This document shows positions 1 to 64,000 of a stretch of 64,000 nucleotides of DNA, piece after piece. The stretch lies in the NCBI GenBank assembly GCA_963556065.3, contig CAUVYH020000001.1:8446-72445 (forward strand). The letters are read 5' to 3'. Each line of letters opens with the position of its first letter. The first letter of the stretch is position 1. The stretch is from Bacteroidales bacterium. GTDB taxonomy: Bacteria; Bacteroidota; Bacteroidia; Bacteroidales; WCHB1-69. Below the pieces are notes generated by a model. That model was given only the letters and a program-made list of their open reading frames with translations, had not been told where the DNA came from and did no database searches. A program made the position numbers and the translations under genes.

Positions 1-1711
1 CCGCAATGACTTTGTACGTAATTTGTGGCATTGATATTTATGCTGATGGGAGCCGTTATCGCTTCACCCACACAAGATCCCGTTTGAACAAACCCTTGAA
101 TGGAGGCATGATTCGAAACCGGAATGTGACTAATTTGACCGATACCATTCATGGATCCATAAATATTAATTTGGCTGGCACAATTTGAATTTGCCAAAAT
201 TGCACAATCTTCTGTAACCTTAATTCTGTAAGTGAGTATTCCTAATAAATCATTTGGATTTGAGGGGAGAGGAAGTGTTCCTATTTTCCAGACAATTGAA
301 CCATTTGCGCCCAAAGTCGGATCAAAGTATTGGTTATTTGGAGTAGGAGCAGGAGTATAAAACACTTGTCTGCTACTGCTAACATACGATGTTGCAAAAG
401 GAATTGGGATTATTAATACCGCACTATCAATTGGCTCTGTCCCTTTATTCCGTATGTCCATTTTTAATTCAATTTCATTTCCAGGCAATGCAACTAAAGG
501 GTTTCCGGAAACGTAAGTGGTGTTGTTAATACTTTGAACTATATTTTGTGATTCGGGCGTTGGGATGTAAGCATCAACGGCCATTGCCATCATAAAAATA
601 ATATATGTATCTTGCGTTGATCCATATCTAAAGGTTGCCGATGTTTGATTGTTTTTAACGACAGAATTACCTGCATTGGGTATTGAAAACATGCTGATGT
701 CAAGTCCCGTATTGTTGACCAAATTGGGATTTCTGGAATTTCCACCGGTATATATTGAACTGTTGAAGAAATTATTCGTGCTATTTCCGGTATGATTCAA
801 TGCCACCCAATTTGTATTAGAATGATCCCGAATCTGAAAATAATCTCCGGAAATTCCACGATCGCCTTCCCCGGCAATAAGACCAAGTTTCATATTAACA
901 TTCCCGTTTTGTATGGTATTAAACCCCGAAACAGGCAAGGTGTAATCAATCGTAGTGCTTCCAGCAACATAAGCATGTCCATCAAAAATTGTCACATCAC
1001 GCCAATTCATTTTTGAATTTTCATACACAACAATCATTGCCCATCCTCCATAGTAACCGGTTCCGCCGCCATTTCCCTCTTTAAGAGCTAGATTCGCCAC
1101 AAAATATTCACCCAAGCCATGTTGACGAACATAATCGGTTACTTCTGCATAAGCAGAATACATTTGACCGTCGGTAGAATTTGGATAATAAATATTACTT
1201 GGGGGATGCCGTAATAGAGATATATGAAGAAGCACTCGGGCCCTTTTAATAAAACTTTTTGCTTGTTTAACATCACAGAAGTACCGTTTTTCGTGACCAG
1301 AAATGTATCCGGACTTGTTCCGCCGTCTTGCGCTCTTCCGGTCCAATACAATCCTGCAAAAATGATATTTGAACAACTTGGAATAGCTCCATTCTCCGTG
1401 GAAAGCTGCAAAGTAGATGAAGACGAATTAACGGTACTGTTATTTCCATCAATATCCACATAAGCCATAGAATTATTATTGCTGGTATTATCTCCGTAGT
1501 TTACAAGCGTTAAATTCGTATTTCCCATTAAAGCAAAATCACCTTTTATGTTATATACAGTTTTGGTCGGGGTGTAAACAGACGTTCTCTGCGAAAAAGG
1601 AACGATCACTTGTGCACTCAAAAAAACGGGGAGTGAAAATAACAAAATAAACCCGAGTAAAAGGGTCGTTAAAATGCTATTTCTTTTATGATTCTGATAT
1701 CTATTTTTCAT
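1..1711 (-). pseudogene. Large secreted adhesin-like surface protein, N-terminal ~570 codons. The gene runs off the window start and its frame is broken twice.
   Basis: ORF 1139..1711 has a signal peptide (LLLGFILLFSLPVFLSAQ) followed by N/T/S-rich beta-type sequence. After ...KQKVLLKGP the listed ORF becomes junk (ECFFIYLYY...). Manual translation: the next frame gives GPSASSYISITASP, and the third frame gives SNIYYPNSTDGQMYSAYAEVTDYVRQHGLGEYFVANLALKEGNGGGTGYYGGWAMIVVYENSKMNWRDVTIFDGHAYV..., which stays open to position 1. The shifts lie at homopolymer runs 1238-1247 and 1201-1205. Confidence 0.7.
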
Positions 1712-1749
1712 ACTATTTCTTTTTTAATATTATTAATTTCTCATTTACA

Positions 1750-2292
1750 TTATTCCGGTATCTCTATTGAATAAAGTACTGCAACCCTTGAATCGGGAAC
1801 ATATAAAGCATCAATGCTATCTGGCGAAATGCTATATGAAAACACAAATTGAATGTATTGCAACGATTTAAAATGAGCCAATAAAGGAATGTTTAATATC
1901 GTTTTAGCTTGTGTTGAACTGAGAACCCTGATTTTTAAAAATTCTACTTTTTCAAAAATTGAATTTTTAAAATAAAGTATGGAAATATCTGAAATCTCCA
2001 ATTCTCCAACCAATGGTTTCCCTTCACCAATGGTTTTTACTTCGCGATTAATAATATAAATGGCGGGCTGAATCTCATAAACCAATTTTCTTAAATTTTC
2101 CGCTTTTATTTGGTCTAATGAAGTAGTTGATCTTTGTAATAGTTGAATCGTTTGATGTAACTCTTTCGTGTTTTGCGAAAAAACCGTTACACTTGCTAAA
2201 GTAATTATTATTAAAACTGACAAAAAAAACACGACCGGTTTTTGTACACGATTCAATGTCCTCTTACAAACTTGTAATAGTGACGTTTTCAT
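1750..2292 (-). CDS. Hypothetical membrane-anchored protein upstream of the adhesin gene
   Basis: ATG-initiated 180-aa ORF with one N-terminal hydrophobic helix (VVFFLSVLIIITLASVTVF). It is 38 nt upstream of, and co-directional with, the adhesin-like gene. No recognisable domain. Confidence 0.5.
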   Translation of the reverse strand: MKTSLLQVCKRTLNRVQKPVVFFLSVLIIITLASVTVFSQNTKELHQTIQLLQRSTTSLDQIKAENLRKLVYEIQPAIYIINREVKTIGEGKPLVGELEISDISILYFKNSIFEKVEFLKIRVLSSTQAKTILNIPLLAHFKSLQYIQFVFSYSISPDSIDALYVPDSRVAVLYSIEIPE

Positions 2293-2779
2293 ACATTATT
2301 TGTTTTTGGTTAAATACTATTTCCCTTAATTCAGCTAAGCTTTTTTTAAATTGAATGTAGCTCCCTGCAACTTCCAAAATCTATTTTTCCCTTAACTTAT
2401 CTTGCTATAACAGAAAATACTTATTCTTGTTTAGACTAATTACACATAATAAACAATGCAAGTCTTAATTATTGAAACTACCTAAGTATATATATTTGAT
2501 ATACATCCACTTACACAAATATGTTAAATATATTGATTCACAATTATTTAACAAACGAAAGAGATAAATTCGTAAAACAATCTAATATCTGAGTCATTAT
2601 TCTACGGTCAAAAAAGATGATTTTCATGGAATAATTCCGGACATCGAAATTCTTTCGGAAAAGGCATTGGATTATACTCTGGGTAAAGTTATCAGAGAAC
2701 GATAACAGTTTTTATAAATTTTAACAAGTTTCTTTCTCTGTTTTTTCTAAATTTGTTTGCTCTAACTAAATTATCAAGC

Positions 2780-4711
2780 ATGCATAGTCTTTCTAAACTC
2801 CTATTAAGTTCGCTTATTCTTTGTGCGACATTTTCAACGAAAGCCCAAATTAACAACCAAGAAGATGCTATTTCCGTGGAGCAGCAGCTTGCAAAAAGCC
2901 CATTTTCGGAGCAAAAACAAAGCTATCCGCAGCTCATTTCTTATTATTCCAGAAACTCACTCGAAAAAGCACTTAATTTATCCAAACGCTTTGTTGCCGA
3001 AGCAAAAAAACAAAATGATAAACGTGCAGTTGCCGATGGACTCAACTTATTGGGAAGAACCAACATTCGAATGGGAAATTTCGCAGAAGCCAAGCAAATT
3101 CATGTAGAGGCATTATTCACTTATAAAGCACTTGAGAATGACACCGGCGTAGCTGCCCAATATGGAAATCTTGGTGTAATTTACGAGATGAGTGGCGACT
3201 TTCCAAAAGCATTATTCTTTTATCAACGTGCATTAAAAACCTACGAAAAAATTAAGGACATAAAAAGCATTGCTTTCGCCGAAAATAACATTGGTATTGT
3301 ATATCAGCAAATGAATCTTTTCGACCAATCTTTTTTATACCAGCAAAAAGCGTTCGCACACAAACGTGAACAGAACGATACTTCCGGAATGGCTTCTACC
3401 CTGAATAACATCGGAGTGATTTATGAGTCTTTAAAAACGGACTACGAAAAAGCGCTGTTTTACTACAGCCAGGCACTCCTTCTCTACGAAAAAACAAATA
3501 ACAACCTTCAAATCGGAACAATCCTCAACAACATCGGACTGGTGTATTTGAAGCAAAACAAACTTGCCGAAGCAGATCAGAACTTGATAAACGCCTTAAA
3601 AATAAGGGAATCAATAAATGACAAAAACGGCATTGCTTCTACTTTATTGAATCTGGCTCAACTCTCGATAAAGCAAAATCAACCGAAAACAGCGATTGAA
3701 AGAGCTTCAAAAAGTGTTAACTTATACCTAGCCATTGGAGCTAAAACAAAGCTTGCCGAAGCTTATCAAACCCTAGCCGACGGATACGAAAAAACCCGGA
3801 ATTATAGCTTAGCCCTAGCAAGTTATAAAAGTCATATTGCTTATCGTGATTCTGTTTTTAATGAAAGCAATCAAAAATCAATTCACGAAATGCAAGCCAA
3901 ATACGACTACGAGGTCAATCAAAAGCAGATGAAGATCTTGGAAAAAGAAAACGAGCTGAAATCGAAACAATTATCGCAAAATCGTTGGATTCTCATTAAC
4001 ATTCTTATTCTGTTTTCATTAGTATCGGCATTTGTTGTTTTTTATATTCGTCAAAGTCGCCTTAAACAGCGTAATCGCCAGCTTAACATAGAACATAAAC
4101 TATTCAGGGCACAAATGAATCCGCATTTTATCTTTAATGCGCTGGCATCGGTACAAAAGTTTATACTCGACAACAGCAAAGAACAGGGAAGTTCATACAT
4201 TACCCGCTTTGGCCGTTTGATGAGAAAAACACTGGAAAACTCAACCCGAGAGTTTGTCCCCTTAAGTGAAGAACTGGAAATACTCGAAGATTACATCGCG
4301 TTTCAACAGTTACGTTTTAATAACAAATTCTCCATTCATTTCAACATTGATTCCTCAATTGAAAGCGAAATAATCGGAGTCCCACCGATGCTTATCCAAC
4401 CCTTTATCGAAAATGCCATCGAACACGGAGTTGCATCCATCGATCGTGGAATAATTGTTATCGATTTAAAGCTAAACCAAAATCACCTATCGGTAAAAAT
4501 CACCGATAACGGTGTGGGAATAAATCATCGGGAAAAGCCCAAAGATCCGAATCATAAATCGCTGGCAATTCAAATCATCAAAGAGCGGTTAAAAATATTA
4601 TCAAAAGCATCGAAAACCAGCTCTGAAATTAGCATTACCGATCTCTCTTTGATAAATACAGATAAAACGGGAACCGAAATTGCTTTTGAAATGCCCCTTG
4701 GACCGGTATAA
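2780..4711 (+). CDS. TPR-repeat sensor histidine kinase, LytS/YehU type
   Basis: The track start at 2753 is TTG. The first ATG (2780) gives MHSLSKLLLSSLILCATFSTKAQ. Repeated TPR-like units (e.g. LGVIYEMSGDFPKALFFYQRALKTYEK), one TM helix (WILINILILFSLVSAFVVFYI), the His_kinase signature FRAQMNPHFIFNALASVQKFI and an ATPase core (ITDNGVGI). Confidence 0.85.
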   Translation: MHSLSKLLLSSLILCATFSTKAQINNQEDAISVEQQLAKSPFSEQKQSYPQLISYYSRNSLEKALNLSKRFVAEAKKQNDKRAVADGLNLLGRTNIRMGNFAEAKQIHVEALFTYKALENDTGVAAQYGNLGVIYEMSGDFPKALFFYQRALKTYEKIKDIKSIAFAENNIGIVYQQMNLFDQSFLYQQKAFAHKREQNDTSGMASTLNNIGVIYESLKTDYEKALFYYSQALLLYEKTNNNLQIGTILNNIGLVYLKQNKLAEADQNLINALKIRESINDKNGIASTLLNLAQLSIKQNQPKTAIERASKSVNLYLAIGAKTKLAEAYQTLADGYEKTRNYSLALASYKSHIAYRDSVFNESNQKSIHEMQAKYDYEVNQKQMKILEKENELKSKQLSQNRWILINILILFSLVSAFVVFYIRQSRLKQRNRQLNIEHKLFRAQMNPHFIFNALASVQKFILDNSKEQGSSYITRFGRLMRKTLENSTREFVPLSEELEILEDYIAFQQLRFNNKFSIHFNIDSSIESEIIGVPPMLIQPFIENAIEHGVASIDRGIIVIDLKLNQNHLSVKITDNGVGINHREKPKDPNHKSLAIQIIKERLKILSKASKTSSEISITDLSLINTDKTGTEIAFEMPLGPV

Positions 4712-4823
4712 AAGAATCCAGGTTAAAATAAGCGAAAATCACCGGATGCTGTTTTGTTGAAAAATGCCTCGAAAGTTAACACCTGCACTTGTAATATTTT
4801 GTTATTTTTGTAAATTAAAATGA

Positions 4824-5576
4824 ATGCCTGTGAAAATAGCAATTATTGACGACGAAAAACATTTGATAAACCGGACAATCGAGATAATACAACAGCACTT
4901 TCCCCTTTTCGAAATTGTGGGTACTGCCGGAACCGTAGAAGAGGCAATCGTCCTAATTGCTAACACTCAACCACAGATTGTTTTACTCGATATTCACCTG
5001 AGCGACGGTACCGGATTCGATCTAATTCAACGCCTATTTCCCATAAATTTTAAAATTATATTTATTACTGCTCATGAGCAATTCGCTATTAAAGCCTTCA
5101 AATTTAGCGCATTAGATTACATTTTAAAACCATTCGACGACGACGATTTAGTAAATGCCATTAATCGTGCTTCATCTCAAGTAACAAAAGAAAACACTGA
5201 TTTAACGATAGAAGCATTGTTGTCAAATATTAAAATCGGTTCGAAAGATGTAAAAAAAATCGTATTAAAAACCAATGACAGCATTTACGTTGTACGTATA
5301 AATGAAATTATTCGACTTGAATCGGATGGAGCTTATACCCAATTTTTCTTCCACGACAGGCAAAAAGTGTTGGTCTCGAAAAACCTTAAAGAATTTGAAG
5401 ACATCTTGTGTGATTATGGTTTTTTCAGAATTCATCAATCACATTTAATCAACACGGAATACCTTATCCGATATCAAAAAGGAGATGGTGGCTTTGTTAT
5501 TATGAAAGACGGATCGATGCCTCCCGTTTCAGTGAGAAAAAAAGAACTCCTTATTGATTACCTAAATCAAATATAA
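4824..5576 (+). CDS. LytTR-family response regulator
   Basis: Receiver domain (IAIIDDE...VLLDIHLSDGTGFDL...DYILKPF) followed by a LytTR DNA-binding domain (FFRIHQSHLINTEYL). Lies directly downstream of the LytS-type kinase. Confidence 0.9.
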   Translation: MPVKIAIIDDEKHLINRTIEIIQQHFPLFEIVGTAGTVEEAIVLIANTQPQIVLLDIHLSDGTGFDLIQRLFPINFKIIFITAHEQFAIKAFKFSALDYILKPFDDDDLVNAINRASSQVTKENTDLTIEALLSNIKIGSKDVKKIVLKTNDSIYVVRINEIIRLESDGAYTQFFFHDRQKVLVSKNLKEFEDILCDYGFFRIHQSHLINTEYLIRYQKGDGGFVIMKDGSMPPVSVRKKELLIDYLNQI

Positions 5577-5675
5577 AATTTATAACCCCGCTTATAAACC
5601 CACCAACCTCTAATATAATTATTGAATAGCCCGCTCGATTTGAATGCGTTATTTTTGCAGTATATCTGTAAAAAT

Positions 5676-8075
5676 ATGAATAATATGAAAAGAGCATTTC
5701 TCTCGCTACTTTTAGGCCTATGCCTAAACTCTGTTATTGGGCAATCCGGAAACATTGATACCTCATTCCATATCGGAACCGGTTTCTCGGCAACAGTCAC
5801 AGCAATAGCAAAACAACCAGATAATAAAATTATTGTTGGTGGATTATTTACTTCATACAATGGTACAAGTTATAAATCTTTGGTTCGCCTTAAACCAAAT
5901 GGCACTATTGATTCTACTTTTCATGTTGGCACAAATGGAATTAATGGAACCATTAAATCAATTTATGTTCTTCCTGATACTTCTATTATCGTTGCTGGAG
6001 GTATTTCTATGGTTAACACAACAAGTGTTTATGGAATTGTGAAATTAGATAAAAATGGAAATATCGATCCCTCGTTTAACATATCAAACAGTCTAGACGG
6101 AGGGATTAATGCAATGGATGTTGATGTTCTTACTGGAAAAATATATATCGGCGGAAACTTCACCACCGTCAATGGCACACCAAGCAAACACATCGCCCGA
6201 TTGTTGCCCAACGGTGATTTGGACAACTCGTTTGTCGTTGGGAGCGGATTTACGGGAATGTTTGGCAGTGCACCAGTATATTCTCTACTCGTTCAAGCAG
6301 ACCAAAAACTTTTAGTGGGTGGTGATTTTATGTATTATCAAGGATTAATTGCATCAAAACTTTGTAGAATTAAACAAAATGGAGACGTGGATACTGCTTT
6401 TGTAACCAATCTAAGTTCTGGTTTTGATAATATTATACGTGCCATTGAACAAATGGCTGATGGAAAAATTCTTGTTGGAGGCGATTTTACGGTTTGTCAA
6501 GGAAGCACATACAACAAAATTGCATGCTTAAATAGTGATGGTTCTCCAAATACTTCTTTTGATGTTGCGGGAGGACCTTCTGGATCTGTATATTCACTGA
6601 AAAAAACGCCTAACAACAAAATCATGGTGGGTGGCTCTTTTAACTTCTTTAATGGGGTCATGGATCGTGCATTAGTTAGAATTAATGCCAATGGAACTCG
6701 AGATGCTAATTTTGCCACTGGTACTGGTTTCACTCAAACGGGCAATGCCCCAATAGTTTATGCTACTTATGTTTCAACCGATTCAAGTGTTTTTGCTGGT
6801 GGTTATTTCGATAAATATCAAGATAGTTCTTATCTTAACATTGTTAAAATTGTAGGTAAAGGAAATTCAACATTAACCATTCCAACGTTAACTACAAATA
6901 TTCCAACTTTAATTACCAACAACAGTGCAAAATTTTGGGGTGAAGTAATCGATAACGGAAATAGTGCAATTTTAGAAAATGGTGTTTGCTGGTCAACTTC
7001 AGCCAATCCTTCAATTTCAGATAATTTTGCATCTACCTCAATAGGAAGCAATGCTTTTAATCTGTTTGTTTATAATTTACAAGATACAACTCGGTATTAT
7101 GTTAGGGCATATGCTCGAAACAGTGAAGGGTATGGTTACGGCGATGAAATAACTTTTAAAACCCGCAGTAACGAAAACTACACTTGTGGAGAAGTAACTT
7201 TTACATATAATGGTATCCCTGTTACTTACGGAACAGTAAAAGGAAAATATGGCAGATGTTGGTTGGATCGCGACTTAGGATCTTCACGCGTTGCCGAATC
7301 AGCAAATGATGCTTTAGCAAAAGGAGATTATTTTCAATGGGGAAGATTAGCAGATGGACATCAATTATACGGTTCAGATACCACTTCGGAACTTTCAACA
7401 ACTTCTAATCCAGGACACAGCAAGTTTATTGTTTCGCCTAATGCTCCCAATAACTGGATGACCACAGACGATAACAGCTTATGGGAGGGCTTAAATGCTC
7501 CAAACAATCCTTGTCCAAGTGGTTGGAGAATTCCTACTCAATCTGAATTTTTAGAAGAAATGAGTATTTGGGAAGACAACACAATTAATGGAGCTTTTAA
7601 TTCTTCATTAAGATTACATTATACAGGAGCTCGCTCATACAATCTTGGAGGTGGATATCCTATAAATACCTTAGCTGTATATTGGACATCAAGTGCATCA
7701 AATGATAACGCTAAATTACTATCTATTGAACCAAGTGTGACAGCTGTTATTGCAAATGGTAAAAAAGCATTTGGAGCAAGTGTAAGATGTATTAAAGATT
7801 ATACCGTTGGAATTGAAGAATCAAAATTACAAAACTCCACTTTATCTATTTATCCTAATCCAGCAAATAGTAGCATTACAATAAATTACTCGGGTGATTT
7901 AAGTGAAACAACAAGTTTTGCCATTAGTAATTATTTAGGACAAGAATTGTTGCGAGGCACACTTTTATCAAATACTACGACAATTAATGTGGGTAATCTT
8001 TCGAATGGTATTTATTTTGTCAAAATCCGAACAAATAAAAACCAAGAGATTCAACGTTTAGTAATTCAAAAATAA
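5676..8075 (+). CDS. T9SS-secreted protein: delta-60-type beta-propeller repeats, FISUMP-like domain and T9SS C-terminal sorting domain
   Basis: The track start at 5622 is TTG. ATG 5676 gives the signal peptide MNNMKRAFLSLLLGLCLNSVIGQ. Roughly 50-aa repeats with the motif NG.(I/L)D.SF. Also CWLDRDLG...YFQWGR...CPSGWRIPTQSEF (Fibrobacter-succinogenes-paralogous-type domain). C-terminus LSIYPNPANSSITINY...GIYFVKIRTNKNQEIQRLVIQK. Confidence 0.8.
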   Translation: MNNMKRAFLSLLLGLCLNSVIGQSGNIDTSFHIGTGFSATVTAIAKQPDNKIIVGGLFTSYNGTSYKSLVRLKPNGTIDSTFHVGTNGINGTIKSIYVLPDTSIIVAGGISMVNTTSVYGIVKLDKNGNIDPSFNISNSLDGGINAMDVDVLTGKIYIGGNFTTVNGTPSKHIARLLPNGDLDNSFVVGSGFTGMFGSAPVYSLLVQADQKLLVGGDFMYYQGLIASKLCRIKQNGDVDTAFVTNLSSGFDNIIRAIEQMADGKILVGGDFTVCQGSTYNKIACLNSDGSPNTSFDVAGGPSGSVYSLKKTPNNKIMVGGSFNFFNGVMDRALVRINANGTRDANFATGTGFTQTGNAPIVYATYVSTDSSVFAGGYFDKYQDSSYLNIVKIVGKGNSTLTIPTLTTNIPTLITNNSAKFWGEVIDNGNSAILENGVCWSTSANPSISDNFASTSIGSNAFNLFVYNLQDTTRYYVRAYARNSEGYGYGDEITFKTRSNENYTCGEVTFTYNGIPVTYGTVKGKYGRCWLDRDLGSSRVAESANDALAKGDYFQWGRLADGHQLYGSDTTSELSTTSNPGHSKFIVSPNAPNNWMTTDDNSLWEGLNAPNNPCPSGWRIPTQSEFLEEMSIWEDNTINGAFNSSLRLHYTGARSYNLGGGYPINTLAVYWTSSASNDNAKLLSIEPSVTAVIANGKKAFGASVRCIKDYTVGIEESKLQNSTLSIYPNPANSSITINYSGDLSETTSFAISNYLGQELLRGTLLSNTTTINVGNLSNGIYFVKIRTNKNQEIQRLVIQK

Positions 8076-8147
8076 TGATCAAAAGTCAACTTTATTTTAA
8101 TCACTGATTGAATTAAATTGACTTTCACATTTTTAAAACTATCTTTT

Positions 8148-9443
8148 ATGAAAAAAACAGCAATTTTACTTATCACATTATTAATTTCTGTCTTTGGTTT
8201 TTCTCAAATTACATTAGATAAAGTAGTCAAAAAAACAGAAAAAAAAGTAAACCAAAGAGTAGAAAAAAAAGTGGATAAAACCATCGACAAAGGTTTGGAT
8301 AAAGCCGAAGAAGGCATTGATAATTCGACAAAAACGACCAAAAATTCAAAACCAAAAACAGAAGCAAAAAACGAAACAACGCCAAAGGAAACAAAGCCTT
8401 CAAATACAAATTCGGAAGTCAAAACCCCACCAACAAGTCAGGATAAGCCAACATTGACATGGGCAAAATACGACTTTGTTCCCGGCACAGAGATTATTTT
8501 CGAAGACAATCAAGAAGGCGAACAAAACGGTGAGTTCCCAAGCAAATGGGATTTGGTTCAAGGTAATTTTGAAAATGCAAACTTTGATGGTTCAAACGTA
8601 ATTTATCATATTAAATGCAATATGAACGGTGGCGGTGGTGTTACTCCTATGATGAAAAATAATAAAGAGGATTATCTTCCCGAAGAATTCACCATTGAGT
8701 TTGACGCTTATTTTAGCGAAAATCATGGAGGACATTATATCATATACTTATTAGACTATAAAAATCAAAGAAACCTAGATAAAACCATTCCAATAACTAA
8801 AAAATGGATTCGTATTTACAAAAATAGTGTAAACGGTGAAAATATTGAACAAAATTACTATCCAGGATATAAATCTGACATGTTTGATAAAACTCCAAAA
8901 TGGAGACATGTTGCCATTTCTTTCAACAAAAGGGCTTTAAAAGTTTATTTGGACGATGCTAGAGTCCTAAATATTCCAAATTTAGGATACAATCCTACCG
9001 GATTTACAATAGGGAAACAAACGGTCGATGGAAAAGACCCAGGATACACCAAAAACTTCCGCTTTGCAAAAGGGGCAGTGCCTTTATATGACAAACTTCT
9101 TACCGATGGAAAATTTGTAACCACAGGGATAAAATTTGATGTAAATAAAGCTACATTGAAGCCAGAATCAATAGGAACAATCAATTATATTTTAAAAATG
9201 ATGCAAGATCATCCTGAATTAAAATTCAGTGTTGAAGGGCACACCGACAGCGATGGCGATGATTCAGCGAACCTAAAATTATCCGAAGCACGTGCAAAAG
9301 TGGTTATGGATAAATTAATAGAACTTGGGATTTCGAAAGATCGTTTGACCTACAAAGGTTTAGGCGAAAGCAAACCATTGGTTGCCAACGACACTCCCGA
9401 AAACAAAGCACAAAACCGCAGAGTTGAATTCGTAAAATTTTAA
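8148..9443 (+). CDS. OmpA-family protein with K/E-rich N-terminal region and LamG-like middle domain
   Basis: ATG 8148 gives MKKTAILLITLLISVFGFSQ. C-terminal OmpA_C motif FSVEGHTDSDGDDSANLKLSEARAKVV...NRRVEFVKF. Paralog of 24386..25721. Confidence 0.85.
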   Translation: MKKTAILLITLLISVFGFSQITLDKVVKKTEKKVNQRVEKKVDKTIDKGLDKAEEGIDNSTKTTKNSKPKTEAKNETTPKETKPSNTNSEVKTPPTSQDKPTLTWAKYDFVPGTEIIFEDNQEGEQNGEFPSKWDLVQGNFENANFDGSNVIYHIKCNMNGGGGVTPMMKNNKEDYLPEEFTIEFDAYFSENHGGHYIIYLLDYKNQRNLDKTIPITKKWIRIYKNSVNGENIEQNYYPGYKSDMFDKTPKWRHVAISFNKRALKVYLDDARVLNIPNLGYNPTGFTIGKQTVDGKDPGYTKNFRFAKGAVPLYDKLLTDGKFVTTGIKFDVNKATLKPESIGTINYILKMMQDHPELKFSVEGHTDSDGDDSANLKLSEARAKVVMDKLIELGISKDRLTYKGLGESKPLVANDTPENKAQNRRVEFVKF

Positions 9444-9447
9444 ACCC

Positions 9448-10200
9448 ATGAAAAAAATAATCTTAGTAATTTGTTTTGCACTCTCTTTAGGTTTCGCAAA
9501 CGCTCAAAAATCTCCTTTTTTAATCTCTTCGGATGATTTTCAATCGAATACTAAAGCAAAAACTCCATTAGGATATGCCAATGTAAGTATCGAAATTGAT
9601 GATGATTCTTACGTGGCTATGTATAAAAAAGCTTCCGATTTTCTGTTTGTAAGGCTATACAAACTTGACCATTTTAATCAACATAAAACATTTTCGAAAA
9701 ACTCCACTCAACTTTCAGGCATATATCAACTCGAAAATTGCAATGCTGTCTATTTTCAAAAAGATGGAGTTTCAATTCTTTATCTTGAACTTTTAGCCAT
9801 AAATGCCAGTGTTGAAGTTTCTGCAAAAAAACCGCTTTCAAAAACAGATATGGAAAAAATTATTGCAGAATTGGGTGTTATTACATGGAAAAATTCGAAT
9901 AAAGCCAGTTGGCCATCCGAAATTACGATTGCTCAACAACTTGAGGGTGTTCTCATATCCATCGAAAAGCAAAATCCAAGTACCGATGGATATATCTATG
10001 AATACCATGTTAAAGTACAATACAGTCAAAAGTTGGTTCAGTCTGTGGAACGTATTTTGGCTAAATATGGTGGCAGTATTGATGCTGTTGACATGGAGAA
10101 ATTTACCTTTATTTGTGCTTCTACTGATAGTATGAATGCCTTAAAAAAAGAGTTTAAAGAAGGTGAAATAATAGATTTTATTTACTATCGGAAACAATAA
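9448..10200 (+). CDS. Hypothetical secreted protein
   Basis: Signal peptide MKKIILVICFALSLGFANAQ. Starts 4 nt after the OmpA-family gene. No recognisable domain. Confidence 0.6.
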   Translation: MKKIILVICFALSLGFANAQKSPFLISSDDFQSNTKAKTPLGYANVSIEIDDDSYVAMYKKASDFLFVRLYKLDHFNQHKTFSKNSTQLSGIYQLENCNAVYFQKDGVSILYLELLAINASVEVSAKKPLSKTDMEKIIAELGVITWKNSNKASWPSEITIAQQLEGVLISIEKQNPSTDGYIYEYHVKVQYSQKLVQSVERILAKYGGSIDAVDMEKFTFICASTDSMNALKKEFKEGEIIDFIYYRKQ

Positions 10201-10304
10201 TTGAGATAATTTTCGATTCACTTTTTAGATTTAAGTGTTTCCCAAATTTCTTTTTGTAAATACAAGATTTGTCAATTATTACACATTAATTAAACAACAA
10301 ATAA

Positions 10305-11987
10305 ATGAAAAAAATCACATTATTTTTTACGGTATTTTTTATCGTATGCCAACTAAGTATCCATGCACAAGCATGGCAATGGGCAGTTTCATCCCAAACG
10401 GATGAAGCTTTTTACTCCACCACAGATCCCTCTGGAAATGTATATCAAATTGGAAAATATGCAGGCACTGGGACTTTTCAAGGAGGCGTAACATTATCTC
10501 AAGGTGGTGACTTTTATTACAATTGGTTTATAGCCAAATACAACACTTCGGGTCAGTTGCAATGGGCTAAAGAGGCTTTTTCGCAAAAGGGCGATCGAGA
10601 AGTTATGGCATTTACAACCGATGCTGATGGAAACTTATATTATGCAGGCTATTTTGATGACACCTTACGTGTTGAAAGTTCAATTGCCGTTAGTCACGGA
10701 GCAAGAGATGCTTTTTTAGTAAAGATGAACTCTTCAGGAAACTTGCAATGGATAAAAACTGGAGGTGGAGTAAATGATGACTCTTTTAACGATATTGCTT
10801 GTGCAAACTCAAATGTATATGCAGTAGGATCTTTTGTCCCTGATGCAACTTTCGAAACGGTAACTATTACTGGCTCCACCGTAAATTTCTCTTCCGAAGC
10901 CATGTTGCTTAGCTATTCCTCGGCTGGTAACTTAAATTTTGCTAAAAGTTTTGGAGGTATTAGTCAAGAAACTGGAGATGGAATTTATGTGTATAACAAT
11001 AAAATTTATTTCACAGGATTTTTCCATAGTTCAACTGCTACATTTCAGAATATATCTTTGAATTGGTTAGGATCTGGTGGCGATTTTGACATCTATTTGG
11101 CTTGCACTGATTTGAGTGGAAACATAGAATTTGCAAAAGGTTTTTATTCTAGAATACCGAATATGTTCTTTAGAAGCACAAACAAGCTGTTTGTAAACAA
11201 TTCAGGGATCTATATGTCTGGACAATTTTTCGAACAAATAAATTTTGGGAATGGACCACTTAACTCACAAAGTACGACTCTAAATGGATATATAGCAAAG
11301 TTTAACTATGCAGGAGAAAATTTATGGACTAATTTGTTGGGTGGGCAGAAATATGTTACCACGAAAAAATTGGTTGGTAACAACGACCATGTTTATTTGG
11401 CAGGCAATTTTACAGATACATTGAAAGTATTAGGTCAAAATTTTATTGGCTTGTTTAGTAATTATGCGGTTGCTGAGAACAATGGTTTTATCTCTTCGTG
11501 GAACAACGATGGAACAATGGCTTGGATGAAAACGATTCTTCCATATCAAAACCCCAATTATCTCCAAGATATAGGTGTATTTAGATTAAATGGCTTCTCT
11601 ATGGATAATAATTTTCTTTATATGTCGGGTGTTTTCACAATGACATTGTCGTTATATCCACACGCTGTATCAACAGATGGAGTTCTTTCGAATAATGATG
11701 CGGTAATTGCCAAAATTGATGTCACAGCAAACGGGATATCCGAAAATAACCGATCTGCACTAAACTATTACCCAAATCCAGCCACAAATAATGTAACCGT
11801 TGAAACTAACGCTGACGAAAATTATACTATTTCAATTAAAAATATGAACGGACAAGTTGTCCTAAACCGAAAATCATTCGGGCTGTCTTCTGTTGTTTTA
11901 GATGTTTGTCCGCTTAGTAAAGGGATCTATTTGCTTGAAGTACAATCTTCCAAACAAACAAATATTCAAAAGTTGGTTGTTGAATAA
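10305..11987 (+). CDS. T9SS-secreted beta-propeller (SBBP-like repeat) protein
   Basis: Signal peptide. Repeats ending in (S/A)GN(L/I)(Q/N/E)(W/F)(A/I)K. C-terminal sorting domain LNYYPNPATNNVTVET...GIYLLEVQSSKQTNIQKLVVE. Paralog of 46157..47794. Confidence 0.75.
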   Translation: MKKITLFFTVFFIVCQLSIHAQAWQWAVSSQTDEAFYSTTDPSGNVYQIGKYAGTGTFQGGVTLSQGGDFYYNWFIAKYNTSGQLQWAKEAFSQKGDREVMAFTTDADGNLYYAGYFDDTLRVESSIAVSHGARDAFLVKMNSSGNLQWIKTGGGVNDDSFNDIACANSNVYAVGSFVPDATFETVTITGSTVNFSSEAMLLSYSSAGNLNFAKSFGGISQETGDGIYVYNNKIYFTGFFHSSTATFQNISLNWLGSGGDFDIYLACTDLSGNIEFAKGFYSRIPNMFFRSTNKLFVNNSGIYMSGQFFEQINFGNGPLNSQSTTLNGYIAKFNYAGENLWTNLLGGQKYVTTKKLVGNNDHVYLAGNFTDTLKVLGQNFIGLFSNYAVAENNGFISSWNNDGTMAWMKTILPYQNPNYLQDIGVFRLNGFSMDNNFLYMSGVFTMTLSLYPHAVSTDGVLSNNDAVIAKIDVTANGISENNRSALNYYPNPATNNVTVETNADENYTISIKNMNGQVVLNRKSFGLSSVVLDVCPLSKGIYLLEVQSSKQTNIQKLVVE

Positions 11988-12060
11988 ACTATTTTTAAGG
12001 ATATATACATTTTCAGCGTTATCTTGATGATTTGAGATAACGCTGAATTTTTTCAATAAT

Positions 12061-13248
12061 TTATTTTTGAATTTCAGATTCTTTCATCCCTAGATGTCTC
12101 TCGTAATTCTTGATTACCAAAAGTCTGAAAAATAGTAACCCGACGGCACAAACCAGCGCATTTATCCAAAAAATAGCGGAGATGGAAATATGTTGGGCAA
12201 TCAATCCTGCCATGATCATTCCAAAGCCCATTCCAAGATCTACGGCCGTATATAGCGTTGAATTTGCCGCGCCTCGATGTCCGGAGTCCACCAAATTATT
12301 AATCATCGACAGAAATGTGGGGAAAATTACGCCATTTCCAAACCCGATGATGATGGCCGAAAGATAAAACAGGGTCGCACCCTTTGCCATAGCCAGCATT
12401 GGGAATCCAATCAACAATAGAAGCATACAAAATGTAAGGATTTTTCTCGGACCATGTTTATCAAATACTTTTCCAACTGTAATTCGCGATGCTGCAATAC
12501 CAACGGAAAAAATCAAAAAATAGAGCGAGCTGTTATGTATTCCTATTTCCCGTCCATAAAGTGCAATAAAAGACAACAAGCCGCCATAAGCTATCATTGT
12601 GATAAGTACATTTGTAGAGGAGAGAATGGAACTTTTATCGAACATACTGCTCCAAGTCAGCTGTATTCGCTTACCCACCACAAAGCGTTTGCGCAGATGT
12701 ATGGAATAGGCACAGCCGAAACTTGCCAAACTGATAATACAACCTGAAACAAACATAGCCGGAAATCCCCACTGATGGCAAATAAACAATCCCACAACCG
12801 GCCCTACTGACATTCCTAGCGTAGTGGATAATGCAAAATATCCAAGTCCTTCTCCCCTTTTAGAAGCAGGAACAATATCCGTAGCGATGGTGGATCCGGA
12901 AACGGTAGTAATTCCCCAAGTCATCCCTTGTGCAAACCGCAACAGAATAATGGAGGAGATAGAAAGAGCGACCAAATAACCGGCAAAAAAGAGCGAATAA
13001 AGCACTAATGCCAATAAGAAAATAGTACGACGACCAAACCGATCGAGGGCAAAACCGGAAAACGGACGTATTAATACCGATGCAATTGTATAAATACCAA
13101 CGACCAAGCCCACCTGAGATTTTGAAGCCTGCAAATCGTTGACTAAATAAATGGGTAATGCCGAAAGTACTGCATAGTAGGTAATATACATTAAAAAATT
13201 CGACAGTATCAGGAAAATAAAATTCGTATTCCAGATCCTTTCATTCAT
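12061..13248 (-). CDS. MFS transporter
   Basis: 395 aa with about 12 hydrophobic helices. MFS loop motif ALDRFGRRTIFL between TM2 and TM3. Confidence 0.85.
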   Translation of the reverse strand: MNERIWNTNFIFLILSNFLMYITYYAVLSALPIYLVNDLQASKSQVGLVVGIYTIASVLIRPFSGFALDRFGRRTIFLLALVLYSLFFAGYLVALSISSIILLRFAQGMTWGITTVSGSTIATDIVPASKRGEGLGYFALSTTLGMSVGPVVGLFICHQWGFPAMFVSGCIISLASFGCAYSIHLRKRFVVGKRIQLTWSSMFDKSSILSSTNVLITMIAYGGLLSFIALYGREIGIHNSSLYFLIFSVGIAASRITVGKVFDKHGPRKILTFCMLLLLIGFPMLAMAKGATLFYLSAIIIGFGNGVIFPTFLSMINNLVDSGHRGAANSTLYTAVDLGMGFGMIMAGLIAQHISISAIFWINALVCAVGLLFFRLLVIKNYERHLGMKESEIQK

Positions 13249-13590
13249 TGCTAAAATTCCTTATAAAATCCGGTTGCAAAGTTACAGAAAAAAGAGAGGG
13301 TTCGGCTCCATTTAGCATTCTCTTAGGATTTAAAACATGTACCTTTTTTCTTAACCCGAAAAATTTTGATTAAGCCGGTCATTTTTTGGAAAAGACATAT
13401 AAGTAGTTTCTGAATTGGAAATGCATTCTCAAATTTTGAGCTTATTCCTGTATCGTTAATTTCAATTTGAAAAAACAGTGCATTTAGTTTCAAATCTTTT
13501 TTCAAAAACCGATCCTTTCTGCAACTAAGATCTTGTAGCTTTCAAAATAATGAATACAACAGCAAATAGTAATTAACCAAAATATAATGT

Positions 13591-14754
13591 ATGAAAATGT
13601 TAAAAATCAAATCTTTAATTTTAATTGTGGGATTTCTCCTCGTATCAGCATCAGCCTCAATAGCTCAAAACAGTGCATCTGTGATGGTAACGGGTAAAAA
13701 ATTCCTGATTCAGTCTGCCATGAATTACGGTCGCGATAACGGCGGATATTTAGATATTCCTGGCTCTCCCACACTAATCAACAAAGGCTCAAACATTCAG
13801 GTTTGGAATTTGGATAATGGCGAAGACCGTAAATTTACATTTATTAATTCCAACGAAGCCGGATATTATGAGATCATTATTGGAAATACGCAAGATTCGA
13901 GAATTGACGTAGAAAAAGGGTCGGAAAAAAACGGAACAAACGTTCAAGTTTGGGAAAAAAACGGTGGCAATACTCAAAAATTCACTTTTGCTCATCTTGG
14001 AAACGGCCGATTTAAAATTCTTGACCGAAACGGAAAAATAATTACACTAAGCGACCGCTCCTCTTCAAATGGATCGAATGTCCATATCTGGGACAATCAT
14101 GATGGCGTTTGGGCAGAATGGTATGTGGTTGATCCGGATACAAAAAAAGCATTTATCCCCACAGAAACCGTCGCATATCAAGAGACTAAGCCTATTGGCG
14201 ACCCAATTCCAACCGGACAAAATTTATGGATACAATCAGCCATGGATTATGGCCGCGATAATGGCGGATACTGGGATTTACCCGGTAGTGACAATAAAAT
14301 GGCTCAAGGCTCAAATATTCAGGTTTGGAACATCGATGGCGGAAAAGATCGTCTCTTCCGTATTGAGAAAAAATTTGACAGCCCTTATTATCAAATTTAT
14401 GTAGGGAACACTAGTGATGGCGTAGTTGATATCAGTGGTGGAAAAAATGAAAATGGAACGAATGTTCAGTTATGGAAAAAAAACGATAAACCTGCTCAGG
14501 ACTTTTATTTTAAACATTTGGGAAATGGCCGTTATAAAATTTACAATAAAAATGGCAAAATTATAAACCTCAAAAGTCGGAAAAACACGAATGGTTCTAA
14601 TGTTCATTTATGGGAAGACCATGATGGCATTTACAATGAATGGTACTTTGTTAACCCAACAACAAAGAAAGCTTATATCCCAAATCTTACCAAATTAGGG
14701 GATTCTAATAACATAAACAATTCTAATAATCTATCTAAATCTGTAAGAAAATAA
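13591..14754 (+). CDS. Secreted protein with two tandem ricin-type beta-trefoil lectin domains
   Basis: Signal peptide. Repeated QxW-like units (NIQVWNLDNGEDRKF, NVQVWEKNGGNTQKF, NVHIWDNHDGVWAEW). The whole ~150-aa module is duplicated (GRDNGGYLDIPGS... / GRDNGGYWDLPGS...). Confidence 0.8.
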   Translation: MKMLKIKSLILIVGFLLVSASASIAQNSASVMVTGKKFLIQSAMNYGRDNGGYLDIPGSPTLINKGSNIQVWNLDNGEDRKFTFINSNEAGYYEIIIGNTQDSRIDVEKGSEKNGTNVQVWEKNGGNTQKFTFAHLGNGRFKILDRNGKIITLSDRSSSNGSNVHIWDNHDGVWAEWYVVDPDTKKAFIPTETVAYQETKPIGDPIPTGQNLWIQSAMDYGRDNGGYWDLPGSDNKMAQGSNIQVWNIDGGKDRLFRIEKKFDSPYYQIYVGNTSDGVVDISGGKNENGTNVQLWKKNDKPAQDFYFKHLGNGRYKIYNKNGKIINLKSRKNTNGSNVHLWEDHDGIYNEWYFVNPTTKKAYIPNLTKLGDSNNINNSNNLSKSVRK

Positions 14755-14758
14755 AAAA

Positions 14759-16315
14759 ATGAAAAAAGCAATCATAGTATCAGGAATTTGTCTTTTGATT
14801 TCTTCCTGCATTTTGGGACAAGATCTTAAACCTCAAAAAGATAAAGAGACTAAGAAATACGGATATGTCAATAAATCGGATGAATGGGTGGTTAAAGCAA
14901 TTTATGATGATGCCGACAAATTTAAAGACGGTGTGGCCAAAATTTATCTTAACAAGAAAGAAGGCTTGATCAGCGAAACAGGAACTGTACTGGTAGGACC
15001 TCAATTTGATGATATTGATAAGTTTAAAGATGGATTAGCCATTATAAAGAACAATAAAAAGTATGGTTTTATTGATAAAACAGGAAAAGTTCTTTGCGAA
15101 ACTAAGTTTGATGATATAGACAAATTTTCTTCAACCGGACTTGCAATTATCAAAAATGCAAAAAAATCGGGATTAATTAAAAATGACGGAACTGTCATTA
15201 CACAGCCCTTATATGATGTAATATATTCCTTTTATGACAATATTGCCAATATTCAAAACAACAAGCTATGGGGATTAATTGATATTACAGGAAAAGTAAT
15301 ATTTGAGCCGACGTTTGCGAAAGCCTTAGCTTTCAATAAAAATGGGCTCTCAATTACACAAAAAATTGGAGAAGATCAACTTTGGAAATTTGGCCTTGTA
15401 AAAAACGACGGCAGTGTTATTCTCGATTGTATTCAATTGTGGCTTGCCGAAGAAGGAAGCTTTTTCTATGTAAAAAATCCAAATACAAAATGGGAAATCA
15501 GAGACAATAAAGGTGTAGCAATTTCAAAAGAATTTGATGATTTAAACACATTTATGGATGGATTATCATCAAAATATATGATTAATGGACTGATTTCGGC
15601 TAAAGAAGGGAATAAATGGGGGTTTATCAACGAGAAAGGAGAAACCATTATTCCATTCATTTACGATCGAATTGGCTCAACAGATGGCTACGGTTTTAGC
15701 AATGGTTATTGCGCCGTTCAAATCGGCGAAAAATGGGGCTATATCGACAAAACCGGCAAATACTTTAAAGAACCTATTTTTCAAGAAGCCGATCGTTTCA
15801 CAAATGTATTAGGGGAAGTTCTGTCAACCGTAAAAATGGAAGATAAAATATACACCTTAAATGCTAAAACCGGGGAGATGAAATTGAAACCAGGTACTGA
15901 AAACAATACCAGACCCGTAACTGCACAAAAAACTCAAGCTGCCACAACTCAAACAACGACGGCACAAACAACGACTACCAGTCAAGCACAAGTTCCAAAA
16001 ACATCTGCAAACACAGAAAGCGACTGGTTAATAGGAACATGGATGGTAACCGAAGAAAAAATAGGTGGAAAAGTAAAAACCGGAAAGCAGACGACGTTTG
16101 TTAGTTATCAGTTTAAAAAAGGCGGAAGCGGCAATTACGTGGAACGATATGATATAATGGCAAACCAAACTCAAACCAAAAATATGAACTGGACATTAAA
16201 CGGAACATCATTAAAAATGTCCACTTCAAACTACACCTTAACTCCATCTGATAACAAACGCACTATGACCATGAACGGTCCGCTTGGCTCAAGCTGGAAA
16301 TTGACGAAACAATAA
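14759..16315 (+). CDS. WG-repeat (KWG-type) protein with T/Q-rich linker and C-terminal domain
   Basis: Many ~30-aa repeats of the form KKYGFIDKTGKVL..PKFDDIDKFKDGLA. Low-complexity linker QKTQAATTQTTTAQTTTTSQ. Confidence 0.8.
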   Translation: MKKAIIVSGICLLISSCILGQDLKPQKDKETKKYGYVNKSDEWVVKAIYDDADKFKDGVAKIYLNKKEGLISETGTVLVGPQFDDIDKFKDGLAIIKNNKKYGFIDKTGKVLCETKFDDIDKFSSTGLAIIKNAKKSGLIKNDGTVITQPLYDVIYSFYDNIANIQNNKLWGLIDITGKVIFEPTFAKALAFNKNGLSITQKIGEDQLWKFGLVKNDGSVILDCIQLWLAEEGSFFYVKNPNTKWEIRDNKGVAISKEFDDLNTFMDGLSSKYMINGLISAKEGNKWGFINEKGETIIPFIYDRIGSTDGYGFSNGYCAVQIGEKWGYIDKTGKYFKEPIFQEADRFTNVLGEVLSTVKMEDKIYTLNAKTGEMKLKPGTENNTRPVTAQKTQAATTQTTTAQTTTTSQAQVPKTSANTESDWLIGTWMVTEEKIGGKVKTGKQTTFVSYQFKKGGSGNYVERYDIMANQTQTKNMNWTLNGTSLKMSTSNYTLTPSDNKRTMTMNGPLGSSWKLTKQ

Positions 16316-16330
16316 CCGCTTTTTTGTTTT

Positions 16331-16397
16331 AAATCCAAAGATGCAATGTGGTATTTCTCATAAATAAGAGATTTGTCAATTGCATCTTTTTGGATTT
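16331..16397 (+). terminator. Long imperfect hairpin after the WG-repeat gene (possible terminator)
   Basis: AAATCCAAAGATGCAAT (16331-16347) pairs with ATTGCATCTTTTTGGATTT (16379-16397), with 2 extra T, and is followed by AATTTTT. Confidence 0.4.
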
Positions 16398-16493
16398 AAT
16401 TTTTCTAACTAGAAATTTATTGCAAAGTCTGCAAATCAAATAAAAAAGGCATGTTTAAACACAAATAACATTTACTAAAACACACATCCACAT

Positions 16494-16521
16494 AAAAAAA
16501 GCCCCAATAGGGGCTTTTTTT
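16494..16521. terminator. Bidirectional Rho-independent terminator
   Basis: AAAAAAA-GCCCC-AATA-GGGGC-TTTTTTT lies between convergent genes. Confidence 0.7.
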
Positions 16522-16590
16522 ATAATTCGAAATGGAATTAACTCATCACAAACTGATGCTTTTCAACTGTTTTTTCTGAATAATTATTGG

Positions 16591-17391
16591 TTATTTTGTC
16601 TTCGACTTATATTGAGTTGGAACAAGCGGAGCAATGGTGTTTACTCCTAATACAGAACGGTAAACAGTCCCGTTATAATCGACAAACACGATGTCGTTTT
16701 GAAAGAAAACGCCCAAATAATTTGGGTAAGCACTATAATCATCTACAAACGTCAAATTGGTGCTATAACTGCTGAAATTTGGGCGGGCAGCATATTGCAA
16801 TGGATTATCATACTGCAATTGGATTTGAATCGGATATGGATCGCGAGAAGTCCACACATAAACCTGTTTGTCTTCATTCCCGGAAAAGTTATATCCACTC
16901 ACGAAAAGTGTAGCGGTATGATCATACGGCCAATACGTTAATTGTAGCACATCATGGCAATCTATCGGGAAACTACCATTTATTACATTATCGCCCAACA
17001 TCACTTTTATATAATCTCCTTCGGGATTTACTTTGATTATTTTTCTGCTCCCATCGGTGAAGTTTCCGGCAGATACGGTCTCGTAAAGATCTTTATATAA
17101 ATATGTTACTTTGTTTTCCGAAAATTCGCGATCCGTTAAATTTGCCAACATTTTAAACCCCGTTGGGTCAGCATTGGAGCTGATCTTTAATTCAATTTGA
17201 TTGTTCGGGGCAATTTTCGGGGCAATTTTACCTCTGATATCAAGCTTGTTTTGGTATAAATTCAAGGTCCAAACCCCATTATAATCGGCGGATAACTCCA
17301 TTTCGGAATTACTTAGATTCTCTTCCTCTTTTTTACACGAAGCGAGCATAAGAAATGTGACAACCCAAAATAGTAATGTGTGTGCTTTCAT
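16591..17391 (-). CDS. Hypothetical lipoprotein
   Basis: Lipobox-type N-terminus MKAHTLLFWVVTFLMLASCKKEEE. 266 aa with no recognisable domain. Confidence 0.6.
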   Translation of the reverse strand: MKAHTLLFWVVTFLMLASCKKEEENLSNSEMELSADYNGVWTLNLYQNKLDIRGKIAPKIAPNNQIELKISSNADPTGFKMLANLTDREFSENKVTYLYKDLYETVSAGNFTDGSRKIIKVNPEGDYIKVMLGDNVINGSFPIDCHDVLQLTYWPYDHTATLFVSGYNFSGNEDKQVYVWTSRDPYPIQIQLQYDNPLQYAARPNFSSYSTNLTFVDDYSAYPNYLGVFFQNDIVFVDYNGTVYRSVLGVNTIAPLVPTQYKSKTK

Positions 17392-17799
17392 CTTTTTACA
17401 AAAATTAGTTTACAAAAACCGAAAAATCGTTTCTTTACTTTCCGGCACTAATTAGTTGCAACAGACCTTGCTTTTTGAAAAATCAGATTTCGGATAACTG
17501 CGGTTTTGTTAATCTCTTGTTTATGTTTTTCAACACCATTTAGTGTTTGTTCACAGAATCTGTAATATTAAACATTCAGCGCATTACACACATAACGAAT
17601 TGAATAAAAGAGAGAAACAAGTATATCTTTTTTATCAACTTTTGTATTCCAAAAACGGCTAATTCGCTGAATATCATCACTCCCCTTGAATATTGGAGCT
17701 AAAATACTGAATAAATATCTTACATTTTTCGGAGAGGATTCTAGCAATAAAGCCTAAGAGAGATCGTTATATTGCCATAAAAACTAAAAAAACAATACT

Positions 17800-18468
17800 A
17801 TGAAAAAGGAAGCCTTTATTTTGACTTTATTGTTAATAACGATTGTAATTTCTTCTTGCAAAAAAGAGAACGAAGATGAACCAATTGCACCAACACCTAC
17901 GACTGTTTACCCGAACTATTCCCAATTAAAAGTCGGGAACTATTGGATATATCAACAGTTTGAATTGGACAGCCTGGGTAACGAAACTCCAAAAAACATC
18001 TTCGATAGCTGTTATGTGGAAAAAGATACGATTATTAATACCTACACATATTATAAAGTATTCAGTCCATCTGAGGGTCTTGGCACAGATTATAAATACA
18101 TCCGTGATTCACTACATTATATTGTAAGTGCATATAATGGCCAAATTCTATTTTCATCTCAAGATTTTACAACAACTTTTTACTCCCAATATTTCCAAAT
18201 TGCAGGTTCTAATTCAGATACACTAGCTGTATTAACAGCAAAAATGGATGATAAAAACAGGTCTGTTACTACCCCTGCAGGGACTTTTATTACCTCAAAT
18301 ATGAAAGAAAAGATTTCGTTTAACCCAAGTTTTCAACCCTCGTATCGAATTCGGTATAGGAATAACAGATATGCCGAAAATATTGGACTTGTAGTTGAAA
18401 CGCTTCCTATTTGGACTACTCAACTATTCACTGTAGAGAGACGGTTGGTGCGCTATCATATAAACTAA
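17800..18468 (+). CDS. Hypothetical lipoprotein (distant paralog of 25718..26374)
   Basis: MKKEAFILTLLLITIVISSCKKENED. Shares the motif V(T)TPAG(T/I)F with the 25718 lipoprotein. Confidence 0.6.
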   Translation: MKKEAFILTLLLITIVISSCKKENEDEPIAPTPTTVYPNYSQLKVGNYWIYQQFELDSLGNETPKNIFDSCYVEKDTIINTYTYYKVFSPSEGLGTDYKYIRDSLHYIVSAYNGQILFSSQDFTTTFYSQYFQIAGSNSDTLAVLTAKMDDKNRSVTTPAGTFITSNMKEKISFNPSFQPSYRIRYRNNRYAENIGLVVETLPIWTTQLFTVERRLVRYHIN

Positions 18469-18619
18469 TGTAAAAGTGGTGTTTTGTTTATGAAGCAATA
18501 AGGATTGTTTTTGAAATACGGTATCTGATTTGAGTTTCACTTTTTGTTTTGCTAAAGATTAAAGGCGAAAAACCTCAACATAGAAGTGTTTGCAAGAAAA
18601 ATCAGTGTTTTTCGGTAGA

Positions 18620-19336
18620 TTATTTAACGATGATTTTTCCAACATATAGCAAATCAAAATCTTCGTTGATCAATTTCCAATAGTATATACCCGTGCCCAA
18701 TTTTGGAATTTTAACGGCGGACGTATTGGTTCCCAAACTTTTTATTTCCTGATCATTGTTGTTGAATATTTCTACCGTAAGCTTATCCTTGGTTTTGTTT
18801 ATCCATTTTAAAGAGTCTATCGCAGGATATGCCACCTCTCCTTTTGTAATAATTTGAATGCTATTTGCCCGATATGATTCTTGGTGATTTCGGTAGAGTT
18901 TTTCTAGTTTTTCATTGATTTCCAATGAAGCAATTTGCTGATTTTCAAGCTCCTTTTTGTTCATCAGAACCGATGAATCCCCTTTTTTATCAATCTTGGC
19001 AGAAGTATCGGTTTGGGCAATCATGGCCTTATTCAACGGCATATTGGAGTCGGGCTGAGAAAATTTAAAAATAGTAAATATTAAAACAGCAGCAGCAGCA
19101 GCAGCAGAAATGGAAACCACATAAATCCATCTTTTTAATCGACTCGATTTCGGTTGAGCTTCTTTAATGCTGAAGTTAAATGCAATATCAGCCACCATAA
19201 GCACTTCTGATGCACATTGTTCACACTCCGACAAATGTTTCCGAAGTTTTTCCGGCAATTGATCATAAATTCCATCGTTGATAGCATCAGCGCATTGAGC
19301 TATCTCTTCTTCGGAAAAATGTGATTTATCGTTCAT
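18620..19336 (-). CDS. ZAS-type anti-sigma factor with one TM helix and a periplasmic C-terminal beta domain
   Basis: N-terminal H-x3-C-x2-C motif (KHLSECEQCASEV). TM helix WIYVVSISAAAAAAVLIFTIF. Overlaps the upstream sigma-like gene by 11 nt. Confidence 0.6.
   Translation of the reverse strand: MNDKSHFSEEEIAQCADAINDGIYDQLPEKLRKHLSECEQCASEVLMVADIAFNFSIKEAQPKSSRLKRWIYVVSISAAAAAAVLIFTIFKFSQPDSNMPLNKAMIAQTDTSAKIDKKGDSSVLMNKKELENQQIASLEINEKLEKLYRNHQESYRANSIQIITKGEVAYPAIDSLKWINKTKDKLTVEIFNNNDQEIKSLGTNTSAVKIPKLGTGIYYWKLINEDFDLLYVGKIIVK
19087..19107. repeat. (CAG)7 trinucleotide microsatellite (GCT x6 = Ala6 on the coding strand)
   Basis: Read directly: cagcagcagcagcagcagcag. Encodes AAAAAA inside the anti-sigma TM helix. 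Confidence 0.95.
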
Positions 19337-20117
19337 CCCTTTTATTTTTTAAAGTCCAAAAACTAGTCTTACGATCACTTGTATTCCCAGGAAACGGCAC
19401 ATTCCCCATCTCAATAAGAATTCTCAAACTCTCCCTGCAATGATTTGACTCATCATAATCATTCATCCTTTTTAGAATTAATTCTATTTGTTTGTTCATC
19501 CACATCCTTATGGCATCTCCCTTCACATCCTTGTCTTCTACCCTATTTGTAATGTGAGCAAGCGCATTGTATATATCTGCTTGCGACAGGTGTTCATCTC
19601 TATTAAAAAGCAGTCTAACGCCATCGTATTTATCCTTGCTGTATTCCCTAACTTCATTATCTTCAATCGGTATATCAAATAAAAACTTCATGAAAAGTAA
19701 TATTTTATTACGTTCTTCATTAAAAAAGAGCAGAATATTCGACAACCGTTTGATTTCTTTTTTAATAATCAGAGTCTTATCCGTTTCTATTTCCCTCTTT
19801 GAATCTTTATCCAACTCCTGCACAATGTCGATATCAGAAACGGAATACCAATGCTTACTCTCATTTCTGATTACTTCGCAGCACATTCTGTTAATTACCG
19901 CTATATAATAGGTCTTAATATTCGATCTGTTCTGAAAGGAGGCATTGATTTTTTCCTGTTGTTTTAAAATTTTCTCCATTATAGCCATCTCAACATCCTC
20001 CTTCTCACGCATAGGGATACTCGATTTGGAAACGTACCTCATAACTACGTTTGATACCAATTCCATAATTGTATGTAAAGAAATCAGTTCGGTATTATAG
20101 TTGTTAGTATCGACCAT
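19326..20117 (-). CDS. Divergent sigma-70/ECF-like factor (tentative)
   Basis: The track start at 20138 is TTG; ATG 20117 gives MVDTNNY. Region-2-like segment EKEDVEMAIMEKILKQQEKINASFQNRSNIKTYYIAVINRMCCEVIRNE. C-terminal HTH-like segment SQADIYNALAHITNR...GDAIRMWMNKQIELILKRM. Translationally coupled to the ZAS anti-sigma gene. Confidence 0.45.
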   Translation of the reverse strand: MVDTNNYNTELISLHTIMELVSNVVMRYVSKSSIPMREKEDVEMAIMEKILKQQEKINASFQNRSNIKTYYIAVINRMCCEVIRNESKHWYSVSDIDIVQELDKDSKREIETDKTLIIKKEIKRLSNILLFFNEERNKILLFMKFLFDIPIEDNEVREYSKDKYDGVRLLFNRDEHLSQADIYNALAHITNRVEDKDVKGDAIRMWMNKQIELILKRMNDYDESNHCRESLRILIEMGNVPFPGNTSDRKTSFWTLKNKRDER

Positions 20118-20319
20118 TTTTGAAAATAATTTGAACAAAAATACGGATTTTAAGTCATTTTAGGCTGTTTTTTGTGATTTTGCGCAAAGTTGATTTTTGT
20201 TTTCAGCCCTAAAATCTTATCTTTGCATTATACGGAATTGTGTATAAACAGCCAAGCCCTTGTTGATTGATTTTTTACAATATTCACAAACATTAAACCA
20301 TTTAGTAAATTTATAAATA

Positions 20320-23223
20320 ATGAAAATTCGAATTCTTTCATTTGTTGCACTATTTTTCTCAATAATATTTACCACAAATGTAAATGCCCAGTATGGGCCG
20401 CTTTATTGGGACTTACGAGGTTATGATAGCATTACCAACTATCGTGAAGCAATGAATGCATACAATCAAAAAAATGTTGCTAAAGCAATTCTAATATTGG
20501 ATTCCGTGAGCAATATATACGCTTCTCAAAAGAATTTTCGAAAACAGTATTTGGTTGAAAACGAAAAGGGAGCCATGATTTATCTCTCAAAAGAATATGA
20601 AAAATCGTTCCATATTTTTGAACAAAATATGAATGGTATGAGGTTAAATCAGGATACGCTTAATTATGAATTTGTGATTGCACTTCGGTTTATGGGTTAT
20701 TTAGCACTTGATTACAAAACGATAGGTAAACCCAGAATGTATTATCTAAAGAAACAAATGGCTGTTTTGGAACAGATGCATGATGATTCTCCAATTTATG
20801 CGGATTGTTTGGGCGATATGGGACTAAACCTGAAAGGCGAAAATCAAGATTTAGGGCTTGAATATTTGCTTAAATCTAAAAAAATGGCGCAAAAACATGG
20901 AATGACCAGTTCCATCATGATTCTTGACAACACAATAACGAATCGATATGCACTAGAACAACCCTATTTGTCGCTCAAGGTTCAAGAGTGCTTATTAGCC
21001 ACTGCAAGCAGACAAAATTACAGGGATTCTGTTGTGTTGGTGATGCTAGCGTATCATGTTGCAACAAAAAATAAAGAAATCAAAAACTACGAAAAAGCTA
21101 TTTCTTGTTTTGAATATGCCGACTCATTAATGAAAGCAACCAACAATCCACATGAAAAGGTAATAACAGCATTGCCCATCGAAAAAATACAGTGTTATAG
21201 CCTGATGGGAGATAAAAATAAATTTGTTGCCCAAGCTCAACAAGCAATCGATATTTATTACAAAACAAAAGGAAACAACAAAATTGCCGAATGCGAACTT
21301 TATTCTGTCATTGGGAATAATTACATGCCGTTTTCCATCGATAGTTCTCTCTCGTATTTGAATAAGGCATGCCAAATTCTAACCAAAAAAGAAACGTTAA
21401 GTTTTGATTCTTTAGATCAAAATCAAGCAGAGTCATTGGCTAAAATATTTAATGCCCAAGCTAATGCTTTAATGCAAATCGGAAAAATAGCAGAGGCTTC
21501 CGGTAAAATTCTTGAATCTATTAAACTATATACAGGTTCAGATGATGATAATCAACCCGTTTTTACCTGTTATGAAGCGGATGACTTTATTTTAATTGAA
21601 ACATATCTCATTGCCAGTGAAATATTTTCAAAATCATTGAGAACCAAATTCAGTCCTGAGATGTACGCATTGGCATTAAAGTCATTTTACTGTTGTGATA
21701 CCATCATGCGGAGAATGGCGGTAAATATTTCAGACCAAAATTCTATTTTAGATTATGCAAAGGAATACAAACAAATGACGGCCAATTTACTCAGCATTCC
21801 AAACCTATCGGTAAAAAATCCGGAGATTGCATTTCATTTTGCCAGCAATTCAAAAGCATATCAACTGATGGCCGACATAAAAAAACACACCATTATTCCA
21901 TCAGACGATAATGAAATTTGGGTTAAAAAGAATAATTTGGAGAATAATTTGCGCCGTTTGGCAAATCAGAAAAATGAGGCAAAACTAAAAAAGGATTCCT
22001 GTTTAATGGATAGCCTATCCGTCTTAGAAAAAGACTTATTTATAGATCTAATTGTTGTCAATTATAGATTGATGAAAACACAAAACAATGATTATCAATA
22101 TTTTGATGATGATAATATGGTTGAAATCACTAAAAGTAACATTGCAAAAAATCATTTACTTGTGGATGTTTTTCAATCAGACTCTTGTGCTTATATTTTT
22201 AGTATTAACCCCTCGGGCTTATCTTGTTTTACAATCAACAATGTGGATAAACTGAATCGAATTGTCAATCAGTTTTATAAAGAGATTAAAACCGGAGGGG
22301 ATTTTAAAAAATCTGCATTATCCTTGTCAAATATGCTCCTAAAGCCAATTGCAGATAAATTAAAAATATGTACCGAAATCACATTTATTCCCGATAATAT
22401 TCTTTGCCAAATCCCATTCGAAGCGCTTCCAAACCCGAATACTGGAAATCTGTTATTAAATTCACACGCCATCAGTTACCACTACTCAACTTCGCTGTGG
22501 AACAAATCAATAACCAAACAAAAGCCAAAAGAACAAGCAATATTAGCCATTGCTCCAGTTTTTGAAAACGATAGAAATATTACACTAAACACAACTTTTA
22601 GAGATCAGCATGCCGAAGATGAATACCTCAACAAAATAACGTCCAATGACATTCTTCCGCTTCCTTTTACCGGTGTTGAAACCAAAGAAATTGTCAATCT
22701 GTTTCAATCAAAAGGGATTTCAAATCGCTTGCTCGTCAATAAAGAAGCGACAAAAGAACATTTTTTATCACAATCAGCCCAATACTCCATTCTACATATT
22801 GCCTCGCATGGCTATGTTTCAAAAGTATCGCCGAATAACTCGGGATTTTTTCTTTATACCAACGAAAAGAACGATTCAACAGGAAGTTCAATCGGATTTG
22901 TAAATATGAGTGAAATTTATAGTTTGAAGACTAACGCTAATTTGGTGGTTTTGAGTGCCTGCAATTCTGGCGTGGGTCCAATTTACGAAGGAGAGGGATT
23001 GATGGCGCTTCCACGCGGATTTATCTATGCCGGCGTTCCCAATGTAATGGCTTCTTTATGGAAAGTACACGATGAAAAAACTAAAGAGTTGATGTTGTCT
23101 TTCTACCAGCATTTATTAGGTGGGGATTCATACGCAGAAGCTCTTCGTAAAGCAAAACAGGATTGTATAGCCAAAGGATATCTCCCGCTTAACTGGGCTG
23201 GTTTTGTGATAATCGGACGGTGA
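20320..23223 (+). CDS. Secreted TPR-repeat CHAT-domain (caspase-like) protein
   Basis: Signal peptide MKIRILSFVALFFSIIFTTNVNAQ, a long helical repeat region, and a C-terminal CHAT core with His (ILHIASHGYV) and Cys (VVLSACNSGVG) followed by LWKVHDEKT. Confidence 0.85.
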   Translation: MKIRILSFVALFFSIIFTTNVNAQYGPLYWDLRGYDSITNYREAMNAYNQKNVAKAILILDSVSNIYASQKNFRKQYLVENEKGAMIYLSKEYEKSFHIFEQNMNGMRLNQDTLNYEFVIALRFMGYLALDYKTIGKPRMYYLKKQMAVLEQMHDDSPIYADCLGDMGLNLKGENQDLGLEYLLKSKKMAQKHGMTSSIMILDNTITNRYALEQPYLSLKVQECLLATASRQNYRDSVVLVMLAYHVATKNKEIKNYEKAISCFEYADSLMKATNNPHEKVITALPIEKIQCYSLMGDKNKFVAQAQQAIDIYYKTKGNNKIAECELYSVIGNNYMPFSIDSSLSYLNKACQILTKKETLSFDSLDQNQAESLAKIFNAQANALMQIGKIAEASGKILESIKLYTGSDDDNQPVFTCYEADDFILIETYLIASEIFSKSLRTKFSPEMYALALKSFYCCDTIMRRMAVNISDQNSILDYAKEYKQMTANLLSIPNLSVKNPEIAFHFASNSKAYQLMADIKKHTIIPSDDNEIWVKKNNLENNLRRLANQKNEAKLKKDSCLMDSLSVLEKDLFIDLIVVNYRLMKTQNNDYQYFDDDNMVEITKSNIAKNHLLVDVFQSDSCAYIFSINPSGLSCFTINNVDKLNRIVNQFYKEIKTGGDFKKSALSLSNMLLKPIADKLKICTEITFIPDNILCQIPFEALPNPNTGNLLLNSHAISYHYSTSLWNKSITKQKPKEQAILAIAPVFENDRNITLNTTFRDQHAEDEYLNKITSNDILPLPFTGVETKEIVNLFQSKGISNRLLVNKEATKEHFLSQSAQYSILHIASHGYVSKVSPNNSGFFLYTNEKNDSTGSSIGFVNMSEIYSLKTNANLVVLSACNSGVGPIYEGEGLMALPRGFIYAGVPNVMASLWKVHDEKTKELMLSFYQHLLGGDSYAEALRKAKQDCIAKGYLPLNWAGFVIIGR

Positions 23224-23472
23224 TTCCAGAGCAAGAATTGACAAGAAAGTCCGTTTTATTAACTCTTCAACTAACCGGAGGATGAAGAATTCCACCCGTG
23301 AATGGCAGATTTGAACCTCTCGAAATTTTAGCAGACCATGGTGAAAACATATTTAGCCTCTTAAAAAAATAAATTGTAATATTGTATTCTCTTTTCATCC
23401 CAAATTATATTAAATGGGCTTTGGTTTATGTATTTGAAAAATAGTTTCTTAGTATTAACCAAATAACAAAGC

Positions 23473-24267
23473 ATGCCTCAAGTAGAGCGTTATAATAGCA
23501 ACGAAACCCAAAATTGGCTAGTCAACAAGTTTGAGCGTTTTCGCTACAGCAACTTTACTTTCTTAGCGGAAAAGTTTATTCCACGTCCTGACATTTCGCT
23601 TATTTTTCATTTTAATAATACTCCTTATATTGTTGGAAAACCATTCATCAAGCTCGAGCCTTTTTTTGTCGCTCCTACTATTTCCAAAGCAATTACTGTA
23701 AAGATTGAACAAAACATGGATACATTTATTGTAAATTGTAAACCAACCGTGTTTTCAAGGATTTTTAATATTGATATGTCCCCCTTATCTAAACATAGTA
23801 TCAATCTGCCCCATGACATTTTTTATCCGCTTTGGAAAAAGTTAGGGTCACTAAAAACAACGGAAGAACAAATTGTTTTTTTCACCGAATTCATAAACAC
23901 ACATCAACAGTCCCAATATATTCCGGACACCATTGATCTTCTTTATGATGCAATTACTGAAAAAAGCATAACGGTTCCTTTAAAAGACATCATGCAAAGT
24001 TGCGATGCCAGTACACGAACAATACAGCGAACTTTAATCAAACGTGTCGGCGTAAGTCCAAAAAAACTAGCACGAATTGTAAGAATCAACTATTTATGGG
24101 ATAAAATCAAAAATGAAAATGTGGTCGATTATCAAGACTTGATCTTTGATGGAAGTTTTTTCGACCAAAGCCACTTTATAAAAGATTTTAAAGCCATTAC
24201 CGGCGAAACCCCTCATTATTTCTTCAACCGAAATCTGGAAATTGTACGAATGTTTTCCGGAAAATAG
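23473..24267 (+). CDS. AraC-family transcriptional regulator
   Basis: C-terminal double HTH: STRTIQRTLIKRVGVSPKKLARIVRINY ... FFDQSHFIKDFKAITGETP. Confidence 0.85.
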   Translation: MPQVERYNSNETQNWLVNKFERFRYSNFTFLAEKFIPRPDISLIFHFNNTPYIVGKPFIKLEPFFVAPTISKAITVKIEQNMDTFIVNCKPTVFSRIFNIDMSPLSKHSINLPHDIFYPLWKKLGSLKTTEEQIVFFTEFINTHQQSQYIPDTIDLLYDAITEKSITVPLKDIMQSCDASTRTIQRTLIKRVGVSPKKLARIVRINYLWDKIKNENVVDYQDLIFDGSFFDQSHFIKDFKAITGETPHYFFNRNLEIVRMFSGK

Positions 24268-24385
24268 AACGAGGCGCGATTGGCTGTCGTTTTTTTACTA
24301 TTTTACATTTTTTTATCAATCTATCTTTGCACCTAAAATTCAATGATCGCATATTGATAAAATTGTGAAACGAACAAATCTATTT

Positions 24386-25721
24386 ATGAAAAAAATCATT
24401 TTTGTACTCTGTCTTTTTGTACTCGCCGGTACACCGGTAGAAGCACAAACATGGCTCGAAAAAGTGGGAGAGAATGTAAAAGAAAAAACCGTCGAAAAAG
24501 TAGAAGGACGGATCGAGGAAAAAACGGATGAGGCTATTGATAAAGGATTGGATAAGACTGAGGAAGCCGTGAAGAATGGAGCCAAAAAGGGATCCTCGAA
24601 TAAAAAAAATAAAAACTCGGATAAAGAGGCTCCATCAGATGAAGCAAATTCTGAAAATGAAACCAACACGGCAAAAACTACAAACAAAAACATGCCGCAA
24701 AAAGTCGATGCTTCCTATGCCAAATTCGACTTCATCCGAGGCAATGAGATTATTTTTGAAGATGATTTAATGGGGGAACAAAAAGGAGAGTTTCCTTCAA
24801 AATGGGATTTAATTACCGGAGGTGCGGAAATTGCCCAAATTAATGGGGGAAATGTAATCGCTCTAATCGGATTCACTTATATTACTCCGCTATTTAAAGA
24901 CAAGAACAACGCATATTTGCCGGATGAGTTTACGTTAGAGTTTGATGTTTTAATTGATGATAGTGATGGTGAAAATGCAATAGAGTTTGTAAACAGCTCT
25001 GACGAGGTTATTGCCTCTACTCTTTTTTGGAAGGAAAGTGAACGGTTTCATTTTAGTTGGAATCTCAAAAGCGAAAATGAAAAAAGTGGGGAAGATACCT
25101 ATAACAACAGTAAAGGCTGGCACCATTATTCACTTTCGTTCAACAAAAGAGCGATGAAAGTATATATGGATTCCAAGCGGGTGGCAAACATCCCAAACAT
25201 CTTGGAAAAACCTGCAAAAGTTAAATTTTTTGCCCGCGGAAGTGATGATAACAGCACCCTGCATATTAAAAACATTCACATCGCAAAGGGGGCTGTCCCA
25301 CTCTACGACAAATTGCTTTCTGATGGGAAGATTATCTCTTATGGTATTATTTTCGACATCGGCAAAGCTTCAATCAAGCCCGAATCAATGGGCACTATCA
25401 ACGAAATTTTTAATATTCTCAAAAAATATCCCGAGTTGAAATTTTCGGTAGAAGGGCATACTGATAATACTGGAAATTCCGCTTTAAATCAAACTCTTTC
25501 GGAAGCCCCGAGCCAAAGCCGTATGCGATAAACTAAAAGAAATGGGAATTGACGCAAGTCGGCTCTCTGCAAAAGGTTTTGGAATGAGCAAACCGATTGA
25601 CAATAACAATACTTCGGAAGGAAGAGCCAAAAACCGCAGGGTTGAATTCATCAGGCCTTTAAGCGCAAATCAGGACCAAATGAATTATATTAATTATACT
25701 TATCAAAATTGGAAGAAATGA
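24386..25721 (+). pseudogene. OmpA-family protein (paralog of 8148..9443) interrupted by a 1-nt homopolymer insertion
   Basis: The track ORF ends ...LSEAPSQSRMR* at 25531. Removing one C from the C4 run 25506-25509 restores LSEARAKAVCDKLKEMGIDASRLSAKGFGMSKPIDNNNTSEGRAKNRRVEFIRP..., ending at TGA 25719-25721. That stop overlaps the ATG (25718) of the next gene as ATGA. Confidence 0.8.
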
Positions 25722-26374
25722 AAAAATCAACTCAAATTTTATTGCTTGTAATCTGCACCATAGTTTGTTTTTCATCCTGCAAGAAAGATGATGAAAACAA
25801 TGAGAACACCAGCACAAATAATACACCCGTCGTATCCTCGTCATTTCCCTTTATCCAATGCCAAAATTCATGGGTCTATGATTTAAGCATTGATAGCGAT
25901 ACCTCTTCGTTAATAGTTACATATACCATAAAAACAATCGATGAAGAGGGCTATTGCGCTATCGAGTATCGAACATCTGCGGGCGCAAATCACAACGAGT
26001 TTGTCTGGTATTCCAATGATGTGTTCTTTTGCGATGAAACCGGTTCCGTGGAGAGTTATTGGTTTCCTCTGTTATACAAGAGTAATAACACCATCGGTAG
26101 AAAATGGGATGCTCCAGTCAATGACGATGATTTGGGAAAAATCACCAGAGAAATCATTTCCGTTTCGGAATCCGTAACTGTTCCCGCAGGTATATTTACC
26201 AATTGCATTAAAATAAAACAAACGTATGCTTCCGACGTGCAGATTATCGACTATTATTATATTTCCCCCCTCGTTGGAATTGTAAAGAAAGAATCTACAG
26301 GGTGGGCAGACATTGACAATCAGCCCCGGATATACTTCCCTATTGTACAAGCACTTAAATCAAAAACATTTTAA
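25718..26374 (+). CDS. Hypothetical lipoprotein
   Basis: ATG 25718 gives MKKSTQILLLVICTIVCFSSCKKDDE (lipobox). The track start at 25709 is less likely. Confidence 0.6.
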   Translation: MKKSTQILLLVICTIVCFSSCKKDDENNENTSTNNTPVVSSSFPFIQCQNSWVYDLSIDSDTSSLIVTYTIKTIDEEGYCAIEYRTSAGANHNEFVWYSNDVFFCDETGSVESYWFPLLYKSNNTIGRKWDAPVNDDDLGKITREIISVSESVTVPAGIFTNCIKIKQTYASDVQIIDYYYISPLVGIVKKESTGWADIDNQPRIYFPIVQALKSKTF

Positions 26375-26376
26375 TC

Positions 26377-26859
26377 ATGAAGAAAACAACTATCCTTTTT
26401 TGTTTACTATTGTTTGCCTTTTCAGCGGTTGCACAGCAAAAAAAAATGAAGATCACCGTTTCTCTGCCCTCAGGATGGGAGAAAGTACAAGGCTCTGTCC
26501 TTGAACACCAATATTTGAAAAATGGCGCTTCGTTTATGATCAAAGAAGAGTTTGCTGCGAACGGTATGACCTTGGATGAAGCCGTGAAAAAAGCAAAAGA
26601 ACAAATTGGGAAATACTTTAAAAACGTTGTATTTGCCAACGACGAACAAATAAAAGTCAACGGGCATAATGCGCAAAGCATAACCTTTACTTACGCTATG
26701 AATATTGGGAAAAATGAATTGAAAATGAAGATGAATAGCATATACCTGATCATAAAAAATAAATGCTATAATATTTCTCTCGGAAGCATTGCCGATAACT
26801 TCAATGATTTATCTTCGGATGTTCCACAAATCCTTCAGGGAATAAAATTCATTTATTAA
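26377..26859 (+). CDS. Hypothetical secreted protein
   Basis: Signal peptide MKKTTILFCLLLFAFSAVAQ. Starts immediately after the preceding stop codon (no spacer). Confidence 0.55.
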   Translation: MKKTTILFCLLLFAFSAVAQQKKMKITVSLPSGWEKVQGSVLEHQYLKNGASFMIKEEFAANGMTLDEAVKKAKEQIGKYFKNVVFANDEQIKVNGHNAQSITFTYAMNIGKNELKMKMNSIYLIIKNKCYNISLGSIADNFNDLSSDVPQILQGIKFIY

Positions 26860-26882
26860 CGTAGCCATTTTAAACGATTACA

Positions 26883-27827
26883 ATGAAACAAACCAAAACG
26901 AAATTGATGTTTCTTTTTGCCAATTTCATCCTAAGCGCCGTTATCGCCCAAAGTCCGGCGCATAGATATTTGGCCCAACTGCCTCCTTTGCCCGACAATA
27001 TTTGCACCATTCCAGCGGTTGAAGGAGAGAAATTACGCAATCGAATCCTCTCGGTCATTGAACTGATTGAAGCGGAAGCGGAACGCATTGAAAAGCAACA
27101 ACCCACGCAAACCCAAATGACGAAAAGCATTGCTCATCAAACAGGCATTTCGGAAGATCAACTCAATGAACTTACCAATTCCGAAGATGAAAGCAAAGGG
27201 GAAAAAGTGGCCGATCAGAAAATGCAAACAGAATACGGTATATCCATGGAAGAAGCAAAGAAAATGGAGCAGATGAGCGAAAAAGAGTTGCAGCAATGGG
27301 GAGAAAACTATGCCAAAAACCAGTCAAATACTGCACCGAAAGGGGAAAAACAAAACAAGGATAAGCAATTGGTCTTGATCACCTCCGAAATTGAAAAAAC
27401 AAACGCTGAACTCACTGCTTATATCACCCGCTGGAGCAATATGGAGATGGAGCTTAAAAGGCAGGATCAATTGGCAAACAAAGAACTAAACGAATGTTTG
27501 GAAAAAGTGAAAAACAGCACTCCAAAGCCAAAATATCAAGGAGAGGCGTGCACCAACCAAAATGAAATTGATGAATATGTCTCCAAAAACGAAAATCGCT
27601 GCCATCAAACTTACTGCAACCGGGTTTCACCCCTGAAAATTCATAACCATAATCAGAAAATGGCAGATCTGCAAAAAATGATTACATTGACGATTAAACT
27701 ACAAACCTTGCAAAACGATATGCTTAAAATCCAAACGGGAATTGATCTTAATGCAACGGAAGCAAACATGATTGGTGCCCTGAGTCTGGTGAGAGATTAT
27801 GCTAAAGAGATGTATAACCTGCTTTAA
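26883..27827 (+). CDS. Hypothetical secreted coiled-coil protein
   Basis: Signal peptide. E/K/Q-rich helical sequence with four Cys near the C-terminus. Confidence 0.55.
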   Translation: MKQTKTKLMFLFANFILSAVIAQSPAHRYLAQLPPLPDNICTIPAVEGEKLRNRILSVIELIEAEAERIEKQQPTQTQMTKSIAHQTGISEDQLNELTNSEDESKGEKVADQKMQTEYGISMEEAKKMEQMSEKELQQWGENYAKNQSNTAPKGEKQNKDKQLVLITSEIEKTNAELTAYITRWSNMEMELKRQDQLANKELNECLEKVKNSTPKPKYQGEACTNQNEIDEYVSKNENRCHQTYCNRVSPLKIHNHNQKMADLQKMITLTIKLQTLQNDMLKIQTGIDLNATEANMIGALSLVRDYAKEMYNLL

Positions 27828-27957
27828 CAAACCTTCAACAAACTTGTAATGCAAACGTAAAAAGAAGAATTCCGTCTGATAAAAAAACCAAAAACCACCT
27901 TTCGACAATTTTGAGTTTGAGTAAACGAAGAATTGCACCTCGCAATTTTATAAAAAG

Positions 27958-29400
27958 CTATTCAACCGTGATTTGTGATTCGATTATTTTTTTATTGAAG
28001 TTTTTCAAGGCTTCGTTTGGAAACTGTGATGTGCTACAACCACTTAAACAACCGCCTTTACAGGCCATGATCTCCACAAATCCCGTCGGCTTGTTAGCCG
28101 ATGTGGCGTAACTTTTCAGCAAGCGAAGACTCTTTTTATCCAAACCATCCACAAGCTGTGTCTCCGCTCCGGAATCCAGCGACTTAATGGCTTCGCACAC
28201 GCCCCCGGCTTTTGCGTAACCATGCGATAACCGGTTGCTCGAAGTCTCACAGTTATATTCGTCGGTATCTCCGATGGAAATTCCCCATCCATCCATCCAG
28301 CAAACCAGCTCTTCGAAGGTGATTACATAATCGATGAACTCCGAGTCCTGTCCTTCTTTCCGCTTGGCAACACACGGACCTACAAAAACAATCCCGTTTT
28401 CCGGCCGATTTTTTTTCGCCCACTGTGCCGTCAATTCCATGGGAGATGGCGTGTGAGAAACAAACGGCTTGATCTCCGGAATGGCTTTGTCAGCCGCCAT
28501 CATCCAGGACGGACAACAGGAGCTGGTCATAAACGGATCCCCGTTCCCTCGTCTTTCCTGCAACTCATCGCCTTCCTTGGCCGTGGTCATATCAGCCCCT
28601 AAGGCAACATTCACCACCTGATCGAACCCCAGCGCCTTTATCGCGCCAAAGACAAGGGCATCCGAAGAGGAAAACTGTCCGGAAACAGAAGGAGCGACCA
28701 GGGCCGTATATTTTACTCCTCGTTTTATCTCGTTCATCAAGGTAAAGAGTTGGGTGGTTTCGTTGATTGAACCAAAAGGACAAGCATTGATGCATTTTCC
28801 GCACAAAATACATTTTTCCTGATCGATATACTCGATTCCTTTGTCGTCTTTTCGGATCGCATTTACCGGGCAAACCTCTTCACAAGGAATTGGCATATAT
28901 ACAATTGAGTGATAAGGACATAACTCCTTGCAAATTCCACAACTCACGCATTTATCCGGATTAATTTCCGCTTTCCCCTGGCTGTTTCTGGTGATTGCTT
29001 TTTTCGGGCAATTGAGCTCGCAAGGATGGGCAATACATCCTTTACAAAGATTGGTGACAATATAGTTTGACTTCACACAGGAGGTACAAGCTTCGTCCAC
29101 CACGGTCAGAAAACGACTTGGCGTATGATTTCCGGATAATGCTTGCGCCATATATTCGGACAATGGGGTCAATTCATCGGTTTCCTCTTCGAGCCCGAAG
29201 CCCAAAAGCGCCATAATCTTATATTTTGCCACCGCCCGCTGTTTGTACTTACAGCATCGGTCGGTAGCATCTCCGGCGCGCTTACTGATTTCGATGGGGA
29301 TTCGGTCGATTAGCTGGAAAATCTGATCTTCTTTGAACAACTTCACCATACGGGTAATCAGCTCCCTGCGTATGATCATCGTGTTGTTTACAAATGCCAT
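27958..29400 (-). CDS. Monomeric [FeFe]-hydrogenase, group-B type (catalytic candidate)
   Basis: The track start at 29493 is TTG and overlaps adhE; ATG 29400 gives MAFVNNTMIIRRELITRMVKL.... Several ferredoxin-type Cys clusters (CVSCGICKELCP, CILCGKCINACP). H-cluster motifs L1 TSSCCPSW, L2 GPCVAKRKE, L3 EIMACKGGCLSG. No PAS domain. Confidence 0.85.
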   Translation of the reverse strand: MAFVNNTMIIRRELITRMVKLFKEDQIFQLIDRIPIEISKRAGDATDRCCKYKQRAVAKYKIMALLGFGLEEETDELTPLSEYMAQALSGNHTPSRFLTVVDEACTSCVKSNYIVTNLCKGCIAHPCELNCPKKAITRNSQGKAEINPDKCVSCGICKELCPYHSIVYMPIPCEEVCPVNAIRKDDKGIEYIDQEKCILCGKCINACPFGSINETTQLFTLMNEIKRGVKYTALVAPSVSGQFSSSDALVFGAIKALGFDQVVNVALGADMTTAKEGDELQERRGNGDPFMTSSCCPSWMMAADKAIPEIKPFVSHTPSPMELTAQWAKKNRPENGIVFVGPCVAKRKEGQDSEFIDYVITFEELVCWMDGWGISIGDTDEYNCETSSNRLSHGYAKAGGVCEAIKSLDSGAETQLVDGLDKKSLRLLKSYATSANKPTGFVEIMACKGGCLSGCSTSQFPNEALKNFNKKIIESQITVE

Positions 29401-29471
29401 GATTTTATGTTTTTTGAAACCCGGCTCCACCAAAAGTGATGGAACCCGGTTTGAATTATTAATACTATGTT

Positions 29472-32129
29472 TTATTGCTCTTTGCTTCCCCAAGCTTTGA
29501 TATACATCTCCTTAATCTCCCCAATGGAGGGATAGCGGGGATTAGCACCCGTGCACTGGTCATCAAAAGCCAATTCGGAGATCCTATCCAACGAAGCGAA
29601 GAACTCGTCTTTATCAACCCCGGCTTCCCGGATGGATGCCGGAATATTTACCGCAGTTTTCAATTCGGAGATGGCGTGAATCAGGTTTTCAAGTTTTTCT
29701 TCGTTGCTTTTTCCGCCAAAACCAAGGTAATCGGCCATACGGGCGTACCGTTCGATGACATTCGGGAACTTGTACTGAGGGAAGGTGGCCTGTTTGCGAG
29801 GGACATCCGTAGCATTGAAACGAATGGTCTGTTCAATCAAAAGCGCATTGGCCAATCCATGGGCAACATGAAATTCAGATCCCAACTTGTGCGCCATCGA
29901 GTGATTTACACCTAAAAAGGCATTGGCAAAAGCAATTCCTGCGAGATTGGAAGCATAGTGCATCTTTTCACGAGCCATCGGATTCTTTGCCCCTTGGTGA
30001 TAGGATGCCGGTAAATATTTGAAAATTAACCGGGCGGCTTCGAGCGCATACGGTGTCGTATATTCGGTGGCATACACCGAAACCAATGCTTCCAGCGCAT
30101 GCGTGAGGGCATCTATTCCCGACCAGGCAGCCAGCTGTTTGGGCATCGTCATCACAAAATCTGGATCGATAATGGCCATATTCGGCGTTAGCTGATAATC
30201 GGCGATTGGATATTTGATTCCGGTTTTTTCATCGGTGACCACAGCGAAAGGAGTCACTTCGGAACCCGTTCCGGATGTCGTCGGAATGGCCACCATCATC
30301 GCTTTCTTGCCCAATGAAGGAAACTGGTAGATTCGTTTGCGGATATCCATAAACCGAAGGGCCAATCCTTCAAATTCAACATCGGGGTATTCGTACATCA
30401 GCCAGATAATTTTGGCTGCATCCATGGGTGAGCCCCCGCCTAATGCGATAATCACATCCGGTTGAAAACCATTGATGGCCAAAACCCCCTTGTTGATGTT
30501 TGCCAACGTCGGATCCGGATCAATATCTTGGAATACGGCGGTTTCGATTCCCATTTTGGCAAGATACGAAATCAATTTATCGGTGTAACCTAAAGAAAAG
30601 AGGGCTTTATCAGTCACGATGAATGCTTTTTTCTTTCCCTGAAGTTCGGTTAGTGCGATGGGCAAACAGCCCGGTTTGAAAAATATTTTTGGAGGTACCT
30701 GAAGCCACAACATGTTTTCTCTTCTTTCTGCGTTCGTTTTTATATTGATCAAATGTTTAATTCCTACGTTTTCGCTCACCGAGTTACCGCCCCATGAGCC
30801 ACATCCGAGCGTAAGTGACGGATCAAGGCGGAAGTTGTAAATATCCCCGATTGCCCCTTGCGATGCCGGCATATTCACGAGCAATCTCCCGGTAGGGATC
30901 AGTCCTCCGAAAGATTCCACCCGATCGGTATTGCCGGGATTGGTGTAGAGCACCGAGGTGTGGCCAATTCCACCAAACTGCACCAGACGGATGGCTTTCA
31001 ACTCCGCTTCTTTGAATTCTTTAGCCCGATACATGGCCAGCACCGGAGAGAGTTTTTCGTAAGTAAACGGTTCGTTCTCCGATATTTCGGAAGCTTCCCC
31101 AATCAACACCTTGGCTGTTTTCGGAACCGAAACCCCGGCCATTTCCGCGATCTTCCATGCCGGTTGTCCCACGATGGCCGCATTCAGATGCCCATTGTTG
31201 ATGATGCAACGGCCGACTTTCTCTTTTTCCTCGTCATTGAGCACATACGCCCCATTGGCGATAAATTCGCGCTTCACCTCATCGTAAACCTCATCTACCA
31301 CCACGACCGATTGTTCGGACGCACAAATCATCCCGTTGTCGAACGTTTTGCTCATCAAAACAGAGCACACCGCCATCTTAAGATTTGCCGTTTCATCGAT
31401 GATGGCCGGGGTATTGCCGGCCCCCACACCAATGGCGGGAATGCCTGAAGAATAGGCGGCTTTAACCATTCCCGGGCCGCCGGTGGCTAAAATCAGGTTG
31501 ATGCTTTTGTGATGCATCAGAAATTGGGAAAGTTCAACCGTCGGGTTTTCAATCCAGCCAATGATATCCGCAGGAGCTCCCGCGGCCACCGCCGCATTCA
31601 AAACAATACGAGCCGCTTCAATGGTTGATTTTTGAGCTTTGGGATGTGGGGAGAAGATAATCCCGTTCCGGGTTTTTAAGCTGATTAATGCTTTAAAAAT
31701 GGTCGTTGATGTTGGGTTTGTGGTTGGAACAATCCCTGCAATAAGGCCAATGGGTTCTGCAAATTTACGAATACCGTATGTCTGATCATCTTCAATCAAT
31801 CCGCAGGTTTGCTCATCTTTATATTTGTTGTAGATGTATTCCGAAGCAAAGTGGTTTTTTATCACTTTATCCTCTACAATTCCCATCCCGGTTTCTTCCA
31901 CGGCCATTTTTGCTAGATGAATTCGTTGTCCGGCGGCCGCAAATGCGGCTTTGGCAAAGATCTCATCCACCTGTTTCTGCGAAAATGTACGAAATACTTT
32001 CTGGGCACGCACCACCCGTTGTATCATCTGTTCCACTTTTTCAATCTCCGGATTTGCATAGGTTACGGATTCTATCGTTTGGTTTTTTTCTTGAATTTCA
32101 GAACCTTCTATATTTTTCTTAGCACTCAT
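29472..32129 (-). CDS. adhE: Bifunctional acetaldehyde-CoA / alcohol dehydrogenase
   Basis: 885 aa. N-terminal ALDH domain (NGMICASEQS catalytic Cys) and C-terminal Fe-ADH domain (GGGSPMDAAK, HSMAHKLG, HGLANALL). Confidence 0.95.
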   Translation of the reverse strand: MSAKKNIEGSEIQEKNQTIESVTYANPEIEKVEQMIQRVVRAQKVFRTFSQKQVDEIFAKAAFAAAGQRIHLAKMAVEETGMGIVEDKVIKNHFASEYIYNKYKDEQTCGLIEDDQTYGIRKFAEPIGLIAGIVPTTNPTSTTIFKALISLKTRNGIIFSPHPKAQKSTIEAARIVLNAAVAAGAPADIIGWIENPTVELSQFLMHHKSINLILATGGPGMVKAAYSSGIPAIGVGAGNTPAIIDETANLKMAVCSVLMSKTFDNGMICASEQSVVVVDEVYDEVKREFIANGAYVLNDEEKEKVGRCIINNGHLNAAIVGQPAWKIAEMAGVSVPKTAKVLIGEASEISENEPFTYEKLSPVLAMYRAKEFKEAELKAIRLVQFGGIGHTSVLYTNPGNTDRVESFGGLIPTGRLLVNMPASQGAIGDIYNFRLDPSLTLGCGSWGGNSVSENVGIKHLINIKTNAERRENMLWLQVPPKIFFKPGCLPIALTELQGKKKAFIVTDKALFSLGYTDKLISYLAKMGIETAVFQDIDPDPTLANINKGVLAINGFQPDVIIALGGGSPMDAAKIIWLMYEYPDVEFEGLALRFMDIRKRIYQFPSLGKKAMMVAIPTTSGTGSEVTPFAVVTDEKTGIKYPIADYQLTPNMAIIDPDFVMTMPKQLAAWSGIDALTHALEALVSVYATEYTTPYALEAARLIFKYLPASYHQGAKNPMAREKMHYASNLAGIAFANAFLGVNHSMAHKLGSEFHVAHGLANALLIEQTIRFNATDVPRKQATFPQYKFPNVIERYARMADYLGFGGKSNEEKLENLIHAISELKTAVNIPASIREAGVDKDEFFASLDRISELAFDDQCTGANPRYPSIGEIKEMYIKAWGSKEQ

Positions 32130-32154
32130 TTCAGTAATTTTTTAGGATTTAAGA

Positions 32155-32415
32155 CTATAATTTTTCCAACATGTCAATGATCTTTTGCACACTGGCTTCG
32201 CTCATCAGCGTTCCGTTGATTTCGGCATACGGCGGTTTCGGGTCTTCGCCTAGTTCGTTGCAACCCAGGCAAACGGAAGCTTCCACGGTTACTTTTTGCG
32301 CCAACTGTGGAGGAAGCTTGGTTTTGAGTTCGCGGAGTTCGTGCCCACCCATTACATAACAATAGGTTCCTACGCAGATCTTGATTTTGATTGGATTTTC
32401 GGTTTTCTTTTCCAT
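32155..32415 (-). CDS. Thioredoxin-like [2Fe-2S] ferredoxin (NuoE/HndA-like), variant Cys spacing
   Basis: 86 aa. Cys pattern C-x4-C-x29-C-x2-C (ICVGTYC ... CLGC). 15 nt after the PP2C gene and 25 nt before adhE. Confidence 0.75.
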   Translation of the reverse strand: MEKKTENPIKIKICVGTYCYVMGGHELRELKTKLPPQLAQKVTVEASVCLGCNELGEDPKPPYAEINGTLMSEASVQKIIDMLEKL

Positions 32416-32430
32416 AATCTTCTTGGTTTT

Positions 32431-33627
32431 TTAGATATAGGTTATTTTTACTTTTTTTAAATATTTTTCTTCCAGTAATTGGGCAATTCGTTTAACCACA
32501 TTTCTCCTGATTTCGAGCTCTACCGGTAAACAGGGATCCTGATGCGCTTCGTTGATGCGGGTTCCGATCACCAAATCAATCACATCGGATGTGGAAATCA
32601 GATTATAAAGCTGAATGGCGGGATTGCTTGAGTGTATAGATTTTAAACTCTTTTTATCGAGCAATTCACTCAACGAGCCAAGGGTAAGAATCCCTTCGGT
32701 AACCAGATCCACACCAACCATCGTCCCCGACGGCGGCAATTCAAAATCGGGAGCATCCATATTGATGATGATTTCCTGATTGAGTTCGCGTGCAATGATT
32801 GAAGAGGTGGTTCCGCCACAGATGACCTTTTTCCCATTATAAGTCCTAACGATTTCAGCGAGTTCCATATCGTTGGTTTTGTTATACGGGGGTCCCGAGC
32901 AGATAAGCAAACAACGTGGCCGGCGCATGTATATCACCGCACAGGTGGTGTCGTCTTTCGCCTTATTGTTATCATTTATAAGCGATTGATCAACTATCTG
33001 TTGAGCCAATTCGTGCGCGGAGATATGGGGCTTTTTTTGCAATATTTTTTCAACAAACTCAACAATTCCGGATTCTTCCCATCCGAAGGGGTACTCTTTT
33101 TGCCCGATTCCCGACTGGTTTACGCCGTCGCTATAAAAGATCAGCCGGTCGCCTTCCTGCATTTTAAAATTGGAGAGTCGGATCTTTTTTTGAATGTGAT
33201 CGGTTTCGATATCGAGGCTCTTTTTCTCTATTTGAATCGGATTGCCCTTACGGAAATAGACAAACGGAGGATTGTCATATTCCGCCATCTCGGTGTTTCC
33301 CTGTCTGTCGATATCTACAATGGTAAAGGTCGCATAGCTGATGTTCCGTTTGCTGTCCACCGGCAGTGTTTGCATGATCATGGTTGCCGAGCGCAGTACC
33401 GGCTCGAGCCGTTGGCGATAGTTGAGTGCCATGGAAGCCGTCATTGTGCTTAACACACTGGCTTTGATTCCGCTGCCGAGACCATCCGAAAGCACCGAGA
33501 CAAATCGGTTTTTGCCATCCACCATTTTGGTCAGAAAAGCATCTCCGCAAACCAGATTCCCGTGTTTGTTGATTTGTGAAAATCCTATTTCCACAAAAGT
33601 GCTTTCTTTATTGATCGGGCTCATCAT
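32431..33627 (-). CDS. PP2C/SpoIIE-family serine phosphatase with an uncharacterised ~160-aa C-terminal domain
   Basis: GDAF...VLSDGLGSGIKASV...FYSDGV...KDDTTCAVI metal-binding motifs. Its ATG is 1 nt after the HydS-like stop codon. Confidence 0.85.
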   Translation of the reverse strand: MMSPINKESTFVEIGFSQINKHGNLVCGDAFLTKMVDGKNRFVSVLSDGLGSGIKASVLSTMTASMALNYRQRLEPVLRSATMIMQTLPVDSKRNISYATFTIVDIDRQGNTEMAEYDNPPFVYFRKGNPIQIEKKSLDIETDHIQKKIRLSNFKMQEGDRLIFYSDGVNQSGIGQKEYPFGWEESGIVEFVEKILQKKPHISAHELAQQIVDQSLINDNNKAKDDTTCAVIYMRRPRCLLICSGPPYNKTNDMELAEIVRTYNGKKVICGGTTSSIIARELNQEIIINMDAPDFELPPSGTMVGVDLVTEGILTLGSLSELLDKKSLKSIHSSNPAIQLYNLISTSDVIDLVIGTRINEAHQDPCLPVELEIRRNVVKRIAQLLEEKYLKKVKITYI

Positions 33628-33628
33628 T

Positions 33629-35383
33629 TTAGTGAGAATTTAATTCATTGTCGATATTCAAGGGCTTTTTTTGATCGTGCGACTCCAAGATAGAATTCAG
33701 CATCGATTCGGTAAAGGAGGAGTTCTCTCCCAGCAGGTAAGCAATGCGCTGAACCGCTTCGAGATTTTGTTTGATCACCTCGTGAATACGGCCGGTCATG
33801 AGCTCATGCTGGACTTCCGGCTCCGACATATCCCGGACAATGGCACAGGCCAGTCGGTATTGCAAAATATTGACAATGGTAATGTGATAAAACTTTTCCC
33901 CTTCGCGCAAATCGTGTTCAATCAGCTCTGCCTCTCCCAAAAAGATGGCGTCGAAGAACTTTTCGAACGAAATGTAGGGCCGGATATCCGTTCCCTGAAT
34001 CCCTTTTTCACTCTCAAAGATGGTATTAAACGGCTTCCCGGCGGCTTCGGCAAATTTTTGGTTGCAATCCACCACGTGGAATCGTTCGTCCACCATCACC
34101 ACCCCGTACGGCATTTTTTGCAACAACACCGAAGCCTTATCCTGAGCCACTTTCCTCATGTACGACACACACATGATCCGGTTTGCTTTCCCATCGAGTA
34201 ATGCTTGCGCAAACTCCCGGCAATTATCGTAACCGCATCCGGCACAATTCAGTTCATCCTTTTTGGAAAACTTTCCCAAGCCATGCATGATTTCAGTAAT
34301 CTCATCTTCGGGATAAACACATTGAATCACCGGCAACAACGAATATTGCTCGGAAAGTTCCGCCCTCGTCATTTTTCGTTCAGCCGTTATCTCCGATGTT
34401 TTTTTGCTTTGCTGCGCATATTTTTCGATTTTCAGTTTATGAAGCAACGGGGTTTTGTTTGTTACCGCCGGACCGTTGATGCATCCACCATTACAAGCCA
34501 ACAGTTCTAAAAATATTTTCTCGGAAACGTTGCTTTCGTCTAACTCTTCGATAATTGATTTCACGCTTTTCATTCCGGAAAAACTGTATGATTTTACCTT
34601 TGCATCCCCCAGTTCTTGATTGATTCCGGTTACCATTCCGCCCTCAATTGGATATAACAGCGGAGCTTCTTCCAATTCGCTTGCGGTTAAGCCGAAGTTG
34701 CGATCCGGTTCAAATGATTCAAAATCAATTCGACTCTCTTCGAACCATTCCAAGAGTTCGGTATAGGTCAAGGCCGCATCAATCGCTGATTTATGATAAA
34801 TCATTTCCTGTTTTTTGGCCACGCAAGGTCCGATGAACGCGATAAAAGCATTTTCGCCATACTCCTTGCGAAGCAAACGGGCATGCGCTTCCACTGGCGA
34901 AACCACCGGTATGATGCTTGAAGCCAACTGCGGGTGATATTTGACAATTAGATTAACCACGACCGGACAGCAACTGGAAATATGGATGTTTTTCGTGGAA
35001 TTTCGGACGTAATCGGCTGAAAACCGGGTAACCAGTTCCGCCCCAACGGCCGTTTCCTCAACTACAGAGAACCCCAGATTATAAAGCGCTTTAAACATCG
35101 TTGCTTTTTGAACACTTCCAAATGAGCTCACCCAAGAAGGGGCAAGCGAGGCAATCATTTTTTTGCCTTGTTTCAACGCTAATTTCACCGACGGCAAATC
35201 GGCTCTGTAATGTTTCGCCTTTGCCGGACAAGCCCCCAAGCATTTTCCACAATAAATACACAAATCTTCAATTACGGAGGCGCTGTTATCCTCTATTTTG
35301 ATGGCTTTTACCGGACATTCGCGAATACAACGGTAACAATCCACACAATTGTTTTTTTCGGTGTAAATTACGGAGCGATTCAT
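33629..35383 (-). CDS. HydS-like putative sensory [FeFe]-hydrogenase (2x[4Fe-4S] + H-domain + extra Cys4 motif + PAS)
   Basis: CVDCYRCIRECP and CIYCGKCLGACP. H-cluster motifs ISSCCP, GPCVAKKQE and ELLACNGGCINGP (L2 Met replaced by Gly, L3 Met replaced by Leu). CAGCGYDNC-x16-C (Cx2Cx4Cx16C). C-terminal PAS-like region (GVVMVDERFHVVDCNQKFAEAAG). Confidence 0.85.
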   Translation of the reverse strand: MNRSVIYTEKNNCVDCYRCIRECPVKAIKIEDNSASVIEDLCIYCGKCLGACPAKAKHYRADLPSVKLALKQGKKMIASLAPSWVSSFGSVQKATMFKALYNLGFSVVEETAVGAELVTRFSADYVRNSTKNIHISSCCPVVVNLIVKYHPQLASSIIPVVSPVEAHARLLRKEYGENAFIAFIGPCVAKKQEMIYHKSAIDAALTYTELLEWFEESRIDFESFEPDRNFGLTASELEEAPLLYPIEGGMVTGINQELGDAKVKSYSFSGMKSVKSIIEELDESNVSEKIFLELLACNGGCINGPAVTNKTPLLHKLKIEKYAQQSKKTSEITAERKMTRAELSEQYSLLPVIQCVYPEDEITEIMHGLGKFSKKDELNCAGCGYDNCREFAQALLDGKANRIMCVSYMRKVAQDKASVLLQKMPYGVVMVDERFHVVDCNQKFAEAAGKPFNTIFESEKGIQGTDIRPYISFEKFFDAIFLGEAELIEHDLREGEKFYHITIVNILQYRLACAIVRDMSEPEVQHELMTGRIHEVIKQNLEAVQRIAYLLGENSSFTESMLNSILESHDQKKPLNIDNELNSH

Positions 35384-35386
35384 GGC

Positions 35387-35644
35387 TTAGGCTTTTAGGA
35401 TTGAAAAATGAGAGTCCAGCAAGGATTCAATCATATCGGGATTCACGTGATAATAGGCCTTCCCGGCAATTGCAATGACGGGACCGTTAATACAGTCTCC
35501 AGCACACAGATGACCCCGAAAATCAATCTCTGCTTTCAGTTGGTGCTCCTCAATATAGGCCTTCATGATTTCAAGCACCCGGTCGTTCCCTCTTGCGAAA
35601 CAAGAGCTGCCCAAACATATTCGAATTTCAATTGTCGTTTTCAT
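35387..35644 (-). CDS. Thioredoxin-like [2Fe-2S] ferredoxin (HfsA/NuoE-like)
   Basis: ATG 35644 gives MKTTIEIRICLGSSC.... Cys pattern C-x4-C-x31-C-x3-C. Its stop is 3 nt before the HydS-like ATG. Confidence 0.8.
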   Translation of the reverse strand: MKTTIEIRICLGSSCFARGNDRVLEIMKAYIEEHQLKAEIDFRGHLCAGDCINGPVIAIAGKAYYHVNPDMIESLLDSHFSILKA

Positions 35645-35651
35645 CTTTTTA

Positions 35652-35669
35652 TTGTTATTTGTTTCACAA
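35652..35669. promoter_or_regulatory. Rex-box-like palindrome in the leader of the Fd-HydS operon
   Basis: TTGTTAT-TTGT-TTCACAA compared with the Rex consensus TTGTGAA-N4-TTCACAA (Clostridial variant TTGTTAA-N4-TTAACAA). Lies 8-25 nt upstream of ATG 35644. Confidence 0.35.
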
Positions 35670-35682
35670 CTGATCAACCTTA

Positions 35683-35699
35683 AGCCAAAGAACATGCCA
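35683..35699 (-). promoter_or_regulatory. Candidate sigma-54 (-24/-12) promoter of the Fd-HydS-PP2C-Fd-AdhE-hydrogenase operon
   Basis: Minus strand 5'-TGGCATGTTCTTTGGCT-3' compared with TGGCAC-N5-TTGCW. GG and TTG are correctly spaced, but the -12 C is G. Lies 55 nt upstream of the ATG. No TAnnTTTG box was seen in this intergenic region. Confidence 0.4.
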
Positions 35700-35863
35700 T
35701 ATAGTATATATTATTGATTTACTGTTTGTTACATCCATTTTTAGGAAACATTAAATCCATTAAGTGTCATATTTCAATACAGTTTTTAATCCGGTAATGT
35801 TCACAAATAGTACAGTGGTAGATATTAGGACATTTTGACAGATAAACAAATCATACCCGAAAG

Positions 35864-35891
35864 CAAAAAAGCCACCGGAATAAACCAATGG
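35864..35891 (-). terminator. Rho-independent terminator after the first operon
   Basis: Minus strand CCAUUGG-UUUAUU-CCGGUGG (7 bp including 2 G.U) followed by CUUUUUUG. Lies 62 nt after the stop of the 35953..36201 ferredoxin. Confidence 0.5.
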
Positions 35892-35952
35892 ACTTTTAGG
35901 GATCAGAACTTAAACAACAATTCTTTTTGTGGGATAAACGAACGGAGAACAC

Positions 35953-36201
35953 TTACCGGGAGAGGTGTTTGTCGAGCAACGGAACCACCTCTTCCGGCGA
36001 TACTTTTTCGCAGCGAACGCCATTGATAACAATCACGGGGCCTTTCATGCAAAGGCAGGTACATAATATCCCCTTCACTTCCAAGGAGACTTCCAACGGG
36101 TTGGTCTCCGCATATTTCCGGATGATTTCCAGATTGTGATTGTTTCCTCTGGCATAACATGAGCTTCCCATGCAAACCACCACGTTGTTTGATGCAGACA
36201 T
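35953..36201 (-). CDS. Thioredoxin-like [2Fe-2S] ferredoxin
   Basis: ATG 36201 gives MSASNNVVVCMGSSC.... Cys pattern C-x4-C-x31-C-x-C-x-C. Starts 1 nt after the Rex-like stop codon. Confidence 0.75.
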   Translation of the reverse strand: MSASNNVVVCMGSSCYARGNNHNLEIIRKYAETNPLEVSLEVKGILCTCLCMKGPVIVINGVRCEKVSPEEVVPLLDKHLSR

Positions 36202-36202
36202 G

Positions 36203-36856
36203 TTACACGAGTTGATTTTTGATTTGTTCCATCGACTTGATGAGATCATTCGGGTTTAAAATCGGCGTATTGATCATTGTCAGACCCTCTGGGAAATTCA
36301 TAATAGGCTTGGCCAGATTCCAAACCAGTTTCACCCCATGCTCCGACATCTGCAAAACCAGTTTTTTGGCAACATCAAGGTCAACGAAAGGAGCAATTAT
36401 TGCCCGTTCAATGTGTAATCTCTCTGTTAAATCCGTGATTTTAGAAATCGGATTAATAATAAAATCCGCTCCCATTTTTGGATTTTCGGAAGCACTATTG
36501 TCAAAAAAAGCGGAGATTGTCAAATCAATATTGGCCTCTATTTGGGCTTTATTCTGAATGTACCAGGCAATGTTCCCAATATATATAAACTCGTTCTCAT
36601 GATTAAACCCCAATAGTTTTTCGATACTATCGATCATGAACTGCGTGTTTGTAATCCCCAATACCGGATCAATGGCTGCGGTGTATAACAAATCGTCGAG
36701 AACCATCTGCTTTGTATAGCTCAGCTCCTCGGCAATCCGTTCGGCAGAGACATAACTGCGATTTTGTAATATGGCAAATCTTAAAAAATTCAGATAAGCC
36801 CTCATTCTCCTCAAGGTTGGAAGAGGTATTGCTTCATGACTTTTTTTCGTTTTCAT
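36203..36856 (-). CDS. Divergent Rex-like (winged-helix + Rossmann-like) putative redox-responsive regulator
   Basis: ATG 36856 gives MKTKKSHEAIPLPTLRRMRAYLNFLRF...VSAERIAEEL..., which is collinear with the Rex N-terminus (IP.AT.KRLPLYYR.L...VSS.ELA). The Rossmann GxGxxG position reads IYIGNIAWY. The C-terminus (VWNLAKPIMNFPEGLTMINTPIL) resembles Rex ILNFAP..L.VP..V.V. Confidence 0.55.
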   Translation of the reverse strand: MKTKKSHEAIPLPTLRRMRAYLNFLRFAILQNRSYVSAERIAEELSYTKQMVLDDLLYTAAIDPVLGITNTQFMIDSIEKLLGFNHENEFIYIGNIAWYIQNKAQIEANIDLTISAFFDNSASENPKMGADFIINPISKITDLTERLHIERAIIAPFVDLDVAKKLVLQMSEHGVKLVWNLAKPIMNFPEGLTMINTPILNPNDLIKSMEQIKNQLV

Positions 36857-38247
36857 CGGATTTAATATTAGGTTTCTTAATATACTGATCGATTGCATCC
36901 GCTGCTTTTTTACCCGCACCCATGGCCAGAATAACGGTTGCCGCACCGGTCACCACATCCCCTCCTGCAAACACCCCGCGCCGGGAAGAGTTGCCGTCTT
37001 CATCGGCAACCAGGCATCCATGAGCATTGGTGATCATCCCTGGCGTCGTATTGCTGATCAAGGGGTTGGGTGTGGTACCGAGCGACATGATCACGGTATC
37101 CGCTTCAATTTCGAATTCGGAATCGGGCTTGATCACCGGTTTTCTTCGTCCAGATTCATCGGGCGATCCCAGTTCCATCTGAATGCAGTGAATGGATTTC
37201 ACCCAGCCTTGTTCCGTCCCCTCGATGGATGTAGGATTCGACAAGAATTGAAATTTAATCCCTTCCTCTTTGGCATGATGAACCTCTTCTTTGCGAGCCG
37301 GCAATTCCTCTTCGGAACGACGATACACCACACTGGTCTCCGCCCCCAGTCGTCGGGCTGTCCGAGCCGCATCCATGGCCACGTTTCCACCACCGACCAC
37401 CACCACTCTCCGTCCGGTGAAAATCGGGGTGTCATAACCATGATCATACGCCCTTCATGAGATTGTTCCGGGTCAGGAACTCATTGGCGGAAACCACGCC
37501 GTTCAGGTTTTCCCCAGGAATGTTCATAAACTTGGGCAACCCTGCGCCACTGGCCACATATACCGCTGAATACCCTTCTTCCTTTAATAGCTGGTCAATG
37601 GTGATTGTTTTACCAATAACCACATCTTTTTCGATGATCACCCCCAAATTTGTGATGTTCTTGATTTCATGCTTTACCACCGTATCTTTCGGGAGTCTGA
37701 ATTCCGGAATTCCATATTGCAAGACACCACCGGCTTTATGCAAGGCTTCGAAGATCTTTACCGAATATCCTTTTTTGGCCAAATCGCCGGCACAGCTCAA
37801 TCCCGAAGGCCCGCTTCCGATAACCGCGACTTTATAACCATTCGGCTGAATGGCTTCGGACAGATTCAACGGATGTTCTCGAGCCCAATCGCCAATAAAC
37901 CGTTCCAGTTTTCCGATTGCGACCGGTTCCCCTTTTCGTCCCAGAATGCAGTCTCCCTCACATTGGATTTCTTGCGGACATACTCTGCCACAAATAGCAG
38001 GCAAGGCGGAGTCACGGGCAATTACCCGGGCCGCCTGTTCAAAGTTTCCGGTTTTTATGTGCGCGATAAATTCGGGAATATTAATGGAGACGGGGCATTT
38101 GGAAACACACAGCGGCTTTTTGCAGTTCAGGCAACGCGAGGCTTCAGCAATCGCTTCCTCTTGGTTGTATCCCAAGCTCACCTCGTCAAAGTTCTTCACC
38201 CTTATTTCGGGGGACTGTTCCCGGCAGGGAATCCTGTTTTTATTCAT
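36834..38247 (-). pseudogene. NfnB / SudA / GltD-like NADPH-dependent oxidoreductase (glutamate synthase small-chain family), split by a 1-nt homopolymer insertion
   Basis: Track ORFs 37444..38247 and 36834..37406 are two halves of one gene. The N-terminal half has two Cys clusters (CLNCKKPLCVSKCP, CGRVCP...CEGDC) and GSGPSGLSCAG. Removing one G from the GGG run (plus-strand CCC 37451-37453) reads ...[36 protein letters not shown]..., for about 470 aa in total. Confidence 0.85.
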
Positions 38248-39130
38248 GACTAACTCCTCCTATATGGCAAATATGACCTTCCATCAGCTCTGCAAATTCA
38301 ATCGCTTTTCGCCCTTCAATGGTTTTGTACATATTCTGACGCCGCATGGCTTCCTCGTAATTGATCAAATGGGCATCGAACTCCGGCCCATCAATACAGG
38401 TGAATTTGGTTTGTCCGCCAACCGTCACCCGGCAGGCTCCGCACATTCCCGTGCCGTCCACCATCAACGAATTCAAACTGGCGATGGTCGGAATATTGAA
38501 CTTTTGGGTCATCATGGCCACATATTTCATCATAATCATCGGTCCAATGGTGATCACCCGAGAGTAGTTGATTTCAAGGCGAAGCAAACGTTCCAGAATG
38601 TGGGTCACCAGCCCTTTTTCACCATACGAACCGTCATCGGTACAGACAAAGACTCGATTCGCATGTTGGCTTAACTCCTTCAGCAGCACAAGATTCTGAG
38701 CCGATTTTGCGCCGATAATCAAATCCGCTTTAACCCCTTTTTCAAGATGCAGCCACTTGAGCTGCGGCAATATTGGAGCCACGCCAACCCCGCCGGCGAC
38801 AAAAAGCAACTTCTCCTGTTTGAACCGATCATCGCTCCAGTGAATAAAATCAGAGGGGCATCCGAGGGGACCGGTAAAGTCCATGAAATAGTCACCAACT
38901 TCGAATTGCGCCATTTTTTGGGAAGACATGCCCACCACCTGAAAGACAATGGTCACAGATCCGGTTTCTTTATCGTAATCCACAATGGTTAGAGGGATCC
39001 GCTCCCCTTTCTCGTCGGGGATCACGATGATAAATTCTCCAGGATTGGCGCTTCGGGCGATTCTTGGCGCCTCAATTTCCATCAGGAAGATGTCTGGAGA
39101 TAATACCTCTTTTTTCAATATTTTGAACAT
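38240..39130 (-). CDS. NfnA / SudB-like FAD/NAD(P)-binding [2Fe-2S] subunit (sulfide/dihydroorotate dehydrogenase-like)
   Basis: ATG 39130 gives MFKILKKEVLSPDIFLMEIEAP.... FNR-like fold (GERIPLTIVDY, LLFVAGGVGVAPI). C-terminal Cys cluster GMCGACRV...C. Overlaps the GltD-like gene by 8 nt. Confidence 0.85.
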   Translation of the reverse strand: MFKILKKEVLSPDIFLMEIEAPRIARSANPGEFIIVIPDEKGERIPLTIVDYDKETGSVTIVFQVVGMSSQKMAQFEVGDYFMDFTGPLGCPSDFIHWSDDRFKQEKLLFVAGGVGVAPILPQLKWLHLEKGVKADLIIGAKSAQNLVLLKELSQHANRVFVCTDDGSYGEKGLVTHILERLLRLEINYSRVITIGPMIMMKYVAMMTQKFNIPTIASLNSLMVDGTGMCGACRVTVGGQTKFTCIDGPEFDAHLINYEEAMRRQNMYKTIEGRKAIEFAELMEGHICHIGGVSHE

Positions 39131-39197
39131 CGCTGTACTTTTTAAAAAAAAGCACCGGATTCCAAGGAGCATGGAACCCGACACTTTCGGGGATTAA

Positions 39198-40364
39198 TTA
39201 GAAGTCAACTTTTGTACCGTAATAAATACTGGTCAGGACTTGTTTCATCTCTTCAACCGAAGTCGGCCTTGGATTTGAGCCGGTACAAGCATCAGCCACG
39301 GCATTTTCTGCAATATAATTCAGGTTTTCCTTAAAATCACTTTCGGTAATGCCATACTCTTTCAAGGATAGAGGAATATCCAACTGCAAGTTCAATTTCT
39401 TGATGCTGGCTACCAACGCCTTGGTAAGTTCCATATCGGTTTCACCTTTCAAATTGAGCATGCGGGCGATTTTCGCAAACCGGTCGGCACATACTTTTGA
39501 ATTGAACTCGATGACATACGGCAGATAAATGGCATTGGCACATCCGTGAGGAATGTGGAAGATCGCCCCGGTTTTGTGAGCCAAGCTGTGAACAATTCCC
39601 AGCAACGCGTTGGAAAAAGCCATACCTGCCAAACATTGGGCAATATGCATCTGGGCACGGGCCTGGTTATCACCGGCATACGATTTTATGAGATTATCAT
39701 AAATCATGTCGATGGCATGCATGGCCAAAGGATCGGAAAAATCGGAATGCAAGCCGGCCACATACGCTTCAATGGCATGGGTAAGCGCATCCATCCCGGT
39801 ATGGGCGGTCAGCTGTTGGGGCATCGTTTCCGCCAGTTTGGGATCTACAATGGCGATATCCGGCGTGATGTTGAAATCGGCCAACGGATATTTTATTCTG
39901 AGCTTATAATCGGTGATCACCGAAAAGGCTGTGACTTCCGTAGCCGTGCCACTCGTGGACGGAATCGCCACAAAACGGGCTTTCTGCCTCAATTCGGGTA
40001 AGTTGAACGGGATAACGGCTTCCTGGAAGGTGAACTCCGGATATTCGTAAAAAATCCACATGGCCTTGGCGGCATCAATTGGAGAGCCTCCGCCCATGGA
40101 GACGATCCAATCGGGCTGGAACTTACGCATCGCTTCCGCTCCGCGCATCACGGTTTCTACGGATGGATCGGGTTCCACTCCTTCAAAAAGTTCAACTTCC
40201 ATTCCGGCTTCCTTCAAATAATTTACGGCCTGGTCTAAAAATCCGAAACGTTTCATCGATCCGCCCCCGACAACGAGGATTGCTTTTTTTCCTTTTAGGT
40301 TTTTCAATTCTGCGAGACTTCCTTCTCCGAAGTAAATGTCTCTGGGTAATGTAAATCTTGACAT
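39198..40364 (-). CDS. Iron-containing (group III) alcohol dehydrogenase, butanol/1,2-propanediol dehydrogenase-like
   Basis: ATG 40364 gives MSRFTLPRDIYFGEGSL.... Motifs GGGSPIDAAK, HTGMDALTHAIEAY, HSLAHKTG...HGCANAI. Confidence 0.9.
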   Translation of the reverse strand: MSRFTLPRDIYFGEGSLAELKNLKGKKAILVVGGGSMKRFGFLDQAVNYLKEAGMEVELFEGVEPDPSVETVMRGAEAMRKFQPDWIVSMGGGSPIDAAKAMWIFYEYPEFTFQEAVIPFNLPELRQKARFVAIPSTSGTATEVTAFSVITDYKLRIKYPLADFNITPDIAIVDPKLAETMPQQLTAHTGMDALTHAIEAYVAGLHSDFSDPLAMHAIDMIYDNLIKSYAGDNQARAQMHIAQCLAGMAFSNALLGIVHSLAHKTGAIFHIPHGCANAIYLPYVIEFNSKVCADRFAKIARMLNLKGETDMELTKALVASIKKLNLQLDIPLSLKEYGITESDFKENLNYIAENAVADACTGSNPRPTSVEEMKQVLTSIYYGTKVDF

Positions 40365-40400
40365 ATTCTTTTTTTTAATTTGTTGTTTGGGAATCCATAA

Positions 40401-40417
40401 AGTCAATCGCCATGCCA
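40401..40417 (-). promoter_or_regulatory. Candidate sigma-54 (-24/-12) promoter of the ADH-Nfn-Rex-like-Fd operon
   Basis: Minus strand 5'-TGGCATGGCGATTGACT-3'. It shares the TGGCATG-N4-TTGRCT pattern with 35683..35699. Lies 53 nt upstream of ATG 40364. The -12 C is A. Confidence 0.4.
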
Positions 40418-40423
40418 CAGATT

Positions 40424-40446
40424 GTATCACACTGTATTTGTGATAC
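40424..40446. promoter_or_regulatory. Inverted repeat GTATCACA-N7-TGTGATAC (candidate operator/UAS)
   Basis: Perfect 8-bp arms read directly from the sequence. Lies 7 nt upstream of the sigma-54-like element and downstream of the sigmaA-type promoter candidate. Confidence 0.35.
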
Positions 40447-40459
40447 TTACAAAGATTAG

Positions 40460-40492
40460 CAAATTTACATGTGTTATATATTAGGACACAAA
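40460..40492 (-). promoter_or_regulatory. Bacteroidetes sigmaA-type promoter candidate (TTTG-N21-TAAATTTG)
   Basis: On the minus strand, TTTG is at 40492-40489 and TAAATTTG at 40467-40460, matching the -33 TTTG / -7 TAnnTTTG consensus. This is an alternative to the sigma-54 model for the ADH operon. Confidence 0.4.
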
Positions 40493-40536
40493 ACAAAAAG
40501 AACACTGTCCCGGAATAAGACAGTGTTCTTTTTTAT
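40491..40536. terminator. Strong bidirectional Rho-independent terminator after the sigma-54 activator gene
   Basis: AAGAACACTGTC-CCGGAATAA-GACAGTGTTCTT (12-bp perfect stem) flanked by A-rich and T-rich runs on both sides. Confidence 0.75.
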
Positions 40537-40572
40537 GACAACATAAAGATGGATGTAGGAATTCCGAATCGG

Positions 40573-42498
40573 CTATTCTATGGGAATATCATATTTCTTC
40601 ACCTTGAGATAAAGTGTATTTCGGCTGATTCCGAGACTTTTGGCCACCTTGCTCATGTTTTTTTCGCAGAGTTGTATGGCTTCGGCAATCGCTTGTTTTT
40701 CGAGATCTTCGAGGGTTACCACCCGATTTTTCGCGATACGGGGTGTATCTTCAGCAATTTCATGTTGAATCACAATGGGTTGGGCATGAATGCTCATGTC
40801 GGAAATATGCTCATCGAAACGCAGTTTTCCGTTCAGGTTCACCGCTTTCTCCACAAAGTTTTCGAGTTCTCGGATATTTCCAGGCCATTCGTACTCCTTC
40901 ATGCTTTTGATCATGTCGGGAGGCAACGAAATCGGCACCCGGTTGAGTTTTTTGGCTTTATGAACGAGGAAAAACGAAATCAGATCCTCCACATCCTCAG
41001 GGCGTTCCCGCAAAGGAGGCAGGACGATCGGGATCACGCTCAGCCGGTAAAACAGGTCGAGCCGGAAATTCCCTTTTTCGATCTCCTCCTTGAGATTCTT
41101 ATTGGTTGCGGCAATAATCCGGACATCCACCGGAATCACCTTGTTGCCGCCTACACGAGTGATGACGCCTTCCTGGAGCACCCGCAATATCCGCACTTGC
41201 ATATCAACCGGCATCTCCCCGATTTCATCCAGGAAAAGGGTTCCCTTGTTGGCAAGTTCAAATTTCCCGGCTTTTCCCCCTTTTCTGGCTCCGGTAAACG
41301 CCCCTTCGTCGTATCCGAACAGCTCGCTCTCGATGAGCGTTGGAGGAATGGCGCCGCAGTTGATGGCCACAAATCCGTTGTTCACCCTGTTGCTGGCATT
41401 ATGGATAGCTTGGGCAAGCACCTCTTTTCCCGTGCCGCTTTCGCCCGTGATCAAGATGGTGGAAGGACTGTCGGATATGCTTCGGGCGTATTCCTTCACC
41501 CACCGGATTTCCTTGCTGCGCCCGATAATATCGTCGAAAGTATAGTGGGCGTGCATCCCGGTGTATTTGTTCACCAGATTGAAAATCGCCCCAATCTCCT
41601 TAAACGTCACCAGCAACCCATACAGCTCCTGATCGTTTTTTTTGAGCGGATAGGCGTTCACGTTAAACTTCTCCGGCTTGCCGTTGACTTTGATCAGGAG
41701 TTCCACATCTCTTCCCATCTGACCGCTGATGATTTTATCGCGCATATTCTTCCAATCCGGAATCAGATCCGAGATGTCCTTTTGGATCAATAACTCCTTG
41801 GGACATTGGAGCATTTTTGACGCCGCCTCATTCATCCGCTTGATATTCCCCGTAAGATCCGTACTGATGATTCCGGAGGAAATCGTGTTCATCACCGCAT
41901 ACACATAATCATAGGCCTCTTCAATCCGTTGATGGATGGTTTCGGTGCGCATTTCGCTCTCAATCGCCTTCACCGCCGAAACCACCAGTCCGAGGGTATG
42001 GGGATGGACATCCTCGCTTTTTCCGGTAAGATTCAACGTCCCCAGCAGTTGCCCCCTGAAATCATGGATTGGCGCCGCCGAGCAGGTCAAGGTTTGATAT
42101 GCCGAGATAAAATGCTCCGAAGCCGTGATCTGAACTGGGGCGTCTTCGCTGATGGCCGTTCCCATGGCATTGGTCCCCACGTTGTCTTCGCTCATCTGGG
42201 AGCCGATGGTGATTTTTATCTTCTTCGCCTCCGCCACCACTTCGTCGTCGCCATAAATCAGCAACAGCACTCCATCCCGATCCGTAAGGGCGATCAAGTA
42301 ACCGCTTCCCTTCAAAAAGGTGTACAATTCGGAAATATGAGGCTTCACCGTTTCAATCAACGCTTTATTCCGGATCAAGATCTGCTGCAAATCAGTGCCT
42401 TCAAAATTCGTTTTTGAATAAAGCCTGTTTTGTATCACCCCAAACTGCTTGCTTCGTAGATGCGATTGTTCAATAATATCGTCATGTTCATTCACCAT
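40573..42498 (-). CDS. Sigma-54-dependent transcriptional activator (GAF-PAS-AAA+-Fis HTH; AcoR/AdhR-like)
   Basis: Walker A GESGTGKE, the sigma-54 contact loop GAFTGA, Walker B LFLDEIGE, R-finger region, and C-terminal HTH NMSKVAKSLGISRNTLYLKVKKY. The N-terminal ~300 aa is GAF- and PAS-like. Confidence 0.92.
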   Translation of the reverse strand: MVNEHDDIIEQSHLRSKQFGVIQNRLYSKTNFEGTDLQQILIRNKALIETVKPHISELYTFLKGSGYLIALTDRDGVLLLIYGDDEVVAEAKKIKITIGSQMSEDNVGTNAMGTAISEDAPVQITASEHFISAYQTLTCSAAPIHDFRGQLLGTLNLTGKSEDVHPHTLGLVVSAVKAIESEMRTETIHQRIEEAYDYVYAVMNTISSGIISTDLTGNIKRMNEAASKMLQCPKELLIQKDISDLIPDWKNMRDKIISGQMGRDVELLIKVNGKPEKFNVNAYPLKKNDQELYGLLVTFKEIGAIFNLVNKYTGMHAHYTFDDIIGRSKEIRWVKEYARSISDSPSTILITGESGTGKEVLAQAIHNASNRVNNGFVAINCGAIPPTLIESELFGYDEGAFTGARKGGKAGKFELANKGTLFLDEIGEMPVDMQVRILRVLQEGVITRVGGNKVIPVDVRIIAATNKNLKEEIEKGNFRLDLFYRLSVIPIVLPPLRERPEDVEDLISFFLVHKAKKLNRVPISLPPDMIKSMKEYEWPGNIRELENFVEKAVNLNGKLRFDEHISDMSIHAQPIVIQHEIAEDTPRIAKNRVVTLEDLEKQAIAEAIQLCEKNMSKVAKSLGISRNTLYLKVKKYDIPIE

Positions 42499-42778
42499 AA
42501 CCCTCGTTGATTTTTTTGCAAAATTACACTCTTTTCACCACAATAAACACCCGATGCCGCTTTTAGTTTATTTCTTTGGGATCAACGAAAAGGATTGGAC
42601 GTTTTTGTGCAAATAATTGCAGATCATTCCATAACATTTCAGACTTTTATTTATTCAAAATTATTGTTGTCCGATAAAAAAGTTTAGTTTTAAAGCTGAG
42701 CAGTGTTTTGCTTTGTTCTAAACTTTTTCTTGGTCAATGATACTTTTGTCATTGCCACAAAAGTATCCAAAAAGGCTA

Positions 42779-42933
42779 GGAGGAGCGAATGCGGAGCTTT
42801 TCATTGGATTTCAAAACAAAAGCAATGCAATGGCAAGGTAGTGCCTCGCTTTCAGCGAGACAAACGTAAACGCCCTTGCTGCATTGCTAATTGTTTTGAA
42901 ATCTATAGATTTTCAAGGCTCGCTCGCTCCTCC
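42779..42933. repeat. 155-bp nested palindromic element (REP/MITE-like or structured RNA)
   Basis: Concentric perfect stems: GGAGGAGCGA/TCGCTCCTCC (42779-88 / 42924-33), GATTTCAAAACAA/TTGTTTTGAAATC (42807-19 / 42891-903), AGCAATGCA/TGCATTGCT (42821-29 / 42880-88), GCAAGG/CCTTGC (42833-38 / 42874-79), CTCGCT-TTC-AGCGAG (42845-59). Confidence 0.6.
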
Positions 42934-43296
42934 ACGGCTTTCGCGCGGTGATTTTAGAAGTTTTAGAGATTTTAGGGCTACGCAGTATTATGCCATTCTC
43001 TATACTTTTTCAATGATCCTTTTGTAATTACCATCGCGCTTTGCGGGATAAACTCCAATACTCAAAATCCCGATAATTATCGTGGCAAAATGAGAATCAA
43101 ATATTTTACGCTATAATTTGTATCAAAATTCAATTACACCCCTACATTATTCTAAAACACAACAATTTTTTTATCGAACAATATTGAATCAAAATAAACC
43201 GTTAAAACGAATAATTAGCGGGTGTTTCGTGCAAAAAATCGTGACCGGGTTGCAGAAAATCCAACGAACAATCAATCAGTAGCATAAATTTATGAT

Positions 43297-43680
43297 ATGA
43301 AAATAGGACACATTGCCATTTGGACCGAAGATTTGGAAGCCATGAAAGATTTTTACATCCGCTATTTTAACGGAGCAAGCAATGAAAAATACACCAATTC
43401 CTTAAAAAGGTTTGAATCATATTTTATCTCCTTTGAAGGCGATGCGAAACTGGAACTTATGCGTAAAACCTCCATTGTCAAACCTTTAGAGCTTGAAGAA
43501 CGGATCGGGATCGCTCATATCGCATTTGCATTGGGGTCGAAAGAAGCCGTGCTTTCGCTCACCGAAACCCTTCGCGCCGACGGATACGTTATTGCGGGAG
43601 AGCCCCGGACGAGTGGCGACGGCTATTTTGAAAGCGTGGTCCTCGACTTGGAAGGGAACAGAATCGAACTTTTGGCGTAA
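43297..43680 (+). CDS. VOC-family (glyoxalase/bleomycin-resistance fold) protein
   Basis: 127 aa. MKIGHIAIWTEDLEAMKDFY ... GIAHIAFALGS ... ESVVLDLEGNRIELL pattern of a paired beta-alpha-beta-beta-beta module. Confidence 0.8.
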   Translation: MKIGHIAIWTEDLEAMKDFYIRYFNGASNEKYTNSLKRFESYFISFEGDAKLELMRKTSIVKPLELEERIGIAHIAFALGSKEAVLSLTETLRADGYVIAGEPRTSGDGYFESVVLDLEGNRIELLA

Positions 43681-43733
43681 AAAACTTTGCTGGCAAAATT
43701 TAAATTTACTATTTTTGCCAAAAATTAATCATC

Positions 43734-44579
43734 ATGGCAAATTTTAAAAAATTTATCTGCATTTTTCTAGTGGCATTACCCTCTTTTCTATCCGCACAAG
43801 ATACCATTTTCACCAAAACAGGCGACACCATCTGTTGTATAATCACGAAAATTGACCTGTCAAATATCTATTTTAACACTACAAATTTGAATGAGACTAA
43901 AAGCATGTTACTTTCGCTCAAAAATGTGGCTGATTATCGTTCTGTGAATCCAATTGAGTTTAATATCCAGAAATATAAATATCCTAAAATAAGATTATCC
44001 TTTGATGGCGGATTAAGCTATCAAACAAAAAAGCTTGAGGAGGATACCCCTCAGGAACTCAAGGGCTTTTATAATAGACTTAAATCGGGGTATCAGTATG
44101 GCATTGGAATTCAATATTTCGCATCCAAAAATCTAGGATTTGGATTAAAATACTCGCATTTCCGCTCCAAAAAAGCGATGAATTATTTCATTAATAACTA
44201 TGGAAATTGGAATGAATATATTCAGAATGAAGATGTTAATATTGATTTTATTGGCCCCACCTTTAATTTTCGGGGAATGCACAATAAAAACAGAAATAGT
44301 TTTATTGTACATGTGGGCGTCGGCTATCTTCATTATTTAGATCGGGTTTTGTCTTATGGCATAAACGCCACTGGACACACTTATGGGCTGGAATTTGGAG
44401 TTAATTACGACCTAAAAGTTGCTGATAATCTGGCGATAGGGGTCGATGTCTCATACGTTATGGGGACTTTGTCAAAATGGAAATTAAGTGATGGCGTTTA
44501 TTCCGAAACCTCAGATCTTCAGCATAACAACAACCTTCATCATCTGGATATTTCCATAGGACTGCGCCTGATTAAATAA
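43734..44579 (+). CDS. Hypothetical outer-membrane beta-barrel protein
   Basis: Signal peptide MANFKKFICIFLVALPSFLSAQ. Alternating-hydrophobicity strands with aromatic-rich ends (GIGIQYFASKNLGFGLKYSHF, LEFGVNYDL, ISIGLRLIK). Confidence 0.6.
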   Translation: MANFKKFICIFLVALPSFLSAQDTIFTKTGDTICCIITKIDLSNIYFNTTNLNETKSMLLSLKNVADYRSVNPIEFNIQKYKYPKIRLSFDGGLSYQTKKLEEDTPQELKGFYNRLKSGYQYGIGIQYFASKNLGFGLKYSHFRSKKAMNYFINNYGNWNEYIQNEDVNIDFIGPTFNFRGMHNKNRNSFIVHVGVGYLHYLDRVLSYGINATGHTYGLEFGVNYDLKVADNLAIGVDVSYVMGTLSKWKLSDGVYSETSDLQHNNNLHHLDISIGLRLIK

Positions 44580-44644
44580 CAATCTGTAATGATGATTCTG
44601 TTGAATTTTATCCTTAAATTAGCTCAAAAATTCAATCCAATGTT

Positions 44645-45760
44645 ATGCAGATAAAACCATTCAAGCTGGAGCGTTATTTCGCCAAATACGAGTTTAGCAC
44701 CAAATACCTGCTGTCGAGTTCCGATTGCGACGGCTATTCCATGGAATCGGTCCTAAATTGCGCCACGGCGGAAGAAAAAGCGCAGTGGGACTCCATCACC
44801 CTCGGATACACCGATTCTCAGGGCGGATTGCCGTTGCGAGAAGCCATTGCACGGCAATATCAAACCATTACTCCCGAAGAGGTGTTTGTGCTCTCCCCCG
44901 GCGAAGCCAACTTCATCCTGATGAACGTGATGCTCAAACGCGGCGATCACGTGGTCTGCATGGCTCCCGCGTACCAGTCGCTGTATCAGGTGTGCAAGAG
45001 CATCGGTTGCAACATCGACTGGTGGAAACCTGACCATGAAGAGGCTTGGGATTACTCCCCTGAAACGCTGAAAACGCTGATCACCGACAAGACCAAACTG
45101 CTGATTGTCAACTTTCCGCACAATCCCACCGGATTCATCCCGACGCGAAGCCAATTGGACGAGATCATTGCCATTGCTCGGGCGAAAAACATCCTGATCT
45201 TTTCAGATGAAATGTATCATCAGTTAGTGCATGAACCTTCCCTTCAAATCCCCTCCATCTGCGACCTGTACGAAAACAGCATCACCCTCTGGGGAATGGC
45301 CAAATCGTTTGGCATGGCCGGTTTGCGGCTGGGTTGGGTGGCGACCAAAAACCGGGAACTGTTGCAAAAAATGATGCAGTTTAAAGACTACCTTTCCATC
45401 TGCAACAACCCGATGTCCGAAACTTTATCCTTGATCGCACTCAATCATAAGGAGCAGTTTATCCAGCCAAACATCACAAAAATTATCCGAAATAAAGCCG
45501 TTTTTAATGACTTCGTTCGTAAATCTGGAGGATTTTTACACTATGCCCAACCCATCGCCGGTTCTACGGCTTTTGTGAAAATAAACACGCCCAAAGCCTT
45601 GGATTACAGCGAAAAACTGGTCCAAGAAACGGGCATCATGCTGGTGCCTTCGGAGATGTTTGAATACGGCAATCAACACCTTCGAATTGGCTTTGGACGG
45701 GAAAACATGCCTGAAGGACTAACGGTTTGGAAAAATTATTTAGATAAAATAGAAAAATAA
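44645..45760 (+). CDS. Class I/II PLP-dependent aminotransferase
   Basis: 371 aa. NFPHNPTG, SDEMY and the PLP-lysine context MAKSFGMAGLRLGW. Confidence 0.9.
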   Translation: MQIKPFKLERYFAKYEFSTKYLLSSSDCDGYSMESVLNCATAEEKAQWDSITLGYTDSQGGLPLREAIARQYQTITPEEVFVLSPGEANFILMNVMLKRGDHVVCMAPAYQSLYQVCKSIGCNIDWWKPDHEEAWDYSPETLKTLITDKTKLLIVNFPHNPTGFIPTRSQLDEIIAIARAKNILIFSDEMYHQLVHEPSLQIPSICDLYENSITLWGMAKSFGMAGLRLGWVATKNRELLQKMMQFKDYLSICNNPMSETLSLIALNHKEQFIQPNITKIIRNKAVFNDFVRKSGGFLHYAQPIAGSTAFVKINTPKALDYSEKLVQETGIMLVPSEMFEYGNQHLRIGFGRENMPEGLTVWKNYLDKIEK

Positions 45761-45901
45761 TCAAGGGGAATATGTTAAATATTAAAATAGTAAATTATTT
45801 TTCAATATTTTTGCTTCTGAAAATCAATAAATTTAAAACTTTGCCTATGTAATATGTTTTCAACTTAATTTCAGATTTAAAATATAGCGTTAAGCCCAAT
45901 T

Positions 45902-46019
45902 CTGTGCCTAAAATCGACCAAATTTAATGCATCACAGAGAGTTAAGCAAAACGCCACGTCAAAGCGTGGTTGTTGCTTTACATTTGTGATGCGGGTTCTT
46001 GGTCGAACCTTAGGTACAG
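45902..46019 (+). ncRNA. Candidate structured RNA or extragenic palindrome (118-nt rod-like hairpin)
   Basis: Stems 45902-11/46010-19 (10 bp, one G.U), 45914-21/45999-46006 (8 bp), 45929-36/45985-92 (8 bp) and 45944-58/45965-78 (about 13 bp), with apical loop TCAAAG. The G.U pairs only work on the plus strand. No family recognised. Confidence 0.3.
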
Positions 46020-46156
46020 TGTGACAATGATCACGCTGTTTTAATTTCTCTTAAAATTGAAGATGGAACTCAATTAAAAAAACATGCCTCTCTCATTAGG
46101 GTTAGACAATGAGCGGATAATCGGAAAAACCTTACTATTCAATAATAAATAATTAA

Positions 46157-47794
46157 ATGAAAAAACACACAACTGTAATATTTATTCTTGCATACATGAT
46201 TTGCGGAGTGAATCAATTGAATGCGCAAAATCCTTCTTGGAAATGGGCATTTGGCTTTGGAGGAGCTGGTGGTGATGGCGCACATGCAATTACGACAGAC
46301 AAAACCGGAAATACTATTTTTACAGGAACTTCTGCTTCTGAACAATATACTTTTGGCTCTTTCGACTTTAATCCACCAACCGGATGTGGTGGTGAAATGT
46401 TTATTGTTAAAAGTGATTCCATCGGAAATATTCTTTGGGTTAAAAACTATACCGGAATGGGAAATACAGAATGGCCACAGACAATAAATTGTGATTCCAT
46501 TGGCAACATTTACATTGGTGGATATTTTGATAGTAATAAATTTATAATTGGCAATGACACCTTAATTAATATGGAACCTTTTTATTATCGAGATATCTAT
46601 TTATTGAAATTAGACCCAAATGGTGACCCAATTTGGTCAAAACGATGGGGCGGATCTAAAACAGAAGAACTAAATCACATGGCTTTAGATAACTTGGGAA
46701 ATATCTATATTACAGGGTTGTTTAGAAGCGATTCCATTGCCTTTGGAAACATCATTGTTGAAAAATATGACACGACAATAAACAACCCTAATGACCATGA
46801 TTTTTATGTTGCTAAAATTAGTCCACAAGGCATTCCATTATGGGCACATTCGTATGGTGGAGACTATATTACCGAATGTAACGCCATTGTTGTTGACCAA
46901 AACAATAATGCATTTATTGCTGGAAACTTTCAGTGTGACAGTTTGCGGTTTGGTGATACTACTTTTTACAATGATGAATATATAGCACCATTTATGGTAA
47001 AATTTGATGCTTCTGGAAATATTATTTGGGCAAATCATAAAAAAATAACTCAATCTTTAAAATATAACAATATGACCATTGACAATAACGGGAAATTATA
47101 TGTTATTGGTGATGCATATTTTAATGTTAATATTGGTGGATCATCTATAAATTCAAAGATTTTTCTAGCAGGATTTGATAATAATGGTAATGAATTATGG
47201 GGCAAAGGAATATGTAATAGAGGTACCTCCGAAGAAATTTTATCCATTGATTCACATAATGACATTATCGTCTCTTTTAGTGGGTTTTCTTCAATAGCAG
47301 ATTCTTTGTCTTTGCCCGATAGCCTCGACTTATTTCTAATAAAATATAGCAATATTGGAGACAAAGTCTGGGCTACCAACTATGGAAATGCTTGGAATTT
47401 TTGCTACGGTATGGCTTTGAACAATAATTCTATATATTTAGCTGGCAAATATGGTGGCGACATGGTTTACGGTGATTCTATACTCGTTGGTGGAGCAGCT
47501 GATATTTTTGTGGCAAAACTTAATGGTGGAGGTTCTTCTGGAATTTATGAAAATACCACAAATTCTACGCTGTTTTTATATCCAAATCCTTCAAATGGTC
47601 AATTTATCATTAAAAATCCTTTAAACACAATTGAAATTTACGATTTTAAAGGCACTCTTTTACATAGGGAAACTGGTGTTTGCCAAACAGAAAAACAGAT
47701 TGACCTTTCTGGGCTTTCAAAAGGGTTATACTTTGTAAAATCGTATGACCAATCTGGTTTAAAACAATCTGTTCAAAAAGTAATTATAAATTAA
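46157..47794 (+). CDS. T9SS-secreted SBBP-like beta-propeller repeat protein
   Basis: Signal peptide. Repeats such as IGNILWVKNY, NGDPIWSKRWGG, QGIPLWAHSYGG, SGNIIWANH, GNELWGKG, GDKVWATNYG. C-terminus LFLYPNPSNGQFIIKN...GLYFVKSYDQSGLKQSVQKVIIN. Confidence 0.75.
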   Translation: MKKHTTVIFILAYMICGVNQLNAQNPSWKWAFGFGGAGGDGAHAITTDKTGNTIFTGTSASEQYTFGSFDFNPPTGCGGEMFIVKSDSIGNILWVKNYTGMGNTEWPQTINCDSIGNIYIGGYFDSNKFIIGNDTLINMEPFYYRDIYLLKLDPNGDPIWSKRWGGSKTEELNHMALDNLGNIYITGLFRSDSIAFGNIIVEKYDTTINNPNDHDFYVAKISPQGIPLWAHSYGGDYITECNAIVVDQNNNAFIAGNFQCDSLRFGDTTFYNDEYIAPFMVKFDASGNIIWANHKKITQSLKYNNMTIDNNGKLYVIGDAYFNVNIGGSSINSKIFLAGFDNNGNELWGKGICNRGTSEEILSIDSHNDIIVSFSGFSSIADSLSLPDSLDLFLIKYSNIGDKVWATNYGNAWNFCYGMALNNNSIYLAGKYGGDMVYGDSILVGGAADIFVAKLNGGGSSGIYENTTNSTLFLYPNPSNGQFIIKNPLNTIEIYDFKGTLLHRETGVCQTEKQIDLSGLSKGLYFVKSYDQSGLKQSVQKVIIN

Positions 47795-47804
47795 AATCAA
47801 AATA

Positions 47805-48419
47805 ATGAAAAAATCAATCTTTACAATTATTGCAATTTTATTAGCCTTAAATTGCTTTTCACAAATTCCTTCAAAATGGACAAAAGAAGATCGGAATAAC
47901 CTGTATGGTGAATGTATTAACAGCGTTTCCATATATACAACTGTAAATAAAGACCAAAAAGAGAGTATCTGCCTTTGTTACATTGAAGAGCTAACAAAAA
48001 AATACACGAAAGAGGAATATAACTCAAAAATTGATATTGAGCTTAAAAGAATATTAGAAGCCATATTAAGCCAATGCTCTAAAAATATTGGAGTAGATTT
48101 GGTAGTTAAGAAAGAAGAACCAAAAGTAGAAGTAGAAAAAGGTTCATTTCAAAAATCAAGTTTTATTGGGTCTTGGACAAGTGAAGATGGAGAATATACT
48201 TTTTATGACGATGGGGAATTTAAGATTAAATCTCCTAAACATGATTCTCAGGCTAGAGGGAAATGGTTTTTAAACGAGAAAAATTTATTACTAAAAGACA
48301 CTGAGACCTTCTTTCAATGGGGTAGCGATGAATTTGAAATTGTAAGTATTAGTAGCAGTGAAATTGTAATGATAAAAGCCGCTTATAAAAAAACGGTTCA
48401 TTTCAAAAAGAAACAATAG
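47805..48419 (+). CDS. Hypothetical secreted protein
   Basis: Signal peptide MKKSIFTIIAILLALNCFSQ. No recognisable domain. Confidence 0.55.
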   Translation: MKKSIFTIIAILLALNCFSQIPSKWTKEDRNNLYGECINSVSIYTTVNKDQKESICLCYIEELTKKYTKEEYNSKIDIELKRILEAILSQCSKNIGVDLVVKKEEPKVEVEKGSFQKSSFIGSWTSEDGEYTFYDDGEFKIKSPKHDSQARGKWFLNEKNLLLKDTETFFQWGSDEFEIVSISSSEIVMIKAAYKKTVHFKKKQ

Positions 48420-48500
48420 GAGTATTCTGAAAATCCTCAAACAGAGTAATATGTGGAAGCCGAAAAACAGAAGAGTAGGCAAAAAATAAAAAACAATATT

Positions 48501-49037
48501 ATGAGAAAATTACGAATTTTAGTTATGGCTATTATTAGCTTTGTTACCTTTAGTGCAAGCGCACAAATTGGAATTGGCGGTACCGTTGGACTTACCCTGC
48601 CCATGGGCGATTTTGGCAACGGATTGAATACCGGTTTCGGGTTTAATGCCATTGGCAAATACAGCCTTTCCGACAATATGGCGATCGGTGCATCTGTAGG
48701 GTATTCCTCCTTTGGCACCGGTTCCGATAACTTATCTTTCGGCGTGATTCCTATCACCGGTTTGTTTGAATATTCTTTCGGGAGTGGCGCGTTCAAACCT
48801 TATCTGGGATCGGATTTGGGCTTATACATGTTCCGTACTAAAGTTACTTTTTTTGGAAATTCATCCAGTTCATCCGATACTTACTTTGGTTTTGCCCCGA
48901 CAGCCGGTGTCATCTACGACTTTAAAAGCAACCTCTCCTTTTGTGGGAATTTAAAATACAATTTTGTAATGTCCGACAACTCAAATTCAACCTGGTTGGG
49001 CATTAATGCGGGGGTGATTTTTAAGTTAGGAAAATAA
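48501..49037 (+). CDS. Small outer-membrane beta-barrel (OmpW/porin-like) protein
   Basis: The track start at 48453 is GTG; ATG 48501 gives MRKLRILVMAIISFVTFSASAQ. Gly/aromatic-rich amphipathic strands. C-terminus GINAGVIFKLGK. Confidence 0.7.
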   Translation: MRKLRILVMAIISFVTFSASAQIGIGGTVGLTLPMGDFGNGLNTGFGFNAIGKYSLSDNMAIGASVGYSSFGTGSDNLSFGVIPITGLFEYSFGSGAFKPYLGSDLGLYMFRTKVTFFGNSSSSSDTYFGFAPTAGVIYDFKSNLSFCGNLKYNFVMSDNSNSTWLGINAGVIFKLGK

Positions 49038-49055
49038 TAATTTGGAGCTGCAGCT

Positions 49056-49092
49056 AAAAGCCCGTCAGAACAAATTCTGACGGGCTTTTTTA
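49056..49092. terminator. Bidirectional Rho-independent terminator
   Basis: AGCCCGTCAGAA-CAAA-TTCTGACGGGCT (12-bp stem) with flanking A4 and T6 runs, between convergent genes. Confidence 0.8.
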
Positions 49093-49175
49093 TTCTTAAT
49101 CAATTTCATTGTAATGCCAATACCCCATTATGGAAAATTGTTTCTGGAGTTTTAGAATGATTCCTTTTGCTGCAA

Positions 49176-49811
49176 TTAATTCATTAAATCCGAGGATAAT
49201 AATCCGCTTAAAAAGTTTTTTGTATTATCCGAAGCACGAGTCGGGATATTTTGGTTGATTTCTGGCAGGTTTAAATCACCGGCCAACGCCCCAATTTGAT
49301 ATTTGAGAATGGGGGCAATTTTAGTGGCAAGGTCGTTTCCGTCAACCATTTGCTGAAAGATATATTTACCTACTAGTTTATGTGTCGATAAATTAATATT
49401 TCCCGATACCACAACGGGCTTGATTTCATTCTTTAAAATAGTAACGGCTCCCGTTGATGTTTGAATTGGAGTGTTCGTTAGGTTATTCATAATTAAGTTA
49501 ACAACCATTCCCTGAAACGCAGCATCAGTAGCCCCTGATTTAGTGTTGTTTGCTTTTAAATATGTTGCAAATCCAATCGTATAATTTGCCAGATTCGAAT
49601 ACAATGCTTCGTTCTGAGCACGAAGTTCAGCAAACGACTGTCCACTTAAAGCGCCTTCCGGCAAGCTGACATTCAAGGCAACGCTATCGTACGACAATGT
49701 AACGTCTTTTAATGCTTCTACCTTCTGTGCATCGGTAACTTCCTTTTTGCAAGATGTATTAAAAACGGCTATCAATGCCAATACCGCTATAATTAATGTG
49801 ATTTTCTTCAT
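49176..49811 (-). CDS. Hypothetical lipoprotein
   Basis: MKKITLIIAVLALIAVFNTSCKKE lipobox. Lies downstream of sufD. Confidence 0.6.
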   Translation of the reverse strand: MKKITLIIAVLALIAVFNTSCKKEVTDAQKVEALKDVTLSYDSVALNVSLPEGALSGQSFAELRAQNEALYSNLANYTIGFATYLKANNTKSGATDAAFQGMVVNLIMNNLTNTPIQTSTGAVTILKNEIKPVVVSGNINLSTHKLVGKYIFQQMVDGNDLATKIAPILKYQIGALAGDLNLPEINQNIPTRASDNTKNFLSGLLSSDLMN

Positions 49812-49855
49812 ACTTTTTGTTTTTTTATAAAATTACTAAAATATCCTTTAGGAAA

Positions 49856-51253
49856 TTAAATCTTCGATAAATCAATTTCAAAATCCAGATGTGTCTCATC
49901 GGAGCAGTGCAATACACATTGGTCGCAGATGGTCAGTTCGCCGCTGAGGCGTTTGGAAACCATGTTGTCGAGCCGTTCTCTTAATGCCTCAATTTTTACA
50001 TGATTCACTACATCCATGGCAAAAGCATAGAGAAGCAACATGCGTGCATTGCGTTCGCAGATTCCACGCGAGCGAAGATAGAATAGGGCATCGGGATCAA
50101 GTTGCCCAACCGTGGCTCCATGGCTGCATTTTACATCGTCGGCATAGATTTCCAGAAACGGTTTGGTGTTCACTTCCGCCGTGTCGGTGAGCGCGATGTT
50201 CTTATTCGACTGAAAGGCTTCCGTCTTTTGAGCATCGCGGTGCACAATTACGTGTCCATTAAACGAGCCTTTTGCCTCATCGTCGATAATTCCCTTAAAA
50301 AGTTGATTGCTTCTTCCGTGCGGCTTTAAATGATGTACCAGTACATAATTATCCACCTTTTGGTTGCCATCCACCAGGTAAAGTCCGCGAATATCGGCTT
50401 CGCAATTCACGCCGTCTAGTTTCACAATGGTGTTGGTGCGCGACACCCCGGCATTAAAGGTAATGGTATTCGAGGTAAACCGGCTGTTATCAGTCTGTTG
50501 GACATAAACATTATTGATCAGCACCGACTTGTTATCCTTATTTTCCAGTTTATAATATTCCACATCGGCGTTCTCCCCTACTGCAATCTCGGTAACCGTG
50601 TTGATGAAGGTCTGTCCGAACTTGATGGAATCGTCGCAATGCACGATTTTTAGGGAAGAGTTTTGTCCGGTTATGATTAAATTCCGGGATTGGATTAACA
50701 GGTCCTGAGTGGTATTTACCAAACTGACTACCTGCATTGGCTTTGTAAAACATACATTTTCAGGAACATAAATAAAAAATCCATCTTGCATAAACGCAGT
50801 ATTCAGTGCCGACATGGGGTTATGCTCGTCCTGACTGTATTTGCCCAAGTGTGCATTTACAATTTCCGGATACTCCTCCCGAGCTTTGGCCAGACTGCCG
50901 ACAATGGTTCCATCCGGAAATTCGGTCAATGGAGCCTTTTTATGCACGTACCAGCCATTGAGAAGGGTAAACATGTAAGTATCCAGATTGTTGACCTTGC
51001 AGGTAAAATAGCTCTCTACCGGGTTGTATGGCTCCGCTTCGAGCGAAATATCATATTTTTGGTTGATGATTTTCCTGAAATCGGTGTTTTTCCATTGCTC
51101 CATACTGTGATTCGGAAATCCTTGAGCCATAAACTGCTCCATACTTTTTTCGCGGATTTCCTTCAAGTCCCGATTGTCAAGGCAAGACAAGGTCTCTATA
51201 TTCTTGTGATAAAACTCTATCAGATGATTTTTTAAATCAAAAGCTTGTTCCAT
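49856..51253 (-). CDS. sufD: Fe-S cluster assembly protein SufD
   Basis: 465 aa. C-terminal beta-helix region with EIYADDVKCSHGATVGQLD...LFYLRSRGI. Position after sufB-sufC. Confidence 0.9.
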   Translation of the reverse strand: MEQAFDLKNHLIEFYHKNIETLSCLDNRDLKEIREKSMEQFMAQGFPNHSMEQWKNTDFRKIINQKYDISLEAEPYNPVESYFTCKVNNLDTYMFTLLNGWYVHKKAPLTEFPDGTIVGSLAKAREEYPEIVNAHLGKYSQDEHNPMSALNTAFMQDGFFIYVPENVCFTKPMQVVSLVNTTQDLLIQSRNLIITGQNSSLKIVHCDDSIKFGQTFINTVTEIAVGENADVEYYKLENKDNKSVLINNVYVQQTDNSRFTSNTITFNAGVSRTNTIVKLDGVNCEADIRGLYLVDGNQKVDNYVLVHHLKPHGRSNQLFKGIIDDEAKGSFNGHVIVHRDAQKTEAFQSNKNIALTDTAEVNTKPFLEIYADDVKCSHGATVGQLDPDALFYLRSRGICERNARMLLLYAFAMDVVNHVKIEALRERLDNMVSKRLSGELTICDQCVLHCSDETHLDFEIDLSKI

Positions 51254-51346
51254 ATTGTGTTAATTTTGAGAAGTTCACCCCAATAAATTCAGAATAAACA
51301 TTTTTTAAGTTGTCAGTCTGAGTTTATCGAAGACCTTTCTGTTAAT

Positions 51347-52108
51347 TTATTTGTTCAGTTCCTCTTTAATCCAGTCATATCCCTTTTCTTCGAGTTCTAA
51401 AGCCAGTTCTTTGGTTCCGGTTTTGACAATTTTTCCTTCATAAAGAATATGGACGAAATCGGGCACGATGTAATCCAGCAAACGCTGATAGTGGGTGATT
51501 ACGATGGTTGCATTGTCTTTGGAACGAAGTTTTTGCACTCCGGTAGCGACAATTCTCAGCGCATCGATATCCAACCCGGAATCCGTCTCGTCTAAAATTG
51601 CCAATTCCGGCTCCAGCATGGCCATCTGGAAGATCTCATTTCTTTTCTTCTCCCCGCCCGAAAAACCTTCGTTCACGGAACGGTTGGTAAGTTTAGCCTG
51701 AATTTCCACAATTTTTTTCTTCTCTTCCATCAGTGCGAGGAACTCTGCCGCAGTAAGCACTTCTTTGCCTTTATACTTGCGGATTTCATTAACCGCAGTC
51801 CGCATAAAGTTGGTAATGCTTACCCCAGGAATTTCCACCGGATATTGAAACCCGAGGAAAACTCCTTCACGGGCACGGTCCTCCACCGACATTTCCAACA
51901 AGTTCTTGCCATTGTAAAGTACGGTTCCCTGAGTGACCTCAAAAATATCCTTGCCGGCAATCACCGAAGCCAACGTGCTTTTCCCGGTTCCGTTGGGTCC
52001 CATAATCGCATGAACTTCTCCATGGTTCACGGTGAGGTTAATCCCTTTTAATATTTCTTTATCTTTCCCCCTAATCCCAGCATGTAAATCTTTTATTTCG
52101 AGTAACAT
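51347..52108 (-). CDS. sufC: Fe-S cluster assembly ATPase SufC
   Basis: Walker A GPNGTGKST, ABC signature FSGGEKKR, Walker B LAILDETDSGLD. Confidence 0.95.
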   Translation of the reverse strand: MLLEIKDLHAGIRGKDKEILKGINLTVNHGEVHAIMGPNGTGKSTLASVIAGKDIFEVTQGTVLYNGKNLLEMSVEDRAREGVFLGFQYPVEIPGVSITNFMRTAVNEIRKYKGKEVLTAAEFLALMEEKKKIVEIQAKLTNRSVNEGFSGGEKKRNEIFQMAMLEPELAILDETDSGLDIDALRIVATGVQKLRSKDNATIVITHYQRLLDYIVPDFVHILYEGKIVKTGTKELALELEEKGYDWIKEELNK

Positions 52109-52294
52109 ATCTTTAATTGTTTTATTGTTTATATCTATTTTATTCTATTTTTATATTAATGAAGGTTGCTGTTGGCTTTCAACTTTATAGATCCCGTAAA
52201 ACCAGAAATCTCCGATTTCATAGTTTTACGAGGATCCTCGAAAAATCACAAAAATCATAGATTTTTTATTTTTCGGGGCTTTATAGACTTTCTC

Positions 52295-53740
52295 CTACCC
52301 CACGCTTCCTTCCAAACTGATTGCCAAAAGTTTTTGAGCTTCCACAGCAAATTCCATGGGTAACTTATTCAGTACCTCCTTTGCATAGCCATTTACAATC
52401 AAGCCTATAGCGCTTTCAGTATCAATTCCACGTTGATTGCAATAGAAAAGCTGATCTTCGGATATTTTTGACGTTGTAGCCTCATGTTCAACAATCGATG
52501 ATTTATTCTCACTCTTGATGTATGGCCAAGTATGGGCACCACATTTATCGCCCATCAGCAGGGAGTCGCATTGGGAAAAATTTCGTGAATTTTCAGCTGC
52601 CTTTCCCATTCTTACCAAACCCCGATAGCTATTATTGCTTCGTCCGGCAGAAATTCCCTTTGAGATGATGGTGCTTTTGGTGTTTCTTCCTAAATGGATC
52701 ATTTTAGAACCGGTATCGGCCTGCTGATAATTATTAGTCACGGCCACCGAGTAAAACTCCCCTACCGAGTTGTCCCCGAGTAAGATGCAACTGGGATACT
52801 TCCATGTAACCGCAGATCCAGTTTCCACCTGCGTCCACGAAATTTTCGAGTTCGCTCCCTTGCAAATGCCTCGTTTGGTCACTAAATTGAAAATTCCCCC
52901 CTTGCCCGTTTTATCACCCGGGTACCAGTTTTGAACGGTTGAGTATTTTATTTCGGCATCTTTCATAGCCACCAATTCAACTACGGCAGCATGCAATTGA
53001 TTTTCATCACGTTGAGGAGCGGTACATCCTTCCATATAACTTACGTATGCACCCTCGTCAGCAATCAGTAGTGTGCGCTCAAACTGTCCCGTATTAGCGG
53101 CATTAATTCTGAAATAGGTGGACAATTCAATGGGACAACGTACTCCTTTTGGAATATAACAAAACGAACCATCGGTGAATACGGCCGAATTCAGCGTGGC
53201 AAAGAAGTTATCACCGACAGGAACAACAGAGGCCATATATTTTTTCACCAATTCGGGGTGTTCTTGAATCGCCTCGCTAAGCGAACAAAAAATGATTCCT
53301 TGTTTGGCAAGAGTCTCGGTAAATGTAGTTTTCACCGAAACGCTATCAATAACTGCATCTACAGCAACTCCACTCAATATTTTCTGCTCTTCAAGCGAAA
53401 TACCAAGCTTATTGAAGGTATCCAGTAATTCAGGATCGACCTCATCCAAACTTTGTTTTTCCTTCTTTTTAGGAGCAGAATAATAAATGATATCCTGATA
53501 ATTAGGCGATTGAAAAGTAAGATGCGCCCAATGAGGCTCTTTCATTTCTAACCACTTCCTATATGCTTTCAGCCTAAATTCGAGCATCCATTCCGGTTCA
53601 TTCTTTTTAGCAGAAATAAAGCGAATAATATCTTCATTCAATCCCTTCGGTGCCGAATCAGTTTCAATATTCGTGAAAAATCCATATTTATAATCACTTT
53701 CGGTTACATCACGCAAAATATCGTTGTTATCTTCAACCAT
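52295..53740 (-). CDS. sufB: Fe-S cluster assembly scaffold SufB
   Basis: 481 aa. Typical SufB segments ([34 protein letters not shown]). Confidence 0.95.
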
Positions 53741-53964
53741 TCTTGTTGTAATTTAGATTAATTTGAAATACTACATACAAAAGTAAAAAAAGTTCTGTTG
53801 CCCCCATAATAAATTTTATCAATTTAGCCGTTTTATGTAATAATTGTTACACAAAAGATCTTTTATATAATTTTATTTTGTTAAGAAAAAAAATTAGACA
53901 CCCAAGCTTAATTAGAAACAATCTAATCTATAAAACGTTTATTACAAACTTAAGCAACACAACA

Positions 53965-54054
53965 ATGAAAACAAAAGAAGTATATTTGTGGTTGGTTTAT
54001 CTCGGAATTATGGCCATAATTATCTCGTTAAGTTATATTCTCAGATCTTTATAA
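53965..54054 (+). CDS. Possible 29-aa hydrophobic peptide (unverified small ORF)
   Basis: ATG...TAA encodes MKTKEVYLWLVYLGIMAIIISLSYILRSL (one TM helix). A strong terminator follows 22 nt downstream. There is no other support. Confidence 0.25.
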   Translation: MKTKEVYLWLVYLGIMAIIISLSYILRSL

Positions 54055-54075
54055 GACTATAAAACGACATAAATC

Positions 54076-54112
54076 AAAAAAAGAGCTGAAAATTAGATTT
54101 TCAGCTCTTTTT
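54076..54112. terminator. Bidirectional Rho-independent terminator
   Basis: A-run, then AGAGCTGAAAA-TTAGA-TTTTCAGCTCT (11-bp stem), then a T-run. Closes the tRNA / GIY-YIG unit on the minus strand. Confidence 0.75.
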
Positions 54113-54124
54113 AATTAAAACCTA

Positions 54125-54203
54125 AGTGATCCTACCAGGAATTCCTGCCTGACTGCTGACGCTGTCGGCAGGCAGGGAACCTGAATCTAAAGTTTAGGAA
54201 ACT
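54125..54203 (-). repeat. Duplicated 3' half of tRNA-Arg (anticodon stem to acceptor end) carrying a 34-nt hairpin in place of the T-loop centre
   Basis: agtgatcctaccaggaat (54125-42) is identical to 54452-69. gaacctgaatctaaagtttaggaaact (54177-203) matches 54471-97 at 25 of 27 positions. The inserted tcctgcctgactgctgacgctgtcggcaggcagg (54143-76) has an 8-bp stem CCTGCCTG/CAGGCAGG. Confidence 0.75.
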
Positions 54204-54432
54204 GATCTCGTAAAAATCGTTTTCCAGTGGTGCTTTTCAATTCCTTCTCTCGTTTTCTAGCGGATACATAATCTGGGTACTCCTCAGTATAAAATACCAT
54301 CCACGGCATAAACGCCTTGGTATAGCGATTTTTTCCCTGATTGTGTTCTTTTAACCTTTGGGACAAGTTCTTCGTCATCCCTACATATATTTCATTATTA
54401 ATTCCATTCTTAAGGGAATAAACGGTAATCAT
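54187..54432 (-). CDS. GIY-YIG nuclease family protein (UPF0213/COG2827-like, 81 aa)
   Basis: VYSLKNG...IYVGMTKNLSQRLKEHN...YTKAFMPW...ARKREKELK motifs. The last five codons (QFPKL*) lie inside the tRNA-derived repeat. Confidence 0.85.
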   Translation of the reverse strand: MITVYSLKNGINNEIYVGMTKNLSQRLKEHNQGKNRYTKAFMPWMVFYTEEYPDYVSARKREKELKSTTGKRFLRDQFPKL

Positions 54433-54453
54433 GGGTGTTCGGGTTTCGGTTAG

Positions 54454-54525
54454 TGATCCTACCAGGAATCGAACCTGGATTTAAAGTTTAGGAAACTTTC
54501 GTTCTATCCATTGAACTATAGGACC
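54454..54525 (-). tRNA. tRNA-Arg (anticodon CCT)
   Basis: Manual fold: acceptor GGTCCTA/TAGGATC, D-arm GTTC-AATGGATA-GAAC, anticodon arm AAAGT-TTCCTAA-ACTTT, variable AAAT, T-arm CCAGG-TTCGATT-CCTGG, discriminator A. CCA is not encoded. Confidence 0.9.
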
Positions 54526-54568
54526 AATTTTTTGCAAAGATACAAAATCTGCTCATTAAATAAAATGG

Positions 54569-55465
54569 CTATCTTGGCTTTTTGACAAGAAACGTATGTA
54601 AAATAATTCCGATAATGATAAAAAAGAATCCAATAATTGAGGATAATAATATTGTTTCTTTTAAAATCAAGGCGATAATCATCAACGAAAAAAATGGGGA
54701 AAGGAATACAAATTTACTAACAACAGCAGTGTTGGAAGCTCGAATCAAAGCAAATTGCCACATAATAAACGGAATGCTCATCTCGAATAAGCCAATATAG
54801 CCCGAAGTTAGAAGTGCTTTGAAAGAAAAACCGACATGATAACCCATCGCTATGAAAAGAATTATGGATGCAGCAAAACCGACTCCAAATGAGAACCAAA
54901 GTTGAATAATCGCATCTATTTTATTCTTCATGTTAAGTATCCAGTAACTAGCCCAAACCGCTGAACTTCCTAAAGCTAAAGCAACACCAAAAAGATTAGA
55001 GAATTTTACATCAAAAATATTTCCTTTAGTTGCAATGATCACTACCCCAATAAATGAAAAAACGATCGACAAAAAATCAATTTTAGTAAATTGTTGTTTT
55101 AAAAAAAACGCCGAGAGAACAACCAAAATCACAGGCCAAGTGTAATTTAAAATCATCGCTTCATTAGCAGGCAATAAAGAATAAGCTTTGAATAATATTA
55201 AATAATATCCAAATGGATTAATCAATCCTTTAAAAATCAGATTAATATATTCATTTTGGGGAATGGTTCTAAGGCTCGAAAACCGATGAGTCTTCCACAA
55301 GACTAGTGTTAATGCTAAAAAAGAGATGCCAGTAGAATAAGTTAACAACTGAATAAAAGTCAATTCTTGCAATGCAATATTAAATGCTGTTGCTACCGTA
55401 GCCCACATCAACACTGCAATTAAGGCATATCCAATTGCTACGGAATTTCTGTTTTTTAACTGCAT
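54569..55465 (-). CDS. DMT-superfamily (EamA-like) transporter
   Basis: The track start at 55480 is TTG; ATG 55465 gives MQLKNRNSVAIGYALIAVLMW. Ten predicted helices in two EamA-like halves. Confidence 0.85.
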   Translation of the reverse strand: MQLKNRNSVAIGYALIAVLMWATVATAFNIALQELTFIQLLTYSTGISFLALTLVLWKTHRFSSLRTIPQNEYINLIFKGLINPFGYYLILFKAYSLLPANEAMILNYTWPVILVVLSAFFLKQQFTKIDFLSIVFSFIGVVIIATKGNIFDVKFSNLFGVALALGSSAVWASYWILNMKNKIDAIIQLWFSFGVGFAASIILFIAMGYHVGFSFKALLTSGYIGLFEMSIPFIMWQFALIRASNTAVVSKFVFLSPFFSLMIIALILKETILLSSIIGFFFIIIGIILHTFLVKKPR

Positions 55466-55578
55466 AAAACAATTTAGCAAGCAAAGATATTAAAAATGCA
55501 TTACGACTTTATATAAATCGGTATTTAAAGATAAAATTGCGTACTTTTGTAAATATAAAAAGGTTAAAATGATAAGTT

Positions 55579-56193
55579 ATGAAATTCAATATTAACATTT
55601 TAGGAATTATCTTGGTCTGTTTTTTAAGTGCTTGGTTAACATCATGCGACCCTAGCGGTGATGAAGAAATATTTACTCCAAAACCAAAAGCCTACCCTAG
55701 AATGGAAATTTCCAAAGCTTCCTACCAACGCTTCGACACTCTTTTTCCATTTTCGTTCGAATATTCAACACTCTCAAATATTCAACCTGATTATAGCAAA
55801 GGAGCTGAACCATACTGGATTAACATAGAATACCCAAGTCTTGGAGCTACTATTTATTTAAGTTATAAGCGAATCAATAAGAATTTGGGCAAACTAAAAG
55901 AAGATGCTTTTGATTTTGCCAACAGACATATTCAACAAGCCGATGATATTGTAGAATCAAATATCTATGATTCGATTATTCCATTAGTTGGAAAAATATA
56001 TGAAATTAAAGGAGTTAATGTTGCATGCCCGTATCAGTTCTGGGTATCCGACAGCTGTTCCAAATTTGTAAGAGGAGCTTTGTACTTTAACACAAAACCG
56101 AACAATGACTCATTGGCTCCATTAATTACTTATGTAAAAAATGATATTCTTCACATAATCAACACATTTAACTGGAATAAAAAAATTAAATGA
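55579..56193 (+). CDS. gldD: Gliding-motility lipoprotein GldD-like
   Basis: Lipobox LSAWLTSC, PKPKAYPRMEI, W.NIEYPSLGATIYLSYK, and the C-terminal RGALYFNTKPNNDSLAPLITYVKNDILHIINTFNW pattern as I recall it for GldD. Confidence 0.65.
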   Translation: MKFNINILGIILVCFLSAWLTSCDPSGDEEIFTPKPKAYPRMEISKASYQRFDTLFPFSFEYSTLSNIQPDYSKGAEPYWINIEYPSLGATIYLSYKRINKNLGKLKEDAFDFANRHIQQADDIVESNIYDSIIPLVGKIYEIKGVNVACPYQFWVSDSCSKFVRGALYFNTKPNNDSLAPLITYVKNDILHIINTFNWNKKIK

Positions 56194-56238
56194 TTTTTTA
56201 TAATTTTCTGAGAAATGATTTAATCTGATATAAAAATT

Positions 56239-57150
56239 ATGGTAGAAACAGCTAATTTTGGAAATATTACATGGCTTCATATAATAAATCCTTCGGATGA
56301 AAATCTAGAATACCTAAAAGAAAAATTTAATTTTCACCCCTTAGATTTAGAAGACTGCCGAAGTTATACTCAACGACCTAAAATTGATACCTACGATAAT
56401 TACTTTTTTTTAATTCTCCATTTTCCTTATTTCGACAAAGTTAATAAGTTTTTAAAGACCAAAGAGGTCAAAATCTTTTGGGGAAAAGATTATATTATCA
56501 CTATTGGGCAGACTCATTGGGTTGTTAAGGATCTTTTTAATTTAGCCAAACAAGAAGTTGAAATCAATAAAAATAAAAAAGAAGAATCCAGCGATGCGAT
56601 TTTATATAAAATTTTGCAGCGACTAATGGATGAAACCTATTTACTGTTAAACAGATTGGGACACGAAATTGAAATCATTAACCGGCAATTATTTAATAAA
56701 AAATCGGAAGCAACAATTGAACATATTTCTATTGTCCGGAAAAATATCATTCAACTAAATACCATTTTTAAACCTCAACTCAGGCTGTTTCATAAATTTG
56801 AATCGGGAGAAATCGCTGGATTTGCAGAAAATATGGAAGAATATTGGGGAAATATTCTTGACTATTATCAAAAAATGTGGGACATGGTTGAAGACTACGA
56901 AGAGTTAATAGAAGGTCTTTCAAAAACATTTGATTCACTGCAGGCAAATAAAACCAACGAAATAATGAAAGTGCTCACTATTATTTCTACTACCTTACTC
57001 CCCTTGACTTTTATTACCGGTTTATTTGGAATGAATGTAAATCTTCCTTTTCAAAATCACCCTTTTGGTTTCTGGATTATTATGTTGCTTTCACTTATTA
57101 TTATTATACTACTACTCTTCTTTTTTAAACGAAAAAAATGGATAGGCTAA
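56239..57150 (+). CDS. corA: CorA-family magnesium/cobalt transporter
   Basis: 303 aa. Cytoplasmic N-domain, two C-terminal TM helices and the GMN motif (LFGMNVNLPF). Confidence 0.85.
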   Translation: MVETANFGNITWLHIINPSDENLEYLKEKFNFHPLDLEDCRSYTQRPKIDTYDNYFFLILHFPYFDKVNKFLKTKEVKIFWGKDYIITIGQTHWVVKDLFNLAKQEVEINKNKKEESSDAILYKILQRLMDETYLLLNRLGHEIEIINRQLFNKKSEATIEHISIVRKNIIQLNTIFKPQLRLFHKFESGEIAGFAENMEEYWGNILDYYQKMWDMVEDYEELIEGLSKTFDSLQANKTNEIMKVLTIISTTLLPLTFITGLFGMNVNLPFQNHPFGFWIIMLLSLIIIILLLFFFKRKKWIG

Positions 57151-57319
57151 TTGTTTCACGTGAAACATTAACATAAATACATCATTAATAGATAGTTATA
57201 TAAAATAATCAAAATAGCGTGTTTTCAACAAAAAATAACCTGCTTATCAACTGTTTTTATGTTTGATTTAATTTGTTTATCAAATACTTAACTTATTTTG
57301 AAAGACAATGGATAGCTAT

Positions 57320-58873
57320 TTATTCAGAAGGAATTTCCGAATCTTCTAACGTTGGCTCAATTTTTACTCCTTCAAAACGAATTTCCACTCCTTTTTTATA
57401 AGTTACCACCAAATAGAGTTCACCTTGTTCGTTAAAACTTTTCCAGTTACCATTTTTTAACCCTAAAATATATTTTCCCTGTTCTTTTAATTTTCCATTT
57501 TCCCAGTAACGCGTATATCTTGCATCATAATTATCATTATTAAAAGAACATTCATAGCAAATATTTCCATTTTTATAATATCCTTTCCAGAATCCTTCTC
57601 GTTTACCATCCACATATTTTCCTTCTTCAACAAAGTCTTTATTTGAACGATACCATTTCCCATCTTCTTTATCATCCAAAAAATTTCCTTTTACAATAAT
57701 ATTTTTGTTTTCATCATATTCAGTGTATAGCCCCTCATGTTTTCCATCTTCATAATTTTCTTCTATAAGTGTGTTTCCATTTGGGTAATACCAAATCCAC
57801 AAACCGGTTTTTTTCCCTCGTTCATCATAACTCCCTTCTATTTCAACTTTTCCGTTAGGCAAATAATATACCCACTCTCCTACCGGTTTTGAATTCTTGT
57901 ATTTACCTTTAGCTCTAATTAATTTTTCATTGGCTTTTGCATAGTGATCATCATAATACTCTTCCCAATATCCCTGCTTTAATCCTCCGTCATCCATAAT
58001 TCCTTCGCCAAGAATAAAGCCCGACTTTAAAATATATGACTGTATTACTTGTCCCTTAGAATTATATTCCCTTCTTATTCCTTCAGCTATTCCATTATAA
58101 TAAGTGCCGATAATTTTTGGATTTCCATTAGGCCAATAATCAACCCGTACGTCCAACTTTCTAGTTTCTAAAGCATCTACTATTAGCTGATCGTTTTCAT
58201 ACTTTTCTATTTTCAATAAATTTCCTTCTTCATTATATTCTTTAAAAAATCCATGCTTTCTTCCGTTTACATAATTTCCTTCAGTTTTCATAAAACCATT
58301 CGCATAAAATGTTTTCCATACACCCTGTTTTTTTCCGAAACCATCTACCCTATTAATAAATTCTCTTTTTATAATGTATCCGTTTTTATATTCCGTTAAT
58401 AAAATAATTATTCCATCTTCATTATACTCTTTGGCTATACCCTCTTCCAACCCATTTTCAAAAGGAATTTCCTTTATCAATTTTCCAGTACTATCAAAAT
58501 GTTTTTCTATTCCTATTTTTTTATCATTTTTAAAATATTCTTCTATAGTTTCTTCTAATAAAAAAGTTATTTTTTTTCCCTCTTTCTTTCCTTTTACAAA
58601 ATTAACAGACATTGTCAATTTTCCTTCGTCATTATAAAACTTCCACAAGCTGTCAAGTAAAAAGTCCTTTCTATTTCCTTCCGAAATTAAAATTCCTTTT
58701 TTATTATAAGATTTCCAATATCCATCAGGTAATCCTTTACGCATTATTCCTTCGCTCGAAATCACCCCATTATCATGTTTCAATATAGTATATCCATTAC
58801 CAGAAATAGTATCTTGCGAAAAACAAAACAAAACAAGCTGACTAAAGAAAAATAATAATAATATCTTTTTCAT
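57320..58873 (-). CDS. MORN-repeat-variant (YwqK-like) repeat protein, secreted
   Basis: Signal peptide, followed by about 20 repeats of the form G..(D/E)G.W..(Y/F)Y.NG. Confidence 0.8.
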   Translation of the reverse strand: MKKILLLFFFSQLVLFCFSQDTISGNGYTILKHDNGVISSEGIMRKGLPDGYWKSYNKKGILISEGNRKDFLLDSLWKFYNDEGKLTMSVNFVKGKKEGKKITFLLEETIEEYFKNDKKIGIEKHFDSTGKLIKEIPFENGLEEGIAKEYNEDGIIILLTEYKNGYIIKREFINRVDGFGKKQGVWKTFYANGFMKTEGNYVNGRKHGFFKEYNEEGNLLKIEKYENDQLIVDALETRKLDVRVDYWPNGNPKIIGTYYNGIAEGIRREYNSKGQVIQSYILKSGFILGEGIMDDGGLKQGYWEEYYDDHYAKANEKLIRAKGKYKNSKPVGEWVYYLPNGKVEIEGSYDERGKKTGLWIWYYPNGNTLIEENYEDGKHEGLYTEYDENKNIIVKGNFLDDKEDGKWYRSNKDFVEEGKYVDGKREGFWKGYYKNGNICYECSFNNDNYDARYTRYWENGKLKEQGKYILGLKNGNWKSFNEQGELYLVVTYKKGVEIRFEGVKIEPTLEDSEIPSE

Positions 58874-58898
58874 TTAAAGTAAAATTTGTATAGTAAAT

Positions 58899-59804
58899 TT
58901 ATGACAGATCCAACATCCTTTGCAATGGAATTTTAGCTTTAAAAATTTCTTCATCCGACAAAAATAATTCATTTGACTCCTTATCTAAACAGTCAAATAT
59001 ATTTTCCAAGGTATTCATTTTCATATATGGACAATCATTACAATTACAATTTTCCATAGCAGGAACTATAAAAAATTCTTTACCGGGAGAAGCCATTTTC
59101 ATTTGATACAATATTCCGGTTTCTGTAGCTACAATAAACTTTTTTGCATCACTTTTTTGAGTATAATTCAAAAGTTGAAGCGTTGAACCAATAAAATCTG
59201 CCAGTTGTAATACTACATCTTGACATTCGGGATGAGCAATAACTTGTGCATCAGGATTTTGTAACTTCAATTTAATAATATTTTCGCTATGTAACTGATT
59301 ATGAACGTGACACGATCCGTTCCATAATACCATATTACGGCCAGTTAACTTATTAATGTAAGCTCCTAGATTTTTATCGGGCGCAAAAATTAATTTTTGA
59401 TTTTTGGAAAATGACTCCACAATTTTAACCGCATTACTCGAAGTGCAGATCACATCCGACAACATTTTTACTCCTATAGAGCTGTTTATATAAGTGATGA
59501 CTTTATGATCGGGATGATTTTTTATAAACAATTCAAAGTCAGAAGCTTTGCATGAATCAGAAAGTGAACACCCGGCGTTAAAATCAGGAACCAATACCTT
59601 TCTTGAAGGATTTAATATTTTTGCAGTTTCCGCCATAAAATGGACACCGGCAAAAACAATGATTTCTGCGTTGGTTTTTTGAGCTTGTTGTGCTAGTGCC
59701 AAACTGTCACCTGTAAAGTCTGCTATTTGCTGTATTTCAGGATTAGTATAGTAATGTGCAAGAATAATTGCTTTCTTTTTCTTTTTCAACAACTCTATAT
59801 TCAT
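58899..59804 (-). CDS. nadA: Quinolinate synthase
   Basis: ILAHYY, VHFMAETAKIL, CSLSDSC, TYINSS, CHVHN and the three-domain layout. 301 aa. Confidence 0.92.
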   Translation of the reverse strand: MNIELLKKKKKAIILAHYYTNPEIQQIADFTGDSLALAQQAQKTNAEIIVFAGVHFMAETAKILNPSRKVLVPDFNAGCSLSDSCKASDFELFIKNHPDHKVITYINSSIGVKMLSDVICTSSNAVKIVESFSKNQKLIFAPDKNLGAYINKLTGRNMVLWNGSCHVHNQLHSENIIKLKLQNPDAQVIAHPECQDVVLQLADFIGSTLQLLNYTQKSDAKKFIVATETGILYQMKMASPGKEFFIVPAMENCNCNDCPYMKMNTLENIFDCLDKESNELFLSDEEIFKAKIPLQRMLDLS

Positions 59805-60191
59805 TATTATTTTTCTTTTAATTTTAAAATTATATATGATTATAATAGATATGCGGTTAATTTGTCAATAAAATTAATTCTTTTTTCTTTCATTATTCAT
59901 AACTTAATTATTATAAACATGTTTTCAACTACATTTAATTATGTAATAATCAGAAATAGAATATAATAACCTTTATTATTAACTTCATATTAATATAAAT
60001 ATTTATGATTTATGTTTATAATTTTAGTAGCATATTGATAATGAAAAGTTGTTGAAAAAAAATGAAAAATAGACTTGAAAAGTGATAGTAAAAAGTTATT
60101 ATAGGTTATTAACATTAAGTTGATATTTTATCAACCGTTTTATGTATATTTCAGTTAATTTTGCATGATAATTAATCAAAAAAATAGAATT

Positions 60192-60623
60192 ATGATTTAT
60201 ATTGGAGGTGATCACGGTGGGTATTTGATAAAGGAACACATAAAATTTTATTTATCTTCAAAAAACATGGATGTGGAAGATTGTGGTACCGATTCTGAAA
60301 AAAGCGTAGATTATCCTGATTTTTCACATAAAGTTGCAGATTTAGTAAGTAAAGATATTAAAAATAATATTGGCATTTTGGTTTGCGGAAGTGGAAATGG
60401 AGTAAATATAGCAGCCAATAAGCATCATGGTATTCGTAGTGCCTTATGTTGGAATCCTCATATTGCTGCTCTTGCAAAACAACATAACAATGCTAATGTT
60501 ATTGCAATTCCAGGTAGATATGTTACTATTTTAGAAGCGGAAAAAATTGTAGATGCATTTTTAAATGCTATTTTTGAAGGAGGAAGACACCAAGGTAGAA
60601 TTAATAAAATTGAGCATGAATAA
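60192..60623 (+). CDS. rpiB: Ribose-5-phosphate isomerase B
   Basis: ATG 60192 gives MIYIGGDHGGY.... Motifs GILVCGSGNGVNIAANK, RSALC, NANVIAIPGR, FEGGRH. Confidence 0.9.
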   Translation: MIYIGGDHGGYLIKEHIKFYLSSKNMDVEDCGTDSEKSVDYPDFSHKVADLVSKDIKNNIGILVCGSGNGVNIAANKHHGIRSALCWNPHIAALAKQHNNANVIAIPGRYVTILEAEKIVDAFLNAIFEGGRHQGRINKIEHE

Positions 60624-61332
60624 CAATATTGCTTATAATATAAAGAGAAAAAATTCTAATTATTTGATTGATAATCTTTTAGAATTTGACAGAAATACAA
60701 AGCATCTGAAAAATGTCGTAGAATGGCATTTTAATGATAATTCGGCTATAGACGAATATTTGAATTCTGTTGACTGGCAGGTAGAAGATCAATGTTATTA
60801 TGTAAATGAATACAATCAGATCGTTCTTAAAAAGTCAGCTATTCAATATAATAAAACTGTTTTTATTCTAAAGCTTAATAATATAGTTAGCTATTTGAGT
60901 GATTTTTATAAAATTATTCCGGATAATAATAAAAATAATTATATTTTTATTTCCTTAGATCAGTTTCCAATGGAATACAAACTTGTATTTGTTGTAAACG
61001 ATTCGGATATAAAATTTTATAACGACATACAATTACGAAAACTCAATTATTGCATAGAATGTAATAAATGTGAGCAAGTATGCCCAATAAATAAAGTTCA
61101 TAACAATTTTTCGCCGATTAAACATATACGAAAAGAAGTAGAACAAAAAGGATATGTTGAAACACAAATGTGTGTTGGCTGTGGAAAATGTGACAGTATA
61201 TGTCCGGTTGGAATTCAATTATCTTACTACTTTTTATTTTATAATAGACCTAAAAGATGGAACGAAAATATTTTAAACAAAGCATTAAATATCAAATCGT
61301 TATCTAAATATGTGTTTAAGCTTGTGAAATAA
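60616..61332 (+). CDS. Hypothetical protein with a C-terminal 2x[4Fe-4S]-type Cys motif
   Basis: ATG 60616 overlaps the rpiB stop by 8 nt (4-nt ATGA overlap motif at 60616-60619, then rpiB stop TAA 60621-60623). CIECNKCEQVCP and CVGCGKCDSICP are about 40 aa apart. The N-terminal ~150 aa is unrecognised. Very AT-rich. Confidence 0.65.
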   Translation: MNNNIAYNIKRKNSNYLIDNLLEFDRNTKHLKNVVEWHFNDNSAIDEYLNSVDWQVEDQCYYVNEYNQIVLKKSAIQYNKTVFILKLNNIVSYLSDFYKIIPDNNKNNYIFISLDQFPMEYKLVFVVNDSDIKFYNDIQLRKLNYCIECNKCEQVCPINKVHNNFSPIKHIRKEVEQKGYVETQMCVGCGKCDSICPVGIQLSYYFLFYNRPKRWNENILNKALNIKSLSKYVFKLVK

Positions 61333-61373
61333 TTATTTATTTGCCATTTCTATCTAATTTAATACTTTAAAAA

Positions 61374-64000
61374 TTGAAAAAAGATTCGATACACAATTTT
61401 TTTTATATCGAACGAAAACAACGTTACGCACTAGTTCTATCGAAATTAGTGAAGTTTGTTTTAAGTTTTCTGTGTATATTTCTTGGAATAATAACTCTGG
61501 AAATGACATTCTATTTACCGGCATGGTTAAAGATTGTATTATTGAGTTTATTAATATTCGGTTCTGTTTTTTATGCTGTGTACTTTATTGTTAAAAACAA
61601 GCCTATTTACAGTTCTAAGAGTAGTTTTAAAAAGATTTTCGGTAATAGTATATCCGAGATGTTCAGAAATACTTATGAGCTGATAAAATCGCTTAAAACG
61701 GGTGATTATTCAGTTGCGTTAACCCAAAAAGCAATCGAGGAGCGTACAAATAAACTGGAAGATCATATTTCTTCCGCATCATTTAAAAAGAAAAGCGTTA
61801 AACATCGCTCTATGTTATTATTATATTTGTTGATTGGCTTTACGTTGTGTCTCATTCCTTTTGTTGTCCCAAAATATAACAATGCACTTCAGCGGGTAAT
61901 TCATGCTAATGAAACGTTTGTAAAGCCATTAAAATATAAAATAGAAATTATAAATACTGATTTTTCGGTTTACCGAAATTCCAATTATACATTAAAAGTT
62001 TCGGTAACAGGGGAGGAGCTTCCTTCCGAACTCTATATTCAGAGTGAAGGTATTCGTGAAAAATTACAGAAAAAGAGTAATACACAGTTTGAATATGAAT
62101 TTGTAAATGTTAAACAAAATACTGATTTTAAACTGGTTAATGATGAATATAATTCGCCGGAATATACATTAAAAGTAATTGATAAACCAAAAATTTTAAA
62201 CTATACATTGTGGTTAAATTACCCTCCTTATTTAGGAAAACAGAACGAAATTCTTCAAAATCAAAATAGTATTTTAGTACCCAAAGGAACTCAGGTATTG
62301 TTAAAATTGGTAACTGAAGGAACAGATCATATAAAGAGCAATTACGGTACTGTTTCATATAATAAAAAGGTAATTGAAAATCAGGTTGATTTCTCATATT
62401 ATATTATAAATCAAGATAATATAATGTTTTATGCACAGCATGATGGAATTTCTTACACGGATAGTGTTTCTATTCAGTGCAATGTTTTGGAAGATGAATA
62501 TCCGCAAATCAAACTCGATATTTCTCAGGATTCTGTTTACGACAACATCCTCTATTTCAAGGGGGAGGCTTCGGATGATTATGGCATCAGCAACATGGTT
62601 TTAAATGTAAATATTGTGGATCAGGATGGGAAAACTACAGCTAAAAAAACCAAGCTCCCCTTGCCGTTAAATCTTACTCACGTGGCCATTGACGAAATTG
62701 TCAATCTGGAAAATTATTACACCGTGATGCCTCGGAAAATCGAATTGAATGTAGAAGTCATTGATAATGATGCCATTAATAGAGGTAAAAAAACGGTTTC
62801 GGTCACCAAGGTGATTGTTTTTAAATCTGAAGAGGAGAAACAAAAGGAATTAAATACAAAGAATGATGCAAATGTGTCGAACATGAACTCGATGATTACA
62901 GAGACCAATAAAATAGACAAGGAACTCGAAAATATCAAGCGCTCGATACAAGAAACCAACAAAAAAGACTGGAGCACTCAGAAACGAATGGAAGCCCTTA
63001 AAAAGCGCATGGATGAGCTGAAACAGAAGATGGATGCATTGAATCAGCAGCTCAACCAAATGAATAATTTGGAAAAGCTTTCCGAGGAGCAGAAGGAAAA
63101 TAAGAAAAATCTTGAAAAACAGGTGAACGAGGAGCTTAAAAAGCAGCTCGAAGAGATGATGAAAGCCATGGAAGAGCTTTTAAAAAAGACAAATCCGAAC
63201 GCCATTCAAAATAAGCTGGAAGAGATTAAAAATCAAAACGAAAATCTCAAGGAGAACTTGAATAAAAACGTGGAGCAATACAAAAACATGGAGTTCGACA
63301 AGCGCTTTGAACAGTCGCTATCCAAGCTACAGGATCTCATCGACAAGCAGGAAAAGGTCAATCAGGTAGAGATTTCTCCGGTAAACAAGGATGCTGTAAA
63401 AAAAGATCAGGAGGAAATCAACAAGCAGTTTAACGATTTTCAAAAGCAGATGGATGAGTTGAGGCAATTGAACAATTCGATGGAACAACCCAATAAGCTG
63501 GAAAACACTGAAAAACAGGAACAAACAATTGACAAGCAGCTGCAAAACAGTAGCGAACAACTCAACAACGGCAAGACCAAAAAAGCCAAGGAAAGTCAGA
63601 AAAATGCCCAGCAGGGGATGAAAGAGCTAAAAGATCAACTCGAAAAGAACAAGGAAAAAATAGACGAAGAAAACCTGGCCGAAGATATCGATCAAGTCAG
63701 GGAAATCTTAGAAAACCTCATAAAGATTAGCTTTGATCAGGAAAAGATCATGAAAAAATTCACAAACATCAAGCCTTACGATCCTGCATTGCCGGATCTT
63801 ATCCGGGAGCAATCTTCGATGAAGGGCAATTTCGAAGTCATTAAGGATTCTTTAACGGCGATTGCCAAACGACAACCCGAAGTTCAATCGATGGTGTTTA
63901 AAGAGTTGAATTCTATCTTGTTGAATTTTGATAAGATTTCGGCGGCGATGTTTGATAAGAAAATAACGGATGTTGTTATATATCAGCGATATGTAATGAC
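61374..64000 (+). CDS. Large membrane-anchored coiled-coil protein (DUF4175-like), 3'-truncated by the window end
   Basis: Not in the ORF track because it has no stop in the window. Frame 3 is open from 61371 to 64000. ATG 61503 gives MTFYLPAWLKIVLLSLLIFGSVFYAVYFIV. TTG 61374 would add a first TM helix (LVKFVLSFLCIFLGIITL). A long K/E/Q-rich coiled coil runs from about 62820. The start codon is uncertain. Confidence 0.7.
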   Translation, partial: MKKDSIHNFFYIERKQRYALVLSKLVKFVLSFLCIFLGIITLEMTFYLPAWLKIVLLSLLIFGSVFYAVYFIVKNKPIYSSKSSFKKIFGNSISEMFRNTYELIKSLKTGDYSVALTQKAIEERTNKLEDHISSASFKKKSVKHRSMLLLYLLIGFTLCLIPFVVPKYNNALQRVIHANETFVKPLKYKIEIINTDFSVYRNSNYTLKVSVTGEELPSELYIQSEGIREKLQKKSNTQFEYEFVNVKQNTDFKLVNDEYNSPEYTLKVIDKPKILNYTLWLNYPPYLGKQNEILQNQNSILVPKGTQVLLKLVTEGTDHIKSNYGTVSYNKKVIENQVDFSYYIINQDNIMFYAQHDGISYTDSVSIQCNVLEDEYPQIKLDISQDSVYDNILYFKGEASDDYGISNMVLNVNIVDQDGKTTAKKTKLPLPLNLTHVAIDEIVNLENYYTVMPRKIELNVEVIDNDAINRGKKTVSVTKVIVFKSEEEKQKELNTKNDANVSNMNSMITETNKIDKELENIKRSIQETNKKDWSTQKRMEALKKRMDELKQKMDALNQQLNQMNNLEKLSEEQKENKKNLEKQVNEELKKQLEEMMKAMEELLKKTNPNAIQNKLEEIKNQNENLKENLNKNVEQYKNMEFDKRFEQSLSKLQDLIDKQEKVNQVEISPVNKDAVKKDQEEINKQFNDFQKQMDELRQLNNSMEQPNKLENTEKQEQTIDKQLQNSSEQLNNGKTKKAKESQKNAQQGMKELKDQLEKNKEKIDEENLAEDIDQVREILENLIKISFDQEKIMKKFTNIKPYDPALPDLIREQSSMKGNFEVIKDSLTAIAKRQPEVQSMVFKELNSILLNFDKISAAMFDKKITDVVIYQRYVM

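Follow-up and report, generated by a model that had tools for sequence, protein, structure and literature searches.

Twelve co-directional genes on the minus strand (42498→27958) of the window, the whole 64-kb stretch of DNA analysed, comprise two predicted operons and a preceding gene for a sigma-54 activator. Each operon appears to be headed by candidate TGTC-N-ACA enhancer sites and a conserved -24/-12 box, and the activator gene has its own predicted promoter and terminator. We consider it likely that this architecture, with sigma-54/activator control of both operons, constitutes a regulon for disposal of fermentative reductant. The best explanation is that the hydS-hydA2-adhE cluster of R. 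albus and the hfs operon of Thermoanaerobacterium have a counterpart in Bacteroidota, of which the locus is the most complete form. The predicted sigma-54 control offers a testable candidate output pathway for sensory hydrogenases.

Organization and conservation of the locus

Profile searches recovered all twelve genes with the domains given in the preliminary description. Its gene models need revision, as nfnB is frameshifted, the Rex-like gene is degenerate and several open reading frame (ORF) starts were over-extended. Comparison with relatives places the true starts internally (Fe-ADH 40364, NfnA 39130, Rex-like 36856, Fd1 36201, Fd2 35644 and hydrogenase 29400). With the last of these, the gap between adhE and the hydrogenase gene is ~71 nt, and there is therefore no overlap. 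The three transcription units described earlier were recovered, set apart by two strong predicted intrinsic terminators, both already named in the preliminary description, which are the two best minus-strand matches. The terminator after the activator gene (40533-40495, a 17-bp stem then a T-run) tops the scan, and its hairpin is kept in L010, L011 and L013; that after Fd1 (35891-35872) ranks second and is also conserved in relatives. The window ORFs of 220 aa or more include no gene for hydEFG, a Ser/Thr kinase or a STAS protein, as had been stated, and rpoN is not within the window. The Bacteroidota, T9SS-bearing context is supported.

Synteny had been set beforehand as a point on which the preliminary description could fail. 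Gene order is conserved far above chance: the complete twelve-gene order, with shared flanks, was found again in four contigs from other samples (HydS identity 97% in L010, 87% in L011/L012 and 78% in L013). Modular sub-versions occur across Bacteroidales (HydS identity 43-48%). L014 (Tenuifilum thalassicum) encodes an activator (enhancer-binding protein, EBP) followed by FeADH-NfnAB-Rex-Fd-HydS-PP2C-Fd-HydB, and L015 has the same order without the EBP. An EBP gene also precedes Fd-HydS-PP2C-Fd-AdhE-HydB in L016, FeADH-x-Fd-HydS-PP2C in L017 and FeADH-Fd-HydS-PP2C-Fd-HydB in L018; L020 has EBP-NhaP-NfnAB-Rex-Fd-HydS-PP2C. On gene order, (Fd-)HydS-PP2C appears to be an invariant core across Bacteroidales, with the enzymes as apparently interchangeable cargo.

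The activator and its predicted targets

The activator (40573-42498, 641 aa, unit 1) is a sigma-54 EBP of the form GAF-PAS-AAA+-HTH_8, with Pfam matches to Sigma54_activat (235 bits), GAF, PAS and HTH_8. The GAFTGA and Walker A (GESGTGKE) motifs are readable in the translation, and the best NCBIfam matches, DhaR and PrdR, are both under the cut-off. The promoter consensus in Bacteroidota is TAnnTTTG, and a predicted -7 box of this type (TAATTTTG, 42519-42526) lies inside a block (AAAAGAGTGTAaTTTTG) ~20 nt 5' of the ATG that is invariant in the window, L010 and L011.

TGGCAY-N5-TTG is matched only twice in the 64-kb window, both times on the right strand and ~40-55 nt 5' of the first start codon of units 2 and 3. 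The core of the first, P2 (TGGCATGGCGATTG, 40404-40417), is invariant in L010, L011 and L013, and equivalent boxes are found 5' of Fe-ADH in L014, L015 and L017. The second, P3 (TGGCATGTTCTTTG, 35686-35699), is also kept in L010, L011 and L013, and L016 has a full consensus (TGGCACGTTCATTGC) at the equivalent place. In all, sigma-54 boxes were found in L014, L015, L016 and L017, with near-consensus variants in L018 and L020. The conserved form before units 2 and 3 is TGGCAT-N5-TTG. In the window clade the -12 element departs from the canonical TTGC and reads TTGA/TTGG, which counts against the sigma-54 reading.

Candidate enhancer sites (UAS) were identified upstream of unit 2 (40472-40540; TGTCATAAAAAAGAACA at 40524-40540 and TGTCCTAATATATAACA at 40472-40488) and unit 3 (35765-35832; TGTCCTAATATCTACCA at 35816-35832 and TGTCATATTTCAATACA at 35765-35781). 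The pattern TGTCMT-N8-ACA has four matches in 64 kb (0.81 expected), three of them inside the two regulatory regions, and an exact 11-mer (TGTCCTAATAT) is present only upstream of unit 2 and upstream of unit 3. In L017 the enhancer sites are perfect palindromes (TGTCATTTTTCATGACA and TGTCATTAATTATGACA). The candidate sites are of the same motif class as the sites of AdhR-type activators (TGT-N10-12-ACA; PMC6615313), and C. beijerinckii AdhR is a GAF-PAS EBP that activates sigma-54 promoters of adjacent Fe-ADH genes (PMC7017808). The predicted promoters and enhancer sites before units 2 and 3 would therefore tie the activator to both operons.

As a separate observation, these predicted elements are the most informative feature of the locus and were absent from the preliminary description.

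Genes of unit 2

Unit 2 encodes an iron-containing alcohol dehydrogenase (39198-40364, 388 aa; Pfam Fe-ADH and ADH_Fe_C) with 98% identity to the L010 orthologue, and an NfnA-type small subunit (FAD/NAD-binding, 2Fe-2S; 38240-39130) that passes NF004862 (374.6 bits, cut-off 220) and matches P. furiosus NfnI chain S (5jca) over its full length (263 bits). These profile scores support the enzyme assignments made earlier. The last gene, Fd1 (35953-36201), encodes a thioredoxin-like [2Fe-2S] ferredoxin (PF01257, 32.8 bits) and is an extra, fast-evolving copy, with 62% identity to the L010 copy vs 91-99% for neighbouring genes.

The gene for the NfnB-type (NfnB/GltD-like) large subunit (36834-38247) falls into two ORFs in different frames (37444-38247 and 36834-37406), since one nucleotide is inserted in a GGG run (37451-37453); at this place the window has GAAGGGCG and its relatives have GAA-GGCG. 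The insertion is private to the window and the gene is intact in relatives, the L010 orthologue scoring 501 bits against NfnI chain L (5jca). The frameshift is most likely an assembly indel, because ompA, an unrelated conserved gene in the same window, is also frameshifted, beside a CCCC run, a pattern typical of such errors. It is unlikely that this strain has a true nfnB pseudogene, within a unit 2 in which Fd1 and the Rex-like gene are degenerating too. The lesion does stand in the sequence, and Fd1 (57-63% identity) and the Rex-like gene (67-92%) are the fastest-evolving genes of the cluster (HydS, 78-97%). However, both halves of nfnB are still 91-94% identical to L010 without further lesions, and the insertion sits in a homopolymer.

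The Rex-like protein (36203-36856, 217 aa) had been taken as an NAD(P)H sensor. This is doubtful, given that the GxGxxG Rossmann loop (GAGNIG) is shrunk to --GNIA and the basic Arg/Lys DNA-contact residues of the recognition helix and wing are lost. This degenerate paralogue aligns end to end with Rex proteins of solved structure (5zz5, E = 8.6e-6) and is under every NCBIfam Rex cut-off (73.7 vs 130); among 5.8e9 proteins it has only 5 relatives. In the unit 3 leader is a Rex-type operator (TTGTGAAACAAATAACAA, 35652-35669), the sole window match to the Rex consensus with at most one mismatch; the core TGTKAA-N4-ATAACA has 2 matches vs 0.09 expected. The operator is invariant in L010, L011, L012 and L013 and is also found in L016 (9620-9637) and in the L014 leader. 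Because the NADH- and DNA-binding residues of canonical Rex are lost, the operator is perhaps not read by the Rex-like protein of the cluster; its reader may be a Rex encoded elsewhere, or there may be no Rex involved at all. The earlier suggestion that the three regulators are independent sensor types is an inference.

Genes of unit 3

Unit 3 opens with Fd2 (35387-35644), a thioredoxin-like [2Fe-2S] ferredoxin (PF01257, 41.6 bits) and the conserved partner 5' of HydS: of the 11 complete upstream neighbourhoods examined, all but that of L019 have a ferredoxin gene directly 5' of HydS (10 of 11). The next gene encodes a putative sensory group C (M2f-type) [FeFe]-hydrogenase of the HydS/HfsB type (33629-35383, 584 aa) with two Fer4 domains, Fe_hyd_lg_C (168.8 bits), a PF04060 FeS domain (33.8 bits) and, when the C-terminal part was scanned alone, PAS_8 (21.9 vs cut-off 21.8). 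Its H-cluster motifs are SSCCP, GPCVAKKQE and LLACNGGC. The signature of sensory enzymes is replacement of M353 by Gly and of M497 by a non-Met residue, and the proton-relay Cys is retained by only 17% of them (PMC10055695). The window HydS bears this signature (M353 to Gly, M497 to Leu), yet it retains the Cys299-equivalent proton relay, along with all H-cluster ligands.

The two-domain SpoIIE/PP2C phosphatase that follows (HfsC-like, PF07228; 32431-33627, 398 aa) has an AF2 model with pLDDT 86. Its N-terminal domain matches SpoIIE, RsbU and RsbX structures (E = 2e-15), and its conserved C-terminal domain (pLDDT 86) has no PDB match at E <= 1e-3. Domains and motifs agree with the earlier view of a putative HydS/HfsB-type sensor with a PP2C partner. 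Fd3 (32155-32415) is a small 4-Cys ferredoxin-like protein just under the PF01257 cut-off (23.5 vs 24.8 bits), with readable Cx4C and Cx2C motifs; its position between PP2C and the next gene is kept in L002, L014, L015, L016 and L018. AdhE, a bifunctional acetaldehyde-CoA/alcohol dehydrogenase (29472-32129, 885 aa; NF010378 1391.7 bits, cut-off 951), has 77% identity to the AdhE at the equivalent position in L016 and 59% to that of R. albus.

Between adhE and the hydrogenase gene is a predicted stable hairpin without a T-run (29417-29452; -22.6 kcal/mol, z = -4.8; none of 200 shuffled sequences is as stable). It is conserved in the clade, with a compensatory change (C:G to U:A) in L011. The terminal gene, at the HfsD/HydA2 position, encodes a [FeFe]-hydrogenase (27958-29400, 480 aa; 476-480 aa as called in relatives) with the motifs TSSCCPSW, GPCVAKRKE and EIMACKGGC; its assignment to group B holds, as it passes TIGR04105 (462.3 bits vs 450).

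Comparison with known systems

The architecture had been thought undescribed, which was overstated. The order on R. albus 7 pRUMAL01 is Rex-AdhE-phosphotransferase (kinase)-Fd-Fd-HydS-SpoIIE phosphatase (PP2C)-hydrogenase, an eight-gene, 111-fold H2-responsive unit (PMC6776011). An operon that joins the sensor to adhE and a catalytic hydrogenase, next to a Rex gene, was therefore already known. The window proteins have 33% identity to R. albus HydS (residues 9-568) and 33% to its phosphatase (residues 13-397). New features of the present locus are its predicted control by sigma-54 and the activator, a hydrogenase of group B, the linkage to Fe-ADH and NfnAB genes and the lack of a kinase gene. 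In T. saccharolyticum, deletion of hfsB increases adhE expression (PMC5707799). High ethanol yield needs hfsD, hydAB and nfnAB together (PMC11837493).

Proposed control and alternatives

We propose that the activator would bind the enhancer sites and turn on both operons via sigma-54 RNA polymerase, and that a Rex-family repressor at the leader operator would add NADH/NAD+ control to operon 3. The HydS H-cluster would read the H2 level, and its C-terminal FeS/PAS module would set the activity of the translationally coupled PP2C, which may modulate the activator either directly or by way of a kinase/substrate pair that is not linked to the locus. At high H2, induction would cover AdhE and Fe-ADH, which pass reductant from NAD(P)H to ethanol, NfnAB, which serves exchange among the pools of Fd, NADH and NADPH, and the group B hydrogenase, which depends on ferredoxin; this agrees with the behaviour of the R. 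albus cluster. The step from HydS through PP2C to the activator is tentative; it is suggested by conserved adjacency and by a precedent in a phylum other than that of the window organism, the Clostridiales EBPs with a Fer4, Fe_hyd_lg_C and FeS sensory region (PMC6615313), which are natural fusions between a sigma-54 activator and a module resembling HydS.

It is quite possible, if short of probable, that the activator and HydS-PP2C are independent, the GAF-PAS EBP sensing a small molecule (aldehyde/alcohol) or redox state, and HydS-PP2C acting post-translationally on enzymes or an unlinked regulator rather than via sigma-54. AdhR and AcoR-type EBPs are assumed to sense small molecules or redox state. 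The EBP has sensory domains of its own, GAF and PAS (PMC7017808); HydS-PP2C occurs in L015 and L019 with no EBP next to it; and R. albus, which has neither an EBP nor a sigma-54 box there, has a kinase and a canonical Rex alongside HydS-PP2C. In T. saccharolyticum, adhE transcript changes explain only part of the enzyme-activity changes after hfsB deletion (PMC5707799). However, besides the Clostridiales fusions, an EBP orthologue (46-52% identity) is directly 5' of the HydS operon in five of the seven distant long-contig loci (L014, L016, L017, L018 and L020), and divergence runs parallel in HydS (43-44%) and PP2C (49-52%). Further, HydS and PP2C would be transcribed from a predicted sigma-54 promoter and would therefore, at minimum, lie downstream of the EBP.

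We regard as improbable a multi-subunit catalytic 'Hfs' hydrogenase (Fd-HydS-PP2C-Fd-HydB) in which HydS contributes to H2 turnover. The hfsABCD genes were first described as encoding the main H2-evolving hydrogenase of T. saccharolyticum, and HfsABC was proposed to be active without HfsD (PMC13277313); the proton-relay Cys and H-cluster ligands are kept in the window HydS, and real catalytic turnover is therefore still possible. Nevertheless, HydS-PP2C occurs without an adjacent catalytic hydrogenase in L017, L019 and L020, the two Met substitutions, the C-terminal FeS and PAS domains and the obligatory phosphatase partner all characterize putative sensors, and hfsB deletion increases hydrogenase activity (PMC5707799).

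The cluster is richer in GC than the rest of the window (0.464 vs 0.353; GC3 of genes 0.45-0.62 vs 0.25-0.44), which suggests a foreign origin in the window lineage, and it resembles a tandem union of L014/L015-type and L016-type operons. A chance or recent juxtaposition, as a horizontal-transfer mosaic without shared regulation, is nonetheless very improbable and largely refuted by synteny, since there are no mobile-element genes flanking the cluster, the order and flanks are kept down to 78% identity, its sub-versions occur across Bacteroidales, and the enhancer 11-mer and sigma-54 box type are common to both operons.

Gene content and sequence accuracy

The cluster comprises twelve co-directional genes on the minus strand, running from 42498 to 27958, as defined by open reading frame (ORF) calls and translation. 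The gene assignments of the preliminary description were all confirmed by Pfam and NCBIfam profiles. The leading gene encodes a sigma-54 activator (enhancer-binding protein, EBP) with a GAF-PAS-AAA+-HTH_8 architecture (Pfam). Following are genes for an Fe-ADH (start at 40364; Pfam), NfnA (start at 39130; NF004862, 374.6 bits against a cut-off of 220), an NfnB/GltD-type protein, a Rex-like protein (start at 36856; Pfam Put_DNA-bind_N) and Fd1 (start at 36201), one of three small thioredoxin-like 2Fe-2S ferredoxins (Pfam). The remaining genes encode Fd2 (start at 35644), a HydS-like hydrogenase (two Fer4 domains, H-domain, PF04060 FeS domain and PAS; Pfam), a SpoIIE/PP2C phosphatase (PF07228), Fd3, AdhE (NF010378, 1391.7 bits against a cut-off of 951) and a hydrogenase that starts at 29400. 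Mechanically called ORFs were too long at the 5' end in several genes, and the starts were re-placed using relatives and alignments.

Both halves of AdhE were found, with Aldedh, Fe-ADH and ADH_Fe_C domains. The two NfnAB subunits are adjacent and match NfnI of P. furiosus over their full length (small subunit, 263 bits to 5jca_S; large subunit, 501 bits to 5jca_L); both are also strong matches to chains A and B of 4ylf, and we consider the predicted NfnAB assignment solid. Lacking, as had been noted previously, are genes for hydEFG, a Ser/Thr kinase or a STAS protein, both in the cluster and among window ORFs of at least 220 aa. The T9SS-bearing Bacteroidota context is likewise supported, by three Por_Secre_tail proteins in the window.

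A 1-nt insertion in a GGG run (37451-37453, within 37444-37455) divides the nfnB gene into two ORFs that do not share a frame; the site reads GAAGGGCG in the window versus GAA-GGCG in relatives. The insertion is private to the window, and the gene is intact in the close relatives L010, L011 and L013, which share the full gene order. The preliminary description overlooked this frameshift, which interrupts the large-subunit frame. A programmed frameshift was rejected, since in the relatives one continuous frame codes for NfnB. An unrelated, conserved ompA-family gene (24347-25655) also changes from frame 2 to 3 near 25509-25519, beside a CCCC run, and its orthologue in the 97%-related contig L010 is intact (442 aa). 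Given this second case, the nfnB frameshift is probably an assembly error; both are probably assembly indels, and their position next to homopolymers suggests homopolymer indel errors in the assembly.

Fd1 (35953-36201) shares only about 70% DNA identity and 62% protein identity with its L010 copy, versus 91-99% for all neighboring genes. Frameshifts are ruled out as the cause, as Fd1 is in frame throughout. The divergent patch possibly results from recombination or from relaxed constraint on an extra ferredoxin copy.

Conservation and modularity in Bacteroidales

The full gene order was found again in four metagenomic contigs from three sources (HydS 97%, 87% and 78% identical), which also retain the flanking aminotransferase and OmpA genes. 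Chance juxtaposition, which the preliminary description had left to be checked by synteny, is largely refuted, as the order is kept in relatives.

Sub-versions of the cluster, at 43-48% HydS identity, occur in long contigs and complete genomes of Bacteroidales. With HydB denoting the group B hydrogenase and a vertical break rendered as a colon, the order in the cultured species Tenuifilum thalassicum (L014) is EBP : FeADH-NfnAB-Rex-Fd-HydS-PP2C-Fd-HydB, and L015 has the same series without the EBP. L016 carries EBP : Fd-HydS-PP2C-Fd-AdhE-HydB, L017 carries EBP : FeADH-x-Fd-HydS-PP2C, and L018 carries EBP : FeADH-Fd-HydS-PP2C-Fd-HydB. The gene order is EBP-NhaP-NfnAB-Rex-Fd-HydS-PP2C in L020, HydS-PP2C alone in L019, and HydS-PP2C-Fd-HydB-FeADH in Muribaculaceae contigs.

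Because it is common to all sub-versions compared, (Fd-)HydS-PP2C is the invariant core of these loci. The GAF-PAS activator is encoded directly upstream in five of the seven loci L014-L020, and the other genes (Fe-ADH, NfnAB, Rex, AdhE and the group B hydrogenase) are interchangeable cargo. Among the loci compared, the version in the window is the maximal one. From the gene orders we infer that it resembles an L014/L015-type operon joined in tandem to one of the L016 type, the extra, fast-evolving ferredoxin Fd1 lying at the junction. The cluster is present in the public genome of T. thalassicum (CP041345.1), and the sequences themselves are not new; the novelty is in the interpretation only, since they were already public.

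Transcription units and regulatory elements

Two terminators had been claimed for the cluster, and these are the two best minus-strand matches of a terminator scan (40533-40495 and 35891-35872). Together with conserved promoter boxes, they bear out the division into three transcription units: the EBP gene (unit 1), Fe-ADH to Fd1 (unit 2) and Fd2 to the terminal hydrogenase (unit 3). We aligned the two long intergenic regions across four close loci to find conserved elements. In both regions, a TGGCAT-N5-TTG(A/G) box is conserved 40-55 nt 5' of the first start codon, defining candidate sigma-54 promoters for unit 2 (P2) and unit 3 (P3). TGGCAY-N5-TTG has only two matches in the 64-kb window, both on the correct strand. 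Sigma-54 boxes also precede the first structural gene in L014, L015, L016 (where the box is the full consensus, TGGCACGTTCATTGC) and L017, and near-consensus variants were identified in L018 and L020. The -12 element is TTGA or TTGG in the window clade and TTGC in L016.

Upstream of both sigma-54 boxes are candidate enhancer sites of the form TGTC(C/A)T-N8-ACA, which occurs four times in the window versus 0.81 expected, with three of the four inside the two regulatory regions. An enhancer-like match at 46756 lies inside a T9SS-cargo ORF and was taken as chance. The exact 11-mer TGTCCTAATAT is present in the window at the two regulatory regions only, and L017 has two perfect palindromes of the same type. 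By sequence, the window sites belong to the TGT-N10-12-ACA motif class described for AdhR-type activators (PMC6615313).

Between P3 and the start of Fd2, the unit 3 leader contains a Rex-type operator-like sequence, TTGTGAAACAAATAACAA, the single match in the window to the Rex consensus at no more than one mismatch. Its core motif has two matches in the window versus 0.09 expected; the second, at 22451, is antisense within a CHAT-domain ORF and was taken as chance. The operator is invariant in the window clade, occurs at the same position in L016 (TTGTTAATCAAATAACAA), a locus without a Rex gene, and is also found in the L014 leader. At up to two mismatches, the canonical Rex consensus shows no window-wide enrichment (5 versus 3.7 expected), and the meaningful evidence for a Rex operator consists only of the one-mismatch match in the unit 3 leader and the refined core motif.

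The EBP gene has its own conserved -7 box, TAATTTTG. No Rex-type site was seen 5' of this gene in the window. Upstream of the corresponding gene, L020 has a perfect Rex-type operator (2140-2155, TGTTAACTTCTTAACA) and L014 also has a Rex-type operator (2808-2823); in these two loci, the EBP gene may be under Rex control.

A scan of the window for sigma-70-type promoters gave 17 matches versus 23 expected. Bacteroidota promoters follow a consensus other than the sigma-70-type one. An Rfam scan of the cluster gave no match, so the leaders contain no known riboswitch or sRNA. The adhE-hydrogenase intercistronic region (29417-29452) can form a stable hairpin (-22.6 kcal/mol, z = -4.8) that has no T-run and is conserved, with a compensatory change in the close relative L011. 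Its role may lie in mRNA processing or stability, or it may terminate transcription in part and so set the ratio of AdhE to hydrogenase.

The Rex-like protein

The Rex-like protein is homologous to Rex over its full length. All Rex HMM cut-offs were failed, however, the best model giving 73.7 bits versus a cut-off of 130, and in Pfam the protein narrowly passes Put_DNA-bind_N (27.9 versus 27), with no match to CoA_binding. Where T. maritima Rex has GAGNIG, the protein has --GNIA, so that two residues of the GxGxxG loop are deleted, and the recognition helix and wing (QIRKDL...FGxxGxxG) align as QMVLDDLLYTAAIDPVLG, with loss of the basic contact residues. Relatives from L003 and L014 keep GAGSLG and GAGPIA, respectively, and more canonical Rex versions are encoded at the same position in L003, L014, L015 and L020. 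Only five relatives of the Rex-like protein were found in 5.8 billion proteins. The protein had been proposed as an NAD(P)H sensor. This role is doubtful because the GxGxxG loop and the basic recognition residues are lost in the window clade. The conserved operator may instead be the target of a canonical Rex whose gene lies elsewhere.

Putative sensory and catalytic hydrogenases

By Pfam profiles, the HydS-like protein has the architecture of group C/M2f [FeFe]-hydrogenases, which have an N-terminal 2x[4Fe-4S] domain, an extra C-terminal [4Fe-4S] site and PAS (PMC13104023). Two Fer4 domains were identified at residues 7-56 and PF04060 at residues 378-406 (33.8 bits). The Fe_hyd_lg_C match is 168.8 bits, and all cysteine ligands of the H-cluster (L1, L2 and L3 motifs) are present, with SSCCP, GPCVAKKQE and LLACNGGC aligning to TSCCP, MPCxxK and MACxGGC of solved hydrogenases. 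Support for the PAS domain is marginal: with the C-terminal part scanned alone, PAS_8 scored 21.9 against a cut-off of 21.8, and PAS_9 covered the full profile with E = 0.013. Typical second-sphere changes of sensory enzymes are replacement of M353 by a small residue, a variable M497 and frequent replacement of C299, the proton-relay Cys being kept in 17% of sensory sequences (PMC10055695). The window protein fits sensory enzymes in having Gly for M353 and Leu for M497, and the C299 equivalent is still Cys. We classify the protein as a putative sensory group C (M2f) hydrogenase. An exact look-up of its sequence gave no record.

The group B class previously given to the terminal hydrogenase agrees with its match to TIGR04105 (462.3 bits against a cut-off of 450), which spans profile positions 3-459 of 462; the model is described as 'monomeric [FeFe] hydrogenase'. 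The L1 motif is TSSCCPSW. Thus, the enzyme is not a member of subgroup B2, the signature of which is three adjacent cysteines, TSCCCP (bioRxiv 10.1101/2023.06.23.541094).

The PP2C phosphatase

The phosphatase matches PF07228 with 57.5 bits, and its predicted fold is like SpoIIE/RsbU (Foldseek match to 5mqh, E = 2.3e-15; 3pu9, TMt 0.79). Residues D29, D48, D167 and D225/D226 are invariant in 38 homologues. Given the invariant aspartates and the fold match, the protein is probably an active phosphatase.

Residues 236-398 (window 32431-32928) form a strongly conserved C-terminal α/β domain with a confident AF2 model, rich in invariant Gly, Pro, Asp, His and Gln residues. It has no Pfam match even at E = 10 and no PDB fold match at E <= 1e-3, and STAS, kinase and receiver identities were dropped for that reason. 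The HydS-associated phosphatase of Ruminococcus albus shares this domain (33% identity over residues 13-397, C-terminal domain included). On these comparisons, it is a domain of unknown function that only phosphatases partnered with HydS have. Neither a cognate STAS substrate nor an anti-sigma kinase for the phosphatase was identified, whether in the cluster itself or in window ORFs 220 aa or longer.

Comparison with known systems

The closest known system is on plasmid pRUMAL01 of R. albus 7 (NC_014824.1), with the order Rex-AdhE-phosphotransferase-Fd-Fd-HydS-SpoIIE phosphatase-hydrogenase. As in the window, genes for a Rex-family protein, AdhE, small 2Fe-2S ferredoxins (two in R. albus), a group C HydS with PAS, a two-domain SpoIIE/PP2C phosphatase and a ferredoxin-dependent [FeFe]-hydrogenase form a co-directional cluster. 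The earlier suggestion that a sensor sharing an operon with adhE and with a catalytic hydrogenase was undescribed is therefore incorrect, since the three occur together on this plasmid. Identities to the window proteins are 59% for AdhE, 33% for HydS (residues 9-568) and 35% for the hydrogenase. With a partner that takes up H2, expression of the R. albus cluster falls 111-fold, and its catalytic hydrogenase is reported as group A1, whereas that of the window passes the group B model (PMC6776011). R. albus belongs to the Bacillota and its cluster is plasmid-borne, whereas the window is from Bacteroidota. The R. albus cluster encodes a 'phosphotransferase' (kinase) and a canonical Rex; the window has a degenerate Rex paralogue, and a kinase gene is absent from it and from all Bacteroidota loci examined. 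Also lacking in R. albus are an EBP and a -24/-12 box, versus sigma-54/EBP control in the window, and Fe-ADH and NfnAB, which in the window are both linked. In R. albus adhE comes first, whereas the window has a different order and two sigma-54 operons.

The hfsABCD operon of Thermoanaerobacterium saccharolyticum and T. thermosaccharolyticum (small protein, HfsB PAS-hydrogenase, HfsC PP2C and the ferredoxin-linked hydrogenase HfsD) has the same order as the window. Genetically, hfs is linked to adhE expression and ethanol yield (PMC5707799), with functional dependence on nfnAB (PMC11837493). In Thermoanaerobacterium, adhE and nfnAB are unlinked to hfs, whereas in the window they are physically one locus; sigma-54 control is not reported for hfs. 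The likeness is by order and description.

In Clostridium beijerinckii, the AdhR/SigL system includes a GAF-PAS-AAA+-HTH activator encoded beside an Fe-ADH gene, which has a -24/-12 promoter and several upstream TGT-N10-12-ACA sites, as in the window (PMC7017808, PMC6615313). AdhR regulons contain adh genes only, whereas the predicted window regulon adds NfnAB, the sensory hydrogenase module, AdhE and hydrogenase. The phylum differs, and the likeness is by description, not sequence. In Rex regulons of Firmicutes and Thermotogae, an operator like TTGTKAA-N4-TTMACAA lies in the adhE/hydrogenase leader and a Rex gene in the cluster, as in the window; unlike in those regulons, the window operator is downstream of a sigma-54 rather than a sigma-70 promoter and the Rex paralogue is degenerate.

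Group B hydrogenases of gut Bacteroides are reported as the main fermentative H2 producers in Bacteroidota, hence their regulation is of wider interest; these enzymes are of the TIGR04105 class, as is the window hydrogenase (Welsh et al. 2025, PMC12578642). That study leaves operon context undescribed and counts sensory hydrogenases among the enzymes still to be characterized, whereas in the window the group B enzyme is in one predicted unit with a group C sensor, PP2C and AdhE. A full-text literature search found nothing linking sigma-54 with HydS or hfs, save a domain inventory in PMC6615313. As judged from the predicted genes and sites, what differs here from the R. albus cluster is the Bacteroidota host, sigma-54/EBP control, a group B hydrogenase, linkage to Fe-ADH and NfnAB, no kinase, a degenerate Rex and two operons.

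Proposed regulatory pathway

The EBP has strong matches to PF00158 (235.5 bits) and HTH_8 (45.6 bits), and GAFTGA and Walker A motifs are legible in its translation. It is not an equivalog of named EBP models in NCBIfam (DhaR, 409 versus a cut-off of 551; PrdR, 402 versus 795). We suggest, tentatively and as a possibility rather than the probable case, that HydS, the two-domain PP2C and the GAF-PAS EBP constitute a complete H2-to-transcription pathway in Bacteroidales. The H2 level would set phosphatase activity, which would gate the EBP at the TGTC-N-ACA/sigma-54 promoters, with HydS-PP2C modulating the EBP directly or via an unlinked kinase/substrate pair. Activation of P2 and P3 by the EBP is in itself probable, and has a precedent in AdhR of C. 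beijerinckii (PMC7017808). A Rex-family repressor would act on the P3 leader, the Rex-type operator providing a second, NADH-dependent input. From these steps it would follow that high H2 induces ethanol formation (AdhE and Fe-ADH), NfnAB pool exchange and the ferredoxin-dependent group B hydrogenase.

Other precedents support the proposed steps. Regulation of the R. albus cluster depends on H2, with a 111-fold difference (PMC6776011). In some clostridial EBPs, the sensory region itself consists of Fer4, Fe_hyd_lg_C and FeS domains (PMC6615313). Deletion of hfsB raises adhE expression (PMC5707799), and high ethanol yield in Thermoanaerobacterium jointly requires hfsD, hydAB and nfnAB (PMC11837493); the locus physically links nfnAB, an hfsD-like hydrogenase and adhE, matching that set. 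The main rival explanation, itself plausible, is that the EBP and HydS-PP2C are independent inputs.

If true, the pathway from HydS-PP2C to the EBP would give group C [FeFe]-hydrogenase sensors their first defined output. Genetic evidence connects the putative H2 sensors HydS/HfsB with the choice between H2 and ethanol, and their downstream mechanism and output pathway were called unknown in 2026 (PMC13277313). In guts, rumens and sediments, this choice by fermenters is the basis of interspecies hydrogen transfer, and it is also relevant to ethanol engineering. The presence of a sensor and phosphatase beside a dedicated EBP with DNA sites provides concrete, mutable protein and DNA targets, and the EBP and sigma-54 promoters are a testable candidate output for sensory [FeFe]-hydrogenases.

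Composition and flanking regions

GC content is 0.464 in the cluster and 0.353 in the remainder of the window; GC3 is 0.45-0.62 and 0.25-0.44, respectively. L010 and L013 show the same contrast, which is absent from L014, L017 and L018. The pattern would fit an old transfer in which the ancestor of the small window clade acquired the cluster en bloc from another Bacteroidota. Mobile-element genes, an integrase, a transposase or an adjacent tRNA were not found near the cluster among window ORFs, and no donor of the possible transfer was identified. The aminotransferase gene upstream (44645-45760) has a GC content of 0.479 and GC3 of 0.60.

Genes for Fe-S assembly (sufB-sufC-sufD, 49856-53740) are located about 7 kb from the cluster, itself very rich in Fe-S proteins, probably by coincidence. 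Encoded at 2753-5576, beside T9SS-cargo proteins and unrelated to the cluster, are a TPR-containing LytS-type histidine kinase (His_kinase) and a LytTR response regulator. The region 56000-62000, which contains CorA, MORN-repeat and NadA genes, is AT-rich (GC 0.27-0.30), and GC skew flips sharply from -0.26 to +0.17 near 60 kb.

Follow-up and report, generated by a model that had tools for sequence, protein, structure and literature searches.

The 64,000-nucleotide stretch of Bacteroidales DNA analysed here (the window) carries a compact gene set around a HydS-type [FeFe]-hydrogenase; all genes described below lie on its minus strand. The first gene of the set encodes a thioredoxin-like [2Fe-2S] ferredoxin (35387..35695; Cx4C...Cx3C; PF01257, E=1.5e-10), which probably begins at the ATG at 35644 and would then be an 85-aa product like its homologues. 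It is followed by the gene for HydS (33629..35383, 584 aa), identified by Pfam matches and H-cluster ligands, and by that for a PP2C/SpoIIE-family phosphatase (32431..33627, 398 aa; PF07228), in which residues 1-235 precede a conserved C-terminal domain (CTD). The junctions can be read directly from the sequence, as ...GCC TAA GCC ATG between ferredoxin and HydS (3 nt between stop and ATG) and ...CAC TAA A ATG between HydS and phosphatase (1 nt), and they support the translational coupling of HydS to both flanking genes that a preliminary description of this DNA had proposed. That description had drawn the module too narrowly, at 32431-35644: the operon runs past the phosphatase, down to 27958, through a second thioredoxin-like [2Fe-2S] ferredoxin (32155..32415, 86 aa; PF01257, E=5.5e-5, below the Pfam cut-off), the bifunctional aldehyde/alcohol dehydrogenase AdhE (29472..32129, 885 aa; Aldedh and Fe-ADH domains) and a monomeric group B [FeFe]-hydrogenase (27958..29493, probable start near 29400). 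The adhE gene sits between the phosphatase/second ferredoxin genes and that of the group B hydrogenase, whose match to TIGR04105 FeFe_hydrog_B1 (462 bits against a cut-off of 450) supports its assignment as a catalytic, ferredoxin-dependent counterpart of HfsD/HydA2.

Terminators, promoters and Rex boxes were called here by match to a consensus only. The 257-nt gap ahead of the module contains a terminator-like hairpin (35872..35891, minus strand), which suggests that the genes from the first ferredoxin to HydA (Fd-HydS-PP2C-Fd-AdhE-HydA) form their own transcription unit. A palindrome resembling a Rex operator, TTGTGAAACAAATAACAA (35652..35669), lies 8-25 nt upstream of the probable start codon of the first ferredoxin and is one of only two matches with two or fewer mismatches in the window. 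In 25 of 71 related loci, sites resembling TTGTTA-N6-TAACAA were found upstream of the ferredoxin gene, where 0.036 would be expected per 360 nt; this enrichment is overstated because the background is mostly coding DNA.

Beyond the gap, a third thioredoxin-like [2Fe-2S] ferredoxin gene (35953..36249, probable start 36201; PF01257, E=7.7e-8) abuts the gene for a Rex-like regulator (36203..36946, probable start 36856, 217 aa); in L001, a contig 91% identical to ours, this ferredoxin is called with 82 aa and a start 2 nt past the called end of the Rex-like gene. The regulator aligns to Rex 5zz5 (E=2e-6), with the dinucleotide-binding glycine motif GAGNIG shortened to GNIA, and scores 77 bits with the NCBIfam Rex models, whose cut-offs are at least 126. 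The region 36834..39184 holds, by profile matches, an NfnA-like gene (38240..39184) and an NfnB/GltA-like gene split into two ORFs (37444..38247 and 36834..37406). The latter is intact in L001 (453 aa); where it is broken in the window, the sequence has two 1-nt insertions compared with L001. Further upstream are an iron-containing alcohol dehydrogenase (39198..40505, probable start 40364) and a sigma-54 enhancer-binding protein of GAF-PAS-AAA+-HTH organization (40573..42498), whose gene is followed by a terminator-like hairpin with a 17-bp stem (40533-40495).

HydS has two N-terminal Cx2Cx2Cx3C (4Fe-4S) motifs, at residues 13 and 42, and an H-domain in which L1 reads SSCCP (residues 136-140), L2 GPC (185-187) and L3 ELLAC (293-297). 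The H-cluster ligands C139, C187, C297 and C301 are invariant in 57 of 57 relatives, and so are the equivalents of K358 and E361. The preliminary description had recognized the clusters and the H-domain, and had also singled out L2 and L3 as departures from the catalytic consensus. The residues are as it read them, but their weight is less: GPC is not diagnostic of a sensor, since the catalytic hydrogenase next to it in the operon likewise carries G in place of M353, and ELLAC reads as a local variant, with 31 of the 57 relatives having M and 26 having L at the M497 position. Judged by sequence, the better marker is the loss of the proton-relay residues E279, E282, R286 and S319, which are replaced in HydS by S, Y, S and I; the group B HydA retains all four together with C299. 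The C299 equivalent is kept in HydS (C138) and in 34 of the 57 relatives, and we counted this retention against reading the module as an H2-responsive unit. The absence of C299 is one published argument for the slow turnover of such enzymes (PMC8924675).

Two further elements named in the preliminary description, an additional cysteine motif and a PAS domain, were both borne out. The C-terminal Cx2Cx4Cx16C motif (CAGCGYDNC...C) comprises C380, C383, C388 and C405, and its region is matched by PF04060 (E=2.7e-8). The PAS_8 match falls below threshold in HydS itself (19.4 bits against a cut-off of 21.8), but 40 of 57 family members match this model. An AlphaFold model of residues 365-584 gave 88 PDB matches at E<=1e-3, those listed being PAS domains or PAS-containing sensors (Aer2, PYP, NifL, FixL and LOV kinases), so that the PAS fold stands confirmed at the level of this model. 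The PAS domain is followed by a long conserved helix at the C-terminus. The features of the locus support its placement, also made in the preliminary description, among the phosphatase-linked group C3 putative sensory [FeFe]-hydrogenase modules, which HydDB labels "phosphatase-linked (putative)" (PMC5037454).

In the phosphatase, the SpoIIE domain spans residues 40-232 (E=2.2e-15), its closest solved relatives are RsbX and SpoIIE, and 111-114 of 116 relatives keep the metal-binding aspartates D29, D48, D167, D225 and D226. It shares its catalytic fold and metal-binding Asp motifs with RsbX, SpoIIE and RsbU, yet differs from them in having a hydrogenase as its obligatory partner and no STAS or kinase partner in cis, and in carrying its regulatory domain at the C-terminus, with a different fold that has no family assignment. 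This CTD (163 aa; 32434..32922), earlier described as about 160 aa without a family, had no Pfam match at E<=10, no NCBIfam match and no PDB sequence match. It carries the signature GPP...CGGTT..R...PP...TEG..T...G..N...QDP..P, is present in 828 representative clusters, and among the 150 best listed forms the C-terminus of proteins of ~390 aa in nearly all full-length ones. Structural modelling (AF2, pLDDT 86.9) predicts an alpha/beta Rossmann-like fold whose best fold matches reach a TM of only ~0.42-0.47; the resemblance to methylglyoxal synthase (1vmd, prob 1.0) is weak.

We compared the locus with 80 related loci of different species, spanning at least 7 phyla. In 75 of them the phosphatase gene comes immediately after that of HydS, with a median distance of -1 nt from HydS stop to PP2C start, and a homologous ferredoxin gene (81-100 aa) lies upstream of HydS in 71. 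Seen in 71-75 of the 80 loci, and thus in different species, the Fd-HydS-PP2C arrangement is far beyond chance. A group-B-like HydA gene is found downstream of the phosphatase in 23 loci, a Fd86-HydA(B) pair with Fd86 directly before HydA(B) in about 20 loci, and a HydABC-type hydrogenase lies beside the module in 28; the module thus adjoins whichever hydrogenase, group B or HydABC-type, it would regulate. Among the related loci, the AdhE insertion occurs in L001 and L004 only.

The layout is also that of characterized gene clusters, and the locus is an ordinary member, a Bacteroidales copy, of the already described hfs / HydS-type module, so that the preliminary description overestimated its novelty. 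The hfsABCD genes of Thermoanaerobacterium saccharolyticum share the order of small first gene, PAS-containing [FeFe]-hydrogenase (HfsB), PP2C (the Ser phosphatase HfsC) and HydA2-like group B hydrogenase (HfsD); HfsA would be the counterpart of the [2Fe-2S] ferredoxin. They share as well a functional tie to adhE and ethanol: deletion of hfsA or hfsB raised ethanol yield and adhE transcript (2-3-fold), and the high-ethanol phenotype depends on intact hfsC and hfsD (PMC5707799). Our locus differs in its Bacteroidales host and in the extra ferredoxin and adhE genes between phosphatase and group B hydrogenase. Anaerocolumna and Thermohalobacter, firmicute relatives, have the order Fd-HydS(PAS)-PP2C-HydA(B) and the same ~390-aa PP2C+CTD protein, although the CTD here is only 35-39% identical to the firmicute and Thermotoga versions. 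Gene content also matches the hydS-hydA2-adhE cluster of Ruminococcus albus 7 (Zheng et al. 2014; Greening et al. 2019), which holds a putative sensory group C hydrogenase with PAS domain, a Ser/Thr phosphatase, a bifunctional alcohol/aldehyde dehydrogenase, a ferredoxin-only hydrogenase and regulatory elements, and whose catalytic partner is classed as group A1 (PMC6776011) rather than B1 as here. That cluster of ferredoxin-only hydrogenase, AdhE, sensory hydrogenase and phosphatase was 111-fold down at low H2 (PMC6776011).

The two biochemically characterized putative sensors, TmHydS (Thermotoga maritima) and TamHydS (Thermoanaerobacter mathranii), have in common with our HydS the two N-terminal [4Fe-4S] motifs, the H-domain and the Cx2Cx4Cx16C motif; the M353 to G change and the PAS domain are shared with TmHydS and the M497 to L change with TamHydS, whereas C299, kept here, is reported not to be conserved in the TmHydS and TamHydS subclasses (PMC8163306). 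The same logic, in which a slow hydrogenase acts through a PAS-type module and a phosphorylation output on hydrogenase genes, is outlined for the H2 sensor HoxBC-HoxJ-HoxA of Cupriavidus necator in PMC5707799; its proteins are non-homologous, with an [NiFe] site and a histidine kinase plus response regulator in place of a Ser/Thr phosphatase.

We consider it likely that the module is an hfs-type regulatory unit, responsive to H2 (or redox state), built into a fermentation operon, and that it probably controls the adjoining hydrogen- and ethanol-producing enzymes. The observed part of this reading is the set of domains, the conservation of the residues that bind cofactors or act in catalysis, the close coupling of the genes and the persistence of the Fd-HydS-PP2C(CTD) triad across phyla; that expression is linked to the H2 level, and that a genetic dependence runs from HfsB through HfsC/D to adhE, would carry over from the literature on homologues. 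HydS, predicted to hold an H-cluster while missing most of the proton relay, would turn over slowly for that reason and report the H2 level rather than produce H2 in bulk, with the [2Fe-2S] ferredoxin encoded just upstream as its dedicated redox partner. Its redox state may be passed through the C-terminal four-cysteine region, the PAS domain and the long helix to alter phosphatase activity; we infer a physical contact between HydS and PP2C, and likewise which way regulation runs, what kind of substrate is used and what the CTD does. The phosphatase would then dephosphorylate a Ser/Thr-phosphoprotein encoded elsewhere and in this way change how strongly AdhE and the ferredoxin-dependent group B hydrogenase of the same operon are expressed and/or how active they are, so that at high H2 reducing equivalents would flow to ethanol. 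The Rex-type operator ahead of the operon could add control by NADH/NAD+.

The retention of all H-cluster ligands and the C299 equivalent, the flanking ferredoxin genes and the reported essentiality of the hfs genes for H2 production in T. saccharolyticum (PMC8924675) would also suit a catalytically working HydS that joins the ferredoxins and group B HydA in a hydrogen-producing enzyme of several subunits, the phosphatase merely regulating that enzyme. We regard this as very unlikely: of the five proton-pathway residues HydS has lost four and the adjacent HydA none, deletion of hfsB alone raised measured hydrogenase activity (PMC5707799), characterized HydS enzymes have very low activity (PMC11376134), and a PAS domain with an obligatory phosphatase partner is typical of signalling proteins. 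Unlikely to a lesser degree is a sensor that responds not to H2 itself but to the intracellular redox poise of ferredoxin/NAD(P)H; electrons would come in by way of the dedicated [2Fe-2S] ferredoxin and the clusters at the N-terminus, and the H-cluster would serve only as vent or reference. The nearly universal ferredoxin partner, the redox genes around the locus (NfnAB-like, Rex-like, alcohol dehydrogenases) and the description of the HfsB PAS domain as possibly responsive to redox potential (PMC11837493) speak for it; strict conservation of the H-cluster site is hard to explain unless H2 is the ligand, and regulation in R. albus tracks the H2 level (PMC6776011).

As the preliminary description had it, no partner of the phosphatase is encoded nearby: STAS, HATPase and Ser/Thr-kinase genes were absent within 10 kb on either side in precomputed Pfam annotation of L001 and among 20 further ORFs of the window, the largest window ORFs being judged by eye only. 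Because no kinase or STAS partner recurs in the 10-kb flanks of the 80 related loci either, the "orphan" state of the phosphatase is a property of the whole family, and the output step of the regulatory-unit reading is unsupported by genomic context. This also weighs against a classical partner-switching phosphatase with its STAS substrate and RsbW-type kinase elsewhere in the genome, as such modules are usually clustered; with RsbX and SpoIIE as the closest solved homologues, an adjacent Ser/Thr kinase in the R. albus cluster (PMC5707799) and, in Anaerocolumna, a separate PAS-less hydrogenase-like gene adjoining a 141-aa HATPase_c_2 protein, we hold it as a tentative possibility. Highly improbable, in our estimate, are the cis substrates suggested earlier, the sigma-54 activator and the Rex-like protein. 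Both genes are within 7 kb on the strand of the module, the Rex-like protein, its GxGxxG motif partly lost, might depend on a different input, and a Rex-type operator-like site precedes the module; R. albus is reported to have a Rex gene in its cluster too. Neither is a conserved neighbour, however: 5 of 80 loci have the sigma-54 activator upstream in the same orientation, and 3 of 80 have the Rex-like gene; the relevant gaps of the locus hold no -24/-12 promoter match, and the solved structures closest to the phosphatase domain belong to enzymes that act on phospho-STAS proteins.

Every gene from 27.9 to 42.5 kb lies on the minus strand, and together these genes form an island whose products are largely predicted to act in redox and fermentative metabolism. 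In transcriptional order, the island opens with a sigma-54 enhancer-binding protein (GAF-PAS-AAA+-HTH) and an iron alcohol dehydrogenase, followed by an NfnA-like protein, an NfnB/GltA-like protein that is present as two ORFs, a weak Rex-like regulator (36203-36946), and, 3' of the latter, a 98-aa ORF for a thioredoxin-like [2Fe-2S] ferredoxin (35953-36249). After a 257-nt gap there is a second [2Fe-2S] ferredoxin (35387-35695; a 102-aa ORF, probably 85 aa as translated), which precedes the 584-aa hydrogenase-like protein HydS (33629-35383) and the 398-aa SpoIIE-type phosphatase PP2C (32431-33627). A third [2Fe-2S] ferredoxin of 86 aa (32155-32415) is located 3' of PP2C, then AdhE (885 aa), and the last gene encodes a monomeric group B1 [FeFe]-hydrogenase, HydA(B) (27958-29493; TIGR04105, 462 bits against a cut-off of 450). 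The preliminary description had called HydS translationally coupled to both of its neighbors, and the junctions read from the sequence are as it claimed: TAA-GCC-ATG between ferredoxin and HydS, and TAA-A-ATG between HydS and PP2C. In a JGI metagenome contig with 91.4% DNA identity over the island (L001), the gene order is identical and the precomputed Pfam labels are concordant.

The motifs reported for HydS were all found, namely two Cx2Cx2Cx3C motifs, L1 SSCCP, L2 GPC, L3 ELLAC, and Cx2Cx4Cx16C. The N-terminal [4Fe-4S] ferredoxin motifs, at residues 13 and 42, read CVDCYRCIRECP and CIYCGKCLGACP and match Fer4 families, and the H-domain matches PF02906 (E=2e-49). The H-cluster cysteine ligands C139, C187, C297, and C301 (CpI C300, C355, C499, and C503) are invariant in 57/57 relatives, as are C380, C383, C388, and C405 of the C-terminal Cx2Cx4Cx16C motif, which matches PF04060. 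A C-terminal PAS domain had also been proposed. PAS_8 scores 19.4 bits in the window HydS, under the Pfam threshold of 21.8, and matches 40 of the 57 relatives; an AlphaFold2 model of residues 365-584 yielded 88 matches at E<=1e-3 among solved structures. Those listed include Aer2, PYP, NifL, FixL, and LOV kinases, all PAS domains or PAS-containing sensors, with E-values down to 5e-6 and TM(target) of 0.53-0.65 against stand-alone PAS structures. The matches in relatives and in solved structures together confirm the domain. The model predicts a long helix after the PAS core, in which the sequence VQ.IAYLLGEN..TESMLNSI is strongly conserved, resembling the signalling helices found C-terminal to the PAS domains of sensor kinases.

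To place this module among its relatives we took advantage of both the full-length phosphatase, for which the databases contain more than 7,700 relatives (mostly about 398 aa among those listed and, where named, from Bacteroidales), and its C-terminal 163 aa (CTD, 32434-32922). A search with the CTD alone returned 828 clusters (50% identity); nearly every full-length protein among the best 150 listed is about 390 aa long and has the CTD at its C-terminus. At least 558 stretches in a one-genome-per-species collection encode a CTD-bearing relative, and we analyzed the 80 best loci in detail, which come from Bacteroidota, Desulfobacterota, Spirochaetota, Hydrogenedentes, Verrucomicrobia, Riflebacteria, and Ignavibacteria. 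HydS is directly upstream of PP2C in 75 of the 80, with a median distance from stop to start of -1 nt (58/75 between -20 and +10), and a small ferredoxin is upstream of HydS in 71. A group-B-like hydrogenase lies downstream, as in the window, in 23/80 loci, a HydABC-type hydrogenase is divergently upstream in 28/80, and AdhE is downstream in a single locus. The same protein architecture is also present in Thermotogota, Clostridia, Fusobacteriota, Chloroflexota, Planctomycetota, and Cyanobacteria, including a plain Fd-HydS(PAS)-PP2C-HydA(B) order in Anaerocolumna and Thermohalobacter (L083 and L084). Complete genomes that carry the module include OY781965.2, OY781463.1, and OZ245940.1, and culturable carriers in Bacteroidota include Tenuifilum thalassicum, which has a HydS homologue, and Carboxylicivirga (L056). 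The architecture of the module and its conservation are matters of direct observation.

The preliminary description assigned HydS to the group C (C3, phosphatase-linked) [FeFe]-hydrogenases. For this class of putative sensors (M2f, or C3 in HydDB), all of the sequence features examined fit the assignment, including the PP2C start codon 1 nt past the HydS stop codon, except for a tendency at CpI position C299 that is considered below. The best NCBIfam match of HydS, in a collection that has no group C model, is to B1, whose cut-off of 450 bits lies above the score of 201.

The module is already known, and the window carries the Bacteroidales version of an arrangement described in Thermoanaerobacterium saccharolyticum and Ruminococcus albus; the earlier observation was correct and careful, and concerns a known kind of system. 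The T. saccharolyticum hfsABCD genes encode HfsA, the PAS-hydrogenase HfsB, the serine phosphatase HfsC, and the HydA2-like HfsD (PMC11837493). Their order (small gene, PAS-hydrogenase, PP2C, group B hydrogenase) is shared by the window on one strand, with the difference that in the window a ferredoxin gene and adhE come between PP2C and the group B gene. Deletion of hfsA or hfsB gives a higher ethanol yield and a 2-3-fold increase in adhE transcript, measured hydrogenase activity is raised after deletion of hfsB only, and the high-ethanol phenotype requires intact hfsC and hfsD; phenotypes of this kind have been described only in Thermoanaerobacterium and its relatives (PMC5707799). R. albus carries a cluster of eight genes, among them those for a ferredoxin-only hydrogenase, AdhE, a group C PAS-hydrogenase, and a Ser/Thr phosphatase, which is down 111-fold when an H2 consumer is co-cultured (PMC6776011), and there, as in the window, adhE is an internal gene of the unit. 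Both the connection with H2 and the genetics of the module are borrowed from these homologues and would apply to the window by analogy. Judging from gene content and order, the H2/ethanol switch of Clostridia appears to have a counterpart in Bacteroidales, in which the main gut H2 producers are group B hydrogenases (PMC12578642).

The catalytic domain of the phosphatase matches PF07228, and its nearest solved relatives are RsbX (3w40, E=8.6e-6) and SpoIIE. Both RsbX and SpoIIE act on phospho-STAS proteins. Because 111-114 of 116 relatives keep the metal-binding residues D29, D48, D167, D225, and D226, an active phosphatase is to be expected. The CTD had been described as an unassigned domain of about 160 aa, and this label is correct: it has no Pfam match at E<=10, none in NCBIfam, and none among all PDB sequences by either phmmer or a 30-sequence profile. 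The best profile match in the PDB, HIV protease at E=0.09, we regard as chance. The structural model of the CTD (pLDDT 86.9) is a predicted alpha/beta sandwich that recovers only generic Rossmann-like folds (TM <=0.47). One of these, methylglyoxal synthase (MGS; 1vmd_A), was returned by Foldseek with probability 1.00, E=3e-3, and TM 0.42, though many generic Rossmann folds score similarly, and the MGS motifs GTTG, SEG, and N..PHDP resemble, by eye, GGTT, TEG, and N..HQDP in the CTD. The catalytic His/Asp residues of MGS are not conserved in the CTD, alignment with PF02142 by hhalign gave a probability of 5.5% (P=0.007, 46 columns), MGS is absent from the PDB profile search, and PF02142 is absent from the Pfam matches at E<=10. 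We therefore treat the likeness as a lead and not a classification.

We consider the published H2-sensor model, applied to the window locus, to be the most likely reading, and on balance a probable one. HydS, partnered by the ferredoxin, would report H2 (or redox state), and the PAS domain and C-terminal helix would control the co-translated phosphatase, whose target would be a phosphoprotein from elsewhere in the genome. The regulated outputs would be AdhE and the group B hydrogenase, with Rex-type control added. Contact between HydS and PP2C, the sign of the regulation, the substrate of the phosphatase, and the role of the CTD are parts of this model that we infer.

One alternative is a catalytic role for HydS. 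CpI, whose sequence was checked before use and is identical to PDB residues 229-574, was aligned by L-INS-i with the 57 HydS relatives and the group B hydrogenase of the window. The H-cluster site is evidently maintained, because the equivalents of K358, E361, and P324 are invariant in the HydS family along with the four ligands. The C299 equivalent is also retained in the window protein, as C138; among the 57 relatives, 34 have C here and 22 have A. C299 is not conserved in M2e/M2f (PMC8163306), and the low turnover of TmHydS and TamHydS has been attributed partly to its loss (PMC8163306; PMC8924675), so the window HydS is unlike these characterized enzymes in that respect. Loss of C299 is a reported subclass tendency, not a formal criterion. 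In the proton pathway, E279, E282, R286, and S319 are replaced by S122, Y125, S129, and I158 in the window HydS, and the canonical residues are never present in the HydS family, whereas the group B HydA encoded 4 kb downstream keeps E, E, R, and S at these positions. This contrast is the best sequence argument that HydS may be a slow, sensor-type enzyme. The two motif deviations emphasized in the preliminary description are present but contribute less: GPC in L2 is uninformative on sensing because the catalytic group B HydA has it too, and the position that distinguishes ELLAC in L3 varies among the relatives (M in 31, L in 26 of 57). A second alternative is that HydS senses redox poise rather than H2.

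Two further alternatives concern the substrate of the phosphatase, which might be a regulator encoded in cis, or might belong to a partner-switching pair at a distance. The sigma-54 activator and the Rex-like protein, both in the island, had been put forward as cis candidates, and neither gene stays with the module across the family: the activator is upstream on the same strand in only 5/80 loci and a Rex-like gene is present in only 3/80. For a distant pair, the window PP2C shares the PPM fold and the metal-binding Asp residues with RsbU, RsbX, and SpoIIE, but these have a cognate STAS substrate and an RsbW/SpoIIAB-type kinase alongside, whereas the window PP2C has neither nearby. As had been claimed, there is no partner kinase or STAS gene within 10 kb on either side (Pfam labels of L001) and none among 20 other ORFs of the window. 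When the unassigned neighboring ORFs of the 80 loci were clustered to find recurrent families, no recurrent kinase or STAS family was among them, and therefore the phosphatase is an "orphan" family-wide and not specifically in the window. Recurrent neighbors include NuoF/NuoE-type hydrogenase subunits, a stand-alone receiver, and NUDIX, metallophosphoesterase, and M48-like proteins.

Signal transmission by putative sensory [FeFe]-hydrogenases has been an open question (PMC11376134), and identification of their interaction partners was still called critical as of 2026 (PMC13104023). The comparison sharpens this question, in that a small [2Fe-2S] ferredoxin and a PP2C with an undescribed CTD are the partners that stay invariant in cis, and no kinase travels with the ferredoxin-HydS-PP2C set in the 80 loci. 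The question of output is a family-wide one; the window locus, one of many, neither answers it nor renders it especially tractable.

It is conceivable, though we think it unlikely, that the CTD and not the catalytic domain of PP2C is the essential signalling part of the HydS partner. This reading is prompted by three features of the CTD: it is the better conserved domain (median identity to the window protein 53%, versus 40% for the catalytic domain, in sets chosen by CTD similarity and thus biased), it is kept in lineages whose Asp residues have decayed, and it is almost confined to the fusion. The lineages in question are P0253, P0257, P0272, and P0303, 4 of 35 diverse cluster representatives, which have lost two to five metal-binding Asp residues and may be pseudophosphatases; their CTDs are 42-48% identical to that of the window. 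Conserved polar positions of the CTD (T273, T274, R280, E311, T315, D348, N359, and R374) suggest a putative binding site. Were this reading true, sensory [FeFe]-hydrogenases would signal via a new output or ligand-binding domain. In view of its weak resemblance to MGS, this domain might then have a phosphorylated metabolite as its ligand, with no need of a dedicated kinase, and one protein would integrate H2 level and carbon flux.

Candidate regulatory signals were called as consensus matches only. A terminator-like hairpin (35891-35872) is located in the gap upstream of the module, and a hairpin with a 17-bp stem (40533-40495) is 3' of the sigma-54 activator gene. A palindrome resembling a Rex operator, TTGTGAAACAAATAACAA (35652-35669), is situated 8-25 nt ahead of the probable start codon of the ferredoxin; the 64 kb contain only one other match with <=2 mismatches. 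Of 71 related loci, 25 have a similar site ahead of the ferredoxin gene, where 0.036 per 360 nt would be expected, an enrichment that is overstated because coding DNA makes up most of the background and the motif is AT-rich. Matches to the sigma-54 promoter TGGCAC-N5-TTGCW number 24 in comparison with 27.7 expected, and none is in the relevant gaps.

In addition to the conserved module, several related loci carry further hydrogenase-linked genes. Where the module faces a HydABC-type hydrogenase, a protein of about 650 aa that is 31-35% identical to HydS follows HydA (L018, L020, L030, L031, and about 25 other loci, at roughly positions 100-2800 on the minus strand), and a stand-alone 131-aa receiver domain is encoded near the HydABC-side end of 34 loci; the two may be a second, different hydrogenase-linked signalling pair. 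In a Riflebacteria MAG, the first Fd-HydS-PP2C-Fd-HydA(B) set is immediately followed by another HydS-PP2C pair (L047:12227-15123), which is divergent (31% and 28% identity). The Anaerocolumna locus (L083:11886-13958) has an extra 427-aa, PAS-less hydrogenase-like gene (Fe_hyd_lg_C + FeS) whose neighbors encode a 141-aa HATPase_c_2 (RsbW-like) protein and a 116-aa protein of no assigned family, with HydABC-like genes downstream; this is the kinase-linked arrangement as described for TamHydS. In Thermotoga sp. KOL6 (L082:6074-8004), the HydS homologue is only 475 aa, it follows an unassigned 167-aa gene, and the group B hydrogenase is upstream of the sensor, not downstream.

We also note several features of the island itself. 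Three paralogous thioredoxin-like [2Fe-2S] ferredoxin genes are packed into 4 kb. The NfnB/GltA-like gene (36834-38247) is broken at about 37406-37444 into ORFs of 267 and 190 aa, at a point where the window has two single-base insertions within about 10 nt, and is unbroken in the 91%-identical contig L001 (453 aa); the split is either a pseudogene or a sequencing error. The Rex-like regulator scores under all NCBIfam Rex cut-offs, and in alignment with Rex 5zz5 its dinucleotide-binding GAGNIG is shortened to GNIA, so that the usual NADH sensing may have been lost; the stop of its gene abuts the start of the ferredoxin gene. The GC content of the island (about 27900-42500) is 0.43-0.48, compared with 0.33-0.38 in the flanks, where most genes are for lipoproteins or hypothetical proteins. 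Partial synteny of the island in other Bacteroidales (L002, L004, and L008) argues against a recent foreign origin, and since conserved enzyme genes are generally higher in GC, horizontal transfer is unnecessary as an explanation. Judged by eye from the translations, a cluster for Fe-S assembly of the SufB/C/D-like type (49856-53740, minus strand) is located some 8 kb away from the island, and a TPR/LytS-type histidine kinase with a LytTR response regulator about 25 kb off (2753-5576, plus strand). In the window, no hydE/F/G maturase genes were recognized.
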